Assembly: GCA_965209055.1 (NCBI GenBank)
Contig: OZ242374.1
Span: 800,001-864,000, forward strand
DNA from: Acidobacteriota bacterium
GTDB lineage: Bacteria; Acidobacteriota; UBA6911; RPQK01; JAJDTT01
Length of the DNA stretch: 64,000 nucleotides
Direction: 5' to 3'
This document shows, piece after piece, positions 1-64,000 of this stretch (position 1 is its first letter; the number at the start of each line of letters is the position of its first letter). Below the pieces are notes generated by a model. The model saw only the letters and a list, made by a program, of their open reading frames with translations, was not told the origin of the DNA and searched no databases. Both the position numbers and the translations under genes were made by a program.

Positions 1-92
1 AGACAATCCCTTCTGGGACGATTTCATGGCCTCCCCGCCCATCACCGCCTTCGCCGCGTCAAGACCGGTGTGAAACCCTCCCCGCCGCGCCG

Positions 93-1709
93 TCAGGTCC
101 CGACATAGAGGGCGTAGACGCGGATTCCAGCCACCTTTTCTCCCTCGAAGCTCACCTTGATCTTGAAGGGTTGCTCCATTCCCGGAATCCCGTTCCCTTC
201 CGGCCAGGAGACTGGGACCCGCAACCCCGATTCCGTCAACAAGGCGGCCCCCTCGCCCGAATAACCGGCCATCGGCCGCTCCAACGCGTCATAGAGTTCC
301 AGCCGAAGCGTGGCGTCTTCGGAAACTCCCTCGGCATTGACCCACAGCGTCGCTTCGCCGCGGGCCTCGACGGCGGCCGTCATGAAGGCTGCCGGAATCG
401 AGTCGTCCCGCACCGAGAAGGAGCCCAGGCGGTCCCGCTCCAGCGTCGCCAGACCCACGCCGCCCCGGGGCTCCAGCGACCCCGGGTCCCAGGCGCCGTA
501 CCAGATATAGGTCTCCTCCCCCACGTTCTCGAATCCCTGGCCCTGGATCAGGCCGCCCTGGTCCCACTCGTGGTCCTCCCCCCGCCGGATGAAGATGAAA
601 TCGGTGAGAGGCTCCCGGAAATGGACGCCGTCGTTGCTGACGACGAAACCCAGGTCCACGGTCCTGCCACGCCAATCGGGCGAGCCGTGCCAGACTCCGT
701 AGAGCCCCAGCAGCACATTGCCCCGGTTCCAGACGCTGATCCCTTCGTGAGACTCTTCCCCGGAGCCGCTGGGGACTTTCTTGTGCTGTCCCTCCCGGGA
801 AAAGGAGAGGGTCCCGGTGTGTTCCCACCGGACGAAATCGGGTGAGCGGTAGGTGCCCACCGACCGGCCCCAGGAGTCGACCGCATAGACCGGCCGGGCT
901 CCCTGGCCCGATGCGTGAAACAGTCCGCCCCACTTGTAGAGTCCCCCGGCGGCCTCGAAATGGTCCGTAGGGATGACCGTGCTCTCCTTGGGCAGCAGTC
1001 CGTTCTCCGGTGTCGCCGGAATGGCCAGACGCCAGCGCAGGCCGTCGCCGCTCACCGCGGGGGCCAGGGTCGCCAGCCCCTTCTTCCCCTCCTCGTGCCA
1101 CCAGGTGTGCAGCGACATCTTGAACCGCCGGGAGGGATCGGGGTCTTCGGGATCGTGGATCACCTTCAGGTTGATGACTCCCAGCGGCGCCGGCTCCATC
1201 AGCACCAGGTTGTTGTCCCGGCTGCCGTCGTATTCCTCCAGTCCCAGCGCGGGGCGCGTCCAGTGAATTCCATCGGTGCTCTCGGCGTAGGCGGCGCGCC
1301 ACTTCAAGGGGATGACGTCCACCCGGGGAGTCCACATCATGTCCTCCTCCACGACCGTGAAGGGATCGCGGCCGATGGCCACGTACCAGAGCTTGAACTT
1401 CCCCTGGTGGCGAACCACGGAGCCGTAGAACTGGACCCCGAACTCGTCTGGCGCCCCCTCCGGCCCCCGGGGCAGGACCGGATTGCCGGGAAACTTGCGC
1501 GGCGGATGCAGTTCCAACCCGACGTTCTGGGTGAAGGGAATCGAATGGCTGTCGAAGGGGAAGAGCGAAGCCTCCGCAACAGTCGGCCGGGTTCCCACCA
1601 GCACCGTCACCCCGTCCGGGCGATCGCCGGTGGGCGCTCCCGGCTGGCATGCGCCGCCCAGCACGAACCCGAGCAGCGGAATCATCCTCACTGAAAATGC
1701 CAGCTTCAT
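93..1709 (-). CDS. Putative lipoprotein, GH32/GH43-like beta-propeller hydrolase of an uncharacterised family (paralog 1)
   Basis: 538-aa ORF with lipobox-like LGGAC, YGSV..GKFKLWY, YAESTDGIHW and SxDGxxW boxes, and a C-terminal beta-sandwich shared with the ORFs at 21999, 23588 and 41533. Confidence 0.75.
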   Translation of the reverse strand: MKLAFSVRMIPLLGFVLGGACQPGAPTGDRPDGVTVLVGTRPTVAEASLFPFDSHSIPFTQNVGLELHPPRKFPGNPVLPRGPEGAPDEFGVQFYGSVVRHQGKFKLWYVAIGRDPFTVVEEDMMWTPRVDVIPLKWRAAYAESTDGIHWTRPALGLEEYDGSRDNNLVLMEPAPLGVINLKVIHDPEDPDPSRRFKMSLHTWWHEEGKKGLATLAPAVSGDGLRWRLAIPATPENGLLPKESTVIPTDHFEAAGGLYKWGGLFHASGQGARPVYAVDSWGRSVGTYRSPDFVRWEHTGTLSFSREGQHKKVPSGSGEESHEGISVWNRGNVLLGLYGVWHGSPDWRGRTVDLGFVVSNDGVHFREPLTDFIFIRRGEDHEWDQGGLIQGQGFENVGEETYIWYGAWDPGSLEPRGGVGLATLERDRLGSFSVRDDSIPAAFMTAAVEARGEATLWVNAEGVSEDATLRLELYDALERPMAGYSGEGAALLTESGLRVPVSWPEGNGIPGMEQPFKIKVSFEGEKVAGIRVYALYVGT

Positions 1710-1734
1710 TTGTCCGATCTCTCTTCCTTGGCCA

Positions 1735-1807
1735 GGAGGGGGGACATTCCTGTCCCCCTGTCTTCTCTTTTGCGGTCAGGAAGCGTACAGGGGGGACTGC
1801 CGTCCCC
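1735..1807. repeat. REP-like palindrome cluster; the second hairpin is interrupted by island 1
   Basis: GGGGGACA-TTCC-TGTCCCCC followed by GGGGGGAC-TGCC-GTCCCC; related hairpins at 30098, 39187 and 51525. Confidence 0.75.
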
Positions 1808-1825
1808 ACCACGGAAAGGATCTAT

Positions 1826-1838
1826 TAAGTATCTGATA
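1826..1838 (-). promoter_or_regulatory. IHF-like binding site in the left att arm of island 1
   Basis: Minus strand reads TATCAGATACTTA, matching WATCARNNNNTTR, 19 bp inside the att core. Confidence 0.45.
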
Positions 1839-2557
1839 ATAAAGGAGTTATGATCTATACTCCCGAGTGGGTTACGCCATTGCATCCCACCTTCTAAACG
1901 GGATTCCATTCGATCCTATTGGAGGTCCGTGGACTCCATGGACAGTTTCGCGCCTCGACTCCCAGGTTTCAAGAGCCTGCGCGCTCCGGGAATTGGGGGC
2001 GTCCATGCGGAGCCGACAGGGTCCGTTTGGCCAGGAGTTCCGGAAACGGGCCACCGATCCCGGCCATGAGAAGGAAACCCTGAGCTATTGGCAACCCTGT
2101 GCCAGCTGCCTTGGCCTCCGCGCAATGCGCGTTCCCCAGCACTGCGAGCGCTGAGGAACGGTCGCCGAGACTCTGTTGTGCTGGATGGAGTCCCAGCCCC
2201 ACGTCCGGTGTGGACGGGACATCCGCATGGTCACTGTGTGAGCGTTGCCGTCGCCAGATGGCGGCCGCGCGCTATCGGGAACGCGCCGATCGACGAGACG
2301 GGGAACTACGGCTCTATTGAGGGCCGGGGGGTGGCCATGACCCCTTAGCCAGGGATTTTTTAGTGCCAAAACACATTTCGCTCGAAACTGATCATCACAC
2401 TCTTTTCCGCGACTACTTAGTGGATCACCCCATCCAAGTCACGATCCGGAAGGGAGCAACCTGGATCGCAACAATCCTGGAGATCTCTCACCGGGATGGT
2501 GATTTCATCCTAGCCCGCGAATCAGCGAACGGATAGACTAGAGGGCAGGAGAAATAA

Positions 2558-2848
2558 ATGGCTCCAGACCTCGCCCCGTGGATCACTCCCGCCGTCGTCG
2601 TTGCGGTTCTACTCTACATGCACCGCTCTATCCGTCGGGATATGACTCAGATGGAAACGCGGTTGCGCCAAGACATGAAGGAAATGGAGTCTCGGTTCGA
2701 GACCCGGATGGACCGGATGGAGTCGCGGCTACGCGAGGACATGGAGCGCCTAGACGGGCGTGTCGCTCGGCTTGAACACGGCCAAGCCAAGCTCGAAGGG
2801 CTCTTAGAGGGCTTGCGCGAGGCCATCACCCGCCAAAACGTCGCTTGA
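2558..2848 (+). CDS. Small membrane-anchored coiled-coil protein (DUF1640/CCDC90-like)
   Basis: AGGAG RBS; N-terminal hydrophobic helix followed by repeated ME(S/T)RL heptads. Confidence 0.7.
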   Translation: MAPDLAPWITPAVVVAVLLYMHRSIRRDMTQMETRLRQDMKEMESRFETRMDRMESRLREDMERLDGRVARLEHGQAKLEGLLEGLREAITRQNVA

Positions 2849-2927
2849 GCGGCACGGTCCTGCACAAAAGGCTTCTACACCGGGTGATTCCCGAGTAATC
2901 AGCGGGCGGAAACCAACGGACTGACTG

Positions 2928-3368
2928 GTGAGCGACATCTTCGAGCGTGCCAAGCGAAGCGAGATCATGTCACGGATCCGCGGACGCGACACCAAGCCCG
3001 AATTGGTAGTGCGTCGGATCGCCCACAGGCTCGGATTCCGCTTCAGGCTCCACCGTAAGGACCTTCCCGGCAGCCCGGATATCGTATTTCCACGGTATCG
3101 GGCCATCATAATGGTGCATGGATGCTTCTGGCACCGCCATTCCGGCTGCAAGTACGCCTACACCCCGAAGACGCGAGTTCAGTTCTGGCGGAATAAGTTC
3201 GAAGGCAACGTCGTCCGGGACAGGCGGAACGAACTGGCGTTGTCTGAACGCGGCTGGAGGACGATGGTGATCTGGGAGTGCGAATCCAAGGACCACCAAG
3301 CCGTGGCTGAGCGAATTGAATCTTTTCTGCGGGAATCTACCCCGGATATGGACGGATCGACTCAGTAA
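2928..3368 (+). CDS. vsr: Very short patch repair (T/G mismatch) endonuclease
   Basis: RSEIMSRIRGRDTKPE, LPGSPDI, HGCFWHRH and WEC motifs; sits next to a C5 methyltransferase operon. Confidence 0.95.
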   Translation: MSDIFERAKRSEIMSRIRGRDTKPELVVRRIAHRLGFRFRLHRKDLPGSPDIVFPRYRAIIMVHGCFWHRHSGCKYAYTPKTRVQFWRNKFEGNVVRDRRNELALSERGWRTMVIWECESKDHQAVAERIESFLRESTPDMDGSTQ

Positions 3369-4411
3369 ACGGGCGAGCCGTCACCCGTTCGTGGGAGACA
3401 TTTCTCGCCGAAACCCTCTGGAACGCAGTTTTGCCAGCGCGCGGAGTACAACGAGCGATTGCCTATCTGTAGGCGTCCGGCGGGGAACACCAGCCGCCAC
3501 CGTGAGAACTCCGATCTCGGTAGGCGTCAGCAGTCCCTGCTCGCGGCCCCACGCGAGAGCGTGCGCCCAGAAGTCACCACCCTCGTTCAGCACCGCGATC
3601 TGGGCTTCCATGCCGTTCAGTTGGCGTTGCTCACGTCGGGCGCTCAGGGCTGCACTTCGCTGATCTTCTGCTGAAATCAGCGCGTCATCCAGTTCGGCAG
3701 GCCATCGCACAGGGATTCTGCTGGCACGGTCCCAACAGGCTTGCTTCTTGGCCCACTCCGTGACGTTGCGCATCTCTTCGGGTGGATTGGTCAGTATATG
3801 GTTGACTCGTTCCGCCACGACCGCGATGGTGCGCTTAAGCTCTGGACCCGGTGCCTGTCGATGCCAGATGCCCTCGAAATCGACGGTCTGGCCGATCTCT
3901 TTCACATGATGGCCTATTCGGGCGATTGTGTACGCGACAATGTTCGCGCGGAACCCGCCTTGGTACCACGGTTGGGCCGAGACGATGCGTTCGGTTGCCT
4001 TGAACACTATCGCCTTGGCGATAGCCTCCCGATACCAAGCCTCGTTGAAGTCGTTTGATACCCTCTTCCACGCCTGCCCGATGCGACGGGCGAAGGCTGC
4101 GAAGTTCTTCTGCGCGCCTTGGCTTACCTCGTGCGGTCTTCCCCCCCACACATTCAGGAACTTGGCGAGGTCGGTCTTTGTGAACCGCTGGCTACGCGGA
4201 TACTCAATGTCGAATTTCCTTCGTTGAGCGGTGGTCTTGTAGGCCCGGGCATCCGCGTACTGGCCGCGTGCCCGCTCGTAGAACCACTTGCTTTCCTGAA
4301 AGGTCCCGTCCGGCGACGGGGCGTACAGCCTTCGGGAGAAGTTCTCGACCCTGATGTGGAACGGGTGGTTGGCGAAGAAGTCGGAAGCCATCACACGGTT
4401 CTGGCTATTAG

Positions 4412-5601
4412 GGAAGGTCTGATTAAGTCGAGTCAGCGTTCTGCACGATAATCCCTTCATCATCACTGCGTGGGGGGAAAGACGATGTCGCAACGGACGT
4501 TCGCAGATCTGGAATACGACGCCAAGAAGCGGGTGACCCGTCGGGAGAAGTTTCTGGTCCGCATGGACGGGTTGATTCCGTGGGAGCAGTTGGAAGCCCG
4601 GATTGAGCCGTTTTACCCGAAAGCGGGACGGGGCCGGCGTCCCTACCCGCTCTCGGCGATGCTGCGGATCCACTGCGTGCAGTTGTTTTACAACCTGAGC
4701 GATCCGGGGATGGAGGATCTGCTTTACGAGGTGGAGTCGGTGCGGCGGTTCGTGGGTCTGAAGCTCACAGGGCCGCTGCCGGACGAGACGACGATTCTGA
4801 AGTTCCGTCATCGGCTGGAGGAGCATGGTCTGGGGGAGGCGCTGTTCGAGGAGATCGGTTCTCACCTGCAGCGTCAAGGCCTGCGGCTGAGCCGGGGGAC
4901 GATCGTGGACGCGAGTATCCTGGCGGCGCCTTCCTCGACGAAAAACAAGGATCGGGCGCGGGATCCGGAGATGCACCAGACGAAAAAGGGAAAACAGTGG
5001 TATTTCGGAATGAAGGCCCACCTGGGGGTGGACGCCCAGACGGGGGTGGCGCACACGGTGGTGACGGCTCCGGCCAACGAGCATGACGTGACGCGGGCCT
5101 CCGAATTGCTGCACGGCTCGGAGTCGCAAGTTTGGGGGGATTCCGGATACCAGGGAGTGCAGAAGCGGTCGGAGAATCGAGATCGGCCGGTGGATTGGCA
5201 GGTGATGATGAAGCCCGGGAAGCGTTGGCAGCTGTCGCCGGAGAGTGAGGCGGCGTTGGCCGAGCGGCGTAAGGCATCGGTACGGGCGAAGGCAGAACAT
5301 GTGTTCGGGTACCTGAAACGGCATTTCGGCTACGCCAAGGTGCGCTACCGCGGGCTGGCGAAAAACACCCAACGGATCTATCTGCTGGTGGGATTCGCCA
5401 ATCTGATGATCGCCGAGCGCTCCGGTGTGACCGCCTGATCGGAATGCGGCACGGCTGTGTTTGAGGCTGGGGAAACCGTCTCGCAATCGCTTGGTCAAGA
5501 CCAATTCAGGGTTGCAAATCCCAGGTTAGAGCGTCTGGATCCGAAAAAGGGAGGGATACAAGGTCTGTTTCGCCCCATATGAGGACTTAATCAGACCTTC
5601 C
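4412..5601 (+). mobile_element. IS5-family insertion sequence (1190 bp)
   Basis: Perfect 18-bp terminal inverted repeats GGAAGGTCTGATTAAGTC (4412-4429 / 5584-5601); 4-bp target duplication TTAG (4408-4411 / 5602-5605). Confidence 0.97.
4470..5438 (+). CDS. IS5-family DDE transposase (start may be ATG 4485)
   Basis: RDPEMHQTKKGKQWYFGMKAH, IVDAS, GDSGYQG and VRYRGLAKN motifs. Confidence 0.95.
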   Translation: MGGKTMSQRTFADLEYDAKKRVTRREKFLVRMDGLIPWEQLEARIEPFYPKAGRGRRPYPLSAMLRIHCVQLFYNLSDPGMEDLLYEVESVRRFVGLKLTGPLPDETTILKFRHRLEEHGLGEALFEEIGSHLQRQGLRLSRGTIVDASILAAPSSTKNKDRARDPEMHQTKKGKQWYFGMKAHLGVDAQTGVAHTVVTAPANEHDVTRASELLHGSESQVWGDSGYQGVQKRSENRDRPVDWQVMMKPGKRWQLSPESEAALAERRKASVRAKAEHVFGYLKRHFGYAKVRYRGLAKNTQRIYLLVGFANLMIAERSGVTA

Positions 5602-6624
5602 TTAGCATATTCCGATATCTTTGGAACAATCTCTGTTGCCCGATCGGAGTCCACCACGGAGAGCTTCATCTGCACGAAGATCTGGGAAAGATCCTCGCCT
5701 TTCCGCATTGCCGAGTGGATTGACGCAGTCGTCTGCCCGCCGTTTACGATCTGGAAGTTCGTCATCCGCTGTAGCGATAGCCGACCGCGCTCGTTGCTGA
5801 TATCGACCTGCTGGGCAGTGGCGGTAATGCCGTTATTGTACGCGAAGAACATCGTGGGCTCGTGCGCCAATGTATCCCGGATGCCCCGATTCACCTTGCT
5901 GCGGGCTTGGAGGAATACGCGGACATTCTGCTCCAGGAGCCTGGGACCCCAACGATCATAGATCTCGGAAAGGACCGAACCCGGGATAACGCTCAAATAG
6001 GACTCGTGAGCCCCTGCAATGTGCTGCGCGGGAAGCACGGCGATGGCCCCCCCGAAGTCGTTGGCGAGATCAATCTCCATGACTTCCGGTTCGCCGCTAG
6101 CGTCAGCGCGATGGAGCCGCCGCAGGTCCCAAACGCTGTAAGTGACCCGCTTGCCCTCCAAGGTTCTCGCCGGCCGGCCATCGACTCGTTCGCTGAGTTC
6201 CCGGTTGCTCACCACCACCAACCGCAACTTGCTGACGCTCGGCCATCGGTACGCGACCATGTCTGCGAGCCCGAACGCAGGACTCGTCTCTTCCAGAGCA
6301 TTCCGCCATTTGTCGTTCATCGCGTGAGTAACGAATCTCTCCATGCGCCGAAAGATCGCGTCCATCTCGCTACCGACAAGGCGCCCGCTGCGAGGCTCCG
6401 CGTTGAAATCCAGGCCGATCAAGCTCAGGGTACCGGCGGAATCAACGGGGTCACCGCCTGAGCCATCGACGCGGATTCCGCGCGTGGGGTGCCAGTACGG
6501 CGCCCGATCAGCGGTGTCGAGGTCGCCCGCTTCCACGAGGTAGGCGCATGCCTTGTCGAAAAACACGTCCTCCCGGAACTGGCGGTCCGCATCAGCTTCC
6601 GCGAGCACATCCTGCCTGAGGGCG

Positions 6625-7638
6625 TCAGCGAACTCGCGTATCGTCACCACCGTCTCCGGAAAGGCTGTTGGCCACAGCCGCCGCGTCTACACGGAATTCT
6701 TCGCACTCCGCGAGTGCGACTCGGTAACCCACCTGCGTCACCCCGGCGGGGAGCATTCGTGGCGTGATTCTAGGAAAGCCGGCGACGACCCCATAGAAGG
6801 AAGTGTTTCCGATGACCCATCGCCGGTCAGTATAGTCGTCCTCACAATCGTATCCGACCGCCCATAATCGCTCCTCGAAATCCCCACGGACGGCCATGTC
6901 GCTGGCCTCGATCAGCTGCCTAAATCGATCCACCACGTCAGTGACGGTGACAGCGCCTGCTACGTCGCCACGGTCCTCAGCGATCTCGATCACGTGCAGG
7001 AATATGGGTGTTGCGTGCGTCGAGTCTAGCTGATCCGCTGAAGCGATTCGGAGGGTGGACGCCAAGGGTGCGTGTGCCTTGCATTCCACTCCCGTAATGC
7101 CGATCTCGAAGTCCCTCTGCGCTCCAAGCGGCCCCACCCAGCTACGCACGCCTTGTCCGACTCCGATTACAGGCACAACATGCTGCTCAAGGAAAGCGAG
7201 TTCCCCGATTAACCCCTTCTGTTCCTCCACAGTGAGCCGCCCGTCTCTCCCTCCCTTGAGGAGCCGGTGCCAGCGCCACGTTCGCATGATACATGTGTCA
7301 AGGGCCTCTTGCCCCGTTTCGGCCGCTCTTACGGCATCCACGATATCGATGCAAAACCGATGGAAGATGTCCCGGTATTGGACTTCCGCCAACCGGAGGA
7401 CAAGCAACTCTCGATGCCCTTCCTCGTCCGGCTGTCTCTCGATCCGAAGGCCCCGTAGGGTCGGCCACCGATGCTGCGACCGGAGTCCCAATTCGTGTGT
7501 CACGATCAACAGGTAATGCCGCCGCCGGTCGACTGCCCAGTAGAGTCCCCACTGCGTCGATCCCACACCGGCAATTCTCATTGCGCTGAACCCTATCGGC
7601 TCAGGTGTGGCTAGATCTCTCCAGGGGTTGTCACTCAC
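6625..7638 (-). CDS. PD-(D/E)XK motif protein (DUF4420-like putative nuclease)
   Basis: GLIGEL, W.GP....DF and ECK motifs; GTG start overlaps the Z1 stop; lies between Z1 and AIPR. Confidence 0.85.
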   Translation of the reverse strand: MSDNPWRDLATPEPIGFSAMRIAGVGSTQWGLYWAVDRRRHYLLIVTHELGLRSQHRWPTLRGLRIERQPDEEGHRELLVLRLAEVQYRDIFHRFCIDIVDAVRAAETGQEALDTCIMRTWRWHRLLKGGRDGRLTVEEQKGLIGELAFLEQHVVPVIGVGQGVRSWVGPLGAQRDFEIGITGVECKAHAPLASTLRIASADQLDSTHATPIFLHVIEIAEDRGDVAGAVTVTDVVDRFRQLIEASDMAVRGDFEERLWAVGYDCEDDYTDRRWVIGNTSFYGVVAGFPRITPRMLPAGVTQVGYRVALAECEEFRVDAAAVANSLSGDGGDDTRVR

Positions 7639-10336
7639 TGTCATCTTCGTCCCAATCATCGTCGCCAAAGTGGTCCCGGAACCAGATTTCGTTCACCACG
7701 TACTCCACAGTCTCTTCTGGACCACTCGTCTTAGGGAAGCTGATGCTCCAAGCCACCACGGGGGTCTCTTCGCTAAAGTCCTTCTCTCTACTTCCGATAG
7801 CCAGCAGGTGAATGATCAGCAACGGTCGCTCGCGGATCTCCCGGTAGATTCGATCCGGATAATTCCAAGTGCTCTTGTCTCCGCGGCCGTCGCTCTCCTT
7901 TTTTGTCCTCCATCCCGCCTCTGCCGTTGCGCGCTGGAATTCAGATAGGCCCACGCGCTCCACGCCACGGCTCGCAACTCTACGTTTCCGCGCAAAGCTG
8001 ACGGTGCGAACGTCACTTCTAGATCCCGGCGCCCTTCTCTGGCAGATAACTTCAAGACCGGGCAGTTGATATACCAGCGATCCATGCATCTTTTTCTTGA
8101 TGCCAGCGAACAGCACGTCCCACCTCGCAAGCTCTGTGGCGCGGCTTGCTATGTGTTTCCTCACAGGATCCGTCTGCGTCAACGGCGATTTCGGATGGTT
8201 CTTGTACCTCACCAGAAACGCGTCGACTATCTCCACGGGTAGGTCGCGCACCAAGTGTCCTTCGGGCACATCTTGACCACGAGCTCCTCCACCATCAGAG
8301 ATCATGGCCGTCACCAGTTCCCCAACCGCCCGAAGGTTCACCTCCAGTGATGATGGATCTCTGTGCAGCACCGTTGTCTCTACAAACCTGTTCGCGAGCC
8401 CAATCTTGACTCTGTGCGTAAACCCAGTACCCATCTTGTTTCGAGCGGTTACCATGAGCGAGTCCGGATGACTACGCACCTTCAAACCGAACTCCCGTGG
8501 TGTCGCTCTAGCAATCTCCATCTGAACAAGCTCTTCTCGCAGCTCTTCGATGGACTCCGCAATATGTTCGTACCATCCGCGCGCCTCATCGGGCATCCAG
8601 ACGCGGCACAGATCGTCATAGTCATCCCGATAGCCGAACCATCGGCCCATTTGAAAGAGCGTGTCATACATCATCGAGCGGCGAAGCACGTAACTCACCG
8701 ACAGTCCTTCCAGCGTCAAACCGCGTGACAGCGAAAATCCCCCCACGGCGATAACCGTCCATCCCGAGTCTTGATACTCGGAATACATCAAGGAGTCGGG
8801 CGATTTGCTGTTTATCTCAGCAACCCGTATCGCGCCGACGACCTCGACCAAGCGGGGTTGGACCTGATCCCAGGGGACACTCGCCGAGTCGGCATACTGC
8901 TCCTCAAACGTCTGGCGCAGAGCCCGGATCTCGGGGTCACGCACCGCTTCATGCTCCGGTCGCCCTCCGTTGACTCGAATGCTTGCGGCCACTCCATCTA
9001 CGAAAGCGTGGATCTCATTGCGAATCTGCCGTTGAACCGACGTGAAGCGAGACACGTTGACGAGCATGGAATTGTGGACACTGCGCTGCCCGCGAACCAT
9101 TCTGATCGCCTTCGCCAAGAGGAAAGTGCGCACCGCTTCTCGCAGACTGCTCGGCAGACGGGTTACCTTGTGATCGATCTTGTGAGACATCGGAAGCAGG
9201 TCGCGATGGTCGTCGATCGCTTGAATCACCTGTGCTCGCCGGTCCGAAAAGACATCTTCTGCACCAAAGTAGTTCGAGGGTGCATTCAGGGACACAATAA
9301 AGTCGCGTGGAAACAGATCTTGTCCGACCAGCGAATTGTCGTCATCCGGATCAATAAGAATGTTCGCAAACGGTGTGGCGGTGTATCCGACGTAGGCGCT
9401 CCGCTCAAACAAGCTGAGCAACACCCGTATCTGACGGTTGATCGTCGATACGTTGTCCACATGGCGCTGGATGTTTATCGACGCGTTGTCAGCCTCGTCG
9501 TCGATCAGGAGCATTGGTTCCGAGATGGCATTCGCGTGCAGATGATAAGCGTTGTGCGTAGTCAGCCACTCGATGAGATTCCCGAGTATGTTTGTTTCCT
9601 TCTTTATCACCAACAGAACAGGCCTTCGCAGATCCTTTAATGGGATTCCGATCTGACTAGCTGCCAACTTGTTGAAGTCACTAACGGCGGTTGTAAACGT
9701 GATGGGCTTGCGATGCAATCCGTAGCGGCCAACCCCGATGGGCTCAAAGCCGGAGGGACCTAAGCTCCTGCCGGTGTCGTAACCGACGAAGGCCTCGTCG
9801 AGGCGCTCTTGCGTCTGATTGCGTAATCTGTTTTGTACCCCCGCGATGACGATTATTACGCGATATCCGGCATCCGCCGCCTTAGTGGCTACGCCAATGT
9901 AGTTTCCAGTCTTGCCTGATTGGACGTGCCCCATGACCATCCCCCGACGGTCCCATGACTCGGTTTTGCCAGGATCTTCCAGGTATCCGACGATCCTGTC
10001 GGTGTCCTTGTCGATCTCAGCGACTACCTGCGGCGGGAAGCCCTTCCGGTGAACAAGAAAATCCCGGTACCGATTCCAATAGTGCCAGTCTACGCTAGGC
10101 TTTCGTTCGTCGAGCCAGGGCTTGAAGGGTCGCGATAGTGCCAGCGCAGGTTTGAGCAGTATTCCAAAGGTTTCCTCTAACTTAAGGGCGAGACCCTCCG
10201 CTTCGTCGGTGGTTACAGTGGGACAGGCTGGAAGAACCTTGCCAATCAGTTCCCGGATTCGTCCGGGCGTGGGGGCGTCCTTCTCGTCTCCGACTAGGTG
10301 CCACACCAGCCGACGAAGGGTGGTCAAGTCACTCAT
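7631..10336 (-). CDS. Z1-domain SF2 helicase-like protein
   Basis: GHVQSGKT Walker A, IDDEAD, YTATPFAN, LSRGLTLEGL and DTLFQMGRWFGYR. Confidence 0.92.
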   Translation of the reverse strand: MSDLTTLRRLVWHLVGDEKDAPTPGRIRELIGKVLPACPTVTTDEAEGLALKLEETFGILLKPALALSRPFKPWLDERKPSVDWHYWNRYRDFLVHRKGFPPQVVAEIDKDTDRIVGYLEDPGKTESWDRRGMVMGHVQSGKTGNYIGVATKAADAGYRVIIVIAGVQNRLRNQTQERLDEAFVGYDTGRSLGPSGFEPIGVGRYGLHRKPITFTTAVSDFNKLAASQIGIPLKDLRRPVLLVIKKETNILGNLIEWLTTHNAYHLHANAISEPMLLIDDEADNASINIQRHVDNVSTINRQIRVLLSLFERSAYVGYTATPFANILIDPDDDNSLVGQDLFPRDFIVSLNAPSNYFGAEDVFSDRRAQVIQAIDDHRDLLPMSHKIDHKVTRLPSSLREAVRTFLLAKAIRMVRGQRSVHNSMLVNVSRFTSVQRQIRNEIHAFVDGVAASIRVNGGRPEHEAVRDPEIRALRQTFEEQYADSASVPWDQVQPRLVEVVGAIRVAEINSKSPDSLMYSEYQDSGWTVIAVGGFSLSRGLTLEGLSVSYVLRRSMMYDTLFQMGRWFGYRDDYDDLCRVWMPDEARGWYEHIAESIEELREELVQMEIARATPREFGLKVRSHPDSLMVTARNKMGTGFTHRVKIGLANRFVETTVLHRDPSSLEVNLRAVGELVTAMISDGGGARGQDVPEGHLVRDLPVEIVDAFLVRYKNHPKSPLTQTDPVRKHIASRATELARWDVLFAGIKKKMHGSLVYQLPGLEVICQRRAPGSRSDVRTVSFARKRRVASRGVERVGLSEFQRATAEAGWRTKKESDGRGDKSTWNYPDRIYREIRERPLLIIHLLAIGSREKDFSEETPVVAWSISFPKTSGPEETVEYVVNEIWFRDHFGDDDWDEDDSE

Positions 10337-11810
10337 CGTGGTCTCCGAGCACGTCTATGATGATCGGTTCCGTCTGCCGCCACTGGAAACTGAACGGCTC
10401 GGCCGATCGCATCCACTCCTTGATGGCTTGATGGGACAGACCGCGCTCTTTCAGAACTCCACACATAGTCGACACCACAAGACGCAGATCACGGATCGAC
10501 AACGGTGTGGCACGGACAGCCTCGGGGTGCGCGCTGACGTCCTGGTGAAGGGACTCAACTGGCAGCGCCGCTGCCACCAAGCGAAGAACGCGGTCGTATT
10601 GCGCTCCCAATGTTGGCGAAAGCCCTTCCCTGAGTGCTTTGATTGCCGGATAGTCGGTGGCGATGTCATAAGATATGCGGCTCTTGTTCTGTCGCCGAAT
10701 CCAAACCGGGAGACGATTGCTCGAAGCTTGTCGGGTGCCCCGACCCCGGTAGGTGCGCCGGGACCCTTCAACCATCCGCTCAACGATCTTCGCTAGGCGC
10801 TTGCGGACGGCAGGCGGGGGCTGCGCAGATGCCTTCTTGACGTCGATCTTCCATTCCGCGTCCATCGTATTCGGAATGTCGATTCCGATGCGAGCCAGCT
10901 TCGTCAGTTCTTGTTTTCGGGTAAGACGAAACCATGTACCGTGCACTATGAGGCGTCGGTTGCGGTAAAGGTAGAACCCCTGGTTACTGACATAGCCCTC
11001 AGGCCCAGCATACCGCTTCCATTCGGCAGTCGACACCTTGTCATGGTGAGGCAGAGTAACAGGGTGTATTCGAATCTCGCGGCCTCCAAGCCTCATTCTC
11101 TCTATCGGGTGATGCTGAGTCGCAGGATGGTTGGAGTGGAACGGATCGAAGGGCTCCAGTAGGTTGTCGTTCATCGACAAGCGAATCTTATGACGACCGG
11201 CCAAGAAACGATGAAACACGAACCTCAGGTGCCTTGCAGCCTCGGCCAACTGGCGCACCAAGTCGCTCCTCCCGGATGCCTCGACAAGGCGGTCGAGCTT
11301 TTCCCATACAACGAGTGTTCCGTCCGCCCGCAGACACCGCGACCAGCGTACTTCATCAACATCGCCGGGGATCTCGACCAGCCATCGATCGTTAGCGACG
11401 ACTGAATCGAGGTCCCAGCGCGCGCAGGAGATTTCGCCCTGATGTTGCGTTACGACCGTGACGCGTCGGCACTGCGAGAAAGATGCGGTCTTCAGGCCGA
11501 GACCAAATCGGCCGAGGTCGGCGTCGTCTCGTGCTTCGCGGGGGCTTCGGGTGCCCGGCCGCATTGCTTCACGCAACTGGCCCCAACTCATGCCACATCC
11601 GTTGTCCAGCACACCGATCGCCGGACGCTCGGCGTGAGTGTCTGCCAATATCTGAATCTTGCGTGCTCTGGCAGTGATTGAGTTGTCGATGACATCGGCA
11701 AGTGCGGTCTTCAGAGAGTAGCCCATGTCCCGCAGGCTCTCGATGAGGGCGGCTGGACTGGGCGCGAGCTCCAGTTCGAGCTCATGCTGTGGAGATGCCG
11801 TCTTGCTCAT
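10329..11810 (-). CDS. MORC/GHKL-family ATPase (HATPase_c_3)
   Basis: ADVIDNSI, DNGCGM, GRFGLGLKTASFS, GTLVVW and GFYLYRNRRLI. Confidence 0.92.
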   Translation of the reverse strand: MSKTASPQHELELELAPSPAALIESLRDMGYSLKTALADVIDNSITARARKIQILADTHAERPAIGVLDNGCGMSWGQLREAMRPGTRSPREARDDADLGRFGLGLKTASFSQCRRVTVVTQHQGEISCARWDLDSVVANDRWLVEIPGDVDEVRWSRCLRADGTLVVWEKLDRLVEASGRSDLVRQLAEAARHLRFVFHRFLAGRHKIRLSMNDNLLEPFDPFHSNHPATQHHPIERMRLGGREIRIHPVTLPHHDKVSTAEWKRYAGPEGYVSNQGFYLYRNRRLIVHGTWFRLTRKQELTKLARIGIDIPNTMDAEWKIDVKKASAQPPPAVRKRLAKIVERMVEGSRRTYRGRGTRQASSNRLPVWIRRQNKSRISYDIATDYPAIKALREGLSPTLGAQYDRVLRLVAAALPVESLHQDVSAHPEAVRATPLSIRDLRLVVSTMCGVLKERGLSHQAIKEWMRSAEPFSFQWRQTEPIIIDVLGDHDE

Positions 11811-13447
11811 GTGACCGCAGCCACGAGGGCGCCCGAAGCTGCCTGTTCGGGATATCGTACGGAGTCGTCGTGTGCGGGTCCACTGAACGTGCGAGTCTTG
11901 GTGCGCTCATACTCTCCGATCACATCGGCCACGCATCTCGCGATTTGTAGCGCCAAGTAGGGCGGTACGGCGTTCCCAACCTGAACGTACTGCCGAGTCC
12001 TGTCCCCCATGAAAAAGTAGTCGTCCGGGAAGGTTTGGAGCCGGGCAGCCTCACGGACGGTAAGGCTGCGACACTGTGTCGGGTCGGGATGAATGAAATA
12101 GTGGCCGTCCTTGGACATGTGGCTGGTGACCGTGCTCGAAGGACGATCACCGACTTGGACCCGGAAACGGTCGGCGAACTTCCCGGTTCCCCAGTTCGCA
12201 TGGTTTGGGGCCAGAATCTCTGGGAAGTCGGAAGCTTTCGGCGAGACTCCCTTGGCTTTCGCAAATGCGCTCGCGAACAGATACCGCTCTATATCGGCAG
12301 GCATATGCCGTCTCGTCTCGTTGTTAGGTAGTTGCGTCACCCGGGGGTCCCGTATCCAAGTGCGGAGAGGATCGGGGCAAGCCATCTCTGTGCCGCCCGG
12401 CGTGTTACCGTACTCGGGCACCGACCCCGTAACTGCGTCCCGCGTTTCGAGGATTTCGCTGCGGAATCGCGACATCTGATCCGAGGTCATGCGCGGCATC
12501 GGAAGGTCCCCAAGTCGCTTGCACGCTGCCACGACGACATCGCGCCATGCTTCAGAGTTGTCGGCGCGGCTGATTCGGCTGCGAAGCCGCGGCATCTGAC
12601 CGATGACATCTTTCACAGGGACTTGATGATCACTTTTCTCTAAGCGGAGGAGGTCACCCACCGGCAGGACCTTCGCGATGTCGCTCCGTACACAGACCAC
12701 GATGACTCGATGCCGGGCTTGTGGAACACCGTGCTCGTCAGCACGCACCAGGAAATCACTGGGTCTCCGGTCGTCCTTCCAGAGTCCACTGTCTGGTCCA
12801 GCGACCGTGTAGAGTCGATAGCTATCGGTCCCTGTGGCGTGGCGCAGACTCTTCAGGACCTTCTCGATGACCAGATCGTCACCAAGGCGAGCCGAGAGCA
12901 TCCCCTTAACGTTCTCCATAACGGCTACGGCAGGCCTGAGCGCGGCCAAGATCCTCACGTACTCGAAATACAGCGATTGCCGTGTGTCCTTCGCGGGATC
13001 GTAGTTCGCGTTACCTACATTCCTAGCCCTTCCGACGAGCGAGTACGACTGACACGGAGGGCCTCCGAGGAGCACGGCTTCGGGTCCCTGCCGTTCCCGT
13101 ATGCGGTGAATCCGCTTGTCAACCTCCTTGGTGGCACCCGGAGTCCCGAGTTCCAATCGCTGCGTCTCGTCGGCTGCTTCGGCCCACTGCTTCGGGTAGC
13201 TCCGTTGCCAGTCGGGTGCTCGGATGGCACCGCGATTCAGAAAGCTGTGGTATTCGGAAGGGTAATCTTGGCCGAACTTTCTCAGGAAAGCCCTCATGAG
13301 CAGCGTCTTGTGAGCCGACCGCTCCATCTCCACCGAGAGTGCGACCTCGAATCGCACCCGGCTTCGTCCGCCCCGGCACCTAGCGAACCCTTCGGCCAGC
13401 CCTCCAGGACCCGAAAAGAGGTCAACGACCGGGACTGCCTTGCTCAA
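11807..13447 (-). CDS. dcm: DNA cytosine-5 methyltransferase
   Basis: DLFSGPGG (motif I), GGPPCQ (IV), ENVKG (VI), QARHR (VIII), REAARLQTFPD and QVGNAVP; TTG start with a GAGG RBS. Confidence 0.95.
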   Translation of the reverse strand: MSKAVPVVDLFSGPGGLAEGFARCRGGRSRVRFEVALSVEMERSAHKTLLMRAFLRKFGQDYPSEYHSFLNRGAIRAPDWQRSYPKQWAEAADETQRLELGTPGATKEVDKRIHRIRERQGPEAVLLGGPPCQSYSLVGRARNVGNANYDPAKDTRQSLYFEYVRILAALRPAVAVMENVKGMLSARLGDDLVIEKVLKSLRHATGTDSYRLYTVAGPDSGLWKDDRRPSDFLVRADEHGVPQARHRVIVVCVRSDIAKVLPVGDLLRLEKSDHQVPVKDVIGQMPRLRSRISRADNSEAWRDVVVAACKRLGDLPMPRMTSDQMSRFRSEILETRDAVTGSVPEYGNTPGGTEMACPDPLRTWIRDPRVTQLPNNETRRHMPADIERYLFASAFAKAKGVSPKASDFPEILAPNHANWGTGKFADRFRVQVGDRPSSTVTSHMSKDGHYFIHPDPTQCRSLTVREAARLQTFPDDYFFMGDRTRQYVQVGNAVPPYLALQIARCVADVIGEYERTKTRTFSGPAHDDSVRYPEQAASGALVAAVT

Positions 13448-14190
13448 GGCCTTTCCTCGACCGCAAAAGACTCGCCCGAACGCGCTAGATCGGGCACCTC
13501 GCCGCTCCACGCGGCAGACTCCAATGGTCGCTTCAAGGTAACTCCACAGCTGATCTGGCGCCCCGAGATAGTCCCGCTTGGCGGGGCTCCCAGGACTGCC
13601 CAGCCCTGCCATCGGTCTTGAGTTCCGTTAGCGCAAACGCCATCGCTTGGTATCCGCATCTTGGGTCACGATTCCATCCGACTCCAGTAGCGCGAGCATC
13701 GTTCGAGATATGTGTCCCTCGTGTCCGGCGTGTCCATCGTAGATGCCCAGTCTGCGCCCAATATCCACGTTCCGTAGTCCTTGCGCCGTGTCCCGTTCCC
13801 GGAGGAGCATCACGATTGCCGCTTTCATGTCGGCGACCGCCTTCTGAGCAATACGATAAGCCTCGTCTACTCGATCCATTCGTCCTCCTGTGCTAAGGGG
13901 TGCCACATCGGAAAGCCGATCCCGGTGGTGTCGAGGATCCGATCTGCAACGGAGCTACCCGGCATATTGCCGTGCTCCGCCACCCGCCCCCAAACAAATC
14001 CCTCGGCCAGCCCTCCTGGACCCGAGAAGAGACCGACGACCGTGACCGCCTTGTTCACAGACTGTCCTCGACCGCGATGGACTCGGCCACACGCGCGTGA
14101 TCGAGCATGACGTCTCTCCGGGTGGGAAATTTCGATGGTCGCTTCAAGGTAACTCCACAGCGGCTTGGGGGACCGAGCACGTCCCGCTTC
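13387..14190 (-). repeat. Diverged ~200-bp direct duplication of the dcm leader and first ~20 codons (13387-13580 vs 13998-14190)
   Basis: Constant 611-bp offset; identical 27-mer ATGGTCGCTTCAAGGTAACTCCACAGC at 13524-13550 and 14135-14161; the copy reads NKAVTVVGLFSGPGGLAEGF. Confidence 0.85.
13628..13879 (-). CDS. Small winged-helix-like protein upstream of dcm
   Basis: AGGAGG RBS; 83 aa with a GLRNVDIGRRLGI...ISRTMLALLESDGIV..D..KRWRL pattern resembling a wHTH. Confidence 0.65.
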   Translation of the reverse strand: MDRVDEAYRIAQKAVADMKAAIVMLLRERDTAQGLRNVDIGRRLGIYDGHAGHEGHISRTMLALLESDGIVTQDADTKRWRLR

Positions 14191-14793
14191 GTGGGAGGAT
14201 ATCGAAGGAATGGACTACCTGTCCATGGACCCGTGTCTGTTGGGGCGCGGCCCGGAACCTCCGCTGCAATTGTCCTCTCGGGCCGCCAGCAGTCGCGCTG
14301 GACTCCCGCCGGGCCGTACTCGCCTCAGCCGGTCCCGGCTACGATACCTCGACCACGCTCTGCTCATGGCGTGCCGCACACGGGCGACTCTGGAAAGCGG
14401 TGACGTAGAGGGCCGGGCCGTCGCGGTGGCATAGTGGCGCGCGCCCCGCAGGCAACTCGATCGGGCTTGGATCAACATCAGCCGCCCTTCGACTCTCCGG
14501 CTAGATTGAAACCAATTGCAGATTGAATCCGTAGAATGTTGCCTTTCGGGCCAGGCCCTGGACCGGGCGCTGGGCCTGGAGCGGACCCCGCCGCCGACCT
14601 CCACCACACGTTCCGAGTTCAGACCTTCCGGGGTTCGGTCCCGGTCCTCGTCCAAGGGGACGCCGAAAATCCACCTGCACCTGCGGACCCCAGTGGCACG
14701 TGTCGCCTGTGGTCATCCCTGGATCACGCACCATGTGTCGTGAACGGACGCCTTGCAGAACCCTAACAGGTCTTCCGGATTCTTCTCCGGGTG

Positions 14794-14995
14794 CTTCCCG
14801 ACAGGGATATTTTGGAAGGGAGCGACCCCCCCAGGGGGTGTGGCGCAGATGTAAATTGCGCCACACCCCCGCGCCCGCACCGGGCAGGAAAAAGGGGGGG
14901 TCGCTCCCTTCCACCTCCGCTTTCCCCGTGCGGGCACGGCGAAGCCGGGAATGTGGCCGCAACTGCATGAGCGACAAAGAGATCGGGGAAATCGC
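14794..14995 (+). ncRNA. Conserved structured non-coding motif, copy 1 (RNA or ssDNA; function unknown)
   Basis: Outer stem TGGAAGGGAGCGACCCCCC/GGGGGGTCGCTCCCTTCCA; inner stem GGGGGTGTGGCGCA/TGCGCCACACCCCC; crossing helix GCCCGCAC/GTGCGGGC. Confidence 0.5.
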
Positions 14996-15551
14996 GTGTG
15001 TAAGTAGGCAGACTCCCATGATGTAAGTTGCCCCCTTTGTCTCCCTTACACTCCTGGATCGACACGGTGTGTTGCTCTGTACCCGTCAAAATGAGGTCCC
15101 CGGCAAGCGTGTCGTCCGGCACGAGAGCGTCGCGAACGTCGTCGTCGATCTCCACGCCGGCGGCGCGATCTTCCGCCCATGGTCGCAACTCGATGGCCGG
15201 TTTCAGCGAGGCCGTGACGCTGCCATAGCCGTCGAATCGGCCCGCGTTCCTTGCAGCACACTCCGCATTTCTGGAAGAAGATTGCCTGACACGAAGGCCA
15301 ATGGAGGTCTGGCTCGGCCAGCACGAGGGCGACACCGGGAGCCAAGGAGTGCCAGACCTAGTTCCTGAACGGCGATCAGATCCAGTACGGGATTGTCTCC
15401 AGGCCCGGAACAAGATCAATTTCGATCCGCCAGATCACTCCGCCCAGCCAGCGGGGCCGTCCACAGACGCTTGTACGAGCACTGGCCCGCGGCGGCTTGC
15501 ACACCGCGCCGTTGCGCGGTGCACCGCCACGCGCTGAGGCGATCCAAACGG

Positions 15552-15700
15552 CTTCCCGCAGGGATCAATGGGACGGGAGCGACCCCCCGAGGCGATGGCA
15601 CGGAGAGTGCCCATCAGCCTGCCCCGCTTTGCCGATCCGGGAGGCAAAAAAGGGGGGTCGCTCCCGTCCACCTCCGCTTTCCCCGAGCGGCACCGCCGAG
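15552..15700 (+). ncRNA. Conserved structured non-coding motif, copy 2 (most diverged)
   Basis: Same outer stem with a C-G substitution; inner hairpin replaced by a different sequence that still pairs; crossing helix CCGCT/AGCGG. Confidence 0.45.
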
Positions 15701-15913
15701 CCGCGATCCGATCCGGAACTCGAACGGGGACAGCAGTTTAGAGAAAAGTAGCCGTGCACGTCGAAGTGGCCTCCTGGCGCACATGCCTCCCGTTGTCTCC
15801 TGTGCACTCCCCGGGCGGCACGGAACCCCACTTTCCGGCGGTCCAGTTCGAGCTCGCGGACGCCGGCTCGAACGCCAGATTACGAAGCCTGCCGGGAGGA
15901 CGACCACGGCGGA

Positions 15914-16133
15914 TCAACGGAGCCGGCCGGCTACCCGTTCCGGACTCTCGCCGGCCAGATAGTTCGCCCAGTCCACCATGAGCCGACACCGGCGCTCGAA
16001 CAGGTCCGTCCGCCGATACGCCGCCTCGACCTTGTTCTTCACCACCTGCGCCAGCGCCGCCTCGACGACCTTGCGCGGATGGTCCGTCTCCTCCTCTGCC
16101 CGGTCCCGGCACGACGACCGGAACCCGTGCGCA
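15914..16133 (-). pseudogene. 3' remnant of a second P4-like integrase
   Basis: Reads HGFRSSCRDRAEEETDHPRKVVEAALAQVVKNKVEAAYRRTDLFERR, nearly identical to the C terminus of 16800-18035. Confidence 0.85.
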
Positions 16134-16435
16134 CGGCCACGATGTCATTCTGGTGGAGTCGCCGGCGCAGCCGCATTTCTGTGGACTCGGCACCGCGTGG
16201 CGCAAGGATCCGGGACACCGAAAGGAATCAGTGGGCAGAGACGGCGACGCTTGGAGCCAAATCGTCCCCCGCCTGGATCACCGCACGCAGCATCGGCTCG
16301 TGAACCGCGATCCGATCCGATCCGGGATTGTCTCCAAGTCCGGGAAGGGGATCCTATCCGGTGCGCCAGATCACTGCCGCCGCTCCACCCGGAACGAGGG
16401 CCACGTTTCTCCACTTCATAGGGCGTTTCTTCCAC

Positions 16436-16690
16436 CTTCCCGTCAGGGATCAATTGGATGGGAGCGACCCCCCCAGGGGGTGTGGCGCAAATGTGAATGG
16501 CGCCACACCCCCGCGCCCGCACCGGGCAGGAAAAAGGGGGGGTCGCTCCCATCCACCTCCGCTTTCCCCGTGCGGGCGCGGCGAAGCCGGGAAAGTGGCC
16601 GTAACTGACTGAAAGGAAAAAAGATCGGGAAAGCGGAGTTGTGAATCGCCGGGACCGCTTTTTGTGAATCCGCCCCGCATGTCCCGTTCA
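16436..16690 (+). ncRNA. Conserved structured non-coding motif, copy 3
   Basis: Outer stem TGGATGGGAGCGACCCCCC/GGGGGGTCGCTCCCATCCA; crossing helix CCGCGCCCGCAC/GTGCGGGCGCGG; about 110 bp past the integrase stop, convergent with it. Confidence 0.5.
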
Positions 16691-16799
16691 CACTCCCGTA
16701 CGGGCACGACACGACACTTTTCAGCGGTCAAAACCGACCTCCCGGATGCCAACTCGGACGCCAGATCCCGAAGCCGGCCGGGAGGACCACCACGGCGGC

Positions 16800-18035
16800 T
16801 CAACGCCGCCGGCCGGACACCAGTTGCCGGCTCCCGCCGGCCAGATAGCCCGCCCAGTCCTCCATGAGCACGCGCCGCCGCTCGAACAGGTCCGTGCGCC
16901 GGTACGCCGCCTCCACCTTGTTCTTCACCACATGCGCCAGCGCCGCCTCGACCACCTCGCGTGGATGATCCGTCTCCTCCGCCGCCCAGTCCCGGAAACT
17001 CGACCGGAACCCGTGCGGCACGGCCGCGATCCCGTTCCGGCGCAGCAGCTTGCGCAACCGGCCGGAGCCGAGCGGCTTTCCGCCCCTTCGGGCGAAGATC
17101 AACCGGGCGGCTCCATGATCCAGCGTGCGGGCCTTCTCCAGGATCTCATTCGCCCGGCGGCACAAAGGCACCCGGTGCGCCCGTTTGGTCTTCATGCGCA
17201 TTCCGGGAACCGTCCACATCCCTTGCGCCGGATCGATCTCCGGCCATTCGGCCCACCGCACCTCGCCCCACCTCGCCGCTGTAAGCACCAGGAACTCGAA
17301 GGCCAGCAGGGACACGGGCATCGCGTTGGAGGCCCGCACCTTCCGGAGGGCCGCCCCCACCTCGCGATGCGGCAAGGCCGGCATGTGCCGCACCACGTCG
17401 TCCTGTGCTCCGAGGACCGCCACGACGCGGTCGCAGGGGTTGTCGGTCCGGTATTCCATCGCCACGGCCCACTCCAGGACCGTGCGGAGGCGCTGTCGCA
17501 CGGTCCGGGCCGTCTTCGACTTCACGTGCCAGATGGGCACCAGGATCTCCAGGACGTCGCCGCTGGTCACCTCCGAGACCGGCATCCGGCCGATGCACGG
17601 AAAGGCGTAGCGTCGAAAGCTCGCCATCCAGTCGTGGGCCTGCCTTGGATTGCGCCAGCCGGGCCGCTTCTGCTCCACCACCCGCTCGGCGGCTTCGGCG
17701 AAGGTGGGCATGGTCCGCGTGCGTCGTCTCTCGGTCAGGGGATCCCCACCTTCGCGGGCCAGCTTGCGGTTGGCCCGCGCCTTCTCGCGGGCCTCGGCCA
17801 GGGACACCAGCGCCACACCGCCGAGACCGAAGTCGCGGCGGCGACCGCGGATGACGAGGCGTTGGATCCAGCTTCGGGCTCCGTTAGGCTTGACGAAGAG
17901 GTACAGGCCGTTGCCGTCGCAGTGTTTGCCCGGTGGGGCGGAGCGGACGAACGCGGCGGAAAGGGCCTTGTGGGGGTGCCGGCCCTTCGGTTTGGATTTC
18001 CGGGGCGGAGCGGGAGAAACAGTTACATCTATCAT
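16800..18035 (-). CDS. P4-like tyrosine integrase (arm-binding DUF4102 domain plus catalytic domain)
   Basis: DGNGLYL, VSLAEAREKA, TAARWGE, MKTKRAHRVPL, HGFRSSFRDW, ALAH and catalytic AYRR. Confidence 0.95.
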   Translation of the reverse strand: MIDVTVSPAPPRKSKPKGRHPHKALSAAFVRSAPPGKHCDGNGLYLFVKPNGARSWIQRLVIRGRRRDFGLGGVALVSLAEAREKARANRKLAREGGDPLTERRRTRTMPTFAEAAERVVEQKRPGWRNPRQAHDWMASFRRYAFPCIGRMPVSEVTSGDVLEILVPIWHVKSKTARTVRQRLRTVLEWAVAMEYRTDNPCDRVVAVLGAQDDVVRHMPALPHREVGAALRKVRASNAMPVSLLAFEFLVLTAARWGEVRWAEWPEIDPAQGMWTVPGMRMKTKRAHRVPLCRRANEILEKARTLDHGAARLIFARRGGKPLGSGRLRKLLRRNGIAAVPHGFRSSFRDWAAEETDHPREVVEAALAHVVKNKVEAAYRRTDLFERRRVLMEDWAGYLAGGSRQLVSGRRR

Positions 18036-18224
18036 TACACCATAATAAACGGGAACGGGATGGATATCAAGGGATGTCAGGGGAGGACGAAACGGGGTGA
18101 GAACAGTTATAAACTTAATAAATACAACGACTTAAAAGACATTCCGGGATCTCTTTGGATTTCTCTGGATTCAATGGACATGTTGCCGTCCCCCCTACCC
18201 CCCCCCCCCCCCCCCCCCCCCCAA

Positions 18225-18250
18225 TCGGCGGTAAGAAAACCGCCGCTCCT
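18225..18250. repeat. REP-like palindrome
   Basis: CGGCGGT-AAGAAA-ACCGCCG-CTCC; same family at 30170, 30204, 34066, 39219, 45809 and 56977. Confidence 0.75.
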
Positions 18251-18254
18251 CCCC

Positions 18255-19952
18255 TCATTCGTCCCTCGTCGCTGCGATCCGCTCGATGAGCATTCCAGCC
18301 GGGTCCGGCGACGCCGCGCTGGAGCGCACCCGCAAGTAGCTCAGAGGATCGCTGTCGTTGTTCAGACGGGGCAGATCCAATGCGGTCTTGCCGTCGACCA
18401 CCACCGAGCAGCGGTTGCGATTCAGGTCCCAGGCGAGGCGGAGAGCATGCCAGCGGCCCTTGGCCAGGACCGGTCCGCCCTCGATCCTTCCAGCGGCGTC
18501 TAAATGAAGCCGGAAAACCTCCAACCGTTCGGCCGCCGGCTCAGCCGGCTGAATAAACCGGTCGGCGAGAGCGATGACTCCGCCCCCGAAGCCTTCCGGC
18601 AGCAGGACCCGGAGTGAGACCTGCCCTCGCCTTCCGGCCGGAAAGTTCCAGACCGCCTCGTCGCCGCTCTTCTCATCGGGCCGCCGCACCTGAAGCGACT
18701 TGGCGCCCTCCCGGGTGGGATGATCCACCAGCCGGGGACCCTGGACTCGGTCGCGCCAGTAGTATTCGGCGGGCCCGAAGGGCTTGAAGACGCTCCAGCC
18801 TTCCAACCCCGCCGAGAAGTCGTCCTCACGGGTGGTGGCCCCGATCCATTCCGGGTCGATGCGCACCAGGGCGATCCGGCCCTGCCCCTGACCCGTCGCC
18901 AGGATGACCTGTCCGTCACGGGTCGCCGTGGAAAACGGATAGGCGGTTCCTCGGTCGCCCCGCCGGGGAGGGGGCCGGTTGCGGTTGGGATCCCGGAAGG
19001 CCTCCCGAAATCCCTTCCAGGTCCGTCCTTCGTCGCCGGAGATGGCCACGTGGAGGGCATCGCGTGTCGTGTACACGGGCTCCCCGTCCACACGGGACGG
19101 GTTCTCGCAGTTGTTCCAGAACACCACCAGCCGGCCGTCGGGCAGGCGCAACAGGTTGGCCGGAGAGTTGGAGGAGCGGAAGCGGGTGGGCCTGGCCTCG
19201 GACCACTCGACCCCGTCCGGGGAGAACGATTCGTAGAGGAATCCTGTCTGGGTCCGGATCAACATCCAGACCCGTCCGTCCCGAAGCTGGACCGCCACCG
19301 GTTCGGTCGCGCCGTAGTTACTGCCGATGTAGCCGCTGTGGCAGGGAGAGGTGAGCCGCGCCGGCGAGAGCCGCCAGCTCCGGCCGCCGTCGTCCGAGGT
19401 GCTAGTGGTGACCACGTGGGACCCCGTGGGCGGCTCCGACCGCAATCCCGGAACCCAGAACTGGTGGGGCACTACGATCCTTCCGCTCTCGAGTTGGAGG
19501 ACCCCGTTCAGGGCGCCCACGTAGCCTTCGAAGATCCTCTTGGGATCGGACCACCGCGAGCGGCCGTCCCGCGTCGCCGCGTGCCAGATGTCGTAGAAGT
19601 AATCCACCGTCGGCGTCCGCCCGGCACCCCGCAGCACCAGCATGAAGGCGTGGAGCTCTCCCTCCCGGTCCACCAGAACCACCGGAACTCCGGCGGGATT
19701 CCTGAAGTCGAACTCGACCCGGGGCTCGCTCCAGGTGGCTCCTCCGTCGATGGAGCGGATCGAGGCGCAGTGTTTTCCGGAGACCATGTAGAGAATGCAG
19801 AGTTCGCCTCCCGGCAGCGTCACGATCGCCTTGCCGGGCGGAGACGCCTGGAGCAACACCGGCGGCTCGGCGCTCCGGACCGGAGTTTCCAGACCGACCA
19901 TGAGCAGGGTCGTCAGGAAATAATTTCGAACGATGCGGCCGGAATGGGTCAT
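18255..19952 (-). CDS. Secreted BNR/Asp-box sialidase-family protein
   Basis: Several SxDGGxTW boxes (SIDGGATW, SDDGGRSW, SGDEGRTW), EP..VQLRDG...MLIRT and AYP; signal-peptide-like start chosen at MTHSG. Confidence 0.8.
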   Translation of the reverse strand: MTHSGRIVRNYFLTTLLMVGLETPVRSAEPPVLLQASPPGKAIVTLPGGELCILYMVSGKHCASIRSIDGGATWSEPRVEFDFRNPAGVPVVLVDREGELHAFMLVLRGAGRTPTVDYFYDIWHAATRDGRSRWSDPKRIFEGYVGALNGVLQLESGRIVVPHQFWVPGLRSEPPTGSHVVTTSTSDDGGRSWRLSPARLTSPCHSGYIGSNYGATEPVAVQLRDGRVWMLIRTQTGFLYESFSPDGVEWSEARPTRFRSSNSPANLLRLPDGRLVVFWNNCENPSRVDGEPVYTTRDALHVAISGDEGRTWKGFREAFRDPNRNRPPPRRGDRGTAYPFSTATRDGQVILATGQGQGRIALVRIDPEWIGATTREDDFSAGLEGWSVFKPFGPAEYYWRDRVQGPRLVDHPTREGAKSLQVRRPDEKSGDEAVWNFPAGRRGQVSLRVLLPEGFGGGVIALADRFIQPAEPAAERLEVFRLHLDAAGRIEGGPVLAKGRWHALRLAWDLNRNRCSVVVDGKTALDLPRLNNDSDPLSYLRVRSSAASPDPAGMLIERIAATRDE

Positions 19953-20370
19953 CCCATCGTGAATCGTAGTCCACCGGAGACACGAAGTGGAATCGGAATG
20001 TCGGAGGCGAGTGGAACTGGACCGCCAACGGTGTGAACACTGTCCAGCGTGTCGGCTCAGAGATTTGCCTACTACGAAACGCAGACGGACAAGGTAAAAT
20101 CGGCCGGACAAATAATTCCAGAAGTAGTATCGCATCGACTTGCTACGGTCACCGAGGGTTTCTCCCGCAAATGTCATGTCCAATTGGGGGTAACAGGGAC
20201 AGCTTGGCCAAACGCAGCCGCAGTTTCATGGTCGAGATCGACGAAGAGTTGATCGGAGGCTATCTTGGGACAGCCTCGTCGCCTTTCGATGCCGGCGGTC
20301 GCCGGCACTGCTGCGGCAACATGGTCGACGATCGGGCAACTGAGAGCCAGAAAGAAATCCAGATAGATCA

Positions 20371-20682
20371 ATGACATCACGCATCGCCCTTCCAGAGGAA
20401 GAAATCGCTGCCTTTTGCCGGCGTTGGCGCATCATTGAATTGGCGGTGTTTGGTTCAGTGTTGCGAGACGATTTTAGTCCCGAAAGCGACGTGGATGTAC
20501 TCGTCCGCTTTGACCCGCAAGCGCGTCACACTCTTCTGGATGTTGCACAGATGCAGGACGAGTTGAGTTTGACGCTCGGCCGGGAGGCGGACTTGGTCGA
20601 GAGAGCTGCCGTCGAGCGAAGTCCAAACTACATTCGCCGCAGGGCCATTCTCCAGTCTGCCGAGATCGTATATGCGGCGTAG
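20371..20682 (+). CDS. mntA: MNT nucleotidyltransferase antitoxin
   Basis: FGSVLRDDF...SDVDVLV motif; overlaps the HEPN gene. Confidence 0.88.
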   Translation: MTSRIALPEEEIAAFCRRWRIIELAVFGSVLRDDFSPESDVDVLVRFDPQARHTLLDVAQMQDELSLTLGREADLVERAAVERSPNYIRRRAILQSAEIVYAA

Positions 20683-21013
20683 CGACGCCTATCTCCTCGA
20701 CATGTTGATGGCGGCGCGCGAGGCGAGACGATTCGCCGTGAGCCTGACGTTTCCGGAGTTCGAGCAAAACCGCATGGCGCAGCTTGCCATCTTGAAGGCA
20801 GTAGAAGTCGTTGGCGAAGCGGCGTCCCATGTGAGCGCCGAATTCAGGGCAGAACATCCGGAAATTCCCTGGTCCAAAATCATCGGAATGCGGAATCGTC
20901 TCGTCCATGGGTATTTCAGTGTCCGCCTGGAGCGGGTATGGGACACCGTGAAGCAAGACCTCCCACGTCTTATCTCCCAACTGGAACCGCTGGTCCCACC
21001 AGAAATGGAATAG
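20672..21013 (+). CDS. hepT: HEPN/DUF86 RNase toxin
   Basis: IPW..IIGMRNRLVHGY (RX4HXY). Confidence 0.9.
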   Translation: MRRSDAYLLDMLMAAREARRFAVSLTFPEFEQNRMAQLAILKAVEVVGEAASHVSAEFRAEHPEIPWSKIIGMRNRLVHGYFSVRLERVWDTVKQDLPRLISQLEPLVPPEME

Positions 21014-21092
21014 CGACTCGCACAGCAATTGATCCGTAGACCATCGGCTATTGCCAGGTAGATCCGATCGAAAACTGGAGCCATTTCCACAG

Positions 21093-21947
21093 TCAGTTGT
21101 CGGATTTCGTGCAGCCGATCCGCGTCAAGGGTATGAACCGAGGTGTCGAGGCTTGGTAGTCGCGGTACGCGGGGTATCGATCCAGAGATATGGATTCGGT
21201 CAATCTTGTCGACCCGCCAAAGATGAACATCAGGAAAATGAATCCCAGGCTGGACCAATGGATCCATTGGCCGGTTGCCGCGACCCCGAACAGGTAGAAC
21301 ACGGTCCACATGCCCATCTCGCAGACAAAACTGGGATGGCGGCAGTACCGGAACAAGCCGCTGTTGACGAAGGGCTGCGTCACGGGTTCACCCGCCTCGA
21401 TCCTGCGCTTCTTGTCCTGCTGAAACGTCCACATCTGCTGGTCGTTGATCGCTTCCACGACCCAAAACGCCACGAACAGTGCCATCGCGGCGGCATCCAG
21501 GACATTCAGGGGCCGATCCTGCCGGGTCCAGGCCTGATGCACCGGAGACGTGAACAGCCAGATGACGAGCAACTGCCCGGGTGCGACGAAGGTGAGATTG
21601 AGGATTTGAAACTTGATCGGACCAAGCTGTTCCCGCAGGGCTTTCCAGCGATAGTCTTCACCGCCGCGCCGATACCCGCCCTTGCGAGCCAGATTGAAGG
21701 TCAATCGGACCCCCCACGCAAAAACCAGGAGCGCCATGACGTTGAGCCGCGCCGAACCGAAGTCCGAGTCGGCGGCCACCATCAGGCAATAGATGGGGGG
21801 ACAGACGGTCCAGATGCGGTCCACCCAGGAATATTCGCGGGTGATGACCGACAAGAGCCAGCAGGCGATGGCGAGAACCACCGTCAGGTCGAGGGCTGCT
21901 CCGTACGGAGTGCCCTGAAGCGGATGGGAAATGAGGTTGATGTCCAT
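21093..21947 (-). CDS. DUF1295 / steroid 5-alpha-reductase-like membrane protein
   Basis: YSWVDRIW, WGVRLT, GEDYRW, GLFRYCRHP and Y..YQ..TPRFIP. Confidence 0.88.
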   Translation of the reverse strand: MDINLISHPLQGTPYGAALDLTVVLAIACWLLSVITREYSWVDRIWTVCPPIYCLMVAADSDFGSARLNVMALLVFAWGVRLTFNLARKGGYRRGGEDYRWKALREQLGPIKFQILNLTFVAPGQLLVIWLFTSPVHQAWTRQDRPLNVLDAAAMALFVAFWVVEAINDQQMWTFQQDKKRRIEAGEPVTQPFVNSGLFRYCRHPSFVCEMGMWTVFYLFGVAATGQWIHWSSLGFIFLMFIFGGSTRLTESISLDRYPAYRDYQASTPRFIPLTRIGCTKSDN

Positions 21948-21998
21948 TGACCTGATCTTTTTGGCCCGGGCTGGACCCGGAGCGCCGTTTTTCGGCTG

Positions 21999-23522
21999 CT
22001 ATCGGAACCTCAGGGAGTAGAGATCCGCGTCCTTCATCACCAGGCGCAGGCGCACCGGATTCCCGGCGAGGCGCCGGAGAGGCCTGTCCGAAATCGCTTT
22101 GCGGTGACTTCGCTCCCACCGGACCACCTGCTCGATCTCGTCCCCCCAGATCAGCGGCGACTCCTCCAGGGAGAACCCGGGAACGGGGTGGCCGCGGACA
22201 TCCTGTATCTCCACCCGGATGCTGCCGGCGGCCGAGGTGGCGAAGTTGAGGACCAGGTTGTCCCCCTCGAAGAGCAGCGGTTTGGTGATCATTTCGCCGC
22301 CGGACCAGCCGGCGTGGACCGAGACGAACCCATCGGTGCGCAGCACCAGCCGCTGCAGGTGGTTGGTGGGCGCCGAGCGGTGACGCTCGACGTAGAGGGA
22401 GATTTCGTCCTCGGCGGTGGGGACGATGCCCCGCGCCGGCGTATTGGTCCGCTGCGGCCAGTTGCGCGGGTCGCGGCCGGGCCGGATGAACGACTCCAGG
22501 AAGCGGCGGTCCCAGCGGACCCCGTCGCGGCTGCTCATGAGGACTCCGTCGGACGCGCCCGGCACCGGAGCGTCCGGGTAGAGCTGCCGCCAGGGGAGAA
22601 AACGTCTCGGCAGAGCCAGAAAGAGGTGCGGGGCGCGGAAATAGGCGACGGTCCCGTTGGTGTAGAGGTGTTCCGGAGGAGTGTCTCCGAAGTCGCCCCA
22701 CTGCCCGGCCGTCCAATCCAGAAAATTCGCCGAGGTGGCGTGCTTGATGGTTCGCACGCCGTGGCGGAAGTCGCGGTAGAAGGCGACGTAGCGGTTTCGC
22801 ACCGAGTCCCAAAAGGTGACGTTCAGGGAATCGAATTTCCCGTCGGTGAGAAGCGGCTCCTCCCGCAGGCGCTTCCAGCGGATGCCGTCCGGGGAGACGT
22901 AACCCAGCAGCACCGGTTGTCCGTCCATCCGGCCGCTGCCCACGGCCTTGTAGCGCTGCTCGGGAGGGGCGTCGGGATTGGTGTCCTTGAAGGGGGAGAA
23001 GTTGTGCCCGCCGGAGCCGGTCCAGACGATGTTGTTGTCCGTGGAGCCGTTGAACTCGAACCGGCCGAGCGACGGTCGGGTCCAGATGATCCCGTCACGA
23101 CTCTCGGCGTAGCAGGCCACCTGGGGGTGATCCGGCACGGACGTTTCACCCGGCCTCAAAAGGGAGGGGACCGCGTATCCCCTGGAGCTGGCGCCCCGGT
23201 AGTACATGCGGTAACGGCCGCCGTCCCGGAACACGGTGACGTAGCCGCTGTTTCCCCCTTCCCATTCCCGGTCGAAGAAGAGAACCCGCTCCGCCGGTCG
23301 GGGAGAGTGAAGCTTCAGCCGCGCTCCCTTCAGCGACTCGATGAGGTGGCCGTCCACGAACAATTCGAGCCGGGAGCCGATGGACAGGGAGTCGGGCTGC
23401 GTCTTCCGAGAGGGCTCGGCACCCGCGGCGAGGGCCACGGAAACAAGACAGGCGGCCATCGGTGCCGCCCTCATCGTTCCTCTTCCGTTCCGCCGAGGAA
23501 CTTCCATGGGTTCGGAATCCAT
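21999..23522 (-). CDS. Secreted beta-propeller hydrolase-like protein (paralog 2; true start probably ~23474-23459)
   Basis: RLELFVD, YRMYYRG, YAESRDGIIW, SPDGIRW and LRTDGFVS; signal peptide. Confidence 0.75.
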   Translation of the reverse strand: MDSEPMEVPRRNGRGTMRAAPMAACLVSVALAAGAEPSRKTQPDSLSIGSRLELFVDGHLIESLKGARLKLHSPRPAERVLFFDREWEGGNSGYVTVFRDGGRYRMYYRGASSRGYAVPSLLRPGETSVPDHPQVACYAESRDGIIWTRPSLGRFEFNGSTDNNIVWTGSGGHNFSPFKDTNPDAPPEQRYKAVGSGRMDGQPVLLGYVSPDGIRWKRLREEPLLTDGKFDSLNVTFWDSVRNRYVAFYRDFRHGVRTIKHATSANFLDWTAGQWGDFGDTPPEHLYTNGTVAYFRAPHLFLALPRRFLPWRQLYPDAPVPGASDGVLMSSRDGVRWDRRFLESFIRPGRDPRNWPQRTNTPARGIVPTAEDEISLYVERHRSAPTNHLQRLVLRTDGFVSVHAGWSGGEMITKPLLFEGDNLVLNFATSAAGSIRVEIQDVRGHPVPGFSLEESPLIWGDEIEQVVRWERSHRKAISDRPLRRLAGNPVRLRLVMKDADLYSLRFR

Positions 23523-23587
23523 ATTGAGCTATTCTTGTACCAACTCTGACATTCCCTCGCTACGTCCGAGCAGCAAACGGAGGCGCC

Positions 23588-25213
23588 ATGGATCACAGGA
23601 TGAAATCCCGTCGACGGTTTGGAGCATCCCGGGCCGCGGGCGCGGCCGGTCCGGCCCTGATCCTGGCGCTCTTGTCCATGCCGCCGCTTTCCGCCACGGT
23701 CCTGGAAATCGGCAACGGAAAGCAACTCTTCATCGACGACTACGTCATCGAGTCGCTGGACGGCACCGTCTTCAAGCTCTTGAACCAACCTCTCAAATAT
23801 GCCGGGAACCCGGTGATCGAGATGGACCAGTGCTGGGAGGCGGACATGCACTTCGCCAACTCTCCCAATCTGGTCTACGACGAGGCGGACCGCCGCTTCA
23901 AGATGTGGAATCAGGCGGTCAACTACTCCTGGTCCACCAGCCTGCTGGGCTACTACGTCTCGGAAGATGGGCTGCGCTGGGAGAAGCCGCCGGTGGGACA
24001 GTTCGAGTACAAGTCGGACTACTGCCGGAGAGAGGCGTCCGGTTCCCACAACTTCGTGTTCGGCAACGCCCATCGGCTGGGTGCTCCCGGAGTCTTCAAG
24101 GATCTTCACGAAACCGATCCCGCGAAACGCTACAAGATGCTCTACAACCGGAGGCGTCCCGAGAGCGGTGTCTGGGCCGCGTACTCGGCCGACGGAATCC
24201 AATGGAAGGACTACCCGTACCCGGAAGTGAATCCGGTCTACCTCAACAACGACACCCACCAGGCGGTGTTCTGGGACGAACAACGGGAGAGCTATGTGGC
24301 CCACATCCGGCTCAAGCCTCCCCTTTTCGCCGACGATCCCAGGTTCCATTTCAAGAACCGGAAAGGGAACGTCAGGACTCCCGGTATCGCCACCAGTCCC
24401 GACTTCATCCACTGGGACGCTCCCAAGGACATGCGGGATCCGGTGGAGGTGAACCGGAAGTACATCCTGGTGGCGCCCGACGCGGAGGACGGCCCCTGCA
24501 CCGCCGGGTTCTACACCTTCGAGATCCTTCAGTACGAAGGGGTCTACGTGGGCTTCCTCACCCCGTATCACGTCTGTCCCGGGATGGAGCCCGAGATTCC
24601 TCCGGTGCGGGGAAATGCCCGAAATCCCTGGATGGATCGGATCGACATCCAGTTGGCCTTCAGCCGGGACGGAAAGGTCTGGCAACGGGTGGGGAATCGG
24701 CGCACCTTCATCCCCAACGGTCCCGAGGGGAGCTACGACGCCGGCATGATCTTCGTGGCCCAGCAGCCGGTCGTGCGGGAGGAGCTGGAAGAAATCTGGA
24801 TTTACTACGTGGGGTTCGAACGGGGCCACTGGGCCGTCCGGCGGGGCGGGAATCAGGAGAGCTCGGTGTCGCTGGCCACGCTGCGGCTGGACGGGTTTGT
24901 CTCGCTGACCGCGGGAGAGGGATCGGTGACCACCAAGCCGCTGGTATTCGCGGGAGAACGGTTGGAGATCAATGCCGCCACGGCCGGACCTCAGGGCGAA
25001 GTCTCCGCCGAAATCCTCGACCCCGAGACGGGGCGGCCAATACCGGGCTACGCGAGAAAAGACTGCGACGCCTTCCAGGGAGATTCGGTCCGCCATGCCG
25101 TGACCTGGAAGGGCAAGGGGCGGGTGGGGCGGCTGGCCGGGCAACCGGTCCAACTGCGCTTCCATCTGAAGCAGGCCAAGCTCTTCTCCTTCCGCTTTCG
25201 TTACGGGCGATGA
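23588..25213 (+). CDS. Secreted beta-propeller hydrolase-like protein (paralog 3)
   Basis: KQLFIDD, KYAGNPV, SEDGLRW, DPAKRYKM, SRDGKVW and LRLDGFVS; signal peptide. Confidence 0.75.
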   Translation: MDHRMKSRRRFGASRAAGAAGPALILALLSMPPLSATVLEIGNGKQLFIDDYVIESLDGTVFKLLNQPLKYAGNPVIEMDQCWEADMHFANSPNLVYDEADRRFKMWNQAVNYSWSTSLLGYYVSEDGLRWEKPPVGQFEYKSDYCRREASGSHNFVFGNAHRLGAPGVFKDLHETDPAKRYKMLYNRRRPESGVWAAYSADGIQWKDYPYPEVNPVYLNNDTHQAVFWDEQRESYVAHIRLKPPLFADDPRFHFKNRKGNVRTPGIATSPDFIHWDAPKDMRDPVEVNRKYILVAPDAEDGPCTAGFYTFEILQYEGVYVGFLTPYHVCPGMEPEIPPVRGNARNPWMDRIDIQLAFSRDGKVWQRVGNRRTFIPNGPEGSYDAGMIFVAQQPVVREELEEIWIYYVGFERGHWAVRRGGNQESSVSLATLRLDGFVSLTAGEGSVTTKPLVFAGERLEINAATAGPQGEVSAEILDPETGRPIPGYARKDCDAFQGDSVRHAVTWKGKGRVGRLAGQPVQLRFHLKQAKLFSFRFRYGR

Positions 25214-25219
25214 GGAAAC

Positions 25220-25289
25220 CGAACGAAGAGAAATCGTCTCGATCCAACAGGGATAAGAGAGCTGAAGTGTCGACGAAGATCGACGTCAC
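25220..25289 (-). pseudogene. Truncated PIN/VapC toxin (only the first ~20 codons)
   Basis: MTSIFVDTSALLSLLDRDD is a PIN N-terminal motif coupled to the antitoxin stop; it then runs into the convergent gene end. Confidence 0.7.
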
Positions 25290-25531
25290 TCGTCGAAGGT
25301 CTCCGCCAGGTAGTCGTCGTGACGACGGCCCAGATCCTTCACGCCGCTGGATGCAATACCGGCAATGCTCAACAGCCCCTCCACGCCGGACTGTTTTTCC
25401 TTTAATCCTTCTCGGAGACTCTGTCGGACGAGGCGGCGAACCGCTTCGGAAATTGAAATCCTCTTCCGATGAGCCAGAGATCGGATTTGCTGATATTGCC
25501 TTTCTTCGAACTGAATCTGAGTTCGTACCAT
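25286..25531 (-). CDS. CopG/RHH-type antitoxin (VapB-like)
   Basis: MVRTQIQF, ISISEAVRRLV and C-terminal HDDYL. Confidence 0.8.
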   Translation of the reverse strand: MVRTQIQFEERQYQQIRSLAHRKRISISEAVRRLVRQSLREGLKEKQSGVEGLLSIAGIASSGVKDLGRRHDDYLAETFDE

Positions 25532-25706
25532 GTCGTCATGCTGGGTTCGTGTCATATCCCGGCCCGGCCGGACCGCCGCGGACACCCCTCGCGCCCCACC
25601 CGAACATTGCCGCCCACGCCACCAGTTTCTCGGGGGATCATGCCGGAGGGCCGCCGGTGCGGGTCGCTAATGAGGGGGATTCCAACAATGGCGCCCAAGG
25701 GCGGGG

Positions 25707-26324
25707 CTACGACTTGCTCAACTCGTCTCGAAGCACAATCGCCAAGACCTGCAAGATGCCGTCCATTTGCACTCCCATTTCAAAAGCGCATTTTTCCAGC
25801 ACAGCCAAATAGGATTCGGAGGGAGTGTACTCAAACAGGCAATATCGAATGCAGTATTCTTGAATCCGGTAGTCAGACTTCCCGGCGACTTCCGCTCGGT
25901 GCTTTTCCACTTCACCCTTGGCCCATGAAGACGCATCAATCGAGCGTGCCGCCTCTTTGCCATGAGAGGTCAAGGTCATTGGGCTGTTCGTTCCAAACAG
26001 AGCCTCCCTTGGTCCTCCCAACAGAAACAAGATGAGGTTTCCGATTTTGTCTTCGATTTTGGCAAGGCGTCTGTCAACGCGCCCCCTCCACTCTGGAAAA
26101 TCCTCGGTTGCCGTCAATAGGTCGTTGATTTTTTGTCTCCGTGCCCCTGCCTTCATCAGTCCATTGATTGCGGCCGCAATAGCACAAAGAATCGCAGTGA
26201 TCCCTGCCCCGACACCGATCACGTGGGTCAAATTCCAATTCGTCTCGTCAACCGTGATGGATTCAAGTGTCATTGCCCAAAAGTATGCGGGCAAGCTGGG
26301 GGATAGTGCGAGGGCTTCGGGCAT
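25707..26324 (-). CDS. Hypothetical membrane protein (TM helix plus coiled coil)
   Basis: 205-aa ORF in a lower-GC patch with a hydrophobic segment VIGVGAGITAILCAIAAAI; start uncertain. Confidence 0.55.
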   Translation of the reverse strand: MPEALALSPSLPAYFWAMTLESITVDETNWNLTHVIGVGAGITAILCAIAAAINGLMKAGARRQKINDLLTATEDFPEWRGRVDRRLAKIEDKIGNLILFLLGGPREALFGTNSPMTLTSHGKEAARSIDASSWAKGEVEKHRAEVAGKSDYRIQEYCIRYCLFEYTPSESYLAVLEKCAFEMGVQMDGILQVLAIVLRDELSKS

Positions 26325-26759
26325 TTGAGACTCCGATTCTCAGTTGTGGTTCAACGAGGTCCCAGTCGTAATTATACCTTCGCTACCGAAAAGTTAACAC
26401 AGGACTCGATGGCAGCGACGGATGGTACCACCATGGGAGCATGGACCATGTGCCAGATCGAATCGGACAGCCCGGCTTCCATTTGCTATCCCGGCCCATG
26501 GCGATGAAGATCCACTGGGTGCCGGCCGTCTCCGGGTCCGCCGATGTCCCACGCTGATCCTTGCTGGCGACATAGGACCAGGGTTCGTCTATCTCAACGA
26601 CTGAGGGACTGGAACCACGAGACTCCGGTGCGCACGGAGTCAGGCCAGGACGTTAATTGGGTTCCCAGGAGCACGAACGCCGATGCCGCGGCATGGCTGG
26701 AATATGGACGTCCCGGTTCGCCTGTACGATCCGGAATCGGGGGTAAACAACTCCCGCTC

Positions 26760-28256
26760 CTATCCTTTTCGCCGGTCCCAGATCGTCAATCCCTCGAGGT
26801 CACGATCCTCGCTCGACCGTGATCTCGGCAGCAGGCTGAAGAGCCAGGACCCGCAGAGGCAGCTCAACAGCGCGACGGGCGTGTAGAAGATCCAGTGCAT
26901 CTCGACGAAGTTCTGCACGTAGATGCTGAGCGGAAGCGAGATCCCCAGGGTGGCGGCCAGCCAAGCCGGGAAATGTCCTCTCCGGGTCAGGACTCCCAAC
27001 AGAAAGAGGCCCGTGACCGGCGCGGCCGTGAGGCCGCCCACCTTGCTCATGGTTTCCAGAATGCCGGCGCCTTCCGATACCAACAGGGCGGCGGCGGTGG
27101 CCAGCAGGCCCAGCCCCGCCGTCAAGGCCCGGGCCAGCATCAGGCTCTGCCGCTGGGTCAGGGCACGCTTCCTGAGGGGGGTCACGAAATCGACCTGGAT
27201 CATGGTGGCTGAGGAGTGGATCCCCGAATCCACCGTGGACATGGCCGCGGCGAAGACGGCGGCGATGAGCAGGCCCGAGAAGCCGGCCGGAAGGGCATGG
27301 ACGATGTAGTAGGGCAGGATCCGGTCGCCGGCGACTCCCGGAGCCAGATGCTCGGGATATACCTGGAAATAAGCGAAGATCCCGAGTCCGATCATGTAGA
27401 GCAGCGCGGCCAACAGGATTTCCAGCACCCGGTCCAGCAACAGCGCCCGCGTCATTTCGCGGAGGCTCCTGGCCGCGAGCAGACGCTGCATGACCACCTG
27501 GTTGTTCCCGTATCCGAATCCGCTGATGAAGTAACAGAGTAAGACCGCCAGTCCGGTGGCCTCGGCCAGGTCGAACCGGAGATCGGTCACCCCCAACTTG
27601 TCCGCGGTCAGGACGATCTCGAAGAATTGATCCAGGCCACCCGGGAGCCGGTCGACCAGCGAGAACGCGACCACCACCGCGCCCGTGGTCAGGATCACGA
27701 ACTGGATCACGTCGGTCCAGATGACGGCCGCCAGTCCCCCCGTGCAGGTGTACGCCGTGGCCACCAGCCCCATGACCAGGATGGCGCGGGTCAGATCGAT
27801 CCCGGTGACGGTGGAAAGAGCCAGGGCGGGGGCGTAAAGGGCGATTCCCATCCAGCCCTGGATCTGAAGCACGGCCAGAGCCGAGGCGGCGTAGCGGGCA
27901 CGGTTCCCGAAGCGTGCGTTGACGTACTCGTAGATGGTGGTGACCTTGAGCCTACGGTAGATGGGAAAATAGAGAGCGATCATCAGCGGCGTGGCCAGCA
28001 GCGCCGCCGGTCCCGCCAGCATGAGGGAGGCGTTGTCCTTGTAGGCGGCCGCCGGAGCTCCCAGGTAGGTGAGGCCGCTCAGCATGCTGGCGACGGTGCT
28101 CAATGCGACGGCCAGCCACGGCATGCTGCGTCCGGCCAGAAAATAGGACTCGGTGTTCCGCTGGCGTCCGGCCAGCGCCAGCGCCAGCACGGTGACTCCC
28201 AGCAGATAGGCCACGAGAACCAGGGCGTTGAGGGTGCCGAAGCTGGCTTGGTCCAC
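26760..28256 (-). CDS. Sodium:solute symporter (SSS family)
   Basis: YFLAGRSMPW, GGLAAVIWTD, MQRLLAA and FAAAMSTVDSG; about 13 TM helices. Confidence 0.93.
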   Translation of the reverse strand: MDQASFGTLNALVLVAYLLGVTVLALALAGRQRNTESYFLAGRSMPWLAVALSTVASMLSGLTYLGAPAAAYKDNASLMLAGPAALLATPLMIALYFPIYRRLKVTTIYEYVNARFGNRARYAASALAVLQIQGWMGIALYAPALALSTVTGIDLTRAILVMGLVATAYTCTGGLAAVIWTDVIQFVILTTGAVVVAFSLVDRLPGGLDQFFEIVLTADKLGVTDLRFDLAEATGLAVLLCYFISGFGYGNNQVVMQRLLAARSLREMTRALLLDRVLEILLAALLYMIGLGIFAYFQVYPEHLAPGVAGDRILPYYIVHALPAGFSGLLIAAVFAAAMSTVDSGIHSSATMIQVDFVTPLRKRALTQRQSLMLARALTAGLGLLATAAALLVSEGAGILETMSKVGGLTAAPVTGLFLLGVLTRRGHFPAWLAATLGISLPLSIYVQNFVEMHWIFYTPVALLSCLCGSWLFSLLPRSRSSEDRDLEGLTIWDRRKG

Positions 28257-28301
28257 GGTGTGGAAAACTTCTGGGAAAACTGTGGAAAGGTTGTTGGCGA
28301 C

Positions 28302-29348
28302 TTAGAGCGGACGGCCCCAGGAGTCCATCTTCGGCTCCGGCGGCATCGAAATCCTCCTGCCTTCGTAGATCGACTGGGCCACCGCCTCGCAGAATTCCAT
28401 GTAGCGGATCCCTTCTGCGAAATCGGGAGCCACCGGCGTGCCGCGCCGGATGGCCTCGATGAACTCGGCGTCCATGGTTCGGTCCCGCCGTTCTTCCCGC
28501 GGCATTTCGATGGGGTGCATCCCGGTATCGCCGCGGGTCATGCCGAACAGTTCTTCGTCTTCCACCAGCCCTCCCGGTTTTTCAACCAGCAGCTTGTAAT
28601 CCAGCGCTCCCCGCGTGCCGTAGATCTCCACCGAGCTGCCCGGACCCCGGGGGACCCGGAACGAAAGGTGAAAGCTGGCGGTGGCTCCTCCCTGCAACTC
28701 GGCCCCGATGGACAGGGACTGGGGCACGGACAACAGGTCTTCGCCGGTGGTGGCGATCAGGGAGACGGGAGGGTCGATCCAGCGGTAGACGACCTCGGCC
28801 AGGATCCCCAGCATCATGGTGTTGACGCCCACCACCTCCGGGTCCAACAGCCAGGCGCCGGACTCGGGAAGGGCCGGAACCAGCGACGTGACCCGCACTT
28901 CCCGGAGGTCTCCCACGTAGCCCTGACTGAGCAGCCGGCGCATCACCCGGTCCCCCTTGAGGCCGAAACCGGCCGCATAGAGGGAGGTGACCAGGTCGGT
29001 CTTCCGGGAGGCTTCCAGCATCTGCCGGGCCTCGTTGAGGTTACGCGCCATCCTCGCCTGACAGAGGACGTGCTTGCCGGCATCCAGGGCGGCCACGGTG
29101 GCCGGCAGGTGGAGGTGAGGCGGGGTGGCGATCACCACGGCGTCGATGTCGCGGTTTTCGATGATCTGCACCCAGCGGTCGACCAGGTTGGGAATATTGA
29201 ACTTCCGGGCCGCCGTTCGAGCCGTTTCCTTCCGGCGGGACCAGGCGTGGGTGATCTCGACGCCGGGAACCCTCAGCAGCAGAGGGATGTGCCGGGCCTG
29301 GGCGATCTTTCCCGCTCCGATGATGCCGACCCTGATGATGTCCGTCAT
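28302..29348 (-). CDS. Gfo/Idh/MocA oxidoreductase
   Basis: IRVGIIGAG, DAVVIATPP..H and AGKHVLCQARM. Confidence 0.9.
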   Translation of the reverse strand: MTDIIRVGIIGAGKIAQARHIPLLLRVPGVEITHAWSRRKETARTAARKFNIPNLVDRWVQIIENRDIDAVVIATPPHLHLPATVAALDAGKHVLCQARMARNLNEARQMLEASRKTDLVTSLYAAGFGLKGDRVMRRLLSQGYVGDLREVRVTSLVPALPESGAWLLDPEVVGVNTMMLGILAEVVYRWIDPPVSLIATTGEDLLSVPQSLSIGAELQGGATASFHLSFRVPRGPGSSVEIYGTRGALDYKLLVEKPGGLVEDEELFGMTRGDTGMHPIEMPREERRDRTMDAEFIEAIRRGTPVAPDFAEGIRYMEFCEAVAQSIYEGRRISMPPEPKMDSWGRPL

Positions 29349-29372
29349 GGCGATTCTTCTCCCGGCAAATGT

Positions 29373-30086
29373 TCAGATCCACTCGCCCCGCCGACGGGCC
29401 CGGTGGATCAGGATGCGGAGTTTGTCGGCCTCGTTGAGGTAGGGCTCGAACTTTTCCAGGAACCGGGCCAACGTCTCCTCCGGTGTCCTGCGGGTCGTGT
29501 CGATGCTGAACTTGTTGCGCATGGACGACCGTTCGAACTCGGCCTCGAACTCTTCCAGCACCCGCTCGATGTCGGGTTTCTGCAGCACGCCGTTGGGATG
29601 GGGGTTCTCCTTCATGCGCCGGGCGATGGTCTCGGGCGAAGCCTTCACCAGCACCAGCGGCATGTCGGGCGCGAACTCCTGGATGCTCTCTTCGAAGTGG
29701 TCCAGAACGGCCCGGCGCATCCAGGCCTGCTCTCCGGTGTAGTACCCGAAGTACAGCGCCCCGTAGATGGCGTTTTCGATGTGGAGGCCGACGGAAACGT
29801 AGTCCGGATTGCGAAGCGCGCCCGGCGTGAGGTGGTAGGTGACGCTGTAGCGCTGGATCATCTCCTTGGTCTTGGGGGTCAGGGCCAGGAACTGCTCCTG
29901 CTCTTCCGGCGTGAACAGGTTTTCGTCGTCGAGTCCGGGATGCCCGCTGACGTGCGGGATCTTCCAATGGTCATGGAAGGCCCTGAGACCGTTGTCCTCG
30001 CCCATGACCTCATGGCTCCAGCGCTGGATTCCGTCGGCCAGCGTTGTGGTCCCCGCGTATTCGCAGCCAATCAGAATGACTCTCAT
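29373..30086 (-). CDS. Nucleoside-monophosphate-kinase-fold protein with a degenerate P-loop
   Basis: RVILIGCEYAGTTTLA, LVLVKASPETIARRM and IDTT.RTPEET. Confidence 0.6.
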   Translation of the reverse strand: MRVILIGCEYAGTTTLADGIQRWSHEVMGEDNGLRAFHDHWKIPHVSGHPGLDDENLFTPEEQEQFLALTPKTKEMIQRYSVTYHLTPGALRNPDYVSVGLHIENAIYGALYFGYYTGEQAWMRRAVLDHFEESIQEFAPDMPLVLVKASPETIARRMKENPHPNGVLQKPDIERVLEEFEAEFERSSMRNKFSIDTTRRTPEETLARFLEKFEPYLNEADKLRILIHRARRRGEWI

Positions 30087-30097
30087 TTGGTCTCCTT

Positions 30098-30255
30098 GGA
30101 GGGGGGACCGTCTTGTCCCCCTTCGTCCTTATTCCCGGTCCTGCTCCGGGTCGTTAATGCACCGGAGTTCGGCGGTTAGGAAACCGCCGCCCCTCAGGGA
30201 GTTCGGCGGTTAGGAAACCACCGCTCCGGCCGGAAGGGCGATTTCCTAATCGCCC
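30098..30255. repeat. REP-like cluster with two 34-bp-period copies of GGAGTTCGGCGGTTAGGAAACC(G/A)CCGC
   Basis: Direct copies at 30164 and 30198 plus flanking GGGGGAC/GTCCCCC and GGGCGAT/ATCGCCC hairpins. Confidence 0.75.
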
Positions 30256-32342
30256 GGTCCCCCCCGTTCGCCGACCGATTCCAACAAGGCGCCGGATGCG
30301 GTGCGGATCCTGTCGAAGACGACCCGGTCCTTCGCCGCCAGCCGGGCCAAGTCTTCCAGATCGTACCAGCGGAGCGCTCCGTGGACCGTATTCTCGAGTT
30401 GATCCACGGTGACGTCGGTTTCGACGACGCGCCGCCAACTGTCGATGGAGTCCCGGATGCCGATCCGGCCAAACAGCTCCGGCTCCACGGCCGCGGCATG
30501 CAGGGCGGCAACCCCCGCCCTTCCCACGGCGACCAGGTTCACTCGCTTCGCCTCCTCGGTCGCTACGCGCAGGTAACGCGCGCAGGCGAGTATGTCCTCA
30601 GCCCGCATGCCAACCAGTGAACGTCCCAGCATGTAGGCGATGAAATACTCTGCCGAGTTGTTTCCGATGTATTTCGGGTCGTACCGCCACGCCGTGGACT
30701 CGGTCTCCCCCAAGCCGGTCAGATCCACGGCCAGCACCGGATGCCCGCCGCGCGCCAGCGACTCTATGGGCCCTCCGGGACCCGCGTCGACCTGCTTGCC
30801 CCGCCCGTTCAGGTACAGCGTCCACTCGCTTCGCGAGCGTTCGGGAACGAACCGCAGCACCGGCAGTGGAAACCCGCCGGCGGACTGCAGGATCAACTTC
30901 TCGATGCGGTAACCGGTGCGCCGGACCGTACCGTACGTTTGGACTGCCAGTGGCGGGATCTCCGAGAGGGGACGGATGCCCGCGGTTTCCCTCACCTTGG
31001 TTCGTCGCTCCCTGCCGGTCATTTGCTGCCACGACCGCTCGCGATGCCGCCGGAGCCTCTCCTCCTCGGCACGGTAGAGTTGGAACACCGAGCGTGCGCC
31101 CTCCAGCAACAGAACCTGCCCCTGGGGCGTGCATTGAAGCTGCCGGTCGGAGAAGACGTCGAAGTCCGGCTCGTTCACCTCGTCGACCCGGTTCAGCAGC
31201 CACCGACGCATCCAGCGGCAGGCGCCGGTGCGCAGATGGAGGGAGAATCCGTGCTTCTCGTCCGCCTCCACCAGGCCGACCCGCTCCGCGACGCCCAACC
31301 GCGTGTAGAGCCGTTTGGCTTGCCGGTACGTCTCCCAGGCGCCCGCAATGGGCACGAAGTCCTTGGTGGCGGCAAGAATCAACGCAGGCTTAGGCGCTCT
31401 CATCAGGATGTAGTCCGCGTGGTCCATGCCGTAAGCGGTCTGTGCGTAGATGTTCTGCTCGGCGTCGCCCGGACCGGGGTCGTCGTTCTTGCGGCGGGTG
31501 GTGGTGATGAAACAACTGGACGCCGCAGCGGCGATCCTCGGATCGAGCGCCATCAGGTAGGCGGTCATGAGGCCGCCGCCCGAGTTTCCGGTGCAGCCGA
31601 TGCGCGACTCGTCGACGTCGTCCCGTCCCGCCAGGTAATCGATGCTGCGGATCCCGTCCCAGATGCGATAGGTAGCCAGGTTCCGGCCCAGCAAAATGGG
31701 GGCGACGCCGGCCAGGTTGTGTTCTTCGGTGGGCCGAAACCGCCCCTTCGCGGTCTCCGACCGTGCCGCGCCGTCCTCGAGAATCTGCTTCCGCTCCCCT
31801 TGGCCGACGGGGTCGTAGCAGAGCACCGCCAGACCGTTCCTGGCCATCAGGATGGCCGCCCGCTGGTAGAGTTCGGCCGCCTTTCCGTTCTCGCTGTGGC
31901 CGCAGGGGACCAGGACGCCGGGGTACGGCGGTTCGGCCTCCGGCAGGTACAGGACCGCCGTCACGTGGAAGCCGGGCCGGCTCTCGTAGATCAGCTTTTC
32001 GGCTCGAAACCCGTCGCCCGTCAGCCGGCCCACGACTCGGGGACGCAGGGGAGTGCGTTCCGGGAATCCCCCCAGGCTTTCGATGAATTCGGCTCGCAGG
32101 CGTTCCTGGTAGTCCCGGATCTGCTCCGGGGTCTTCAGCGCTTCGTACGCCTGCAGACGCCGGTCCAGCGCGGCGTGGACGAGTGGCCGGAGATGATCCT
32201 GAAGCAACCGGACTTCGCCGTCCGGCTGTGCCGATGCCGGCAGCACCCGGAGATCGGTCCCGAGCGCGATTTCGGGCGTCAGGGTCCAGACAAGAACGAC
32301 AAGGAGTATGCGGGCTGTGCTGGGCGCTGGGCTGGATAACAC
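30246..32342 (-). CDS. Acetylxylan-esterase-like double alpha/beta hydrolase
   Basis: LVPCGHS, YDPVGQGER, nucleophile GNSGGG and GDAEQN; second domain DLTGLGE; signal peptide. Confidence 0.85.
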   Translation of the reverse strand: MLSSPAPSTARILLVVLVWTLTPEIALGTDLRVLPASAQPDGEVRLLQDHLRPLVHAALDRRLQAYEALKTPEQIRDYQERLRAEFIESLGGFPERTPLRPRVVGRLTGDGFRAEKLIYESRPGFHVTAVLYLPEAEPPYPGVLVPCGHSENGKAAELYQRAAILMARNGLAVLCYDPVGQGERKQILEDGAARSETAKGRFRPTEEHNLAGVAPILLGRNLATYRIWDGIRSIDYLAGRDDVDESRIGCTGNSGGGLMTAYLMALDPRIAAAASSCFITTTRRKNDDPGPGDAEQNIYAQTAYGMDHADYILMRAPKPALILAATKDFVPIAGAWETYRQAKRLYTRLGVAERVGLVEADEKHGFSLHLRTGACRWMRRWLLNRVDEVNEPDFDVFSDRQLQCTPQGQVLLLEGARSVFQLYRAEEERLRRHRERSWQQMTGRERRTKVRETAGIRPLSEIPPLAVQTYGTVRRTGYRIEKLILQSAGGFPLPVLRFVPERSRSEWTLYLNGRGKQVDAGPGGPIESLARGGHPVLAVDLTGLGETESTAWRYDPKYIGNNSAEYFIAYMLGRSLVGMRAEDILACARYLRVATEEAKRVNLVAVGRAGVAALHAAAVEPELFGRIGIRDSIDSWRRVVETDVTVDQLENTVHGALRWYDLEDLARLAAKDRVVFDRIRTASGALLESVGERGGPGD

Positions 32343-32458
32343 GAACCCGAATCCTCACAGGAATTGTGTCTGCGGTCAAACGACTTCAGAATGCGGTTCG
32401 CGGGGTTCCACAGTCTGTGGAGAAAGCCCCGCCCGGGACCGGGAGCGAAGGAAGGGGA

Positions 32459-34075
32459 ATGAAAGCGGACAGCGGGAAAGCGCACGATATCGACGTTCTC
32501 ATCGTCGGAGGGGGGCACAATGGGCTGGTCGCCGGAAGTTACCTGGCGCGGGCCGGCCTGGAGGTCCAGGTCCTGGAGCGGCGGTCCATGGTCGGCGGGG
32601 CCTGCATCACCGAGGAGCTCTTTCCCGGTTTCCACTTCTCCAGTTGCTCCTTCATGCTCTACGCGCTGCACCCCAAGGTTGCGGACGACCTGGAACTGCA
32701 CCGATACGGTCTCCAGGTCTTTCAGGTCGATCCCTTCCTGTTTCGCCCCTACCCCGACGGCCGGCGCCTGGTGCTGCACCAGGACCCGGAACGCAACGCG
32801 GAAGCCATCGGCGCGTTCTCCCGCCGGGACGCGGAGAGCTACCGGCGATGGAACCGGTTGTGGGAACGGTTCCATTCCATCGTGCACGCTTACGTGCTCA
32901 CGCCCCCTCCCGCCTACGTCGATCTGGTGAGGAGGGCCAGGGAGACGGGCAACCTCGAGATCTTCAAGAAAGTCCTGATCACCAGCCACGCCGACCTGGT
33001 CGAGGAGTTCTTCGAGTCGGATCACGTCCGGGCCGCCATGATCCATTCCGGAGACCATGGCGACCCCCGGTCCATCGGAAGCGCCCTGCCGGCGGCCTTC
33101 CTGCCGGGCGACGTGGCACCCGAACGGCGGATCGTGGGCATCGTCAAGGGAGGAATGGGCGCGGTCACGCGGGCCATGGCCGCTTACCTGGAAAGCCAGG
33201 GCGGCGCCATTCGCACCGGGTGCCAGGTCCGCCGCGTCCTGGTGGAGGACGGCCGCGCCCGGGGTGTCGAACTGACCAGCGGAGAGACGATCCGAAGCCG
33301 CTTGGTCGTCTCCAACGCCGACCCCAAGCGCACCTTCCTGGACCTGGTCGAACCGGAACATCTCCCCCCGGGCTTCTGCGGTAGGGTCCGCGGCCGGCGG
33401 ACCGAGATCGGGTACTTCAAGTTCCACGCCGCCATGGATGAATTGCCCGACTTTTCCTCCTGGCTGGGAAGGGACTACGATCCGCGAATCACGGCCCGCG
33501 TCTGGATCTGCCCCTCCATCGAATACGTGCGGCGCGCCTGGCGGGACGCCCGGCGGGGCCGTCCTTCGAGGCAGCCCGTCATGTCGATCCAGATCCCCTC
33601 CGTCTACGACGACAGCATCTGCCCGCCGGGCAAGCACGTCCTGTCCATCTTCGCCGAATACGCGCCGGTCCGTCCGGCCCGGGGCAATTGGGATGAACGC
33701 CGGGAGGAGGCCGGAGAGCGGCTGATTGACGCGGTGACGGCGTATGCGCCCAACTTTCGTCGTGCTATTGCAGACTGGATGCTCTTGACGCCTCTGGACC
33801 TGGAACGCCGCGTCTACCTGACCGCCGGCAACATCCACCACCTGGACATGACGCCGAGCCAGGTCTTCTCCCGCCGGCCGCTCACGGGCTGGGCCGAGTA
33901 CCGGACCCCCGTCGAGGGCCTGTGGCTCTGCGGCGCCGGCACCCACCCGGGCGGCGAGGTCTCGGGAGCGCCCGGTCACAACGCGGCCCACGCCATCTTG
34001 CGGGATCTTCGGAGGGGCGATTCCCAATCGCCCGGTTCCCCCTCGTTTGCTGATGTCGAAAGAACCGGCGGTTAG
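32459..34075 (+). CDS. Phytoene-desaturase-family FAD oxidoreductase (PYROXD2-like)
   Basis: IVGGGHNGLVA, GGMGAV, TPLDLE, GNIHH and LCGAGTHPGGEVSGAPGHNAA. Confidence 0.9.
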   Translation: MKADSGKAHDIDVLIVGGGHNGLVAGSYLARAGLEVQVLERRSMVGGACITEELFPGFHFSSCSFMLYALHPKVADDLELHRYGLQVFQVDPFLFRPYPDGRRLVLHQDPERNAEAIGAFSRRDAESYRRWNRLWERFHSIVHAYVLTPPPAYVDLVRRARETGNLEIFKKVLITSHADLVEEFFESDHVRAAMIHSGDHGDPRSIGSALPAAFLPGDVAPERRIVGIVKGGMGAVTRAMAAYLESQGGAIRTGCQVRRVLVEDGRARGVELTSGETIRSRLVVSNADPKRTFLDLVEPEHLPPGFCGRVRGRRTEIGYFKFHAAMDELPDFSSWLGRDYDPRITARVWICPSIEYVRRAWRDARRGRPSRQPVMSIQIPSVYDDSICPPGKHVLSIFAEYAPVRPARGNWDERREEAGERLIDAVTAYAPNFRRAIADWMLLTPLDLERRVYLTAGNIHHLDMTPSQVFSRRPLTGWAEYRTPVEGLWLCGAGTHPGGEVSGAPGHNAAHAILRDLRRGDSQSPGSPSFADVERTGG

Positions 34076-34090
34076 GAAACCGCCGCTCCT
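34012..34090. repeat. REP-like palindromes overlapping the gene end
   Basis: GGGCGATT-CCC-AATCGCCC and CGGCGGTTAGGAAACCGCCGCTCC. Confidence 0.65.
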
Positions 34091-34104
34091 GCTGGAGGCC
34101 GCCC

Positions 34105-35559
34105 ATGCCCCGTCCCAATCTTCTGGTGCTGATGACCGATCAGCAGCGAGCCGACACCGTGGGTCCCGCCTCTCCCTGCCGGACCCCCCACCTGGACGCC
34201 CTGGCTGCTCAGGGAACCCGGTTTCTCCGTGCCTACTCTTCCAACCCCATCTGCTCGCCCAGCCGGGCGAGCCTGATGACGGGGCTCCTGCCCCACAGCC
34301 ACGGGATGGTCGACTGCACCCATACGGTGGAGCCCTATCGCGCCGACCTGAAGCCGGGACTCCCCTTCTGGAGCCGGGAGCTTCGGGGCGCCGGGTATCG
34401 CACCGGCTACTACGGGAAATGGCACATCGAGCGCTCCAATCGGCTGGAGGATTTCGGATTCGATTCGTACGAGCTGATGGAGAGCTTCGAGGCGGCCGAT
34501 GTGGGATGCCAACGGGTTCCCGACGCCGGCTACCTGGCGCGCCGCCGGAGCCTGGGACTCCCCGAATCGGATCGCCGCTGGGAACGCAAGGGGATGGTTC
34601 GCCATCCCGGATACCGGGACCTGTTGCTGCACGGCGTCGTGGACGAGCCCGTGGAGGGAACCCGCGAGCACCACGTCTTCTCGCGCGGGATCGATTTTCT
34701 GAATGAACCGGCCCGCGGCGACCAACCGTGGTGCCTCTTCCTGAGCACCGCCGGTCCTCACGATCCCTACGTCGTGCCGCGGGAATACCGTCGCCGCTAC
34801 GACGCCCGTTCCCTGATGCCTCCCCCCAGTTTCCAGGACGATCTGGCCGGCCGTCCCGCCATCTACCGGCGGATGCGGAGCGTGTGGGACCAGATGCGGT
34901 GGTCCGATTTCGCCGAGGCCACCGCCTGCTACTACGCCTTCTGTTCCCTCGTCGACGACCAGATCGGGAGGATTCTGAGGGTCCTGGAGGAGACGGGCCA
35001 GTCGGAGAATACGCTGGTGCTGTTCCTGTCGGACCACGGTGACTACATGGGAGCCCACCGTCTGATGCTCAAGGGGGTCCCCGCCTTCGAGGAGGCTTAT
35101 CGCGTGCCCCTGATCCTGAAAGGTCCCGGGGTGAATCCGGGACAGGAGGTCCCCGAGATCGTCAGTCTGCTGGACGTGGCGCCGACCCTGACGGAGCTGA
35201 CGCTGGGAGAGGACTTCTCCTGCCACGGGCGGTCGCTGCGTCCGCTGTTGGAGGGGGACGGATCCGGCTGGGACTCGGAAGCCTACGCCGAAATGCAGGG
35301 CCAGAGAATGGCGTACACGCAACGGGTTCTCTGGAGAGACAACCACAAGTACGTCTTCAATGCCTTCGACGAAGACGAGGTCTACGACCTGGAACAGGAT
35401 CCCCACGAACTGCGCAACCTGGCCGGAAGCCGCGAGTCCCTGTGCCGGGAGATGGCGGCTCGGATGTGGGAAATCGCCCGAGCCACCGGCGACTACAACC
35501 TCTACGAGTCCCAGTACGGCTGCTTCCGCTGGGCGCCCGTGGGACCGGAGGCGCGCTAG
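34105..35559 (+). CDS. Cys-type sulfatase (S1 family)
   Basis: DQQR, CSPSRASLMTG, GKWH, PHDP, SDHGD and E.YDL..DP.E..NLA. Confidence 0.93.
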   Translation: MPRPNLLVLMTDQQRADTVGPASPCRTPHLDALAAQGTRFLRAYSSNPICSPSRASLMTGLLPHSHGMVDCTHTVEPYRADLKPGLPFWSRELRGAGYRTGYYGKWHIERSNRLEDFGFDSYELMESFEAADVGCQRVPDAGYLARRRSLGLPESDRRWERKGMVRHPGYRDLLLHGVVDEPVEGTREHHVFSRGIDFLNEPARGDQPWCLFLSTAGPHDPYVVPREYRRRYDARSLMPPPSFQDDLAGRPAIYRRMRSVWDQMRWSDFAEATACYYAFCSLVDDQIGRILRVLEETGQSENTLVLFLSDHGDYMGAHRLMLKGVPAFEEAYRVPLILKGPGVNPGQEVPEIVSLLDVAPTLTELTLGEDFSCHGRSLRPLLEGDGSGWDSEAYAEMQGQRMAYTQRVLWRDNHKYVFNAFDEDEVYDLEQDPHELRNLAGSRESLCREMAARMWEIARATGDYNLYESQYGCFRWAPVGPEAR

Positions 35560-35565
35560 GAGGGG

Positions 35566-35607
35566 GGACTGTTAGTCCGACGCTCTGTCCAACTGAGCTA
35601 CGGGATT
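35566..35607 (-). pseudogene. tRNA 5' half (acceptor 5' strand, D-arm, anticodon stem) at the att end of element 2
   Basis: AATCCCG-TA-GCTC-AGTTGGACA-GAGC-G-TCGGA-CTAACAG-TCC; no T-arm or CCA follows. Confidence 0.75.
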
Positions 35608-35627
35608 GATCCTTTCCTTTCAACAGG

Positions 35628-36734
35628 TTATCCCGATGCTCCTCTCAAATCGTTCCTCCTATTTCCTCCCCGTTGCCTGTTTGTTGCCGGTCTCATTTGT
35701 GAGTCTTCGGTAGCCTGTGCCTCCCGAATGCTGGCAAGCGCATGCGAACTGACGTACCCCGCGTAGCGCATCGTCGTGCTGATCGAGGAGTGGCCCATCA
35801 GCTTCTGCACCGTCCTCACGTCCACCCCCTGCATCAGCCAATGGCTGCACCGGAATCGTCTCAGGTCGTGAAATCCGACCTTCAACCCCACCCGCTCGGT
35901 GGCCCGGCGCAACGGCTTGTCCGGATTCACCCATCTCGTGCCGGTTCGGGTGTTGACAAAGACATATGGGGTGCTCAGGTAGCGAACCAGCCCGGTCAGG
36001 TATCCTGCGGCGTACTTCGACAGCGGGATCTCCCTCGTCTCGTCGTTCTTGGTGAATTCCACCCATAGCAGCCTCCGGGATAGATCCACCCGTTTCCAGG
36101 TGAGCGACAACGCTTCGCCTTTCCGAATCCCCGTCTCGCCGATCACGGCGATCATGGCTTGCAGGTAAGGGTTGTCCATCGCCTCGACCAGGTCGCGGAA
36201 CTGTTGAACCGTCAAGGGCCGGAAGACCTTCTTGGGTTCTTTGAGTTTGGGGAATCTCACCAGCGGGTGCGTGTCCACTTCCCCGCACTCCAGCGCGTAG
36301 GAAAACAGCTTGCTGATGGCGGCAATGTCCCGGTTCACCGTGGCCGGCTGCACTTGCTTCTTTCTCCTGGCGACGTAGCGGTACAGGTCCTTGCGTTGGA
36401 ACTCCTTCAGGGGAATGTTCCCCAGCATGGCGTTGAGGCTCTTGAACGAGAGCGCATAGCGGCGGCGGGAGCGCATGCGAGGTTTGCAATACTCCTCGAA
36501 GAAACGCTCGTAGAAGCTCCGGACCGTCCAGACGGTGCGGTTCCCGCCGGCGAGCTCCTCCTTGAGCTGCTTCCAGGTGCCGTCCAGGATGCTCGACTCG
36601 ATTCGTGTTTGAAGCGCCTGTGCGCTCCGGTAGTTGGGGGCGTACATTCGGAGCCGACCGGATCCGTTCGGCCAGTACTTGCTGACGACGTACCGTCGTC
36701 TCCCCCGGCGATCCTTCACCTTGTAGATGCCCAT
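35628..36734 (-). CDS. Tyrosine recombinase/integrase, divergent from the P4-like one
   Basis: AGGAGG RBS; PATVNR, TGIRKGE, TKN, FHDLRR, LMGHSSISTTMRY. Confidence 0.93.
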   Translation of the reverse strand: MGIYKVKDRRGRRRYVVSKYWPNGSGRLRMYAPNYRSAQALQTRIESSILDGTWKQLKEELAGGNRTVWTVRSFYERFFEEYCKPRMRSRRRYALSFKSLNAMLGNIPLKEFQRKDLYRYVARRKKQVQPATVNRDIAAISKLFSYALECGEVDTHPLVRFPKLKEPKKVFRPLTVQQFRDLVEAMDNPYLQAMIAVIGETGIRKGEALSLTWKRVDLSRRLLWVEFTKNDETREIPLSKYAAGYLTGLVRYLSTPYVFVNTRTGTRWVNPDKPLRRATERVGLKVGFHDLRRFRCSHWLMQGVDVRTVQKLMGHSSISTTMRYAGYVSSHALASIREAQATEDSQMRPATNRQRGGNRRNDLRGASG

Positions 36735-36800
36735 GCATCTCCTCCTTTCTGGATCCGGGTTCTTCGCCGTGGGGCGAATCGTACCACGGCTCCAGAGAAC

Positions 36801-37880
36801 GGACCGGTGGGACCTGTCCCCCCAGACCCCCCAGTGGCGCCAGAACCCGCGCCGGATCACCATTCCGGCGCTGAACCGGGCGCTTTTATTTGTCGCGTCC
36901 CATAAGAATGGGTCCCTCGCGCAGGATTCCCGCCGCGTCTCTCGCAGGCTTCCCGGTCGGAGCAAATCTGTCCCCGGCCGAGGTGTCGCTTGAAACCCCC
37001 TCAGGCGGGAATTCTCGTGAGATCGTGAAAAAACAAGCCCGCCATCTGGCCTGTGTTGGCCCGCCGCAGCCGGACGAAGGGTTAGGTATAGGCCCCGGAG
37101 CGTCGTCCAGAAGCCTCCGGCGCGGCGCCGGGAAACAGGCAATTCTCAGCACGGGCGCAGCCCGTTAGGTAGTCCATGAGATCCGGAGCTCGGGCGATCG
37201 GCAAGACGCGATCCTGCTTCCAGAACTCAGCCTGATGGTGAAGACGGCTGACGTCATCCGATCTTCTTGAGTAGAATCTGATGGAAGTGGGTCAATCGAA
37301 AGCAGGCCAGGGAGGCAAAGCAGATGCGCTCAGACCACACCCCCCCCCCCACCATGCTCAGGATGGTCGTTGCCGTCGTCATCGGACTGATTGTGTTCGA
37401 GGTGGTGGCGGCGCTGTATCAGGTCGTCGCCGGGTTCTTTCTGGCGGCTTTCTGACGTCTTGCCGGGTTTTCGGCCCCAAGAGCAATCCAAAATCACGGC
37501 GATGGTAGCCGGTCGGGCCAAGGGTTCCACCTCGATGGCCAGGCCGACATGGAAAGCGTCCTCGGTTCTGGCGATCCAGGGGAGAAAGTAAATTGCACCG
37601 GTGGGGCTGGGGGCTTGAGAGATCGGTGGCAACACTGAACTGGAGGCAAAACGACGCACCCTGTGGGAAATCTCTGATTTTCCACACGGTGGGGAGGTTC
37701 GTTGAGACGAGGCTCGATCCCTCTTTGGAGAGTTCTTTGGTGGGTATGTGTCTCTTCGCATCCGGGGGGTTCGGGGGGGCTGGCCCCACCGCTACGAGCG
37801 TCAGGTTCACGGTCGGCTTGGTGTGCCGAACGGGGTTCAGGCGCACCAGGGGGGTCTGGGGGGACAGGTCCACCCGGTCC
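36801..37880. repeat. ~55-bp diverged inverted repeat pair (36801-36860 / 37822-37880)
   Basis: GGACCTGTCCCCCCAGACCCCC and its reverse complement GGGGGTCTGGGGGGACAGGTCC with similar flanks. Confidence 0.7.
37324..37455 (+). CDS. 43-aa hydrophobic small protein with an internal C11 tract (below the ORF-track cutoff)
   Basis: GGAGG at 37311-37315; MRSDHTPPPTMLRMVVAVVIGLIVFEVVAALYQVVAGFFLAAF; possible promoter CTGACG-18-TAGAAT. Confidence 0.55.
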   Translation: MRSDHTPPPTMLRMVVAVVIGLIVFEVVAALYQVVAGFFLAAF

Positions 37881-37897
37881 TCGGTCTTCTTCCGGGC

Positions 37898-38150
37898 CTT
37901 CCCGCAGGGAGAATTGAGACGGGAGCGACCCCCCCAGGGGGTGTTGCGCAAATGTGAATTGCGCAACGCCCCCGCGCCCGCACCGGGCAGCAAAAAGGGG
38001 GGGTCGCTCCCGTCCACCTCCATTTTCCCCGTGCGGCCACCCGGTGGCCGGGAATGGGGCCGTAACTGACTGAAAGGAAAAAAGATCGGGGAGAGTGAAT
38101 TTGTGAGTCACCGGGACCGCTTTTTGTGAATCCACCCCCTTTGTCCCATT
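37898..38150 (+). ncRNA. Conserved structured non-coding motif, copy 4 (in element 2)
   Basis: Colinear with copy 3 over ~250 nt; inner stem GGGGGTGTTGCGCA/TGCGCAACGCCCCC has a compensatory T-A pair and a T.G wobble. Confidence 0.5.
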
Positions 38151-38240
38151 CACATCCCGGATCGGGCGCGAGACCCTCTTGACGCACGCCCGAAACGAGT
38201 CACCAATAACCTTTGCGGCGGCCGAGAGTGGTCATCTCGA

Positions 38241-38480
38241 TCACAACTGACACGGAGCGATCCTCCACCGCCGGTGCGTCGCCATCCAGGAGCGCAGACC
38301 CTCGGTGACCACCGGCTCCGGAGCGACACAGACGAGGGTGGCCCTGCCGTCCTCGACGGCAATCTGCAGTTTGAACGCCAAGTAACGCCGGGTCCTCCCC
38401 ACTGCGCCATAGGGCACTTGCCGGGGATGCTGATTCTCGGGAATGGCGTCCCGTCCGAAGGGGTCTACGGACTTGTTCAT
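38241..38480 (-). CDS. Hypothetical protein (element 2 cargo)
   Basis: 79-aa ORF with a GAGGT RBS; no recognisable motif. Confidence 0.3.
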   Translation of the reverse strand: MNKSVDPFGRDAIPENQHPRQVPYGAVGRTRRYLAFKLQIAVEDGRATLVCVAPEPVVTEGLRSWMATHRRWRIAPCQL

Positions 38481-38625
38481 CCGCCGTCACCCTCGGAATG
38501 CTCTACGACATCGGATGGGAGCTACGTGAGCGTGGAGTGGACCCCCTCGACGTGCTACGGTGTCTCGAAGGTGCTCAGTAACGACCACTCAACTCAGTGG
38601 TGCAACCGAGTAAGGAGTAACCCTA

Positions 38626-38892
38626 ATGAACCCAGCCCGCGAAACAATTCCGCCCGAACGCCTTCAACAAATTGCGGCGTGGGACGGATTAGCTTCCCAA
38701 GTCGTTCTCGTGGACGTTCCGGGTCGGGGACTGGTTCCCAAACTGAGGTTGTGGTTTCAGTTCCGACGACTCGGACCACCGCCTCCGGGTAACGGGCCAA
38801 CCATTCACCAAGAAGCAGTTGTCGGTCTGGAATTTGCGCAGAGGATGGTGGACCACATATCGAGTGCAATTGCCGACGCGAAGCAGCGTTGA
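38626..38892 (+). CDS. Hypothetical protein (element 2 cargo)
   Basis: 88-aa ORF with a TAAGGAG RBS and protein-like composition. Confidence 0.45.
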   Translation: MNPARETIPPERLQQIAAWDGLASQVVLVDVPGRGLVPKLRLWFQFRRLGPPPPGNGPTIHQEAVVGLEFAQRMVDHISSAIADAKQR

Positions 38893-39107
38893 CGTTCACG
38901 GAGCCGCACTTGGGGCAGTTGATACGGAAGGGAGAAAAAGGGCGCGCCGGCTTTCAGGAGCCGATTCGGCTGCCTGTCTGTTGCCTGTTCAGCATGTCAA
39001 ACATAGGGAGTCAACCACCTTACCGATTCGGCGAAGAACCCGGTAAATCACTGTAAACGTTAATGTTCGGTAGTCTTTGACTTTGGGACAGTTGGGACTG
39101 TTAGTCC

Positions 39108-39245
39108 CCCTCTGCGGCGACTTTCCTGTCGCCCACTGGGACAGGCAACTATCTTGTCGCTTGGTCTTCTTGCCGGAAAGTGTAAAGGGGGGACTACCGT
39201 CCCCCCTCCCCCCCCTGTCGGCGGTTGGAAACCGCCGCTCCAAGT
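39108..39245. repeat. Intact REP-like composite cluster; a model of the unoccupied target of island 1
   Basis: GGCGAC/GTCGCC hairpin, GGGGGGAC-TACC-GTCCCCCC, C-tract, then CGGCGGTTGGAAACCGCCGCTCC. Confidence 0.75.
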
Positions 39246-39268
39246 CGCCGCTCCAAGTCGTCGTTCCC

Positions 39269-40015
39269 CTAGTACATGAACCACCCACCGTTGACGTCCA
39301 GGGTGGCTCCGGTGAAATACGAGGCTTCCTCCGAGGCCAGGAAGACGACGACGGAAGCGATCTCCTCCGGGTCGCCCAGCCGTCCCAGGGGAATCTGGTC
39401 GACGATCGCCGCCACCTGCTCCGACGGAATCCGCATCATGTCCGTATCGACAACTCCAGGCGCGATGGCATTCACGGTGACATCGGGAGCCAGTGTCCGG
39501 GCGTACGACTTGGTGATGGCGATGATCCCCGCCTTGGTGGCCGCATAGACCGACGAGGCGGCCACGCCTCCCGTCCGGGCGCCGACGGAGCTGATGTTCA
39601 CGATCCTTCCCGAGCCCTGCCGGACCATCACCGGCGACACCGCCTGCGACACGAAGAAGGTCCCCTTGAGGTTGATCCCCACGATCCGATCGAAGTCCGC
39701 CTCGGTCACCTCCTCCAGCGGGATTCGCGGGCAGATGGCCGCGTTGTTGACCAGGACGTCGATGCGCTCGTGCTCCGTCACGATCTTCTCGATGGCAGTC
39801 GAGATCTCCGATGGCCGGGAAATGTCAAGAGTGTAGGCGGCCGCCGACTTCCCTTCCCGGGTCAAACGATCCGCCAGTCGCCGGACTCCCTCGGTGTTGA
39901 TGTCGCAGAGCACGACCTTGGCGGACTCATTGGTGACAGCCCGGGCGATGGCCGTCCCGATCCCGCCCGCGGCTCCTGTGATCAATACGACCTTGCCGGA
40001 TAGCGTTCCCTTCAT
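39269..40015 (-). CDS. Short-chain dehydrogenase/reductase (FabG-like)
   Basis: TGAAGGIG, NNAA, YAATK, NAIAPG and DVNGG. Confidence 0.93.
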   Translation of the reverse strand: MKGTLSGKVVLITGAAGGIGTAIARAVTNESAKVVLCDINTEGVRRLADRLTREGKSAAAYTLDISRPSEISTAIEKIVTEHERIDVLVNNAAICPRIPLEEVTEADFDRIVGINLKGTFFVSQAVSPVMVRQGSGRIVNISSVGARTGGVAASSVYAATKAGIIAITKSYARTLAPDVTVNAIAPGVVDTDMMRIPSEQVAAIVDQIPLGRLGDPEEIASVVVFLASEEASYFTGATLDVNGGWFMY

Positions 40016-40037
40016 TCCTGTATTCCTCCGTCCCCAA

Positions 40038-41486
40038 TCAGACAAGCCGCCGGATCAGGTTGGACACCCGCTCGACGACGGTCTGTTCGGCGTCCGGGCG
40101 CAATGCCACCGGCATGGAATGGCTCTGCACCAGCAGGTCCGGTACGGCGTAGCGTTCGTGAACACTCCAGCCTCCTTGAGGATAGTCTTCGGCACGGGGC
40201 AGATAGGCGACGAGGCCGTTGGAGAACCCCAGGAACTGGGTGTGCTCGAAGGGCGATCGCGCCTTGACGTCCAGTCCGGTCTGAAAGAAGGCCTCGACGC
40301 TGGCGCTGGCCACGACGATGTCGTTGATCCGAATCGCCTGAATGAGCGTATCCAACGGCGGATTCCCCGCGTGCACGGCTTCGACCAGTTTTTCGGCCCA
40401 GTCGCTGAAGCGCATCGCCACGCTGATCTCCCAGTTCCTGGCGTCGCTGGTCCGGGCGTGGTCCAACTTCTGCCTCCACTCGTCACGGATGGCCTCCGCT
40501 TCCTCCAGCGGCGGCAGTTCCCCGAACTCCAACTGGATGATCTCGTCGACGGCGCCCAAATAGGTGCAGGTTTCGCCGTCGGCCGGCTCCCACGGCCAGA
40601 ACAGGATGTTGGGAATGACCCCCATGGGACGCCGCTCTTTCCCGCGACGGACGTTGGTGCGGATGTCCGCAGCCACTTTGACCACTTCGGCGCCCAGAAT
40701 CAGGCCGGTCCGGTTCTTGGTGTCCCGGCAATCCACCTCGTAACCGATCCCATGGACCGGATTGACGTTTCCGCCACAGGCCTGCAGAAAGACTGAAAGC
40801 CCGCCCAAAGTGTCTTCCACCAGATCGCGGGCCGGACCGGGAAAGTCGGAGGAGACCAGCGACGAGCGGGGGCCCATGGTCACGGTGTGGCAGCCGTAGC
40901 TGAAGCAGGTGGCGATGGGACGGCCCTCCAGATCGTCGATTCTGAGGACGCCGACAGCCGAATCGATGGGAACGCTGGGATCTTCTCCCAGGACGTCGCG
41001 GCCGTCGGGACCCGTCTCCCTCCTGTAGACGCCGATATGGGCTTTACCCCATCCCGCCCCGATCCGGGCCGGCTGCGAAGACTGGTCGGCCTCCACGCAC
41101 GTCTCCACCAGCCACTCGATGAGCCGATCCTGGTAGGCGCGTTGAAGCCTCATCTGCCCCGGCGAGTCGGGCAGGAAATCAGGCAGCGCCGGACCGCTGT
41201 GGGTATGGTTGAAATTGATCAGGACATGGGACGCCGGCGTCCCCACCGCCTCGCCGATGCGCCGCCGGATCTCGAGCGCGACAGGCAGAAAGATGACACA
41301 GATATCGATGCCGACGATAACCACCTTGCTGGCCTGATTGGAGAGCACAACGGCGGTCGCCGACAGATCCGATTCGACGGCCTGGAGCGGTTCGGCGAAC
41401 AGCCGGATCCCGGGCCGCTTCGTTCCCAGGGGAGGGTTGATGATTCTTCGGGCGGCGCCCGCACAGAGGACCTTCGACATTTTCAA
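40038..41486 (-). CDS. Neutral/alkaline ceramidase-family hydrolase
   Basis: NHTHSGP, YGCHT, SSDFPG and FLQACGGNVNP. Confidence 0.8.
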   Translation of the reverse strand: MKMSKVLCAGAARRIINPPLGTKRPGIRLFAEPLQAVESDLSATAVVLSNQASKVVIVGIDICVIFLPVALEIRRRIGEAVGTPASHVLINFNHTHSGPALPDFLPDSPGQMRLQRAYQDRLIEWLVETCVEADQSSQPARIGAGWGKAHIGVYRRETGPDGRDVLGEDPSVPIDSAVGVLRIDDLEGRPIATCFSYGCHTVTMGPRSSLVSSDFPGPARDLVEDTLGGLSVFLQACGGNVNPVHGIGYEVDCRDTKNRTGLILGAEVVKVAADIRTNVRRGKERRPMGVIPNILFWPWEPADGETCTYLGAVDEIIQLEFGELPPLEEAEAIRDEWRQKLDHARTSDARNWEISVAMRFSDWAEKLVEAVHAGNPPLDTLIQAIRINDIVVASASVEAFFQTGLDVKARSPFEHTQFLGFSNGLVAYLPRAEDYPQGGWSVHERYAVPDLLVQSHSMPVALRPDAEQTVVERVSNLIRRLV

Positions 41487-41532
41487 ACTCCCTTAGCGGA
41501 CCGTTTCCCGGATACGAGAGAGGACCGGTTCT

Positions 41533-43101
41533 TCATTCACCCCGAACATACACCGCGTAGAGCCTGGGGTCGCCTTCAGCCGAGGTGAGCCGGATGCGAA
41601 GCCGCACCTGCCGACCCGCAAGGTCCGAAAGCTGACCGCCGGGCCAGACCACGGAACAGTCGAGCCCTCCGCCCCGCTTCTGTAGCCACCCCGCGCCTCC
41701 GGTGCAGGAGACCGTGCCGGCGTCGGCATCGGAGTAGCCGGGGAGCAGATTGAAATCGACGCCGGACACCTCGACCCGCATTTGCGCCGCGAAATCGGCG
41801 TTCAGAAAGACCTGGGCCTCCCCCTCCGGCCAGCGGAAGGGCGCCGACCAGACCCAGCCTTCGGAGACGCCCCGAATCAACCCCACGGCGCCCCATCGAT
41901 CGCGAGGCAAGGTGGCAAGGGCGACCTCGCCATAATATTCGGGGCCCACCGGCGCGTTCCGCCAGCGGCCATGGTAGATCCAGGTCTCGTCGTCCACGTT
42001 CAAAATGCCGTTGGCCTGGCACAGGATCGTGGGGTAGTCCTTCCCGGCCACCGGCGTCACCGGAGAATCGCGCCGCGAGATGTAGACATGCTTCTTCACC
42101 GGCTCGCGAAAATGGATCCCGTCGTTGCTCACCACCAGTCCCAGGTCGCAGGTGGTGCCGCCGACTCCCGTACCGCCGTGGCGCCAGATGCCGTAAAGAC
42201 CCACCGCCACCGAGCCGTAGCTGGCCCCGCCGACGCCCAGGTGGACCTGGTCGTACTCGCCGGCGGCTCCTCTGGGACCCAGGGTCCGGGGCTCCGGCAA
42301 TCCGAAGGTCTCGGCCTGGCCCGCCAGCCAGTTTTCGAAGTCGTTGGACACCCAGGCGTAACCCCGGCGTTCGTGCAGCTCTCCACCCTCCCCAAACAGC
42401 TTTCCCTGGCCGTGAGCCAGGTAGAGCCCCTTGTGTTTGTAGAAGGAGGAGAGTTCGACGAAGACGTCGAGCGGCAGGTCTGGCCTTGCAGTCCAGGTCA
42501 ATCCGTCGCGGCTGGTGGCGGTTCGGAGGGTGGATCGGGCCAACCCGTTCAGCTTCGGTTCGGCCCACCGTTCCCGCGCAGCGATGGGATTGTAGACCAT
42601 CTTGTAGCGTCGTTCGGGATCGGTCTCCTCCTCGTCCTTGATGACGGTGACCCCCATGACCCTGTCGTCGGGCAAACGGATGGCGTTGTTTTCCAGGTTT
42701 CCCTTGATGGAGACCTGCTTCAGCGACGGCTTGATCCAACGAATGCCGTCCTCGCTCTCGGCGTAGGCGGCGGGACCCATTCCTAGTTCGGAGGGCCGGG
42801 CGCCCATACGGACCGGGTAGTACCACATGCGAAACTTGCCCTCGTCCACCATCACGGTGCCGTAGAAATGGGCCGCCAACTGGTCGGCCGCGCCGGGGTC
42901 GTCGCCACTGGGGACCAGCACCGGCTCCTTTCGGACCAGCGGCCGGGACAGGTAGTAGCAGAGGTTGCGCCGGAAGGGGAGCAGGTGGTCGTCGACGGCC
43001 AGCAGAACGATGTCCTGATGCCGTTGGGGCGCCGGTTCGACGCCGCAGGCGAGAGCAAGGGCCACTGCGCCGCAGAATAGACGCGCGACGGATCGGAGAA
43101 T
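41533..43101 (-). CDS. Putative lipoprotein beta-propeller hydrolase-like protein (paralog 4, closest to 93-1709; start approximate)
   Basis: Lipobox LALAC, FYGTV..GKFRMWY, YAESEDGIRW and DLGLVVSNDGIHFREP (near-identical to paralog 1). Confidence 0.72.
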   Translation of the reverse strand: MLRSVARLFCGAVALALACGVEPAPQRHQDIVLLAVDDHLLPFRRNLCYYLSRPLVRKEPVLVPSGDDPGAADQLAAHFYGTVMVDEGKFRMWYYPVRMGARPSELGMGPAAYAESEDGIRWIKPSLKQVSIKGNLENNAIRLPDDRVMGVTVIKDEEETDPERRYKMVYNPIAARERWAEPKLNGLARSTLRTATSRDGLTWTARPDLPLDVFVELSSFYKHKGLYLAHGQGKLFGEGGELHERRGYAWVSNDFENWLAGQAETFGLPEPRTLGPRGAAGEYDQVHLGVGGASYGSVAVGLYGIWRHGGTGVGGTTCDLGLVVSNDGIHFREPVKKHVYISRRDSPVTPVAGKDYPTILCQANGILNVDDETWIYHGRWRNAPVGPEYYGEVALATLPRDRWGAVGLIRGVSEGWVWSAPFRWPEGEAQVFLNADFAAQMRVEVSGVDFNLLPGYSDADAGTVSCTGGAGWLQKRGGGLDCSVVWPGGQLSDLAGRQVRLRIRLTSAEGDPRLYAVYVRGE

Positions 43102-43272
43102 CATCCGCTTGAGTTTCCCCATTTTGAGTGGAGATGGCAATCTCGTGCGCGGGGCGGCGGAGCCGATCGAACGCCTTGACGGATTTGGCCTCGGAATATT
43201 CGCCTGTTTCGCGTGGCAAACCATTGGAAACAACTCCGATACTTGCTAGACAACCTTGAAAGAAGCTAGAAT

Positions 43273-43303
43273 TGACAGCAATGAAGACACTTCTTTGCTG
43301 GCA
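43273..43303 (+). promoter_or_regulatory. Candidate TA autoregulatory operator/promoter
   Basis: Imperfect inverted repeat TGACAGCA-N15-TGCTGGCA overlapping a TTGACA hexamer, just upstream of the antitoxin ATG. Confidence 0.45.
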
Positions 43304-43309
43304 CATCTC

Positions 43310-43546
43310 ATGGCGCAACTGACTGTTCGGAACGTGACCCAGCAAGTGGTTCGTGCGCTCAAGCGGAAAGCTGCGGCCCATGGCCGATCCGCAGAAGCCG
43401 AACACAGAGAGATCCTCCGTAGGGCACTGCTTGAAAGGGAGGAGAACTTCGCCTCCCGAGCCAGGAGCCTTAGGCAACGTCTTCGATCCTCCGTCGACAG
43501 CACCGAGGGCATCAGGGCCGACCGGGATCGGGACACCTCGGAATGA
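43310..43546 (+). CDS. FitA-like RHH antitoxin
   Basis: MAQLTVRNV...LKRKAAAHGRSAEAEHREIL. Confidence 0.88.
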   Translation: MAQLTVRNVTQQVVRALKRKAAAHGRSAEAEHREILRRALLEREENFASRARSLRQRLRSSVDSTEGIRADRDRDTSE

Positions 43547-43971
43547 AGGGCTATGTCGTCGATGCGAGCATCGTTGTGAAGTGGTTCGTAGAGGAAATAT
43601 GGTCCGACGAGGCATCAAGCCTGCTGGAAGCCGAAACCACGCTGATCGCTCCGGAACTCCTGTTTGCCGAAGTTTCCAACGCGCTTTGGGCCATGCGCCG
43701 CCGCGGCGATATCGACAGTGCGGACCTCGCGGATGCCATCGATGCGCTGAGAGTGTCTCCGGTCGCGGTGCCTTTCTCGATGCGCCAGCTTGCCGCCGCG
43801 GCAGCCCGGCTTGCCGTCGATCTCGACCATCCGGTCTACGACTGCTTCTATCTCGCGCTTGCGGTTCAGGAACAATACCCTGTGATCACCGCTGATGCGC
43901 GGTTCCACCGCAAAGTGCGGAAACACCCCTACCTTTCTGACCGGATCATGCACTTGGCGAGTTTGACCTGA
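43543..43971 (+). CDS. vapC: PIN-domain VapC/FitB toxin
   Basis: VVDAS..VKW, AEVSNALW, YDCFYLALA and ITAD; ATGA overlap with the antitoxin. Confidence 0.9.
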   Translation: MKGYVVDASIVVKWFVEEIWSDEASSLLEAETTLIAPELLFAEVSNALWAMRRRGDIDSADLADAIDALRVSPVAVPFSMRQLAAAAARLAVDLDHPVYDCFYLALAVQEQYPVITADARFHRKVRKHPYLSDRIMHLASLT

Positions 43972-44064
43972 CTGCCAGTCTGCGGGGCGAAGACCACCAC
44001 TCTGTTACTCTCATTCCCGGCTTGACCTTACCTCCGGTTCGGACCTAAACTACCTGAAACCAGG

Positions 44065-45729
44065 ATGATCTTCTCCTATTCCAAATCGAGATCAGCGGCC
44101 TCATTGCTCCTCGTCCTGACACTGACCCTCGCAGTCGTCTGGGCCGGCCCCAAGGAAAAGGACGCCTCCAGCGAAGAGGCCGTCGACTACTACAACAAGT
44201 GGTTGAATGACACGGTCGTCCACATCATCGCCCATGATGAACGGGGGGTCTTCGAGAAGCTGACCAGTCCCGAGGAGAAAGAGAACTTCATCGAGCAATT
44301 CTGGCGCCGCCGGGACCCCGACCCGCGCACCATGATCAACGAGTTCAAGGAGGAGCACTACCGCCGGATCGCCTACGCCGACGACCACTTCTCCAGCGGG
44401 CTCGCGGGCCGGAATACGGATCGGGGCCGGATCTACATCATGCATGGTCCGCCGGCCGACATCGAGAGCTTTCCTGCCGGCGGCCGCTACGACAGGACTC
44501 TGGAAGAAGGACTCGGCACCACCATCGTCTTTCCCTTTGAGCGCTGGCGCTACCGGAACCTGGAGGGCATCGGATCGAACATCATCATCGAGTTTGTCGA
44601 CCAGTCCATGACGGGAGACTACAAGCTCGCCTACCACCCCGACGAAAAGGACCTGATGGACGACAAGGGATTCGGGGGCATGAAGTTGGCCGAGATACAA
44701 GGATGGACCGACAAGTCCGAACGCTGGCTCAGGCACGGTTACCCCATGATGGACGGGAGCGGCGCCGGCGACTGGCACCAGCTGCAGAAGTATTTCGACC
44801 GGCTCCGCGTCACTTCCGCCACCATGGCACAGACCAAGGGCAAGTACGACGACCTGAAGAAGTTCGTGAGGACCCGTGTCTCGTATGAGCCGCTTCCCTT
44901 TCGGCTCAGGAACGACCAGTTGGAGCTGAATGGCGAGGAAGTTCTGGTGCTGCTGACGCTGGAAGTGCCCAAGAAGGAGCTCAACTTCAAACCGGCCGGC
45001 GCAGCCACGGCCACCGCCACGCTGGACCTGTACGGGGTGGTGACCAACATGGCCAACCAGCATGTGGCCGAGATCGACCAGGAGATGGCCGTCCACGTGG
45101 CCACGGACGAGTTGGCGGGAGGGCTGAACGACCTCTCCCTGCACCAGGTGGTCCTTGCCCTGGACAGGGGGCAGCGCTACAAGCTGGAACTCTTTCTGCA
45201 GGACCTGGAGAGTGGAAAGGTGGGCAGCAAGACCCTGGCCATCAATCCATTTCGACCCCGGGATGAAGGTCTGGGAGCCAGTACCCTGCTGCTGTCGGAT
45301 CACGTGAAGCAGTTGGGTTACGTCCCGGAGCAATACGAGATGTTCGTCATGGGGGACCTGTTGGTCCGCCCCAGCGTCTCAAGGAGTTTCGACGGCGAGA
45401 ATCCGCTATGGGTTTACCTGGAAATCTATGGATTGGAAATGGACTCAGCCTCCAGCAAACCCTCAATCAAGGCGGATTACTTCATCCTTAAGGACGATCA
45501 GATCGTCTTCGAAATCCATGACTCCCTGGGCAAGTCGGTCTACTTCTCCTCCTATCGCCGCACCATGTTGCTGCAAGGGTTTCCCTTGGGCCGGCTGCAG
45601 CCGGGGAAATACACCCTCAGTGCGCAGATCGCGGACCAGATCGGAGGAAACAGCACCAGCCGCGAGGAAGAGTTCACCATTCTGAAGCCTGCCGTCGACG
45701 CCGGCCAAGCTCAGGTGTTGAAACGCTGA
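44065..45729 (+). CDS. GWxTD-domain secreted protein
   Basis: FIEQFWRRRDPDP, NEFKEEHYRRIAYA and GRNTDRGRIYIMHGPP; signal peptide. Confidence 0.88.
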   Translation: MIFSYSKSRSAASLLLVLTLTLAVVWAGPKEKDASSEEAVDYYNKWLNDTVVHIIAHDERGVFEKLTSPEEKENFIEQFWRRRDPDPRTMINEFKEEHYRRIAYADDHFSSGLAGRNTDRGRIYIMHGPPADIESFPAGGRYDRTLEEGLGTTIVFPFERWRYRNLEGIGSNIIIEFVDQSMTGDYKLAYHPDEKDLMDDKGFGGMKLAEIQGWTDKSERWLRHGYPMMDGSGAGDWHQLQKYFDRLRVTSATMAQTKGKYDDLKKFVRTRVSYEPLPFRLRNDQLELNGEEVLVLLTLEVPKKELNFKPAGAATATATLDLYGVVTNMANQHVAEIDQEMAVHVATDELAGGLNDLSLHQVVLALDRGQRYKLELFLQDLESGKVGSKTLAINPFRPRDEGLGASTLLLSDHVKQLGYVPEQYEMFVMGDLLVRPSVSRSFDGENPLWVYLEIYGLEMDSASSKPSIKADYFILKDDQIVFEIHDSLGKSVYFSSYRRTMLLQGFPLGRLQPGKYTLSAQIADQIGGNSTSREEEFTILKPAVDAGQAQVLKR

Positions 45730-45808
45730 CCAGGATTGGAGGAACGAATTTTCGGGCGGTCCATCGTCTTCGCCCGGTGCCGTTTCTTTGGTCTGTTGAT
45801 TTGGAGAT

Positions 45809-45895
45809 CGGCGGCTGGAAAGCCGCCGACCCCGGCGACAAGAATGTCGCCGCTCCTGACGCCGCTTCCGGCGACAAGAATGTTGCCGCTCCCCC
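45809..45895. repeat. REP-like cluster between convergent genes
   Basis: CGGCGGCTGGAAAGCCGCCG and two CGGCGACAAGAATGT(C/T)GCCGCTCC copies. Confidence 0.75.
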
Positions 45896-46919
45896 TATTC
45901 GGTCTTCGGCATTTGTCTCAGCGCGTCCAGGAGCGCCCGGGCATCTGCGGCGGTAGAACTCTGCGGCGCGAGTTCCAAGTGTTTTTCCAGGTGTTCCAGG
46001 GCTTGCGCCAGCCTGTCTTCCTGAAGTAGCAGAACCCCGACGTAGTAGTGTGCATCCGCGTGTTCGGCGTCGGCGGCAAGGGTCTTACGCAGAGCCTCCA
46101 TGGCTTGCACCTCTCTCCCCGCATTGAGGTGGTCCACGGCGATGAAGTATTGAGATTTCGCGGTTGCCCTGGGATCCTGGTCCCCCGTCAACTTCAGCCC
46201 CTTCTGGTACATCTCCGTGGCCTTCCCCGCCTCCCCCATGTCCGAGTAGACGTGTCCCAGGTCCTGGTAGTAGGTGGCGTTCCCGGGATCCAGCTCGATG
46301 GCCTTCCGGTAGGCGGCCACTGCATCCGAGGGCTTTTTCAGTTTGTTGTAGACGTGCCCCAGGTTGGCCCAGGTTGGCGCCAGAGTCGGTTGCGTCTCCA
46401 CCACCCTGCGGAACGCCTCCGCCGCCTCCTCGTATCGACCTCCGTCGACGAATCGCATGGCCACCTTGTGGCTTTCGTCTATTATCGAGACCTTCCGCTT
46501 AATTTCCTCCGCTTGACGCAACTCTTGAACCAGTGTGTCTCTCTCGGCCTGAGTCATCTCGGCGTGGAGGAGTGGCCGCGCGTCATGGTGAAATTGTTGA
46601 CGCCGCCGTTTTGTGACTGTGACGCCCGAACCCCCACCGACTCCTCGGTCCAGTAACCCTCCTTGATGGCCACGATTCGATATGAGAGATAGGGATCGAC
46701 GGCGATGTGGAAATATCGTCCCCCCTTGTCGGTCTTGAGTTTGTACCTTATCTTGCTGTCGAGTCCCTCGATCCTGACCACCACGTCTCTGAGGGGCTTG
46801 CCCTCCCGGTCCCTGATCTGGCCCTGCAAGGTGCCCCGGTGCTGGGCGTCGGCTTGCCCCGACGCCAGCAGGAAAAGGGTTCCCAGTACGAACCAGAGAC
46901 GACCGCGTATTCTGTTCAT
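45895..46919 (-). pseudogene. Carboxypeptidase-regulatory-like domain plus TPR protein with a frameshift near 46560-46590 (pseudogene or sequence error)
   Basis: Signal peptide and LQGQIRDREGKPL in one frame (stop at 46554); TPR repeats in another frame from ~46565. Confidence 0.75.
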
Positions 46920-46933
46920 ATCCTCCACCCCAT

Positions 46934-46970
46934 AAAAAAAGGGGGGAAGGGAACCAGTTCCCTTCCCCCC
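46934..46970 (-). terminator. Rho-independent terminator after the TonB-dependent receptor
   Basis: GGGGGGAAGGGAAC-TG-GTTCCCTTCCCCCC followed by T7 on the minus strand. Confidence 0.85.
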
Positions 46971-47002
46971 ATTCTAATCGACTTTTCCCGGCTTGAAACC
47001 CG

Positions 47003-50000
47003 CTAAAAGACGATCTGGAACTGGAAGTGGGCGCTACGGGGAGCCGACCCGAACCGCAGCAGGCCTCCGCCCCGTGAAGGGATTCCGAAGCGAGCCGGAC
47101 TGGTGACAAAGAGGCCGCGGTCTCTCGACGCCACCACGTGGTTGAACGGGTTGACGAAGGTCACGGAGAGCCGGGCGTTAATGTCTTCATGGAGCCACCG
47201 GATGGGGATGAATTTGTACACCGTCGCGTCAAAGGCCCAGCCCGGCAGCCGGCTCACGGCGTCGCGCGGGGTGGTGCCGTAGGTGCCCGGATCCGGGACC
47301 TTGAAGCAGTTGATGTTGACTGTCGTCGGCCGCGTATAGCTATGCGGGCGGACCTGGGGGTCGCAGCCGGCTTTGGACATGCTGGCGCGGCCTCGGAAGC
47401 GGCCGGTGTTGGTGGGATCGAATCCGCTGTAGTATTGGTGATACGGACGTCCGGTGCCGGCATCGAAGACGCCCGAGAACTCCCAGCCACCCAGCAGCCC
47501 GCTCAGAATCGAGCCTCTCCGCAGGTGCGACAGGTAAGGCTGATCCGGACCCCACGGGAGCTCCCAGATGAAGTTGATGCGGATTGAGGCCGGGTTCATA
47601 TAGGCGTCGGCCCGATCCCGGTTCCGGTCGTAGGGGTCCTCGATTCCGGCGAAGCCTCCGACGCGCGGGAAATAGCCCCGCCCGAAGGCTGACGCGAACG
47701 CCGTAGCGTCCTCCACGTCCTCGATTTCTTTGATCCACTGGAACATGCCGTCGAACATGAGCCCGCCGATAGGAGTCCGGGACATTCGGCGAGTGAACTG
47801 CCACTGGAATTGGTTGTGGCTCATGTGGCCGCCGCTGTCCAGGTAGATGATGTCGTCAAACCCCGGGTTGTGGGGGTAAATGAGCCGCTCTTCGGTAAAG
47901 GGGATCGTGCTCGCGGGAGGAAGATTGATGTCCCGGGCGTACCACATGCTGACGGTCGAAGCGCCGACGTAGGAGAAGCGAAAGGAGGTTTCACGTCCCA
48001 ACTGCCGCTCCAAGGTCAGATTCCACTGCATCAGGTAGGGTTCCTTGATTTTGGGATTCACGCCTTGGATGTTGAAGGTGGCCGGAGCCGAGCCCCCGAC
48101 GGTCGCCCGGGGAAAAGGCCGGTCGGTGGTGACCAGGGGGACGCCATCGGTGATGGTATTCCGAAAGTTCTCGTCCAGAGCGAAAGGCCCGCCCGTAAGC
48201 AGCGTCGAGAAGTAGTTGTTGGTGGTCCCGGAATCGTGCATGAACATGCCGAAGCCGGACCGGAGTACGGTCTTGTCGTCGAGCCGGTAGGCAAAGCCCA
48301 GACGCGGCGACCACTTGGTCAGGGAATTGACCAGGTGGTTGGGGAAACGGGCCTCGCTGGCCGTCTCGATGGGGATGGCGGGATGGAAGGCCGGGGCGAT
48401 CAGACCCCGCCCGGCTTCCGGCACCACCAGGGCGCCGGTGGCCATATTGAAATTGTACCAGGCCCCGTTGACGTCTCTGCGCGGGGAGATCCGGTCGTAG
48501 CGGACCCCGATGTTCAGTTTCAACCTGGAGCTGACCTGAACGTCGTCCTGCACGAACAGCCCGAACTCGCTGTAGCGCCCCTCGACGGCCGGCCGTGGAG
48601 TGTGGCGCCCCGTCGTGGTGGGAAGTCCCAGCAGGAAGTCGGCGAAGGGATCGCCGGTGAAGAATCCGGTGTGAGTCCAGGCGCCCGCGACCGCTCTGCT
48701 GGCCCGGAGGTCGCCCAAGTGCCGAATGGCGTGGTCGTAGCCCAGCTTCCAACTGTGGATTCCGGTGCGATAGCTGAGATTGTTGCGGACGCTGAAGTTG
48801 TTGTTCACCGTCGTGTTCGTGGCGCCGGCCCGGGTACCGATGGTGTGGATGGTATCGACGCTGATGAAGGGGAGGGTGTTGAATCCCTTGCGGGTGGCAG
48901 CGTCGTCGCCCAGGTCGATGCCCAGCGAGTCGATGAACAGGGCAGCAGTTTGGTCGGTTCTATTGTACGCATCGCGGCGGAACCAACCGAACCGGAACTC
49001 GTTGATGAGACCGGGCGTGAAGATGTGGGTATCGAAGACGTTGAAGACGTCGTTCAGGTTCCCGAATTGGTCCTGTCCGGTAGCGGGATGGCGTGCGCCG
49101 AACCAGGTGGAAGCCCCGCAATGACAGGTTTCCCAGAAGTCCCTCTGCGTATGGGAGATGCCGAAGGTGTTCCGGTTGAGGATGCTCTGGTCGATGCGGT
49201 AGATCCACTGCTTGTTGGCGCCCTGCGCGTTGCCCTGAAACTGGAGATTCTGCACCGGAATGTCGGGGTCGCCCACGTTGGATCCGGTGGGTTCCAGGAG
49301 CCACTGGTCGATCATGTTGATGGCGACGGGGTTCCAGCGCGAGCGGGGAATGATGTTCCCGGCGAACGTCTCCCCGGTGAGGGGGTCCTTCAATTCCCCC
49401 AATTCGGGCCGTATCTTGGCCAGATAGGCGGAAAGGTCTCCCCTGCGCATGGCCGCGGTGGGGGTGTTGTACCAGGTTCCCTGCCCGAAGGTGATGTTGG
49501 TGGGCGGATTCTGCTCGAAGGAGAAAAAGAACCAGGTCTTGTCCCGTCCGTCATAGATTTTCGGGATGTAAACGGGCCCCCCGTAGGTCCAGTTGTAGCG
49601 AAATGCCCACTCGCCGGGATTCCGCGTCGCGCCGGGTGGACCGGGCCACCGGGCCTGCAGCCGGGGGTGCCGCATGTTTATGGTGAACATGCCGTGAGGC
49701 CGATTCTCGCCCCGCTTGGTGACGGCGTCGATGGTCAGCGGGGTCCGGTATTCGGCGGCGGCGTTCAAGGCGACCGTCTTCTCCTCGGCGATGGCCGAGA
49801 AGGGAGGCCCCACCTGCTCGCCGTTCATGGGAGTCCCGTCCACCGAAGTCTGGGTCATGGTGGACCGCGACCCGTTGGACTTGTAGCTGTCGGCCACGTC
49901 AGCGTTGATGAAGGCCAGGCTCAGGGGCCGGGAGGCGTGGCCGAAGCGGCTCATGATCATGGTCCCACGCGGTCCGGCGTTGACGAGCCGGTCGGTCCGG

Positions 50001-50419
50001 GCCTCACCCCATTGGACGGTGTCGGTGTTGATCACCGGCACCTCGCTGCGTACGGTCACCTGCTCGGCCACTTCACCCACTTGCAGTTTGACGTCGAACC
50101 GCTGGGTGACCCGAGCGGCCAGATAGTTGTCAATATTGACGTACTTCCTGAATCCGGGCAGTTCCGCGCTGAGGGTGTAAGTGTTCGGCGCCTGCACGAC
50201 CGAGAATTGGAAGTCCCCGCGATCGTCGCTGATGGTCTCGCGGATGAACCCAGTGTCTTGGTTGGTCAAGGTCACCGTTACCCCTGGGACTACCGCCCCC
50301 CCGGTGTCGGTGACGGTTCCCAGCACGGTGGCGGCCGTGGTCTGCGCCTGTGCTGGTGTCAGCAGGAGGGGGATAAGCGCCGGGATCAGCAGAACCCAGA
50401 AAAATCGTCTGTTGTTCAT
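47003..50419 (-). CDS. TonB-dependent receptor, Oar/acidobacterial type
   Basis: Signal peptide, GTVTDTGGAVVPG carboxypeptidase-like domain, GGPVYIPKIYDGRDKTWFF, FVQDD, SPRLGFAY and C-terminal Phe. Confidence 0.93.
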   Translation of the reverse strand: MNNRRFFWVLLIPALIPLLLTPAQAQTTAATVLGTVTDTGGAVVPGVTVTLTNQDTGFIRETISDDRGDFQFSVVQAPNTYTLSAELPGFRKYVNIDNYLAARVTQRFDVKLQVGEVAEQVTVRSEVPVINTDTVQWGEARTDRLVNAGPRGTMIMSRFGHASRPLSLAFINADVADSYKSNGSRSTMTQTSVDGTPMNGEQVGPPFSAIAEEKTVALNAAAEYRTPLTIDAVTKRGENRPHGMFTINMRHPRLQARWPGPPGATRNPGEWAFRYNWTYGGPVYIPKIYDGRDKTWFFFSFEQNPPTNITFGQGTWYNTPTAAMRRGDLSAYLAKIRPELGELKDPLTGETFAGNIIPRSRWNPVAINMIDQWLLEPTGSNVGDPDIPVQNLQFQGNAQGANKQWIYRIDQSILNRNTFGISHTQRDFWETCHCGASTWFGARHPATGQDQFGNLNDVFNVFDTHIFTPGLINEFRFGWFRRDAYNRTDQTAALFIDSLGIDLGDDAATRKGFNTLPFISVDTIHTIGTRAGATNTTVNNNFSVRNNLSYRTGIHSWKLGYDHAIRHLGDLRASRAVAGAWTHTGFFTGDPFADFLLGLPTTTGRHTPRPAVEGRYSEFGLFVQDDVQVSSRLKLNIGVRYDRISPRRDVNGAWYNFNMATGALVVPEAGRGLIAPAFHPAIPIETASEARFPNHLVNSLTKWSPRLGFAYRLDDKTVLRSGFGMFMHDSGTTNNYFSTLLTGGPFALDENFRNTITDGVPLVTTDRPFPRATVGGSAPATFNIQGVNPKIKEPYLMQWNLTLERQLGRETSFRFSYVGASTVSMWYARDINLPPASTIPFTEERLIYPHNPGFDDIIYLDSGGHMSHNQFQWQFTRRMSRTPIGGLMFDGMFQWIKEIEDVEDATAFASAFGRGYFPRVGGFAGIEDPYDRNRDRADAYMNPASIRINFIWELPWGPDQPYLSHLRRGSILSGLLGGWEFSGVFDAGTGRPYHQYYSGFDPTNTGRFRGRASMSKAGCDPQVRPHSYTRPTTVNINCFKVPDPGTYGTTPRDAVSRLPGWAFDATVYKFIPIRWLHEDINARLSVTFVNPFNHVVASRDRGLFVTSPARFGIPSRGGGLLRFGSAPRSAHFQFQIVF

Positions 50420-50749
50420 GACCTCTCCTTATTTCAGAAGAAAACGGATTGAAGAGAGCGCCTGGGAATGCACTCGGTAGTAGTAGGAGACAAAATGCTG
50501 CATGCAGCCGGGTTGGCTGGGGGTCGCCTGAATGGGCTAACTCCTACCAAAATGGTTCCCGGTCTACTTCGTCCAGGAAAAAATGAGTTTCGAGCCCCCT
50601 GGGATACGGACCCGAGCAGTGATCGAAAGGTACCATGTGTCATCCAGGATTGCAATAACGATTTTGGAATCACTATTTAGCTCGCATTTTTCACCATTGG
50701 GCGCTTAGGAAACCAGATTTCCGGAGTGGGGAGGACGGACCAAGTGAAC

Positions 50750-51520
50750 ATGAGAGGCAAGGCGGCAGTCGTCACCGGCGCCGGCGCCGGCATCGGCCGG
50801 GGGGTGGCGTTGAAATTCGGCGAACACGGGGCCAGTGTGGCGGCTATCGACATCAATTTCGGCACGGCCCGGGAGACGGCCCGCGAGATCCGTCAGAGCG
50901 GTGGAGAAGCGCTGGAGCTGCAGGCCGACGTCGGCGAGGAGAGCAGCACCGACGCCGCATTCGAGAGGATCCTGGACAAGTTCGGCGCCGTCGACGTCCT
51001 GGTGAACGTCGCCGGCATCGAGCACTACCAGGAATTCCTGGAATTTACGGACCAGGAGTTCGACCGGCAGATCGCCGTCAACCTGAAGAGCGTGTTCTTC
51101 TGCAGCCGGCGGGTGATTCCTTCCATGATCCGGAACGGGGGCGGCAGCATCGTCAACACCGCCTCGGTGCAGGCCCTGGCCACCACCGGACAGATCGCAC
51201 CCTACGCCGCCGCCAAGGGGGGCATCCTGGCCATGACGCGGGACATGGCCCGCGACTTGGGCCACTACAACATCCGCGTCAACACCATCTGTCCCGGCTG
51301 CATTCAGACCCCCATGCTGGACCGGTCCTTCACCAGCACCGCCGACCGGGACGCCTACATGGAGAAGCTGGAGGCCTCCCTTCCCCTGGGACGGGTGGGT
51401 TTGCCTGAAGACATCGCCAACGTGGCCCTGTTTCTGGCCTCCCCTCTGTCCGCCTACGTCACGGGAATCGCCATCAACGTGGACGGAGGGATGATGAGCA
51501 AGTTGCCGCTGCCGGAGTAG
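50750..51520 (+). CDS. Short-chain dehydrogenase/reductase
   Basis: TGAGAGIG, YAAAK, IRVNTICPG and VDGG. Confidence 0.93.
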   Translation: MRGKAAVVTGAGAGIGRGVALKFGEHGASVAAIDINFGTARETAREIRQSGGEALELQADVGEESSTDAAFERILDKFGAVDVLVNVAGIEHYQEFLEFTDQEFDRQIAVNLKSVFFCSRRVIPSMIRNGGGSIVNTASVQALATTGQIAPYAAAKGGILAMTRDMARDLGHYNIRVNTICPGCIQTPMLDRSFTSTADRDAYMEKLEASLPLGRVGLPEDIANVALFLASPLSAYVTGIAINVDGGMMSKLPLPE

Positions 51521-51692
51521 TTGTGAGGGGGGACCTTCCTGTCCCCCAGTCCTCTACTCTCCGATGCCGCGTCGGGAGTCCGGCGGCCCATTCTCCACGG
51601 TCGCATCCCGGCGGAAAAGTTGGTGCTCCCCCGGACGTGGAGCCGATATCTTCCGGGTGGACCGGCGTCCGACGGGGGAGAGGAGATTGAAA

Positions 51693-54464
51693 ATGCCGAA
51701 TCCAAGTCGCGGAACTTCCCTTTTCCCCCTTCTACTGGCCCTCTCGTTGGGGGCCGGCTTCCCCTCGCTGGCCGCCCAAAGTTGGAACGAAGACAGCTAC
51801 CAGGACTTCGCCGACGGCCGGCTGGACGCCTCCGGCCAGAACATCTACGTGTCTCGGAACGGGACCGTCCGCACCATCCACCGCTTCGATCTGAATCAGG
51901 ACGGCCACCTGGACCTGATCTTCAACAATACGCATGACAGCATCACCTACGTGGATGCCACGTGGGCCGGCTTCGACTCCGCCCGGACACTCACCCATTC
52001 TTCGCTGGCGGTGTTGGGGAGTCTCCGGGCGGTCGCGGGAGACCTGAACCGGGACGGCATCACCGACCTGGTCTTCTGTCCCAACCCCGACGGGATTCAA
52101 CACCCCCGCAGGTTCATTTCCATCGCGTGGGGCGGTGCGGAGGGCTGGACTTCCAACCGGATCAGTGGGGTCCTGCCGGCCTGGAACCCCCGGACGGTGG
52201 CCGTCGCCGACCTGAACCGCGACCATTGGCCCGACATCGTGGTCCTGGCTCAGGCGCCCCGGAGGCAGCCGGACGGGACACCGGTCAAGAGCATGGTGAT
52301 GAAGGTGTTCTGGGGCGGTCGACTGGGCTTTTACCTGGGCCGGCGTCAAATCCAGGAACTCCCCATGTCGGTCGACATGAAGGCGGCCGATTTCGACGCC
52401 GACGGAGCACGGGACATCGCGGTGCTGACCGCCGAAAGCGAGATCCGGATCTTCTGGGCGTCTTCCGAGCCGTCCGCCGTGCCCGTGATCTTGAACGCCA
52501 CTCGCATTCCTCTCTCCGGCCCTGCGGCCGGCTGCGTGGCGGCCGGGGACATCGACGGAGACGGGCGCACCGACCTGGTGGCGGGAACTTTCGACGGGAC
52601 CCTCTACACCGTCACCGCCGGCGCCCATCGAAAATGGAACCAGCCGGCACGGAGGCAAGCGGCGCCGGCTTCCCACATCTCGGTCGGCGATCTGGACGGC
52701 GATGGACACGCCGACCTGGCGTTGACGGAGTTCGGTATCCGGCATGCTTCGGGAGGAGAACGGGGCGCCGCCGACAGTCCGGGAGGGATCCGGATCCTCT
52801 GGGGAGAGGCGGGAAAGTTCGATCCTGCGCACTCGCTCAACCTGGAGGTGGATCACCCTTCGGCCTCGGCCATCGGCGATCTGGACGGCGACGGAAGGTC
52901 CGATCTGGCGGCGGCCGTCTACCAAGGAACGTCAAACTTTGCCGCGGAGTCCGCTGTCTTTTTCGGAAACGGCGACCGCTCCTTCCGGCGGGCAAGGCGC
53001 GGCATCCCCTCCTCCGGAGCCGCGGACGTGCTGGTGGTCCCGGCGGAAGAAGACCTGCCGGCCCGGGTCGTCCTCTGCAACAGCCAGGGCGGCACTCTGA
53101 ACGAGAGGGTTCCCCTCTACGTCTACTGGGGCGGCAAGGGGGGCTTCCACCCGGACCGCCGATGGGTGATCCCCTTCAGCGGCGGCTACGGCGCCGTCGG
53201 CGCCGACCTCAACGCCGACGGCATCACCGATCTGGTGGCCATGAACTCCGGACACAGCGGTCACGCGGACCCCGACGTGGGCGCCCACATTCTCTGGGGG
53301 ACATCCCGGGGGTTCGACCTGGACGGAAACCGAACCATCCTCTCGGAGAATCATCTCTCTTCCGGCAACGTCGCCGACTTGAACCGCGACGGCTACCTGG
53401 ACCTGATCCTGAACGGTTTCGATCCGGCCCAAACCACCCTCTACTACGGATCGGAGACTGGATTCCACCGGAGCCGGCGCCTGGTCGTGCCCTCGGTGCT
53501 GACCGTGGCCGACTTCAACCGGGACGGCTGGTTGGACCTGTCCGGGAGCGCGCCGAGCGGAGCGGTGGGGATCCTCTGGGGCGGCCCGGAGGGACCGAGC
53601 CGCGAACTGGAATCCATAGGATACGTCCCCTGGGCGGCCAACCAGGAAACGGCCGACCTCAACGCCGACGGACACCTGGATTTGATCGTGGGCGGCTACG
53701 CCGATCCCACCACCCGGATCTCCGATGTCGGACTCTTCATCTTCTGGGGATCGGTCGAGGGCTTCACTCCCTGGAACGCCCAGTGGCTGCCCGGCATGGG
53801 ACAACTGGGCCCGTTGGTGGCCGACTTCGACCGGGACGGCTTCCTGGACCTGTTCGCGCCCTCCTATCACGGAACCGGCGTCCGGGAGTCCATGCCCTCA
53901 TACCTGTTCTGGGGAAGCCGGGACGGCCTGCGCGCCGAGAACAAGACCCGGCTCGTGTGCGACAGCGCCAGCGACGCCATGGCGGGAGATTTCGATCAGG
54001 ACGGACTTCTCGACCTGGCCGTCGTCTGCCATACCCGCCACGGGGACCACCGCATCGACTCGAAGGTGTTCTACAACGATGGAAAGCGATTTTCCGCCCC
54101 CAGGACGGTGGGGCTTCCCACCCTGGGGGGACACACCATCTACCTGACCGACGTCGGTCACATCTACGATCGGAGCTGGCGCCAGACCTACGATTCCTCC
54201 CTGTTTCACTGGGACGGTGAGCGTAGCGGCGGCCGGCTGGAAGCCAAGGCGGAAACGCCCGCCCACAGCCGGCTGAGGTTCCGCGTCCGGTCGGGAGCCG
54301 AACCGTCCGGACTGGAGCAAAAGCCCTGGCGCCAGGTGAACGGGGACCAATTCCCCCTGGAGAGCGGCGACCGCGTCCTGCAGTACCAGGCCGTCTTCGA
54401 GTCCGGCAATGGAGACAGCTACCCGATCCTGGACCGGGTGACGATCGAGCTGAGCTCCGAGTAG
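51693..54464 (+). CDS. Secreted FG-GAP/VCBS repeat protein
   Basis: More than ten D(L/F)(N/D)xDGxxD repeats; signal peptide; AGGAG RBS. Confidence 0.88.
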   Translation: MPNPSRGTSLFPLLLALSLGAGFPSLAAQSWNEDSYQDFADGRLDASGQNIYVSRNGTVRTIHRFDLNQDGHLDLIFNNTHDSITYVDATWAGFDSARTLTHSSLAVLGSLRAVAGDLNRDGITDLVFCPNPDGIQHPRRFISIAWGGAEGWTSNRISGVLPAWNPRTVAVADLNRDHWPDIVVLAQAPRRQPDGTPVKSMVMKVFWGGRLGFYLGRRQIQELPMSVDMKAADFDADGARDIAVLTAESEIRIFWASSEPSAVPVILNATRIPLSGPAAGCVAAGDIDGDGRTDLVAGTFDGTLYTVTAGAHRKWNQPARRQAAPASHISVGDLDGDGHADLALTEFGIRHASGGERGAADSPGGIRILWGEAGKFDPAHSLNLEVDHPSASAIGDLDGDGRSDLAAAVYQGTSNFAAESAVFFGNGDRSFRRARRGIPSSGAADVLVVPAEEDLPARVVLCNSQGGTLNERVPLYVYWGGKGGFHPDRRWVIPFSGGYGAVGADLNADGITDLVAMNSGHSGHADPDVGAHILWGTSRGFDLDGNRTILSENHLSSGNVADLNRDGYLDLILNGFDPAQTTLYYGSETGFHRSRRLVVPSVLTVADFNRDGWLDLSGSAPSGAVGILWGGPEGPSRELESIGYVPWAANQETADLNADGHLDLIVGGYADPTTRISDVGLFIFWGSVEGFTPWNAQWLPGMGQLGPLVADFDRDGFLDLFAPSYHGTGVRESMPSYLFWGSRDGLRAENKTRLVCDSASDAMAGDFDQDGLLDLAVVCHTRHGDHRIDSKVFYNDGKRFSAPRTVGLPTLGGHTIYLTDVGHIYDRSWRQTYDSSLFHWDGERSGGRLEAKAETPAHSRLRFRVRSGAEPSGLEQKPWRQVNGDQFPLESGDRVLQYQAVFESGNGDSYPILDRVTIELSSE

Positions 54465-54474
54465 GGGCACCAGG

Positions 54475-56961
54475 TTACGAACTCAGCAGCAGGAAGACGA
54501 TGGCAATGGGAGCCCCGGCGGCGAGGCTGCAGAGAAGGAGGTAACGCCAGGATCGTCCCCGCGTCGGCAGCAGGCTCGCCGCCGAACCCACCACGACGTG
54601 GACGATGAAGGGGAACAGATAGATCCATTGGAAGCTGAGACTGGGGCCACCGGTCAAAATGTCCCAGAAAGCCCACAGGAAGGCGAAGGAAAAACCGTAG
54701 ACGGCCCCCACAATCGCTCCGAACGGAGTCGAGAACGGCACGAACAGGCACATGAAGAAGAGCCCGAACAGGGGAGCGACGAACAGCCCGTTGGTCTTGT
54801 TGGTCACTTCGGTGATGTTGCCGGGGACGTTACCCACCGGCGCACTGAGAAGGACCACGGCGATGCCGATGCCCAGCACCAGCGCCCGGGCCAGTTTGAC
54901 GCTGTGTTCCTTCCGCAGTTTCCGGCGGCGGAAACGGCCCAGGAAATCGACGTGGAACACGGTCACGATGGAATTGATGCCCGAGTCGAGGCTCGACATG
55001 GCGGCGGCGAACATGGCCGCGATGACCAGGCCGGCCAATCCGTGCGGCAGATAGTTGGCGATGAAGTGGGGAAACAGAAAATCGGCGTCCGCCAGCAGGT
55101 CCTTGCCGTCGGCGATGGCGTGGGGGTTGGCCTGGAAGAAACCCAGGACCGAGAAGCCCAACCCGGCCAGCAGCACGGAGACGGCTAAGCCGGCGCCGAC
55201 GTTGATGTACAGGGCGCGCCGGGCGGCCTTGGCGTCCCGCGTCGCCAGATAACGCTGAATGGCCACCTGATCGGAACCGTAGGTGAAGATGGTCCACACC
55301 GCCCCGGAGAGGATCGACCCGATCACCGTCACTCGTATTGCCGGATTCCAGTCGAAGACAGGAATTTGGTCCCAGTGCGGCGCCCATGAAGTCGGGACCC
55401 AACCGCCGAGACCGATGTCCATGGTGACCATCGCAATCGTGATCAGACCTCCGGCGAAGAGGATGAGGAATTGGATGACGTCCGTGATCACGACGGCCCG
55501 CAAACCCCCGAGGGCGGTGTAGAGCACCGCGACCGCCCCGGCCACCATCACCACCGTCGGCGTCATCGACTCGGGCCAACCCACCATGACCACCACGGCC
55601 TTGGCCGCCAGATAGATGAGCAGAGCCATCCAGATCAGGCGCGTCAGGATGAAGATCACCGCCGCCGTCAGCCGGACCCCGATTCCCAGACGGCCCTCCA
55701 GAAGCTCGTAGGCGCTGGTGATGGGCAGCTTCATGAAAACGGGGATGAGGAAGTAACCGCAACAGACGACGATCAGTGGGATCCCCAACGTTCCCCAGAC
55801 CACGATGCCCGGCCCGTGCTTGACCAGCTCCCCGGGAACCGCCAGATAGGAAATCGTGCTCAGCAGCGTGGCGTACAGCGAAATCCCGATGACGAACGAA
55901 CCGAGGCTGCGGCTGCCCAGGAAATACTCCTCGGTGTCGGTCTGGCGGCGCGAGTAGTACCAGCCGACGCCGAGCATGAAGACGCCGTAGGCGGCGACCA
56001 CGAACCAGTCCACCCACCCCAGGCCCCGGAAATCACGCCGCTCGATCCTGAGCAGCGCATTGGCGGCGGCGACTCGGATCTCGGCATCAGTCGCCTGGCG
56101 GACCAGAAGCGGTTCCAACAGGGGGATCTGGTCCCCGTCTCCGCCGTGGGCCAAAGCCTCGATGGCTTCCAACCGTTGTTCCCGGGTCCCGTTCCGGACG
56201 TAGGATTGGAGTTCGGACTTCGAAACAGGATTACCGGCCCCGTGCACGTAGAGCGCGCTCAGCAGGTAGATCCGGACGTTTGAATCCACCTCCTCACTGG
56301 AAAGAGCCCGCTCCAAAGCGGAACGGACCTCGGGACCGGCGCTCTCCAGGCGGCGGAGCGCAAATGCGGCTCGAGCGCGGACCGCCGGGTCCCCGGACTC
56401 CAGCCGGGAGGCCAACCTGGTTTGGTCCTCGCCCGATCCGGAAGCCGCCAACAGCCAGAGGGCGTCCACCTGCCGGAAGCCTTCACCCTCACCAGCCAGC
56501 CGCAGCAACTCCGCCGGACGGCCCGCATAGCCCATATTGGCCAACGCCTCTGCGGCCCGGCTGCCCCGTTCGCCCTCACTCGACAGAAAGGCCTCGAGGA
56601 TCCGATCCACATACTGTTGCCTCTCCAGGTCATGTTGGCTCTTCCTGAGCGTCGCCTGCGCCAGGATCTGCCAGACGCCGATCTCATGACTGGAACCGGG
56701 TTCCGCCGCCTCGCTGGAGAAGGCCTCCTTGACGCCTTCGCTGGAGTTGTTCCAGAGCAGGGCTTCGGCGGCCCGAATGCGGACCCACCCCCGCTCTTCC
56801 TGCAGCGCTTGCCGCAGAACCTGGACGCTGCGCTCCCGGAGGAGCCGCTCGGGGTCCTCTGCGAAGACGGGAGCAATCCCAAAGCACAGGAGCACGAGGA
56901 GTACCGCCGCGCGGCGAGCGCGAAGTCGAAAATCCGAACTCCCGGATCCTTCTTGTGGCAC
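54475..56961 (-). CDS. HEAT-repeat domain fused to a sodium:solute symporter
   Basis: Signal-like helix, HEAT repeats (VRIRAAEAL, VRARAAFAL, IRVAAANAL), then YFLGSR, GGLRAVVITD, QRYLA and FAAAMSSLDSG; GTG start inferred. Confidence 0.85.
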   Translation of the reverse strand: MPQEGSGSSDFRLRARRAAVLLVLLCFGIAPVFAEDPERLLRERSVQVLRQALQEERGWVRIRAAEALLWNNSSEGVKEAFSSEAAEPGSSHEIGVWQILAQATLRKSQHDLERQQYVDRILEAFLSSEGERGSRAAEALANMGYAGRPAELLRLAGEGEGFRQVDALWLLAASGSGEDQTRLASRLESGDPAVRARAAFALRRLESAGPEVRSALERALSSEEVDSNVRIYLLSALYVHGAGNPVSKSELQSYVRNGTREQRLEAIEALAHGGDGDQIPLLEPLLVRQATDAEIRVAAANALLRIERRDFRGLGWVDWFVVAAYGVFMLGVGWYYSRRQTDTEEYFLGSRSLGSFVIGISLYATLLSTISYLAVPGELVKHGPGIVVWGTLGIPLIVVCCGYFLIPVFMKLPITSAYELLEGRLGIGVRLTAAVIFILTRLIWMALLIYLAAKAVVVMVGWPESMTPTVVMVAGAVAVLYTALGGLRAVVITDVIQFLILFAGGLITIAMVTMDIGLGGWVPTSWAPHWDQIPVFDWNPAIRVTVIGSILSGAVWTIFTYGSDQVAIQRYLATRDAKAARRALYINVGAGLAVSVLLAGLGFSVLGFFQANPHAIADGKDLLADADFLFPHFIANYLPHGLAGLVIAAMFAAAMSSLDSGINSIVTVFHVDFLGRFRRRKLRKEHSVKLARALVLGIGIAVVLLSAPVGNVPGNITEVTNKTNGLFVAPLFGLFFMCLFVPFSTPFGAIVGAVYGFSFAFLWAFWDILTGGPSLSFQWIYLFPFIVHVVVGSAASLLPTRGRSWRYLLLCSLAAGAPIAIVFLLLSS

Positions 56962-57002
56962 GGTTGTTCCCCAATCCGGCGATTGGAAATCGCCGCTCCG
57001 GC

Positions 57003-60000
57003 CTAGCCTACCCCCAAATACTGCGATGTGCCGGTGATGGGTTCTTCCGGCTCGCCGCCGCTGCCTTCCGGTTCGGGAGGCGCCTTTTCGAGCTGGTAGA
57101 CGGTTCGCTCTCCCAGGTCCGCGCTCACGTCGCCTCGCCGGACTTCCGGAAGGACCAGGCGCAGGGTTTTGATCTCGCCGGCGGCCAGAGGCAGTCCCTG
57201 GGCCGGCGCCGCCGGGTCGAGTTGTTTCAGGTTGTCCTCCAGAAGATCGGTCTCCCAGGCATCGACCACCGGTAGCGGACCAAATTTGCGTGGGATCAAC
57301 GGCGCCCCTCCGCGGCGGTGAAGCGCCAGCTCGTAGGGACGGAAGGTGACGAAGGGGGCCAGGAGCTCGCAGGTCATGTTCACCGGACGGCCCTCTGCCT
57401 CGTAGGCCCGGGCTACCAGGTCCTCTCCCACCTGCGACAGCTTCAATGCCGAGAGCACCACGTTGTCCGGGGCCACCGCCATCAGGCTCGCTCGCTCCGG
57501 AAGGATGTCGTAGCGGCGGTCGGGAACGATGGGCAGGAGCCGGTTCCATCCGGCCAGATGCTCCCAGCCGAACCGCCAGGCCCGCCCGCTCTTCCAGTCT
57601 CCGGCGTGGGAGGTCAACGAGAGTTGAGCCTCCTGTTCTCCCGGAAAGAAGTTGAAGGTGGGGGCGTAGATGCTGCAGTTGCTGGAAAGTTGGGCGCAGA
57701 GGACGCCCCGGTCGAACCGGATCATGCTCTTGGGAGGAGTGACGGTGACGCAGAAATCGCGCCGGTGGTCCCGGGCGCTCAGAAAACGTCCCGTCATGCG
57801 AGGGTCCCGGTCGGCCCTCGCCTTCTCCCCCGCCAGCCAGACCTCGTCCGCTCCCAGCCGGTCGGTCAGGTGCCGCTCGTGCTCCTGGGTGGCAAACAGA
57901 GTGTCGAAAACGATCTCAGGGTCCTCCAGGTTCAGAGGAAAGAACCAGCGCAACCCGTGCATGGGACGATTGTCCCAGTGCCAGCGGAAGAAGATGTCCA
58001 CGCGCCGCAGACCGGCATAGAGGACGCAACGCTGGCTCCAGTAGCCTCCGAAAAAGGCGGGGCCGTCCTTGGGAGTCAAGAGGGGACGGCGCACCTCGAT
58101 GCTGGCCGAAACGGCTCCTCCGCGGACCCGGATTTCCGCCGGGCCATGATCGCGGCTGCGGTACTCCCGCCCGGTGGGATCGAAGTCGATGCAGCTCCGG
58201 CCGCTGTCCTCCTCGATGAGGAGCTCACCGGCGCCGAAAGGAGCCGAACCGTCCACTAACTCGATTCCCAGCGTCTTGTCGTAGAGGCTCTCGCAGAAAC
58301 CGGTCACCGGGTCCAGACGGACCCGATAGAACTCGTTTTCGATGGAATTCCGACCCGTTTTGAGAGACGTTTCGGTCTCGTCCGACTTGCCGTTCCCGGT
58401 CAGATAGAAGGTCTCATATCCCATGGCGGGGACCCGGGCGCTGAAACGCACCGCACCCTCCGGCCCCAGTTCGTGGGGGACCGGGGAACCGGCGGAATCG
58501 GTGAGGGCCAGCCGGTCCGGGGAGACCGAGCCGGGCAGCGGAACCTGAACCACGTCCCGGCGCTCCCAATTCAACAGGTTGAACACCGCCACGGCCGGGT
58601 CCTCCCGCCGGAAGGCGATCTTGGAGGCGATCCGGTGCGCGGCCGAACCGGCCACATCGTCGGCCGCTCCCTGGACCCGCCTCAAGATGTCCCTGGTGTG
58701 CTGGATGGTCTCGTCGCCGGACCAGCCGATCTGCTCGTGCTGCTGGGTGAACAGCAGGTCGGACCAGAGGGCGGACAGCAGGTCCCGGGGGTAGAGGGCG
58801 CCGGTGACGCAATAGTCGAGGGCGGCGGCCTTCTCCGCGGCCGCCAGGGCGTAGCCGGCTCGATGGGACTGCTCCATGATGGGGTACATCCCATGGGCGT
58901 TCAGCGCGAAGTGGGGCAGGTAGCCCTGGTGGTGATCCCGCCGGACCCGGGAATCGGACGCGACCCGGTCCGAGAACCGGCTCAGGGTATTGAACCGCGC
59001 CTGGGGAGTGACGAAACTGCGGTTCCAGGCCGCCACCCGGTTGATGAGCGCGCGCCTGGATTCGGCCTGGTCCCGGGCCGCGGCGTGACCGACGTAGGGG
59101 GCGCCCCAAGCCGCGAGCACGGCGCGAATGGAGGCAGCCGTCTGGCGCACGACCTTGCTCCGGGAGGTGAAACTTCCCTCGATCAGTTCGTCGGTCCGCC
59201 AGAGGGCGGAGATGGTGGGCGTGGTGTACCCGGCCAAGACCCCTTCCTGGGGGACGAAGCTGGGATGGCGAGTGCCGTCGGCCCCCTCAACGTCGAGCAA
59301 CTGACTGCCTGAGCGTCGAGGATAGATGCCCCCGTAGCGCCCGCGCCAGAAGAAGGAGATCCCGCATTTGTCCAGGATCTGCGGCATCTGCGGGTCGAAC
59401 CCGGGACTGTCGCAGGAGTAGAGGACGCGGCCCTGCGCCCCCAGACGGCGGCGGAGCCACCATTGGCTTTCGGCGAATTGCCGGATGTAGGATTCCCCTT
59501 CATAGAAGTCGGCGTAACTGGGCGCCAGGGTGGGGCTGATGTCCAGCCTTCCTTTGCGGATGAAGCGTTTCACCGTCTCCTGCAACTGCGGCCGCTTGTG
59601 CAACAGGTTCTTGAGCCCGTAGAGGAATTCCACGTTATAGGTGTAGTGGTCGTCTTCCGAGATCAGTTGGACGGCGTCGCGCAGGGACCGGAACGCCTCC
59701 CAGTGTTCGGGCAGACCGGTAAAATAGCCGAAACAGAGATGGGAGGAGGGCATCAGGTGGTATTCGAAGTGGGGGACCGGCCCGGTCTCGAACTCGGCCG
59801 CGGCCAGAATCCGATCTCCGGCAAGCAGCCGGACCGAGGCCTTGGTGACGGTGGCGACGTCCTTCACCACTGCCAGGAGCGACAACTTGCCGGCTTCCCG
59901 CAAAGGCTCGGCAGGACAGCGCAGGGTTGCGCCTCCCGCCGTCGTCTCCAGTCTCAGGGCGGGCGGGAACGGCGCCCCCGCATCCTCAATCACGACTTCA

Positions 60001-60086
60001 ATCCAGCGATGCGGGTGAGACAGATCCGCACTCGGGCGGCCCACCACCGGCAGCGGGTCCACTCTCAGAATCTTCCACTCTTTCAT
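57003..60086 (-). CDS. GH38 alpha-mannosidase-like protein with an atypical active site
   Basis: SSHLCFGY, GESYIRQF, CDSPG...QMPQIL, VFNLLNW, VPAMGY, IENEFYRV and VVLSALK. Confidence 0.8.
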   Translation of the reverse strand: MKEWKILRVDPLPVVGRPSADLSHPHRWIEVVIEDAGAPFPPALRLETTAGGATLRCPAEPLREAGKLSLLAVVKDVATVTKASVRLLAGDRILAAAEFETGPVPHFEYHLMPSSHLCFGYFTGLPEHWEAFRSLRDAVQLISEDDHYTYNVEFLYGLKNLLHKRPQLQETVKRFIRKGRLDISPTLAPSYADFYEGESYIRQFAESQWWLRRRLGAQGRVLYSCDSPGFDPQMPQILDKCGISFFWRGRYGGIYPRRSGSQLLDVEGADGTRHPSFVPQEGVLAGYTTPTISALWRTDELIEGSFTSRSKVVRQTAASIRAVLAAWGAPYVGHAAARDQAESRRALINRVAAWNRSFVTPQARFNTLSRFSDRVASDSRVRRDHHQGYLPHFALNAHGMYPIMEQSHRAGYALAAAEKAAALDYCVTGALYPRDLLSALWSDLLFTQQHEQIGWSGDETIQHTRDILRRVQGAADDVAGSAAHRIASKIAFRREDPAVAVFNLLNWERRDVVQVPLPGSVSPDRLALTDSAGSPVPHELGPEGAVRFSARVPAMGYETFYLTGNGKSDETETSLKTGRNSIENEFYRVRLDPVTGFCESLYDKTLGIELVDGSAPFGAGELLIEEDSGRSCIDFDPTGREYRSRDHGPAEIRVRGGAVSASIEVRRPLLTPKDGPAFFGGYWSQRCVLYAGLRRVDIFFRWHWDNRPMHGLRWFFPLNLEDPEIVFDTLFATQEHERHLTDRLGADEVWLAGEKARADRDPRMTGRFLSARDHRRDFCVTVTPPKSMIRFDRGVLCAQLSSNCSIYAPTFNFFPGEQEAQLSLTSHAGDWKSGRAWRFGWEHLAGWNRLLPIVPDRRYDILPERASLMAVAPDNVVLSALKLSQVGEDLVARAYEAEGRPVNMTCELLAPFVTFRPYELALHRRGGAPLIPRKFGPLPVVDAWETDLLEDNLKQLDPAAPAQGLPLAAGEIKTLRLVLPEVRRGDVSADLGERTVYQLEKAPPEPEGSGGEPEEPITGTSQYLGVG

Positions 60087-60168
60087 GTCGCGCTCCGTAT
60101 CTTTTTTCGCAAGCTCGGCCGGGATGGCTTTGATTCGAGCCTATCAACATCCGGAATCAGGAGAAACC

Positions 60169-60645
60169 ATGAGCATCGAAGGCGCCGTCAACTATCGGAA
60201 AATCAGTGAGATGGTCGCGACCTCCGGATCGGTCTCCGAAGACCGCCTCCGGCGTCTCGGGGAAGAGGGATTTCATGCGGTGGTCAACCTGTTGCCCGAT
60301 TCATCGGAGGTGGCGGTTCCCGATGAACGTGAAATTGTCGAGGGTCAGGGATTGGAATACCATTACATTCCGGTAGACTTCGGGAACCCGACGGAAGCGG
60401 ACTTCAGCCTCTTCAGACGCGTCATGAAGAACGCCGGGGACAAGAAAATCCTGATCCATTGCGCGGCGAACTACCGGGTCAGCGCCTTTTATTCTCTCTA
60501 TGCCATGCGAGATCGGGACTGGTCCTGGGAGGACGCCCGCGCACATATCGCTTCGATCTGGGACACCGCCGATTATCCGGTCTGGAAACGGTTTATCAAC
60601 GAGTTGAAGTCTCAGTCGAGCCGGACTCTACCCTGCGGCGGATGA
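60169..60645 (+). CDS. Protein-tyrosine-phosphatase-like / DUF442 protein
   Basis: HCAANYR (CX5R), VVNL and YIPVDF; AGGAG RBS. Confidence 0.85.
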   Translation: MSIEGAVNYRKISEMVATSGSVSEDRLRRLGEEGFHAVVNLLPDSSEVAVPDEREIVEGQGLEYHYIPVDFGNPTEADFSLFRRVMKNAGDKKILIHCAANYRVSAFYSLYAMRDRDWSWEDARAHIASIWDTADYPVWKRFINELKSQSSRTLPCGG

Positions 60646-60655
60646 TGGCGGAATC

Positions 60656-63600
60656 GTGAGGAAACCGGTTCGGCGCTCACGCACGACGGCAGGCGTTTTC
60701 GCCAATCTCACGCTGCTCCTCCCGCTGATCCTGCCGGCTGCCCATCTTTCCGCCCAGACCACCGCCCGAGTCAGCGTCCACGGACCCAACCGGGGAAACG
60801 GTCCCAGCCAGTACGCCCAGATCAGCGCCTCCGGACGCTTCGTCGTCTACACCTCCACCGCCTCCAACCTGGTGGACGGAGATACCAACTGGGCGTCGGA
60901 CGTCTTCGTTCACGACCGTGAAACGGGGGAGACCGCCCGCGCCAGCGTGGACGACGCGGGAAACCAGGGCAACAGTCTGAGCCAGTTTCCCAGGATCAGC
61001 TCCGGCGGCCGCATCGTCGCCTTCGAGTCGCTCGCTTCCAACCTGGTGGACGGCGACACCAACGGCGCGCTGGACGTCTTCGTCCAGGACCGCAAGTCAG
61101 GCAGGACCACGCGAGTCAGCCTCGGCAGCGGAGGGGACCAGGGCAATAGCGCCAGCGGGGTGCCCTGCCTCAGTTCCGACGGCCGTGTCGTAGCTTTCGA
61201 GTCGCTCGCCTCCAACCTGGTGGACGGCGACACCAACGAATCCACCGACGTCTTCGTCCGTGACCGCCGGACCGGGGAGACGACCCGGGTCAGCGTCGAC
61301 AGCCGGGGACGACAGGCCAACGGCTCCAGTGCCGGCTCCAGCTTGGACGGCAGCGGCCGATACGTCGCCTTCGAGTCGCTGGCCACCGACTTGGTGCCTG
61401 GAGACACAAACCGGGTGTCGGACGTCTTCGTCCATGACCGCCGGACGGGGAAGACCACCCGGGTGAGCGTCGACAGCCGCGGACGGCAGGCCAACGGCGG
61501 CAGCTCGGCGCCGAGTCTCAGCGCCGACGGACGTTTCGTGGGTTTCGGCTCCTACGGATCCACACTGGTGGACGGCGACACCAACCAGGAGATCGACGTC
61601 TTCGTCCACGACCGCCAGACGGGGGAGACCACCCGGGTGAGCGTCGACAGCCTGGGAGGACAAGCCAACGGGAGCAGCGGAATCGCCGCCCTCAGCGCCG
61701 GCGGACGATGGGTCGCCTTCCACTCCTTCGCCTCCAACCTGGTGGACGGCGACACCAACGGAACGCTGGACGTCTTCGTCCACGACCGGCTGACGGGACG
61801 GACGACCCGGACCAGCCTGACCGAAAAGGGCCGGGAATCGAACGGTCCGAGCCGCGATCCCACCATCAGCGCCGATGGCCGCTTCGTCGCCTTCGAGTCC
61901 CATGCCTCCAATCTGGTGTCTCGGGACGACAACGGGAACGTCGACGTCTTCGTCCGGGATCGGGGCGGCGCCGATCCATCCGCTGCGCTTGGCAGGCCAC
62001 AGAAATTCGAGTTGGCGGGTCGGCTCCTGGGATGGCTGCGGCGAGGCTGGGACGGCCTCGTCTCCGAAACCCGCGTGAGAGCCGAAGCCTTCACCCGGGA
62101 GCGGTTTCGGATGCCCGCCGCCGCCCTGGCCCACGCCGAATCCGCTCCGGTCCAGTTCACCGACGTGACCGAAGCAGCGGGCATCCGCTTCCGGCATTAC
62201 AAGGGGGAGACGGGGAAGCGGTACCTGCCCGAGACCATTGGTTCGGGAGTGGCAGTCCTGGACTTCGATCAGGACGGGTGGATGGACCTCTTCTTCGTCA
62301 ACGGCTGGCGCCTGGAAGGCGGAAGACCCGAGGGGGTCGGATCCGTCCTCTACCGCAACCGGGGCGACGGCACGTTTGACGACGTGACCCGGGAGGCGGG
62401 GCTGGAAGTACACGCCTACGGCATGGGGGCGGCGGCCGGAGACTATGACAACGACGGCTTTCCGGACCTCTACGTGACGATTCTGGGCCTCAACCGGCTC
62501 TACCGGAACAACGGCGACGGGACCTTTTCCAACGTGAGCGTCGATGCCGGCGTCGGCAACCCCTCCTGGGGGGCGAGCGCGGCCTGGCTGGACGCCGACA
62601 ACGACGGCAAGCTCGATCTCTTCGTGACCAACTACGTCCGTTGGAGCCCCTCCCAGGACCAGTGGTGCGGTTACGGCCCCGGAGCCAAGCACTACTGCAC
62701 TCCCGAGATCTTCACCGGTGACACTTCGCGCCTCTTTCGCAACCGGGGCGGCGGACGATTCCGGGACGTCACCAGGGAGGCGGGACTGTTCAACCCCTCG
62801 GGCAAGGCCTTGGGAGTGGCCCTTTGGGATTTCGACGGGAACGGGTTGATGGATCTCGTGGTGGCCGAGGACACTCAGCCCGACAAGATCTACCTGAACC
62901 GGGGCGGCTTCCGCTTCGAGGAGGTGGGCACTCGCAACGGATTCGGCTTTTCCGAAGCGGGCCTGGCCCGGGCCGGCATGGGAGTCGATGTGGCCGACAC
63001 TGACAACGACGGTCGAGGAGCGGTGGCCGTCACCAATTTCTCCTACGAGGGGATTGGCTTCTACCGCTGGGACAGCGGCCTGAACTTCATCGATCAGGCC
63101 GCTCCGGCGGGCATCGGGCAACCCAGTCTATTGACCCTGGGCTTCGGACTCCTCTTTCTGGACTACGATCTGGACGGTTGGCAAGACCTGCTGGCGGTCA
63201 ACGGCCATATCGACGACCTGGTGGAGACGGTTCAGACCCGGCTGACCTACCGGCAACGGCCGCTCCTGTTTCGCAACCAGAGGGACGGCCGCTTCCTGCC
63301 CATGGGCGGGGAGGCGGGTCCCGCTCTGGAGCGAGCTTATGTCGGCCGCGGCGCCGCAGCCATCGACTACGACAACGACGGTGACCTGGATCTGGTCGTG
63401 ACGGAGAACGGAGGTCCGGGTCGCCTGTTTCGCAACCAGGGGGGAAACCGAAACCACTGGCTCCAGATCCGGCTCGTCGGCGGCAGCTCCAACCGGGACG
63501 GTATCGGCGCCCTGGTCACCGTGAAATCGGGTTCCACAACCCAACGGCGCTACCGCCGAAGCGGCTCCAGCTATCTCTCCGAGAGCGATCCGCGGCTGAC

Positions 63601-63733
63601 CTTCGGCCTGGGTGATGCGACCCGGGCGGACCGCCTGGAGGTCCGCTGGCCCAGCGGCGCCACCCAGGTCCTGAAGGACGTTGTGGCCGGACGCCTGATT
63701 GTCGTGCAAGAGCCCGTCGAAACCGATCCATAG
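60656..63733 (+). CDS. Secreted PD40/TolB-like repeat domain fused to a CRTAC1/ASPIC-UnbV FG-GAP domain
   Basis: About seven ASNLVDGDTN..DVFV.DR repeats; then FTDVTEAAGI, DYDNDG repeats, SNRDGIGA and FGLG...EVRWPSG. Confidence 0.88.
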   Translation: MRKPVRRSRTTAGVFANLTLLLPLILPAAHLSAQTTARVSVHGPNRGNGPSQYAQISASGRFVVYTSTASNLVDGDTNWASDVFVHDRETGETARASVDDAGNQGNSLSQFPRISSGGRIVAFESLASNLVDGDTNGALDVFVQDRKSGRTTRVSLGSGGDQGNSASGVPCLSSDGRVVAFESLASNLVDGDTNESTDVFVRDRRTGETTRVSVDSRGRQANGSSAGSSLDGSGRYVAFESLATDLVPGDTNRVSDVFVHDRRTGKTTRVSVDSRGRQANGGSSAPSLSADGRFVGFGSYGSTLVDGDTNQEIDVFVHDRQTGETTRVSVDSLGGQANGSSGIAALSAGGRWVAFHSFASNLVDGDTNGTLDVFVHDRLTGRTTRTSLTEKGRESNGPSRDPTISADGRFVAFESHASNLVSRDDNGNVDVFVRDRGGADPSAALGRPQKFELAGRLLGWLRRGWDGLVSETRVRAEAFTRERFRMPAAALAHAESAPVQFTDVTEAAGIRFRHYKGETGKRYLPETIGSGVAVLDFDQDGWMDLFFVNGWRLEGGRPEGVGSVLYRNRGDGTFDDVTREAGLEVHAYGMGAAAGDYDNDGFPDLYVTILGLNRLYRNNGDGTFSNVSVDAGVGNPSWGASAAWLDADNDGKLDLFVTNYVRWSPSQDQWCGYGPGAKHYCTPEIFTGDTSRLFRNRGGGRFRDVTREAGLFNPSGKALGVALWDFDGNGLMDLVVAEDTQPDKIYLNRGGFRFEEVGTRNGFGFSEAGLARAGMGVDVADTDNDGRGAVAVTNFSYEGIGFYRWDSGLNFIDQAAPAGIGQPSLLTLGFGLLFLDYDLDGWQDLLAVNGHIDDLVETVQTRLTYRQRPLLFRNQRDGRFLPMGGEAGPALERAYVGRGAAAIDYDNDGDLDLVVTENGGPGRLFRNQGGNRNHWLQIRLVGGSSNRDGIGALVTVKSGSTTQRRYRRSGSSYLSESDPRLTFGLGDATRADRLEVRWPSGATQVLKDVVAGRLIVVQEPVETDP

Positions 63734-63763
63734 CAGTCCGTGGCTCGTTGCCGACCTTTCCGT

Positions 63764-64000
63764 TCAGTTTGCCGACGACCGCACCAGACGCCAGAAGACA
63801 CCCTTCACGGCCCGGCTCTCCCACCCTGGATGCCGTGTGTTGTAGACGGTCAGGAAGTGGTCCGGCTCCAACTCTACCGTCGGGGCCGTAAAGGAGTGGC
63901 CCGGCGGATTGGGCACCAGCAGGAACCGGGTGGACTCGGCCATGGAGGGGGTCCCCGATTCCGTCTCGTTCAGCCAGGTCCGTCCCCCGTCCGGGCTGAC
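63764..64000 (-). CDS. C-terminal end of a BNR/sialidase-like protein that starts beyond the window
   Basis: Open frame from the window edge: VSPDGGRTW...TVELEPDHFLTVY...VFWRL..stop. Confidence 0.7.
   Translation of the reverse strand, partial: VSPDGGRTWLNETESGTPSMAESTRFLLVPNPPGHSFTAPTVELEPDHFLTVYNTRHPGWESRAVKGVFWRLVRSSAN

Follow-up and report, generated by a model that had tools for sequence, protein, structure and literature searches.

The stretch of DNA analysed here (the window; 64,000 nt of an Acidobacteriota bacterium, GCA_965209055.1, contig OZ242374.1, 800,001-864,000 of the forward strand) contains two elements with intact tyrosine integrase genes, and both elements end inside short repeated hairpins. 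This locus raises the question whether REP-like hairpins can serve such integrases as multi-copy attachment sites, as a sequence-only reading had proposed. Searches of the whole 6.08-Mb genome and of genomes of the same genus (G001, G003, G004, G006 and G007 among them) revealed two families of small integrase-carrying mobile elements that insert precisely into short repeated hairpins and not into tRNA genes. Very probably, both features of the window are integrative elements that are moved by their own tyrosine integrases and use REP-like palindromic hairpins rather than tRNA genes as attB. The enzymes are of a known kind, namely tyrosine integrases retargeted from tRNA stem-loops to REP hairpins. 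Two ordinary integrase lineages switched their target independently; they do not constitute a single new class. What could be observed directly, from the structure of the junctions and the empty sites to copy numbers, identical copies at separate locations and a tRNA-Arg ancestry, is described below.

Island 1 and its target

Island 1 (1798-18193) is a member of a P4-like integrase family. The direct repeats reported previously were found at the positions claimed for both elements. For island 1 this is TGCCGTCCCC, present in the window only at 1798 and 18184; two or more matches also occurred in 4 of 100 shuffles, and this 10-bp repeat alone is not significant. Comparison of the junctions placed the attL core (1798-1807) at the end of the left part of a composite REP (1770-1807), and the attR core (18184-18193) at the beginning of its right part (18184-18250), which comprises a run of 25 C (18198-18222) and a second hairpin (CGGCGGT..ACCGCCG). 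The adjoining left-end segment (1808-2051) is conserved in P4-like (int1-type) elements, with 77-94% identity in blastn at 6 other places. The integrase-proximal arm (18036-18183), conserved in 6 right ends, contains reiterated short repeats of the ATCC type, candidates for arm-type sites. int1 (16800-18035, minus strand) encodes a P4-like tyrosine integrase of 411 aa matching PF13356, PF22022 and PF00589, with NF007246 below cut-off.

An unoccupied composite REP of the type used by island 1 (hairpin, poly-C, second hairpin) was located at 39186-39241 by pattern match and alignment. The resemblance of the joined island flanks to this intact cluster, noted earlier, was borne out by the alignment: the reconstructed empty site and positions 39170-39241 are identical in 63 of 94 columns, with gaps mostly in the expanded poly-C run. 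The empty REP predicted for relatives was also present at this locus. In G001 the flanking genes are about 130 bp apart and enclose the hairpin, the poly-C run and the second hairpin that had been predicted; G006 has an intact, slightly diverged target REP. In G007 the flanking genes abut without a REP.

The genome contains 16 full-length int1-type copies. Five of the six close copies of island 1 share its junctions inside the same composite REP, in which this core was found at five of six right and five of seven left ends. The copy at 183 kb and island 1 stem from one event duplicated along with the flanks, hence the number of independent insertions with this core is four, not five. Over 3238 bp, the copy at 1.06 Mb is 98.5% identical to that at 2.97 Mb, and the flanks of the two are unrelated. 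Minimal forms of the family are 3.2 kb long with the integrase as sole recognisable gene, and a second P4-like subfamily targets a CCTTCCCGC-type palindrome.

Element 2 and its family

Element 2 (35565-39107) is bounded by GGGACTGTTAGTCC, found in the window at 35565 and 39094 only; two matches were obtained in none of 100 shuffles. According to the junction comparison, the left half of the target hairpin with the attL core (35565-35578) spans 35560-35578, and the attR core (39094-39107) with the right half spans 39094-39113. The TAG stop codon of the neighboring sulfatase gene (35557-35559) is supplied by the REP. int2 (35628-36737, minus strand) encodes a tyrosine integrase of 369 aa (PF00589, E = 8.2e-28; 5c6k_A, E = 5e-17), whose catalytic R, HxxR, H and Y align with 5c6k_A. 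Its start was set at an ATG following a GGAGGAG ribosome-binding motif; the open frame continues to 37142, and conservation in the family starts near 36799. Two putative small ORFs (38241-38480, 79 aa, and 38594-38899, 101 aa; minus strand) matched no Pfam family and no atlas entry, and the minimal elements contained no recognisable excisionase or further accessory gene. The following right-end segment (38924-39093) is conserved in 30 right ends of the genome.

The exact empty site predicted for element 2 was not found in relatives, as its flanks are not neighbors in any of five same-genus genomes. In G004 an intact hairpin of the target family comes after the orthologous left-flank sulfatase gene, and in G006 the same sulfatase-adjacent hairpin holds an element end in opposite orientation. 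Since the flanks are non-syntenic in relatives and the left junction is the end of a 35.5-kb segmental duplication, this copy may be a recombinant of two insertions. Logan contigs from four runs of one sample, possibly the source of the assembly itself, bridge both junctions. These are assembled contigs only and uninformative on excision; they contained neither a circle junction nor a joined empty site of element 2.

Together with the 30 right ends, 29 left ends form 25 paired elements of 2.7-25 kb, each with matched cores at hairpins. Tabulating the junctions of the genomic copies, as had been suggested, showed for both families that neither insertion is a one-off. There are four types of attachment core (A to D), each with a match to a different REP-like hairpin. 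In 15 pairs the 14-bp cores are identical as aligned, and in two further type-B pairs the extracted cores were shifted out of register by 2 nt. In type D, differences between the two junctions are found on either side of the central 7 bp, so that strand exchange is confined to the hairpin loop. All reconstructed empty sites fold as hairpins (-12 to -37 kcal/mol). Two 2796-bp elements at different sites are 100% identical, as are two elements of more than 10 kb, and in both cases identity ends at the cores. These identical copies at unrelated sites indicate recent movement. Among nine genomes of the genus the number of left ends varies from 0 to 28. In six other genomes of the genus, 19 of the 20 junctions fetched start with a tRNA-like half and continue into a REP half-hairpin; at least 7 additional core variants occur among them.

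REP-like hairpins

The pattern GGGGGAC-N2-9-GTCCCCC occurs 4 times in the window (0.04 expected) and 87 times in the genome. One of these hairpins, with a GGGGGAC/GTCCCCC stem and a 6-nt loop, is unoccupied in the left flank of island 1 (1739-1758; pattern match). At least 87 hairpins belong to this family; among their roughly 40 loop variants, most lack a matching element core. In the whole genome, type A/B has 8 unoccupied hairpins, type C has 79 and the island-1 type has 6. The occupied ones number 17 for type A/B (two thirds) and 6 for type C.

Origin from tRNA-associated islands

A decayed tRNA-Arg 5' half comprising the acceptor 5' strand, the D arm and the anticodon-stem 5' strand (35574-35612, minus strand) lies directly 3' of int2 and ends at the core. 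It is identical to the tRNA-Arg(TCG) of this genome at 28 of 31 positions and was called by neither ARAGORN nor Rfam. The alignment of the window with the int flank and tRNA-Arg of G003 (67/88 identical) stops in the anticodon loop. This G003 copy is still located at tRNA-Arg, and the displaced tRNA 5' fragment (positions 1-42, 100% identical) is found 47 kb away. Behind int2 homologues of 71-82% identity lies an intact, equally oriented tRNA-Arg; these homologues are the closest relatives outside the REP-targeting group and show the rarer "5' fragment" orientation. The integrase tree divides by the type of target arm (support 99/96), and integrase clades follow the core and REP variants. By sequence comparison, the element-2 family descends from tRNA-Arg islands, and the other lineage is P4-like. 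int1 homologues of about 30% identity in the same genome are situated beside tRNA-Ala, tRNA-Ile, tRNA-Phe, tRNA-Leu and tmRNA genes. Islands of the 5' fragment type have precedents: Islander lists 159 of them, and 2083 islands with an anticodon-centred attP (PMC4383910).

Alternative explanations

Given these relationships, the integrases might be truly tRNA-specific and the REP insertions rare accidents at tRNA-like secondary sites. Distant int2 homologues are indeed located beside tRNA genes in 16 of 22 loci examined, in line with the int1 homologues and the G003 copy. Within the genus, however, 19 of 20 junctions in the other genomes lie at REPs, so that the caveat of the original proposal, homologues residing mostly in tRNA genes, applies to the distant homologues only. 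Moreover, the element-borne core of the REP-type elements matches the REP and not tRNA-Arg (14/14 positions identical in the 15 in-register A/B pairs), none of the 29 left ends in the genome abuts a tRNA 3' half, and core variants track REP variants. We regard such accidents as extremely improbable. Slightly less remote, though still very improbable, is that the hairpins are products of the elements, either terminal sequences or footprints, and were spread by element movement. The half hairpin at each junction makes the element ends resemble inverted repeats, most A/B-type hairpins are occupied, and the usual REP-spreading enzyme is not evident, as the REP-associated Y1 transposase family gave only two weak matches (30.8 and 23.6 bits). 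But in conservative site-specific recombination the target is regenerated and no additional hairpin arises. The orthologous empty site is an intact hairpin in G001 and G006, most of the many hairpin loops are matched by no core, and type C is mainly unoccupied. G001 has REPs genome-wide, yet an element-2-type left end was not found there, which already refutes this explanation for the element-2 family.

As palindromes with perfect or near-perfect symmetry, short loops and the folding energies given above, the targets would also suit recognition as folded single-stranded hairpins, as with integron attC sites or XerCD and the CTX phage, with replication completing the insertion. Integron integrases are known to act by a mechanism of mixed single- and double-strand character (PMC4792948), and the increase in copy number would be easier to understand with a replicative step. 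Against this, both integrases are ordinary phage or island types with relatives that use duplex tRNA genes, integron-integrase models scored far below their cut-offs (61.6 bits for int2 versus 265), and the junctions show that both arms were swapped reciprocally across an overlap of 7 bp, in the manner of the classical duplex pathway. Single-strand recognition is therefore considered unlikely. The view that the elements are dead relics, copied by segmental duplication and homologous recombination, has in its favor that positions 1-35550 of the window are a 94-98% duplicate of another region with its own island-1-type element in the same REP, that element 2 lies at a synteny break, and that several integrase copies in relatives contain stop codons. 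It accounts poorly for the 25 paired elements, whose flanks differ beyond the REP, for identical copies ending at the cores, for the mostly open integrase frames in this genome and for presence or absence at single sites between species, and we give it very little weight.

Proposed mechanism

Integration into REP hairpins would proceed by conservative site-specific recombination, with the hairpin as chromosomal site. We infer that int1 and int2 themselves catalyse this reaction, on a double-stranded substrate and with cleavage at the loop. The two stem arms would act as inverted core-type binding sites, and the loop together with a base or two on each side would form the overlap of about 7 bp for strand exchange. 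Integrases of this type usually target tRNA anticodon or T stem-loops, whose geometry would be the same. Around the core of the island-1 attP, inverted symmetry is poor; it can be read as GGAC..GTCC with a longer spacer, and cleavage positions there are ambiguous. Ancestors of the element-2 family were islands that integrated, in the "5' fragment" orientation, into the tRNA-Arg anticodon loop, with the element supplying the tRNA 5' half. In the present attP this half was kept as a fossil, the overlap and the distal arm having changed to match REP variants. The island-1 family, of P4-like lineage, would have undergone the same kind of switch independently. Because their targets are multi-copy, the elements act like site-specific insertion sequences: they proliferate, nest, gain cargo and sit at rearrangement breakpoints.

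Comparison with known systems

The class with a displaced 5' tDNA fragment, a minority in Islander, is reportedly the 'reversed target orientation' of Zhao and Williams from 2002. The element-2 family shares with these islands the integrase lineage, the tRNA 5' half after the integrase gene and the crossover in the anticodon loop. It differs in recombining with a REP hairpin and in having a decayed tRNA half; the tRNA is not regenerated, and up to 28 copies per genome are found instead of one per tRNA gene. Similarly, int1 has the arm-binding, central and catalytic domains of P4-like islands at tRNA and tmRNA 3' ends, its element carries defence cargo as well, and about 150 bp separate the start of int1 from the attachment site, which also holds for the tRNA/tmRNA islands of this genome. 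In contrast to those islands, the target is the composite REP or the second palindrome, in 16 copies in one genome.

REPs are also targeted by insertion sequences, such as IS1397 of the IS3 family. Such elements are multi-copy and site-specific and use REPs as abundant, safe intergenic sites (PMC1525189; PMC11208160; bioRxiv 10.64898/2026.03.19.712850); examples are ISPsy8 of the IS3 family (PMC1525189) and ISPa11, ISPpu9, ISPpu10 and IS621 of the IS110 family. In the accessible text of PMC1525189 the word 'tyrosine' has 0 occurrences, and a tyrosine recombinase is unmentioned. Those elements use DDE or DEDD transposases, in the IS110 family with a bridge RNA, whereas tyrosine recombinases with attP/attB logic and a cargo capacity of up to 25 kb are involved here. 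Filamentous prophages of Neisseria (Nf/MDA) integrate into dRS3 repeats at sites that vary between strains (PMC7058167). They likewise carry cargo and use a short, abundant, partly palindromic intergenic repeat as multi-copy site, but their enzyme belongs to the IS110-type transposases, they are phages, and no tRNA ancestry is involved. Integrons resemble our elements in combining a tyrosine recombinase with multi-copy hairpin-forming palindromic sites. Their integrases differ in recombining folded single strands and in having a specific extra domain, and a cassette array is absent here. A laboratory precedent for the natural diversification of cores is mycobacteriophage Ms6, whose integrase can use different tRNA-Ala T-loops after a change of the attP core (PMC1762012), although that change was engineered and reportedly confined to tRNA genes, without REP targets.

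Shared module and cargo

A structured non-coding module common to both elements had been taken as a possible mark of one undescribed class. This interpretation was not upheld: the module is a conserved structured 3' flank of the P4-like integrase gene that was spread by nesting, as P4-like elements of the second subfamily are nested inside element-2-type elements. Homology searches and folding located it in island 1 at 14794-15065 (plus strand), 15552-15691 and 16435-16712 (plus strand; directly 3' of int1), and in element 2 at 37895-38226 (plus strand), where the core (37900-38035) has an 18-bp outer stem around two hairpins. In 13 of the 16 int1-type copies it lies within 420 nt after the stop codon, in either orientation. 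Its 62 genomic copies include a few compensatory pairs and had no match in Rfam. The second copy is accompanied by an int1-type 3'-end remnant (15917-16129, minus strand; 78.9% identity to int1 residues 341-411 in tblastn), and the region 15552-16173, supported also by blastn, is the relic of an earlier tandem or nested element.

The cargo of island 1 starts with a gene for a Vsr mismatch endonuclease (2928-3368, plus strand; PF03852, E = 1.5e-30). An abortive-infection-type gene matching the AIPR profile (3381-6650, minus strand) is split into an N-terminal part (5526-6650) and a C-terminal part (below about 4401), with profile positions 1-111 and 112-308 in separate ORFs. The interruption is an insertion sequence (4402-5605, plus strand) with a DDE transposase (ORF 4470-5438; PF01609, E = 1.9e-28; PF05598), of which 23 other copies with 93-100% identity are present in the genome. 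On the minus strand (6625-13612) genes for DUF4420 (6625-7668), Z1 (7631-10336), HATPase_c_3 (10329-11810) and a C-5 cytosine methylase (11807-13612) follow. Together with Vsr and AIPR, these look like a methylase-associated defence cluster.

REP-like hairpins at the junctions of both elements

The window covers positions 800001-864000 of a complete host genome of 6,077,182 bp with 62.8% G+C. Each of its two elements is delimited by a direct repeat that occurs only twice in the stretch. These are TGCCGTCCCC at 1798 and 18184 for island 1, and GGGACTGTTAGTCC at 35565 and 39094 for element 2. The island 1 repeat is weak when taken alone, with two matches in 4 of 100 shuffles, against 0 of 100 for the repeat of element 2. 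Both repeats lie inside hairpins with the stems GGGGGGAC / GTCCCCCC, which confirms the sequence-only reading that both elements had inserted into REP-like hairpins. A strict pattern for these hairpins was found 4 times in the window (0.04 expected) and 87 times genome-wide (1 in a shuffled genome). REP/REPIN sequences are short imperfect palindromes, often clustered, with tens to hundreds of copies per genome, and in this the hairpins correspond to them. At the inspected sites, as distinct from genome-wide gene calls, all hairpins were located between genes or at gene ends. A genome search for a REP-associated Y1 transposase (RAYT) gave two weak PF01797 matches of 30.8 and 23.6 bits (cut-off 23).

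The site of island 1 is a composite REP, in which a hairpin is followed by poly-C and a second hairpin. Thirteen such doublets fit the strict pattern in the genome, and REP arrays are also present in the same-genus genome G004. The reconstructed empty site of island 1 is identical to the intact cluster at 39170-39241 in 63 of 94 alignment columns, the gaps being mostly due to a run of 25 C at 18198-18222. This poly-C spacer compares with about 5-8 C in the 13 other copies and looks like a slippage expansion beside the junction.

Island 1 and its relatives

The integrase gene int1 (16800-18035, minus strand, 411 aa) is situated at the end of island 1 (1798-18193). Its product has the arm-binding, central and catalytic domains of P4-like integrases (PF13356, E = 5.2e-18; PF22022, E = 4.4e-25; PF00589, E = 1.1e-12), and the PF00589 match is above the cut-off for tyrosine recombinases. 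The catalytic residues were assigned by eye only (HGFRSSFRDW; AAYRR). Integration at the 3'-end of a tRNA or tmRNA gene, the other feature of P4-like elements, does not apply to island 1, and no tRNA or tmRNA gene was found anywhere in the window. As cargo the island carries a defence-type cluster associated with a methylase, made up of Vsr, AIPR, DUF4420, Z1, an HATPase and a C-5 cytosine methylase. Its AIPR gene is split by a 1.2-kb insertion sequence at 4402-5605 with a DDE transposase (PF01609, DUF772), of which 23 other copies with 93-100% identity are present in the genome. This insertion sequence is an unrelated passenger.

The genome contains 16 full-length int1 copies, 6 with 82-100% and 10 with about 64% amino-acid identity. 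Five of the 6 close copies agree in their junctions, which lie in the same composite REP. One of these, at 183 kb, is part of a segmental duplicate of window 1-35550 (G000 181658-204967, the numbering of the host genome; 94-98% identity) and therefore represents the same event as island 1, leaving 4 independent insertions instead of 5. Since the duplicate holds a minimal element, the 12.5 kb of cargo at 2061-14549 is extra in the island of the window. Two minimal elements of the island 1 type are 98.5% identical across 3238 bp, and six intact hairpins of the island 1 type remain unoccupied in the genome.

Element 2 and its relatives

Element 2 (35565-39107) encodes int2, a tyrosine integrase of 369 aa (35628-36737, minus strand; PF00589, E = 8.2e-28, above the cut-off). 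When int2 is aligned to the solved integrase 5c6k_A (E = 5e-17), its R (GIRKGE), HDLRR, GH and tyrosine (MRYAG) residues fall at conserved positions. The remainder of the element comprises two small ORFs of no known function and a structured non-coding module. Pfam gave nothing for three small ORFs of element 2 or for three unassigned small ORFs of island 1, and no usable match to the 79-aa ORF of element 2 was obtained from the protein atlas.

Genome-wide, 29 left and 30 right ends of this family were found, which combine to 25 paired elements of 2.7-25 kb. Together with the 4 independent insertions of the island 1 type in one composite REP, they support the proposal that these integrases use REPs as multi-copy attB sites. 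The elements have four types of attachment core. Types A (7 elements, including that of the window) and B (10 elements) use the same REP in opposite orientations, whereas type C uses the hairpin GGGCGATT..AATCGCCC and type D the hairpin GTGGGGGT..ACCCCCAC. Within each type A or type B element, the 14-bp core is the same at both ends. In type D the junctions differ at positions on either side of the central 7 bp, which indicates that strand exchange is limited to 7 bp at the hairpin loop. Seven base pairs are the usual overlap length of tyrosine recombinases. Beyond the REP, the sequence varies among elements.

Occupancy was 17 hairpins against 8 unoccupied ones for types A/B, and 6 against 79 for type C. 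Recent movement is indicated by a pair of type B elements with 100% identity over 2796 bp and by a pair of type D elements with 100% identity over 9372 + 1165 bp. Within each pair the flanks are unrelated and the identity stops at the cores. Across 9 genomes of the genus, the left end is present in 28, 13, 6, 3, 2, 1, 1, 1 and 0 copies. A search of plasmid and phage collections with int2 (E <= 1e-20) gave no match and identified no vehicle for cell-to-cell transfer.

Empty sites and rearrangement

The sequence-only reading had predicted an empty REP between the flanking genes in related genomes, and this held for island 1. Its flanking genes are adjacent in three same-genus genomes, of which G001 and G006 carry an intact composite REP between them, with hairpin and loop exactly as predicted in G001, and G007 carries no REP. 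In G004 this site holds 2.4 kb of REP arrays. The orthologous region (G004 3804100-3806800, fetched as loci L017 / L022) contains ~2.4 kb of tandem units of ~190 bp, each with three different REP hairpins.

For element 2, the exact empty site was not found, the flanks being non-neighbouring in all 5 relatives tested. The left junction of element 2 is precisely where the 35.5-kb segmental duplication stops, and this, together with the separated flanks, places the element at a rearrangement breakpoint. In G004 an intact hairpin belonging to the same hairpin family comes after the ortholog of the sulfatase gene that flanks element 2 on the left, and in G006 the corresponding hairpin holds an inverted element end. 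In Logan contigs from four runs of one sample, with 0.77-0.78 of the sampled words present, both junctions of element 2 are spanned. Neither an element-skipping joint nor a circle junction was among these contigs, which drop rare forms and are thus uninformative either way. As a side observation, the REP at 35557-35578, whose extended palindrome has TAG / CTA at its ends, provides the TAG stop codon of the sulfatase gene and alters its last residues relative to the paralog and the orthologs. The paralogous gene in the duplicate ends without a REP, as is the case in most relatives.

From tRNA genes to REP hairpins

Just 3' of int2 and on the same strand, all copies of the element 2 type carry the 5' half of a tRNA, comprising the 5' strand of the acceptor, the D arm and the 5' strand of the anticodon stem. 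Of 31 positions, 28 are identical to the tRNA-Arg(TCG) of this genome. By the Islander definition, a tRNA island has an intact tDNA on one side, a cognate displaced fragment oriented likewise on the other, and an integrase gene between them; the window elements have no intact tDNA, only the decayed 5' half inside the element.

Homologs of int2 were searched in 301 genomes of the phylum, 17 of which matched at E <= 1e-30. A tRNA gene on the strand opposite the integrase is the usual arrangement, and this mostly applies to homologs of 30-53% identity. Homologs of 71-82% identity, from one same-genus, one same-family and one same-order genome, are accompanied by an intact tRNA-Arg that reads in the same direction and has its 5'-end nearest the integrase gene. 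Such a reversed target orientation was reportedly described by Zhao and Williams in 2002. In the same-genus genome G003, a displaced 5' fragment of tRNA-Arg (positions 1-42, 42 nt, 100% identical) was located 47 kb away on the same strand, which makes this island one of the "5' fragment" type in agreement with the Islander definition. Islander lists 159 islands with a 5' fragment and 3760 with a 3' fragment (PMC4383910, in part). Between the window and G003, the int2 flank and the tRNA-like half are identical at 67 of 88 positions, and the homology ends in the anticodon loop.

Residence of homologs almost exclusively in tRNA genes would have marked the REP sites as rare secondary targets. More distant homologs do lie at tRNA genes, as a tRNA gene follows the integrase in 16 of 22 int2-homolog loci examined, but within the genus the outcome favours REP targeting: in six other genomes of the genus, 19 of 20 fetched junctions join the decayed tRNA half to one half of a REP hairpin, the remaining one being an intact tRNA-Arg. 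These genomes add at least 7 further core variants. Several variants are one base step from the anticodon loop of tRNA-Arg. A tree of 25 integrase copies separates A+B from C+D (support 99/96), with A and B intermixed within their clade.

Of the same 301 genomes, 27 gave a match to int1 (E <= 1e-40). In G001 and G004, close homologs (87-100% identity) are located at REP hairpins in both orientations. A palindrome of the CCTTCCCGC type is the site of one G004 homolog, of one homolog with 66% identity and of 5 of the 10 subfamily-II copies in the present genome. Homologs of 66-67% identity from two other families adjoin the 3'-end of one protein gene, and those of <=46% identity tmRNA or tRNA 3'-ends. 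Among 25 upstream contexts of int1 homologs, ARAGORN detected a tRNA in 1 and tRNA/tmRNA 3'-ends were recognized by eye in 2 more, all three belonging to homologs of <=46% identity. P4-like integrases of about 30% identity in this genome lie beside tRNA-Ala, tRNA-Ile, tRNA-Phe, tRNA-Leu and tmRNA genes. These contexts indicate that the move to palindromic repeats is a derived state in the island 1 family as well. Among the seven tRNA-Leu(TAA) genes called by ARAGORN in this genome, at least 3 adjoin classical P4-like integrase genes, and islands may carry extra copies of this tRNA. Five subfamily-II copies (G000 68153, 580081, 2485161, 3838725 and 4968583) share an upstream flank of more than 100 nt (GTGGTGAAAGTCCCGCGAGCACC...) and hence lie within a larger repeated unit.

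Proposed mechanism and relation to known elements

The stems are proposed to serve as inverted core sites for the integrase and the hairpin loop as the overlap, with an attP that would bear one tRNA-derived arm. The anatomy of the elements fits classical conservative recombination. At 2.97 Mb (fetched locus L109, G000 2970700-2976900), a minimal element of the island 1 type (3.2 kb) and one of the element 2 type (2.7 kb) stand back to back in adjacent REP hairpins of one array, and a search of their 10 ORFs found no Pfam family except the integrase.

Two known kinds of element come close. REP targeting has been described for insertion sequences of the IS3 and IS110 families (PMC1525189, in part), and cargo-carrying Neisseria Nf prophages target the abundant repeat dRS3 by means of an IS110-type enzyme (PMC7058167, in part). 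REP-targeting insertion sequences of these families rely on a DDE or DEDD transposase, whereas the sole recognizable gene of our minimal elements encodes a tyrosine integrase. Integrons combine an IntI-type integrase with an attC cassette array; in contrast, no cassette array is present here, and the integron-integrase models reached 61.6 bits (cut-off 265) and 28.4 bits (cut-off 435), so that the elements fall outside this class. In the TIGER/Islander resource 22.8% of 1.75 million islands are intergenic, and REPs are not mentioned (PMC12424338). The literature searched, which included few subscription journals and no supplements, yielded no description of tyrosine integrases using REPs as attB; an earlier description may exist.

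Our data support a retargeting of site-specific integrases from tRNA stem-loops to REP hairpins, in which evolutionary intermediates were kept and which was accompanied by IS-like proliferation. A more far-reaching reading, whose chances we rate as about even, is that these are tyrosine-recombinase "insertion sequences", i.e. integrase-only units of 2.7-3.2 kb that would copy among REP hairpins and take up cargo to about 20 kb. Their tRNA-specific integrases would have been captured by REP hairpins mimicking the tRNA stem-loop, a natural retargeting via the 7-bp overlap and one attP arm.

Tyrosine integrases are regarded as enzymes confined to a single site, in a tRNA gene or one of a few conserved genes. 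In the present case, two lineages have independently switched to abundant REP hairpins and gone on to multiply in the manner of insertion sequences, with about 28 copies of one and 16 of the other in a single 6-Mb genome. Because an intact tRNA-Arg target in one species is matched by a fossil tRNA half with REP cores in its relatives, the target change can be traced base by base. Integrases of 82-97% identity serve at least 10 core variants. Together, the variants and their closely related enzymes amount to a natural data set for the way in which overlap and arm determine specificity, and this is relevant to designing integrases for chosen sites. If the insertion-sequence reading is true, the family is a ready-made natural series for the reprogramming of integrase specificity. 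REPs emerge here as landing pads for cargo-carrying islands, defence cluster included, and as breakpoints for duplication and rearrangement.

The structured module

The Y-shaped non-coding module (core 37900-38035) is present in 62 copies in the genome and is predicted to fold into an 18-bp stem around two hairpins, with a few compensatory changes. Rfam gave no match in the window at gathering thresholds and none up to E = 5 in 35500-39300; accordingly, the tRNA-like half and the module both lie outside the curated families. The module had been proposed as the mark of one new class of elements common to both features. This did not stand up, because the module forms the flank on the 3' side of int1-type genes, and elements of the int1 type are nested within those of the element 2 type. 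It was found within 420 nt after the stop codon of 13 of the 16 int1-type genes, in either orientation, and it terminates in a CCTTCCCGC half-palindrome, the junction of subfamily-II elements. Subfamily-II elements are nested in three large elements of the element 2 type. We read the module as a part of the P4-like element that spread to the element 2 family by nesting and recombination. It may serve as an arm of attP, as an origin of transfer or replication, or as an RNA; a bolder, less probable idea is that of a structured DNA or RNA cofactor that would act in cis in recombination or transfer. A tRNA was ruled out by the fold, which is a long stem with two hairpins and not a cloverleaf. Two 85-nt "tRNA-Val" calls of ARAGORN (G000 3841235-3841319 and 5203736-5203820) coincide with copies of the module and are probably false tRNA calls.

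Follow-up and report, generated by a model that had tools for sequence, protein, structure and literature searches.

A nested-hairpin repeat shared by integrase islands and conjugation clusters of Acidobacteriota: a candidate origin of transfer

What is the function of a structured repeat that recurs beside integrase genes in an acidobacterial genome? We analysed a window of 64,000 nt from Acidobacteriota bacterium GCA_965209055.1 (contig OZ242374.1, positions 800,001-864,000 of the forward strand), in which a sequence-only reading had noticed four copies of a structured non-coding motif of about 200-250 nt. A repeat search of the window placed the copies where they had been reported (14793-15061, 15552-15699, 16435-16703 and 37896-38164). 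Copies 1, 3 and 4 shared 75-78% identity, and the match of copy 2 was shorter (Table 1). The unit proved larger than described, extending to 278 nt with an abrupt border at 16435, and four copies was an underestimate: blastn gave 64 matches in the genome, and a pattern definition gave 69 units. Tandem sets like copies 1-3 occur at at least four other genomic places, and the same architecture was found in records of Acidobacteriota, Gemmatimonadota and Latescibacterota. Median identity among the 69 units (900 random pairs) was 0.81 in the core, 0.65 in the preceding 180 nt and 0.51-0.55 in the flanks. Four copies of this genome carry an insertion of another element, always at the same point of the tail.

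Table 1. Positions of the four units, their parts and neighbouring features in the window
Feature	Position	Strand	Remarks
Cargo after copies 1-3 (minus-strand reading)	3381..13612	-	C5 DNA methylase, HATPase_c_3, Z1, DUF4420, AIPR
Copy 1	14794..15061	.	Core as in copy 3; outer stem 14814-14832 paired with 14894-14912
Copy 1, repeated motif	14999, 15022; inverted at 15045		TGTAAGT, a different motif class; loop TGTAAAT at 14850
Copy 2, diverged	15552..15810	.	Outer stem 15571-15588 paired with 15652-15669; hairpins A and B of other sequences; GTGCAC-like motifs on to ~15810 (by eye)
intA second copy, C-terminal fragment (residues 341-411)	15917..16129	-	tblastn; between copies 2 and 3
Coupling-protein N-terminus remnant (~residues 21-89)	16150..16425, approximate	-	Directly past copy 3 on the minus strand
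Copy 3, full unit	16435..16712	.	Repeat search, alignment, folding, blastn
Copy 3, tail hairpin	16435-16450		Coordinates read on +
Copy 3, outer stem	16456-16474 paired with 16536-16554		Coordinates read on +
Copy 3, hairpin B	16476-16512		Loop motif TGTGAAT at 16492; read on +
Copy 3, hairpin A	16515-16527		Third-helix partner 16570-16577; read on +
Copy 3, repeated motif	16640, 16663; inverted at 16686		TGTGAAT; spacing 23 nt
intA, P4-type tyrosine integrase, 411 aa	16800..18035	-	Pfam Arm-DNA-bind_3, Phage_int_M, Phage_integrase
Island end, left 14-bp direct repeat	35565..35578	+	GGGACTGTTAGTCC
tRNA-Arg 5'-half-like piece	35579..35622	-	After intB; ends in an anticodon-like stem-loop
intB, second tyrosine integrase, 504 aa	35628..37142	-	Pfam Phage_integrase; ~27 copies in the genome
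Copy 4, full unit	37896..38174	.	Outer 3' arm 37997-38015; hairpin B 37937-37973
Copy 4, repeated motif	38102, 38125, 38148
OrfU remnant (residues ~126-193)	38271..38474	-	tblastn; directly ahead of copy 4 on the minus strand
Island end, right 14-bp direct repeat	39094..39107	+	Repeated sequence ends at ~39110

The architecture consists of an invariant outer stem of 14-19 bp, two inner hairpins (A and B) that are free in sequence, a small hairpin at the tail and a third, crossing helix. Copy 3 folded with -147.9 kcal/mol (z = -7.6 on the plus and -6.2 on the minus strand), an energy reached by none of 200 shuffles on either strand, and 147 of 159 distinct cores folded with two hairpins within the outer stem. 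In an alignment of 45 sequences from several phyla, the outer stem and tail hairpin were 96.4% paired. The covariation expected in a larger alignment was present, with a score of 0.159 versus 0.066 in shuffles and none of 500 shuffles scoring as high. The individual base changes were as described before: one outer-stem pair reads A-T in copy 1 and T-A in copy 3, copies 2 and 4 have C-G there, the inner stem of copy 4 changes from G-C to T-A and has one T.G pair, and that of copy 2 is replaced by a different hairpin. Comparison of the segment beyond the outer stem with the loop and one arm of hairpin A also supported the suspected crossing helix, since complementarity of at least 9 nt was found in 18 of 70 representative units as compared to 4.7% of 4512 mismatched partners. 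This helix and hairpin A compete and are mutually exclusive. The inner length ranges between 52 and 76 nt, in steps that are not multiples of three, in accordance with the proposed non-coding nature. Core folding, covariation and third-helix complementarity thus bear out selection on a folded or palindromic architecture.

The inferred preference for the plus strand did not hold. Wobble counts were 15 against 9 for the minus strand in the outer stem and tail, but 3 against 11 in the inner hairpins; a single T.G wobble is insufficient to fix the strand. A search of the whole window against Rfam gave no match at the gathering threshold, and the family check that had been called for ended with a best sub-threshold score of 31.9 bits (cut-off 53.1) to a plastid 3'UTR family. 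The most conserved letters of the unit lie in a stem, outside loops and junctions. A 7-nt motif is repeated with a spacing of 23 nt at a distance of 86-138 nt from the outer stem and is found again in the hairpin B loop. Motif variant and loop change in concert: copies 3 and 4 have TGTGAAT, and copy 1 has TGTAAGT/TGTAAAT. Loop 6-mers recur upstream 2.2 times at their own locus versus 0.59 times with mismatched loci. The tail hairpin contains GGAAGG, a possible ribosome-binding site, and ends 5-50 nt ahead of the next start codon.

Read on the minus strand of the window, the unit (R') sits between a conserved, unnamed protein of ~310 aa (OrfU) and a VirD4/TraG-type coupling protein, within type IV secretion clusters. 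In a Longimicrobiales record the order is TrbL/VirB6, VirB8, OrfU, R', a 679-aa coupling protein (TrwB_AAD_bind and TraG-D_C) directly after R', and a VirB11-type ATPase. The acidobacterial genome has one intact island of this type at 1.826-1.846 Mb, comprising ArdC, the coupling protein (70% identical to that of Longimicrobiales), R', OrfU, TrbL, TrbI, a VirB4-like ATPase, a TrbC pilin and a primase-helicase. The orfU and coupling-protein genes are co-directional. An OrfU homologue lies at most 600 nt upstream of 31 of the 69 own units and of 37 of the 83 external units with room, and a coupling-protein homologue follows 8/69 own and 14/85 external units. Most other own units retain just remnants of OrfU or of the coupling protein. 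A retron ncRNA was rejected as an identity: no reverse transcriptase match was found among the neighbours scanned, and the downstream genes encode the coupling protein, a Zn-ribbon ORF or others.

The tie to integrase elements extends from the window to the genome. A P4-type integrase adjoins 22 of the 69 units (intA-type gene upstream, at most 2.5 kb away, on the same strand as the unit), and 25 of 69 lie within islands that end in the second integrase. The intA stop codon is ~90 nt from copy 3, and a unit follows intA at this distance at at least eight places. Copy 4 and intB, which stands at the far end of a 3.5-kb island, are enclosed by a 14-bp direct repeat (island 35565-39107). Direct repeats of at least 12 nt were present at 19 of 27 intB copies, and 17 of these 19 enclose a unit. 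The tRNA-like piece at 35579..35622 was called by neither Rfam nor ARAGORN; it is 92.9% identical over 28 nt to positions 4-31 of the genome's own tRNA-Arg(ccg) (E 2e-7) and follows all 27 intB copies examined. The cargo after copies 1-3 is a defence-type cluster.

Could the unit serve the neighbouring integrases as attachment or recombination site, or be a self-spreading miniature transposable element? The constant distance from intA, the resemblance of hairpin B to a 13-bp inverted repeat with a spacer, the further tandem sets and the foreign element at the fixed tail point in four own copies are compatible with this explanation. However, intB islands recombine elsewhere, at the anticodon-like GGGACTGTTAGTCC, with the unit 0.7-9 kb inside, and the unit is present in conjugation clusters without an adjacent integrase. 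The flanks, moreover, are remnants of the same two genes, unlike random targets, so that we regard both forms of this explanation as extremely improbable. A MITE was rejected on the same-gene flanks, with orfU upstream and the coupling protein or the Zn-ribbon ORF downstream.

We propose, with middling confidence, that R' is a cis-acting DNA site of an integrative conjugative element family, most likely its origin of transfer (oriT), which integrase-only mobilisable islands keep too. Known oriTs are described as lying near relaxosome genes and carrying inverted repeats (PMC5587640). The adjacency of R' to the coupling-protein gene within VirB6/VirB8/VirB11 or TrbL/TrbI/TrbC clusters corresponds to such a position, and the covarying nested inverted repeats with the 7-nt motif at 23-nt spacing correspond to such repeats. 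Further points in favour of an oriT are that the unit is better conserved than its flanks and is kept without the neighbouring genes, that the phased motifs co-vary with the hairpin B loop, a DNA-type signal, and that mobile islands bounded by direct repeats enclose units. Among the options listed in the sequence-only reading, an oriT used in trans is therefore favoured by the place between OrfU, a putative DNA-binding protein, and the type IV coupling protein and by retention in islands lacking transfer genes; a ribozyme or free-standing ncRNA gene received no support, as promoter-like and terminator-like sites were searched and found on neither strand.

In the proposed mechanism, OrfU or another element protein would bind the 23-nt-spaced motifs and the same motif in the hairpin B loop, and the nested inverted repeats would fold in single-stranded or extruded DNA. 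One strand would be cut, passed to the coupling protein and exported via the type IV secretion system. Islands with only R' and an integrase, among them the 3.5-kb island of copy 4 and the copies 1-3 island with its defence cargo, would be excised and then mobilised by an intact element's machinery. They would represent mobilisable islands with an oriT and without a relaxase, a recognised class defined as iOriT in PMC11389934. The islands resemble iOriT elements, as far as their sequence tells, in combining integrase, terminal direct repeats, cargo and the unit without secretion (mating-pore) genes, and differ from them by the very high copy number of 69 units in one genome. Fragments of orfU or the coupling-protein gene in many copies suggest that some islands arose by decay of conjugative elements and are not dedicated hitchers.

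Several observations count against an oriT. The competing third helix would be a switch of a kind commoner in regulatory RNA than in oriTs, and the tail hairpin with GGAAGG lies near a start codon. No known relaxase family was found: PF03432 and PF13814 had no match in the genome, and Pfam gave no relaxase on 19 ORFs of the partially annotated intact island. These scans agree with the earlier remark that neither element of the window has a recognisable Rep or relaxase gene. Absence of the motif and of OrfU from the plasmids of PLSDB was likewise counted against, as were the family, profile and structure searches with OrfU given next.

OrfU itself is predicted to combine a winged-helix domain with a small alpha/beta domain. 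Its AlphaFold model (pLDDT 84) has an N-terminal winged helix that matched MarR, HlyU and CadC-type domains over ~90 residues (probability ~1, E 0.02-0.1). A structure search for a nuclease fold was non-significant (best E 6.5e-3 for the whole protein, 0.16 for the domain); several low-ranked, non-significant Foldseek matches of the domain model (pLDDT 76) were PD-(D/E)XK-type nucleases (E at least 0.16), and no PD...(D/E)xK motif was visible in the OrfU alignment. The family, with at least 4159 unnamed database proteins, corresponds to no Pfam or NCBIfam family, and 16 members gave no Pfam match at E up to 10. Profile comparison with Replic_Relax members by hhalign (probability 0.2) indicated no similarity to that family.

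The oriT of pAD1 has a large inverted repeat next to short direct repeats. The MOBC relaxase TraX is reported to combine a winged helix at its N-terminus with a domain of restriction-endonuclease type and to bind a set of five direct repeats located 70-120 bp away from the nick site (PMC12857230). R' is similar in its predicted winged-helix neighbour OrfU, in the distance of the phased motifs from the outer stem and, as in pAD1 with its TraG-like protein, in the adjoining coupling-protein gene. In contrast to TraX, OrfU lacks profile similarity to Replic_Relax and its nuclease fold is hinted at by non-significant Foldseek matches; the core of R' has a crossing third helix unlike the pAD1 oriT, and the hosts here are Acidobacteriota and Gemmatimonadota.

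A rather unlikely alternative is that the unit acts as RNA. As a structured 5' leader in front of the coupling-protein operon, alone or together with an antisense partner, it could govern translation or the fate of the transcript, with the third helix as the switch and the tail hairpin masking a GGAAGG ribosome-binding site. Co-directional orfU and coupling-protein genes imply probable transcription through the unit. Covariation is seen in all four helices, also in the one excluding hairpin A, a start codon follows the tail by 5-50 nt in many contexts, and a weak sign is one 189-nt RNA-library contig spanning 16531-16670 (depth 4.7, 16 differences). Yet the unit stays intact where the coupling-protein gene is lost or swapped for unrelated genes, its letters are most strongly conserved in a stem rather than in loops or junctions, and phased motifs co-changing with the hairpin loop resemble protein sites on DNA. 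Inconsistent strand preference of the wobbles and the lack of promoter-like or terminator-like sites and of an Rfam match point in the same direction. FinP/traJ-type leader and antisense control also involves a structured region directly before a key transfer gene, overlapping a possible ribosome-binding site, but R' is far larger, persists without the gene and shows no promoter or terminator signs. In a very unlikely variant, a structured RNA of ~130-280 nt with a switch helix would work with OrfU, perhaps as a guide or as a regulatory partner, to direct or gate the processing of DNA for type IV secretion; dozens of genomic copies could provide it in trans. If true, OrfU would be the protein half of a new RNA-protein conjugation module of Acidobacteriota and Gemmatimonadota.

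Another kind of DNA site is distinctly improbable. It could be a single-strand origin or a site that primes complementary-strand synthesis, or else an origin from which the island's primase-helicase would replicate the excised circle. The nested hairpins could arise in single-stranded DNA, and the intact island does encode a primase-helicase. Iteron origins combine repeated motifs with an adjoining winged-helix protein, which the 23-nt-spaced motifs beside OrfU resemble. On the other hand, a priming site alone leaves retention of the unit in integrase-only islands unexplained, the GC-rich region has no AT-rich unwinding region, and the unit occupies, next to the coupling-protein gene, the position of an oriT.

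According to a 2012 survey, nothing was known on conjugation in Acidobacteria and similar diderm phyla (PMC3548315), and our literature search found no description of the site. If R' is an oriT, it would provide a searchable oriT signature, with a competing third helix in its core as a possible switch, for a conjugative-element family common to Acidobacteriota, Gemmatimonadota and Latescibacterota. OrfU would then be a candidate new relaxase or relaxosome protein, and the site would offer an explanation of how numerous small islands with an integrase and defence cargo might move in one genome.

The sequence-only reading had described a structured non-coding motif, here called the unit, in four copies; repeat search, alignment and the sequences themselves bore out all four, and every compensatory change that it claimed was found in the window sequences. 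The repeat search of the window returned a 269-nt family with 75-78% identity comprising copies 1, 3 and 4, and copy 2 was recognised from shorter conserved blocks by repeat search and alignment. A scope of four copies proved too small. The genome is a single 6.08-Mb contig that includes the window, and it contained 64 blastn matches, with a sharp edge at window position 16435 and an end near 16712, and 69 units defined by matches to the outer stem and tail pattern. Of 41 genomes searched, 12 carried the unit, own genome included; it was present in 8/8 genomes of the same genus and also in two from other families of the order. A scan for exact matches, with each species represented by one genome, gave at least 90 stretches matching both outer-stem arms, and among the exact matches listed were Acidobacteriota (Terriglobia, Vicinamibacterales, Versatilivoraceae, Aminicenantes), Gemmatimonadota (Longimicrobiales) and Latescibacterota. 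Acidobacteriota records hold variants of the repeat that barely differ from the window's own, which would place the window's organism in this phylum. The unit had no match in PLSDB or among viral contigs. DNA runs containing 29-47% of the sampled words were mostly labelled sponge metagenome, which is only a hint at the habitat.

Read on the minus strand (R'), the unit begins with approx. 180 nt carrying a 7-nt motif at 23-nt spacing, twice in direct and once in inverted orientation. Segment U, the outer stem, a T run, hairpin A, the long hairpin B, the closing arm of the outer stem and a tail hairpin follow in this order. The outer stem has 19 bp, the inner 14 of which are invariant, and the tail hairpin of 3-4 bp (CCC-TGC-GGG) precedes AAGG. 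The tail ATCCCTGC resembles the IncP-type nick region, a likeness set aside because the tail is a covarying hairpin and a MOBP relaxase is absent. In 45 sequences, outer stem and tail were 96.4% paired, with 41 cells altered on both sides compared to 10.3 in shuffles, and none of 500 shuffles matched their covariation score. Exactly two hairpins lie inside the outer stem in 147 of 159 distinct cores; the sequences of hairpins A and B are wholly different between lineages, with the two-hairpin fold kept. At one fixed point, after CGG, the tail hairpin is broken in several own and external loci. The interruption continues with a conserved non-coding stretch of about 500 nt beginning ACTGTTTCTATAA in the own genome and with differing sequences beginning A(C/A)T in other phyla; Rfam gave no match to the interrupting sequence.

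The proposed third helix was likewise borne out. Segment U can pair with hairpin A over its loop and 3' arm, and varies together with them (for example GCCCGCAC/GTGCGGGC, GCCGCAC/GTGCGGC, GCCGCGCCAGCGG/CCGCTGGCGCGGC and CCGATGCCGATC/GATCGGCATCGG). Complementarity of at least 9 nt was found in 18 of 70 representatives, compared to 4.7% of 4512 mismatched pairings. The helix crosses the outer stem and is mutually exclusive with hairpin A. Such a competing helix and a tail hairpin located before a start codon would also fit an RNA switch, and we regard a structured regulatory RNA as possible, if unlikely. No Rfam family matched the unit at the gathering threshold or at permissive E-values. ARAGORN detected no tRNA genes in the window, and promoter and terminator scans returned 0 sites. 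Contigs from four RNA runs aligned to 16200-17300 covered the conserved integrase stretch heavily, from many organisms, and the unit only in a low and patchy manner; these contigs carry no strand or end information.

The plus-strand preference, derived from a single T.G pair in copy 4, did not hold. G.U-type wobbles in outer stem and tail numbered 15 on the minus and 9 on the plus strand, whereas the inner hairpins of the 70 representatives showed 3 and 11, respectively; since the two helix sets disagree, the single pair decides nothing on strand. On the minus strand, these inner hairpins contained 18 pyrimidine-pyrimidine and 4 purine-purine mismatches. Copy 3 folded far better than shuffles on both strands (z = -7.6 plus, z = -6.2 minus). 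That the unit serves as a single-strand or replication site other than an origin of transfer appears rather improbable to us.

Positions of the unit copies and of associated features
Feature	Sequence	Position	Strand or remark
Copy 1	window	14794	14793 in repeat search
Copy 2	window	15552	
Copy 3	window	16435	
Copy 4	window	37896	
Island with copy 4	window	35565-39107	
Direct repeat GGGACTGTTAGTCC	window	35565; 39094	both island ends
Small ORF adjoining copy 4	window	38200-38490	OrfU fragment
Defence-type cluster	window	3381-13612	-; C5 methylase, HATPase_c_3, Z1, DUF4420, AIPR
ORFs sharing the AIPR match	window	5526-6650; 3381-5504	
Repeated stretch	window	4409-5440	~23 times in genome
Hairpin repeat CGGCGGTTAGGAAACCGCCG	window	18226-18257; 30170-30201; 30204-30235; 34066-34097	
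Repeated stretch	window	22014-23357	12-27 times in genome
507-aa ORF	window	21999-23522	-
Back-to-back units (examples)	own genome	69627-70706; 577226-578307; 1600391-1601477	
Tail interruptions	own genome (G000:C1)	near 1583530; 3165140; 3375002; 4508894	
Tail interruptions	external loci		L050, L051, L084, L091, L099, L106, L111, L116, L119
Coupling proteins compared	own genome; Longimicrobiales	G000:C1:1830012-1832045; L098:3717-5756	

To the neighbourhood of the unit belong OrfU, a protein of about 310 aa encoded before R', and a VirD4/TraG-type coupling protein encoded after it. Among the 69 own units, OrfU remnants were located upstream of 31 (5 full-length), coupling-protein remnants downstream of 8 (1 full-length) and a small Zn-ribbon ORF downstream of 11. 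The P4-type tyrosine integrase intA lay within 2.5 kb upstream of 22 units and a second tyrosine integrase, intB, within 20 kb downstream of 25; nine units had none of these five features. An integrase site or MITE was also considered for the unit itself, a reading to which we attach very little probability. In external loci, OrfU was upstream in 37 of 83 units with room and the coupling protein downstream in 14 of 85. For 900 pairs drawn at random from the 69 units, the median identity was 0.81 in the core, 0.65 in the preceding 180 nt and 0.51-0.55, the background level, in the flanks; the unit thus persists where the genes around it decay or give way to others. Bridge-RNA, omega-RNA and retron readings were rejected because the unit is flanked by integrases, OrfU and a coupling protein instead of by IS110, TnpB or RT genes. 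At seven places in the genome, a unit is separated from intA by another, diverged unit that is accompanied by an OrfU fragment and lies back to back with the first. Rearrangement or nested insertion seems to happen preferentially at units.

Copy 4 resides in a 3.5-kb island bounded by a direct repeat and containing intB, a piece resembling the 5' half of tRNA-Arg, one unassigned ORF, the unit and an OrfU remnant. Joining its outer flanks yields the palindromic target GAGGGGGGACTGTTAGTCCCCCTC. The tRNA-like piece ends all 27 intB copies examined in the genome; a direct repeat of at least 12 nt within 26 kb was found for 19 of the 27, and 17 of these 19 pairs enclose a unit. The intB islands, each small to mid-size (2.7-20 kb), form a family at 27 places, the copy-4 island included. 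Their insertion sites are palindromic GGGGGGACT-NNN-AGTCCCCCC hairpins, not tRNA genes, and the 3-nt centre reads either GTT or AAC, depending on the island, as though inverted. A small intergenic hairpin repeat (CGGCGGTTAGGAAACCGCCG) occurs in the window and, elsewhere in the genome, next to several ends of intB islands.

Copies 1-3 belong to a tandem remnant consisting of intA, unit, coupling-protein stub, intA stub, unit and unit. Integron attC sites were rejected, as integrase and coupling-protein fragments without cassettes separate these copies. A methylase, HATPase, Z1, DUF4420 and AIPR cluster of defence type follows on the same strand. Its AIPR match is divided between two ORFs, and a repeat may have split the gene, as part of this region recurs in the genome. 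Between copies 3 and 4, genes for a BNR protein, symporter, peptidase, oxidase and sulfatase look like ordinary chromosomal genes. A further repeated stretch, which may be an unclassified insertion sequence, overlaps a 507-aa ORF that matched no Pfam family.

The phased 7-nt motif reads TGTGAAT in copies 3 and 4, TGTAAGT/TGTAAAT in copy 1 and is GTGCAC-like in the intact island, the conjugation cluster of this genome. It changes as a set along with the loop of hairpin B, whose 6-mers recurred upstream 2.2 times at their own locus versus 0.59 times at mismatched loci across lineages. Such joint change is as expected of sites bound by a single DNA-binding protein. The N-terminus of OrfU is a predicted winged helix. 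Inspection by eye revealed no clear link between recognition helix and motif class. The OrfU family comprises at least 4159 unnamed database proteins. Searches of Pfam, NCBIfam, PDB sequences and a protein atlas yielded no family, tblastn against PLSDB no match and Replic_Relax profiles no similarity. All Foldseek matches were non-significant; many were PD-(D/E)XK nucleases. PMC12857230 describes MOBC relaxases as proteins in which a winged helix is joined to a restriction-endonuclease-type domain, and places the direct repeats that they bind 70-120 bp from the nick.

Full-length OrfU precedes R' in at least 27 external loci. In a Longimicrobiales record the gene order is TrbL/VirB6, VirB8, OrfU (310 aa), R', coupling protein (679 aa, TrwB_AAD_bind and TraG-D_C) and a VirB11-type ATPase. 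The own genome has six full OrfU copies and about 30 fragments, mostly directly before units, and one full coupling-protein gene, directly preceded by a diverged R' and surrounded by ArdC, OrfU, TrbL, TrbI, a VirB4-like ATPase, TrbC pilin and a primase-helicase. No known relaxase family was found: PF03432 and PF13814 had 0 matches in the genome, and Pfam gave no relaxase hit among 19 ORFs of the intact island. Between the two phyla, 70% identity of the coupling proteins and 54% of OrfU suggest that the element was exchanged fairly recently.

The observations of the sequence-only reading were confirmed and extended; its interpretation as a novel ncRNA or ribozyme, or as an ssDNA origin or oriT used in trans, was only partly supported. 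Known oriTs adjoin relaxosome genes and contain inverted repeats (PMC5587640), and islands with an oriT and without a relaxase are a recognised class (PMC11389934). With evenly balanced confidence, we read the unit as the origin of transfer (oriT) used by one family of conjugative elements, an oriT that integrase-only islands would have kept.
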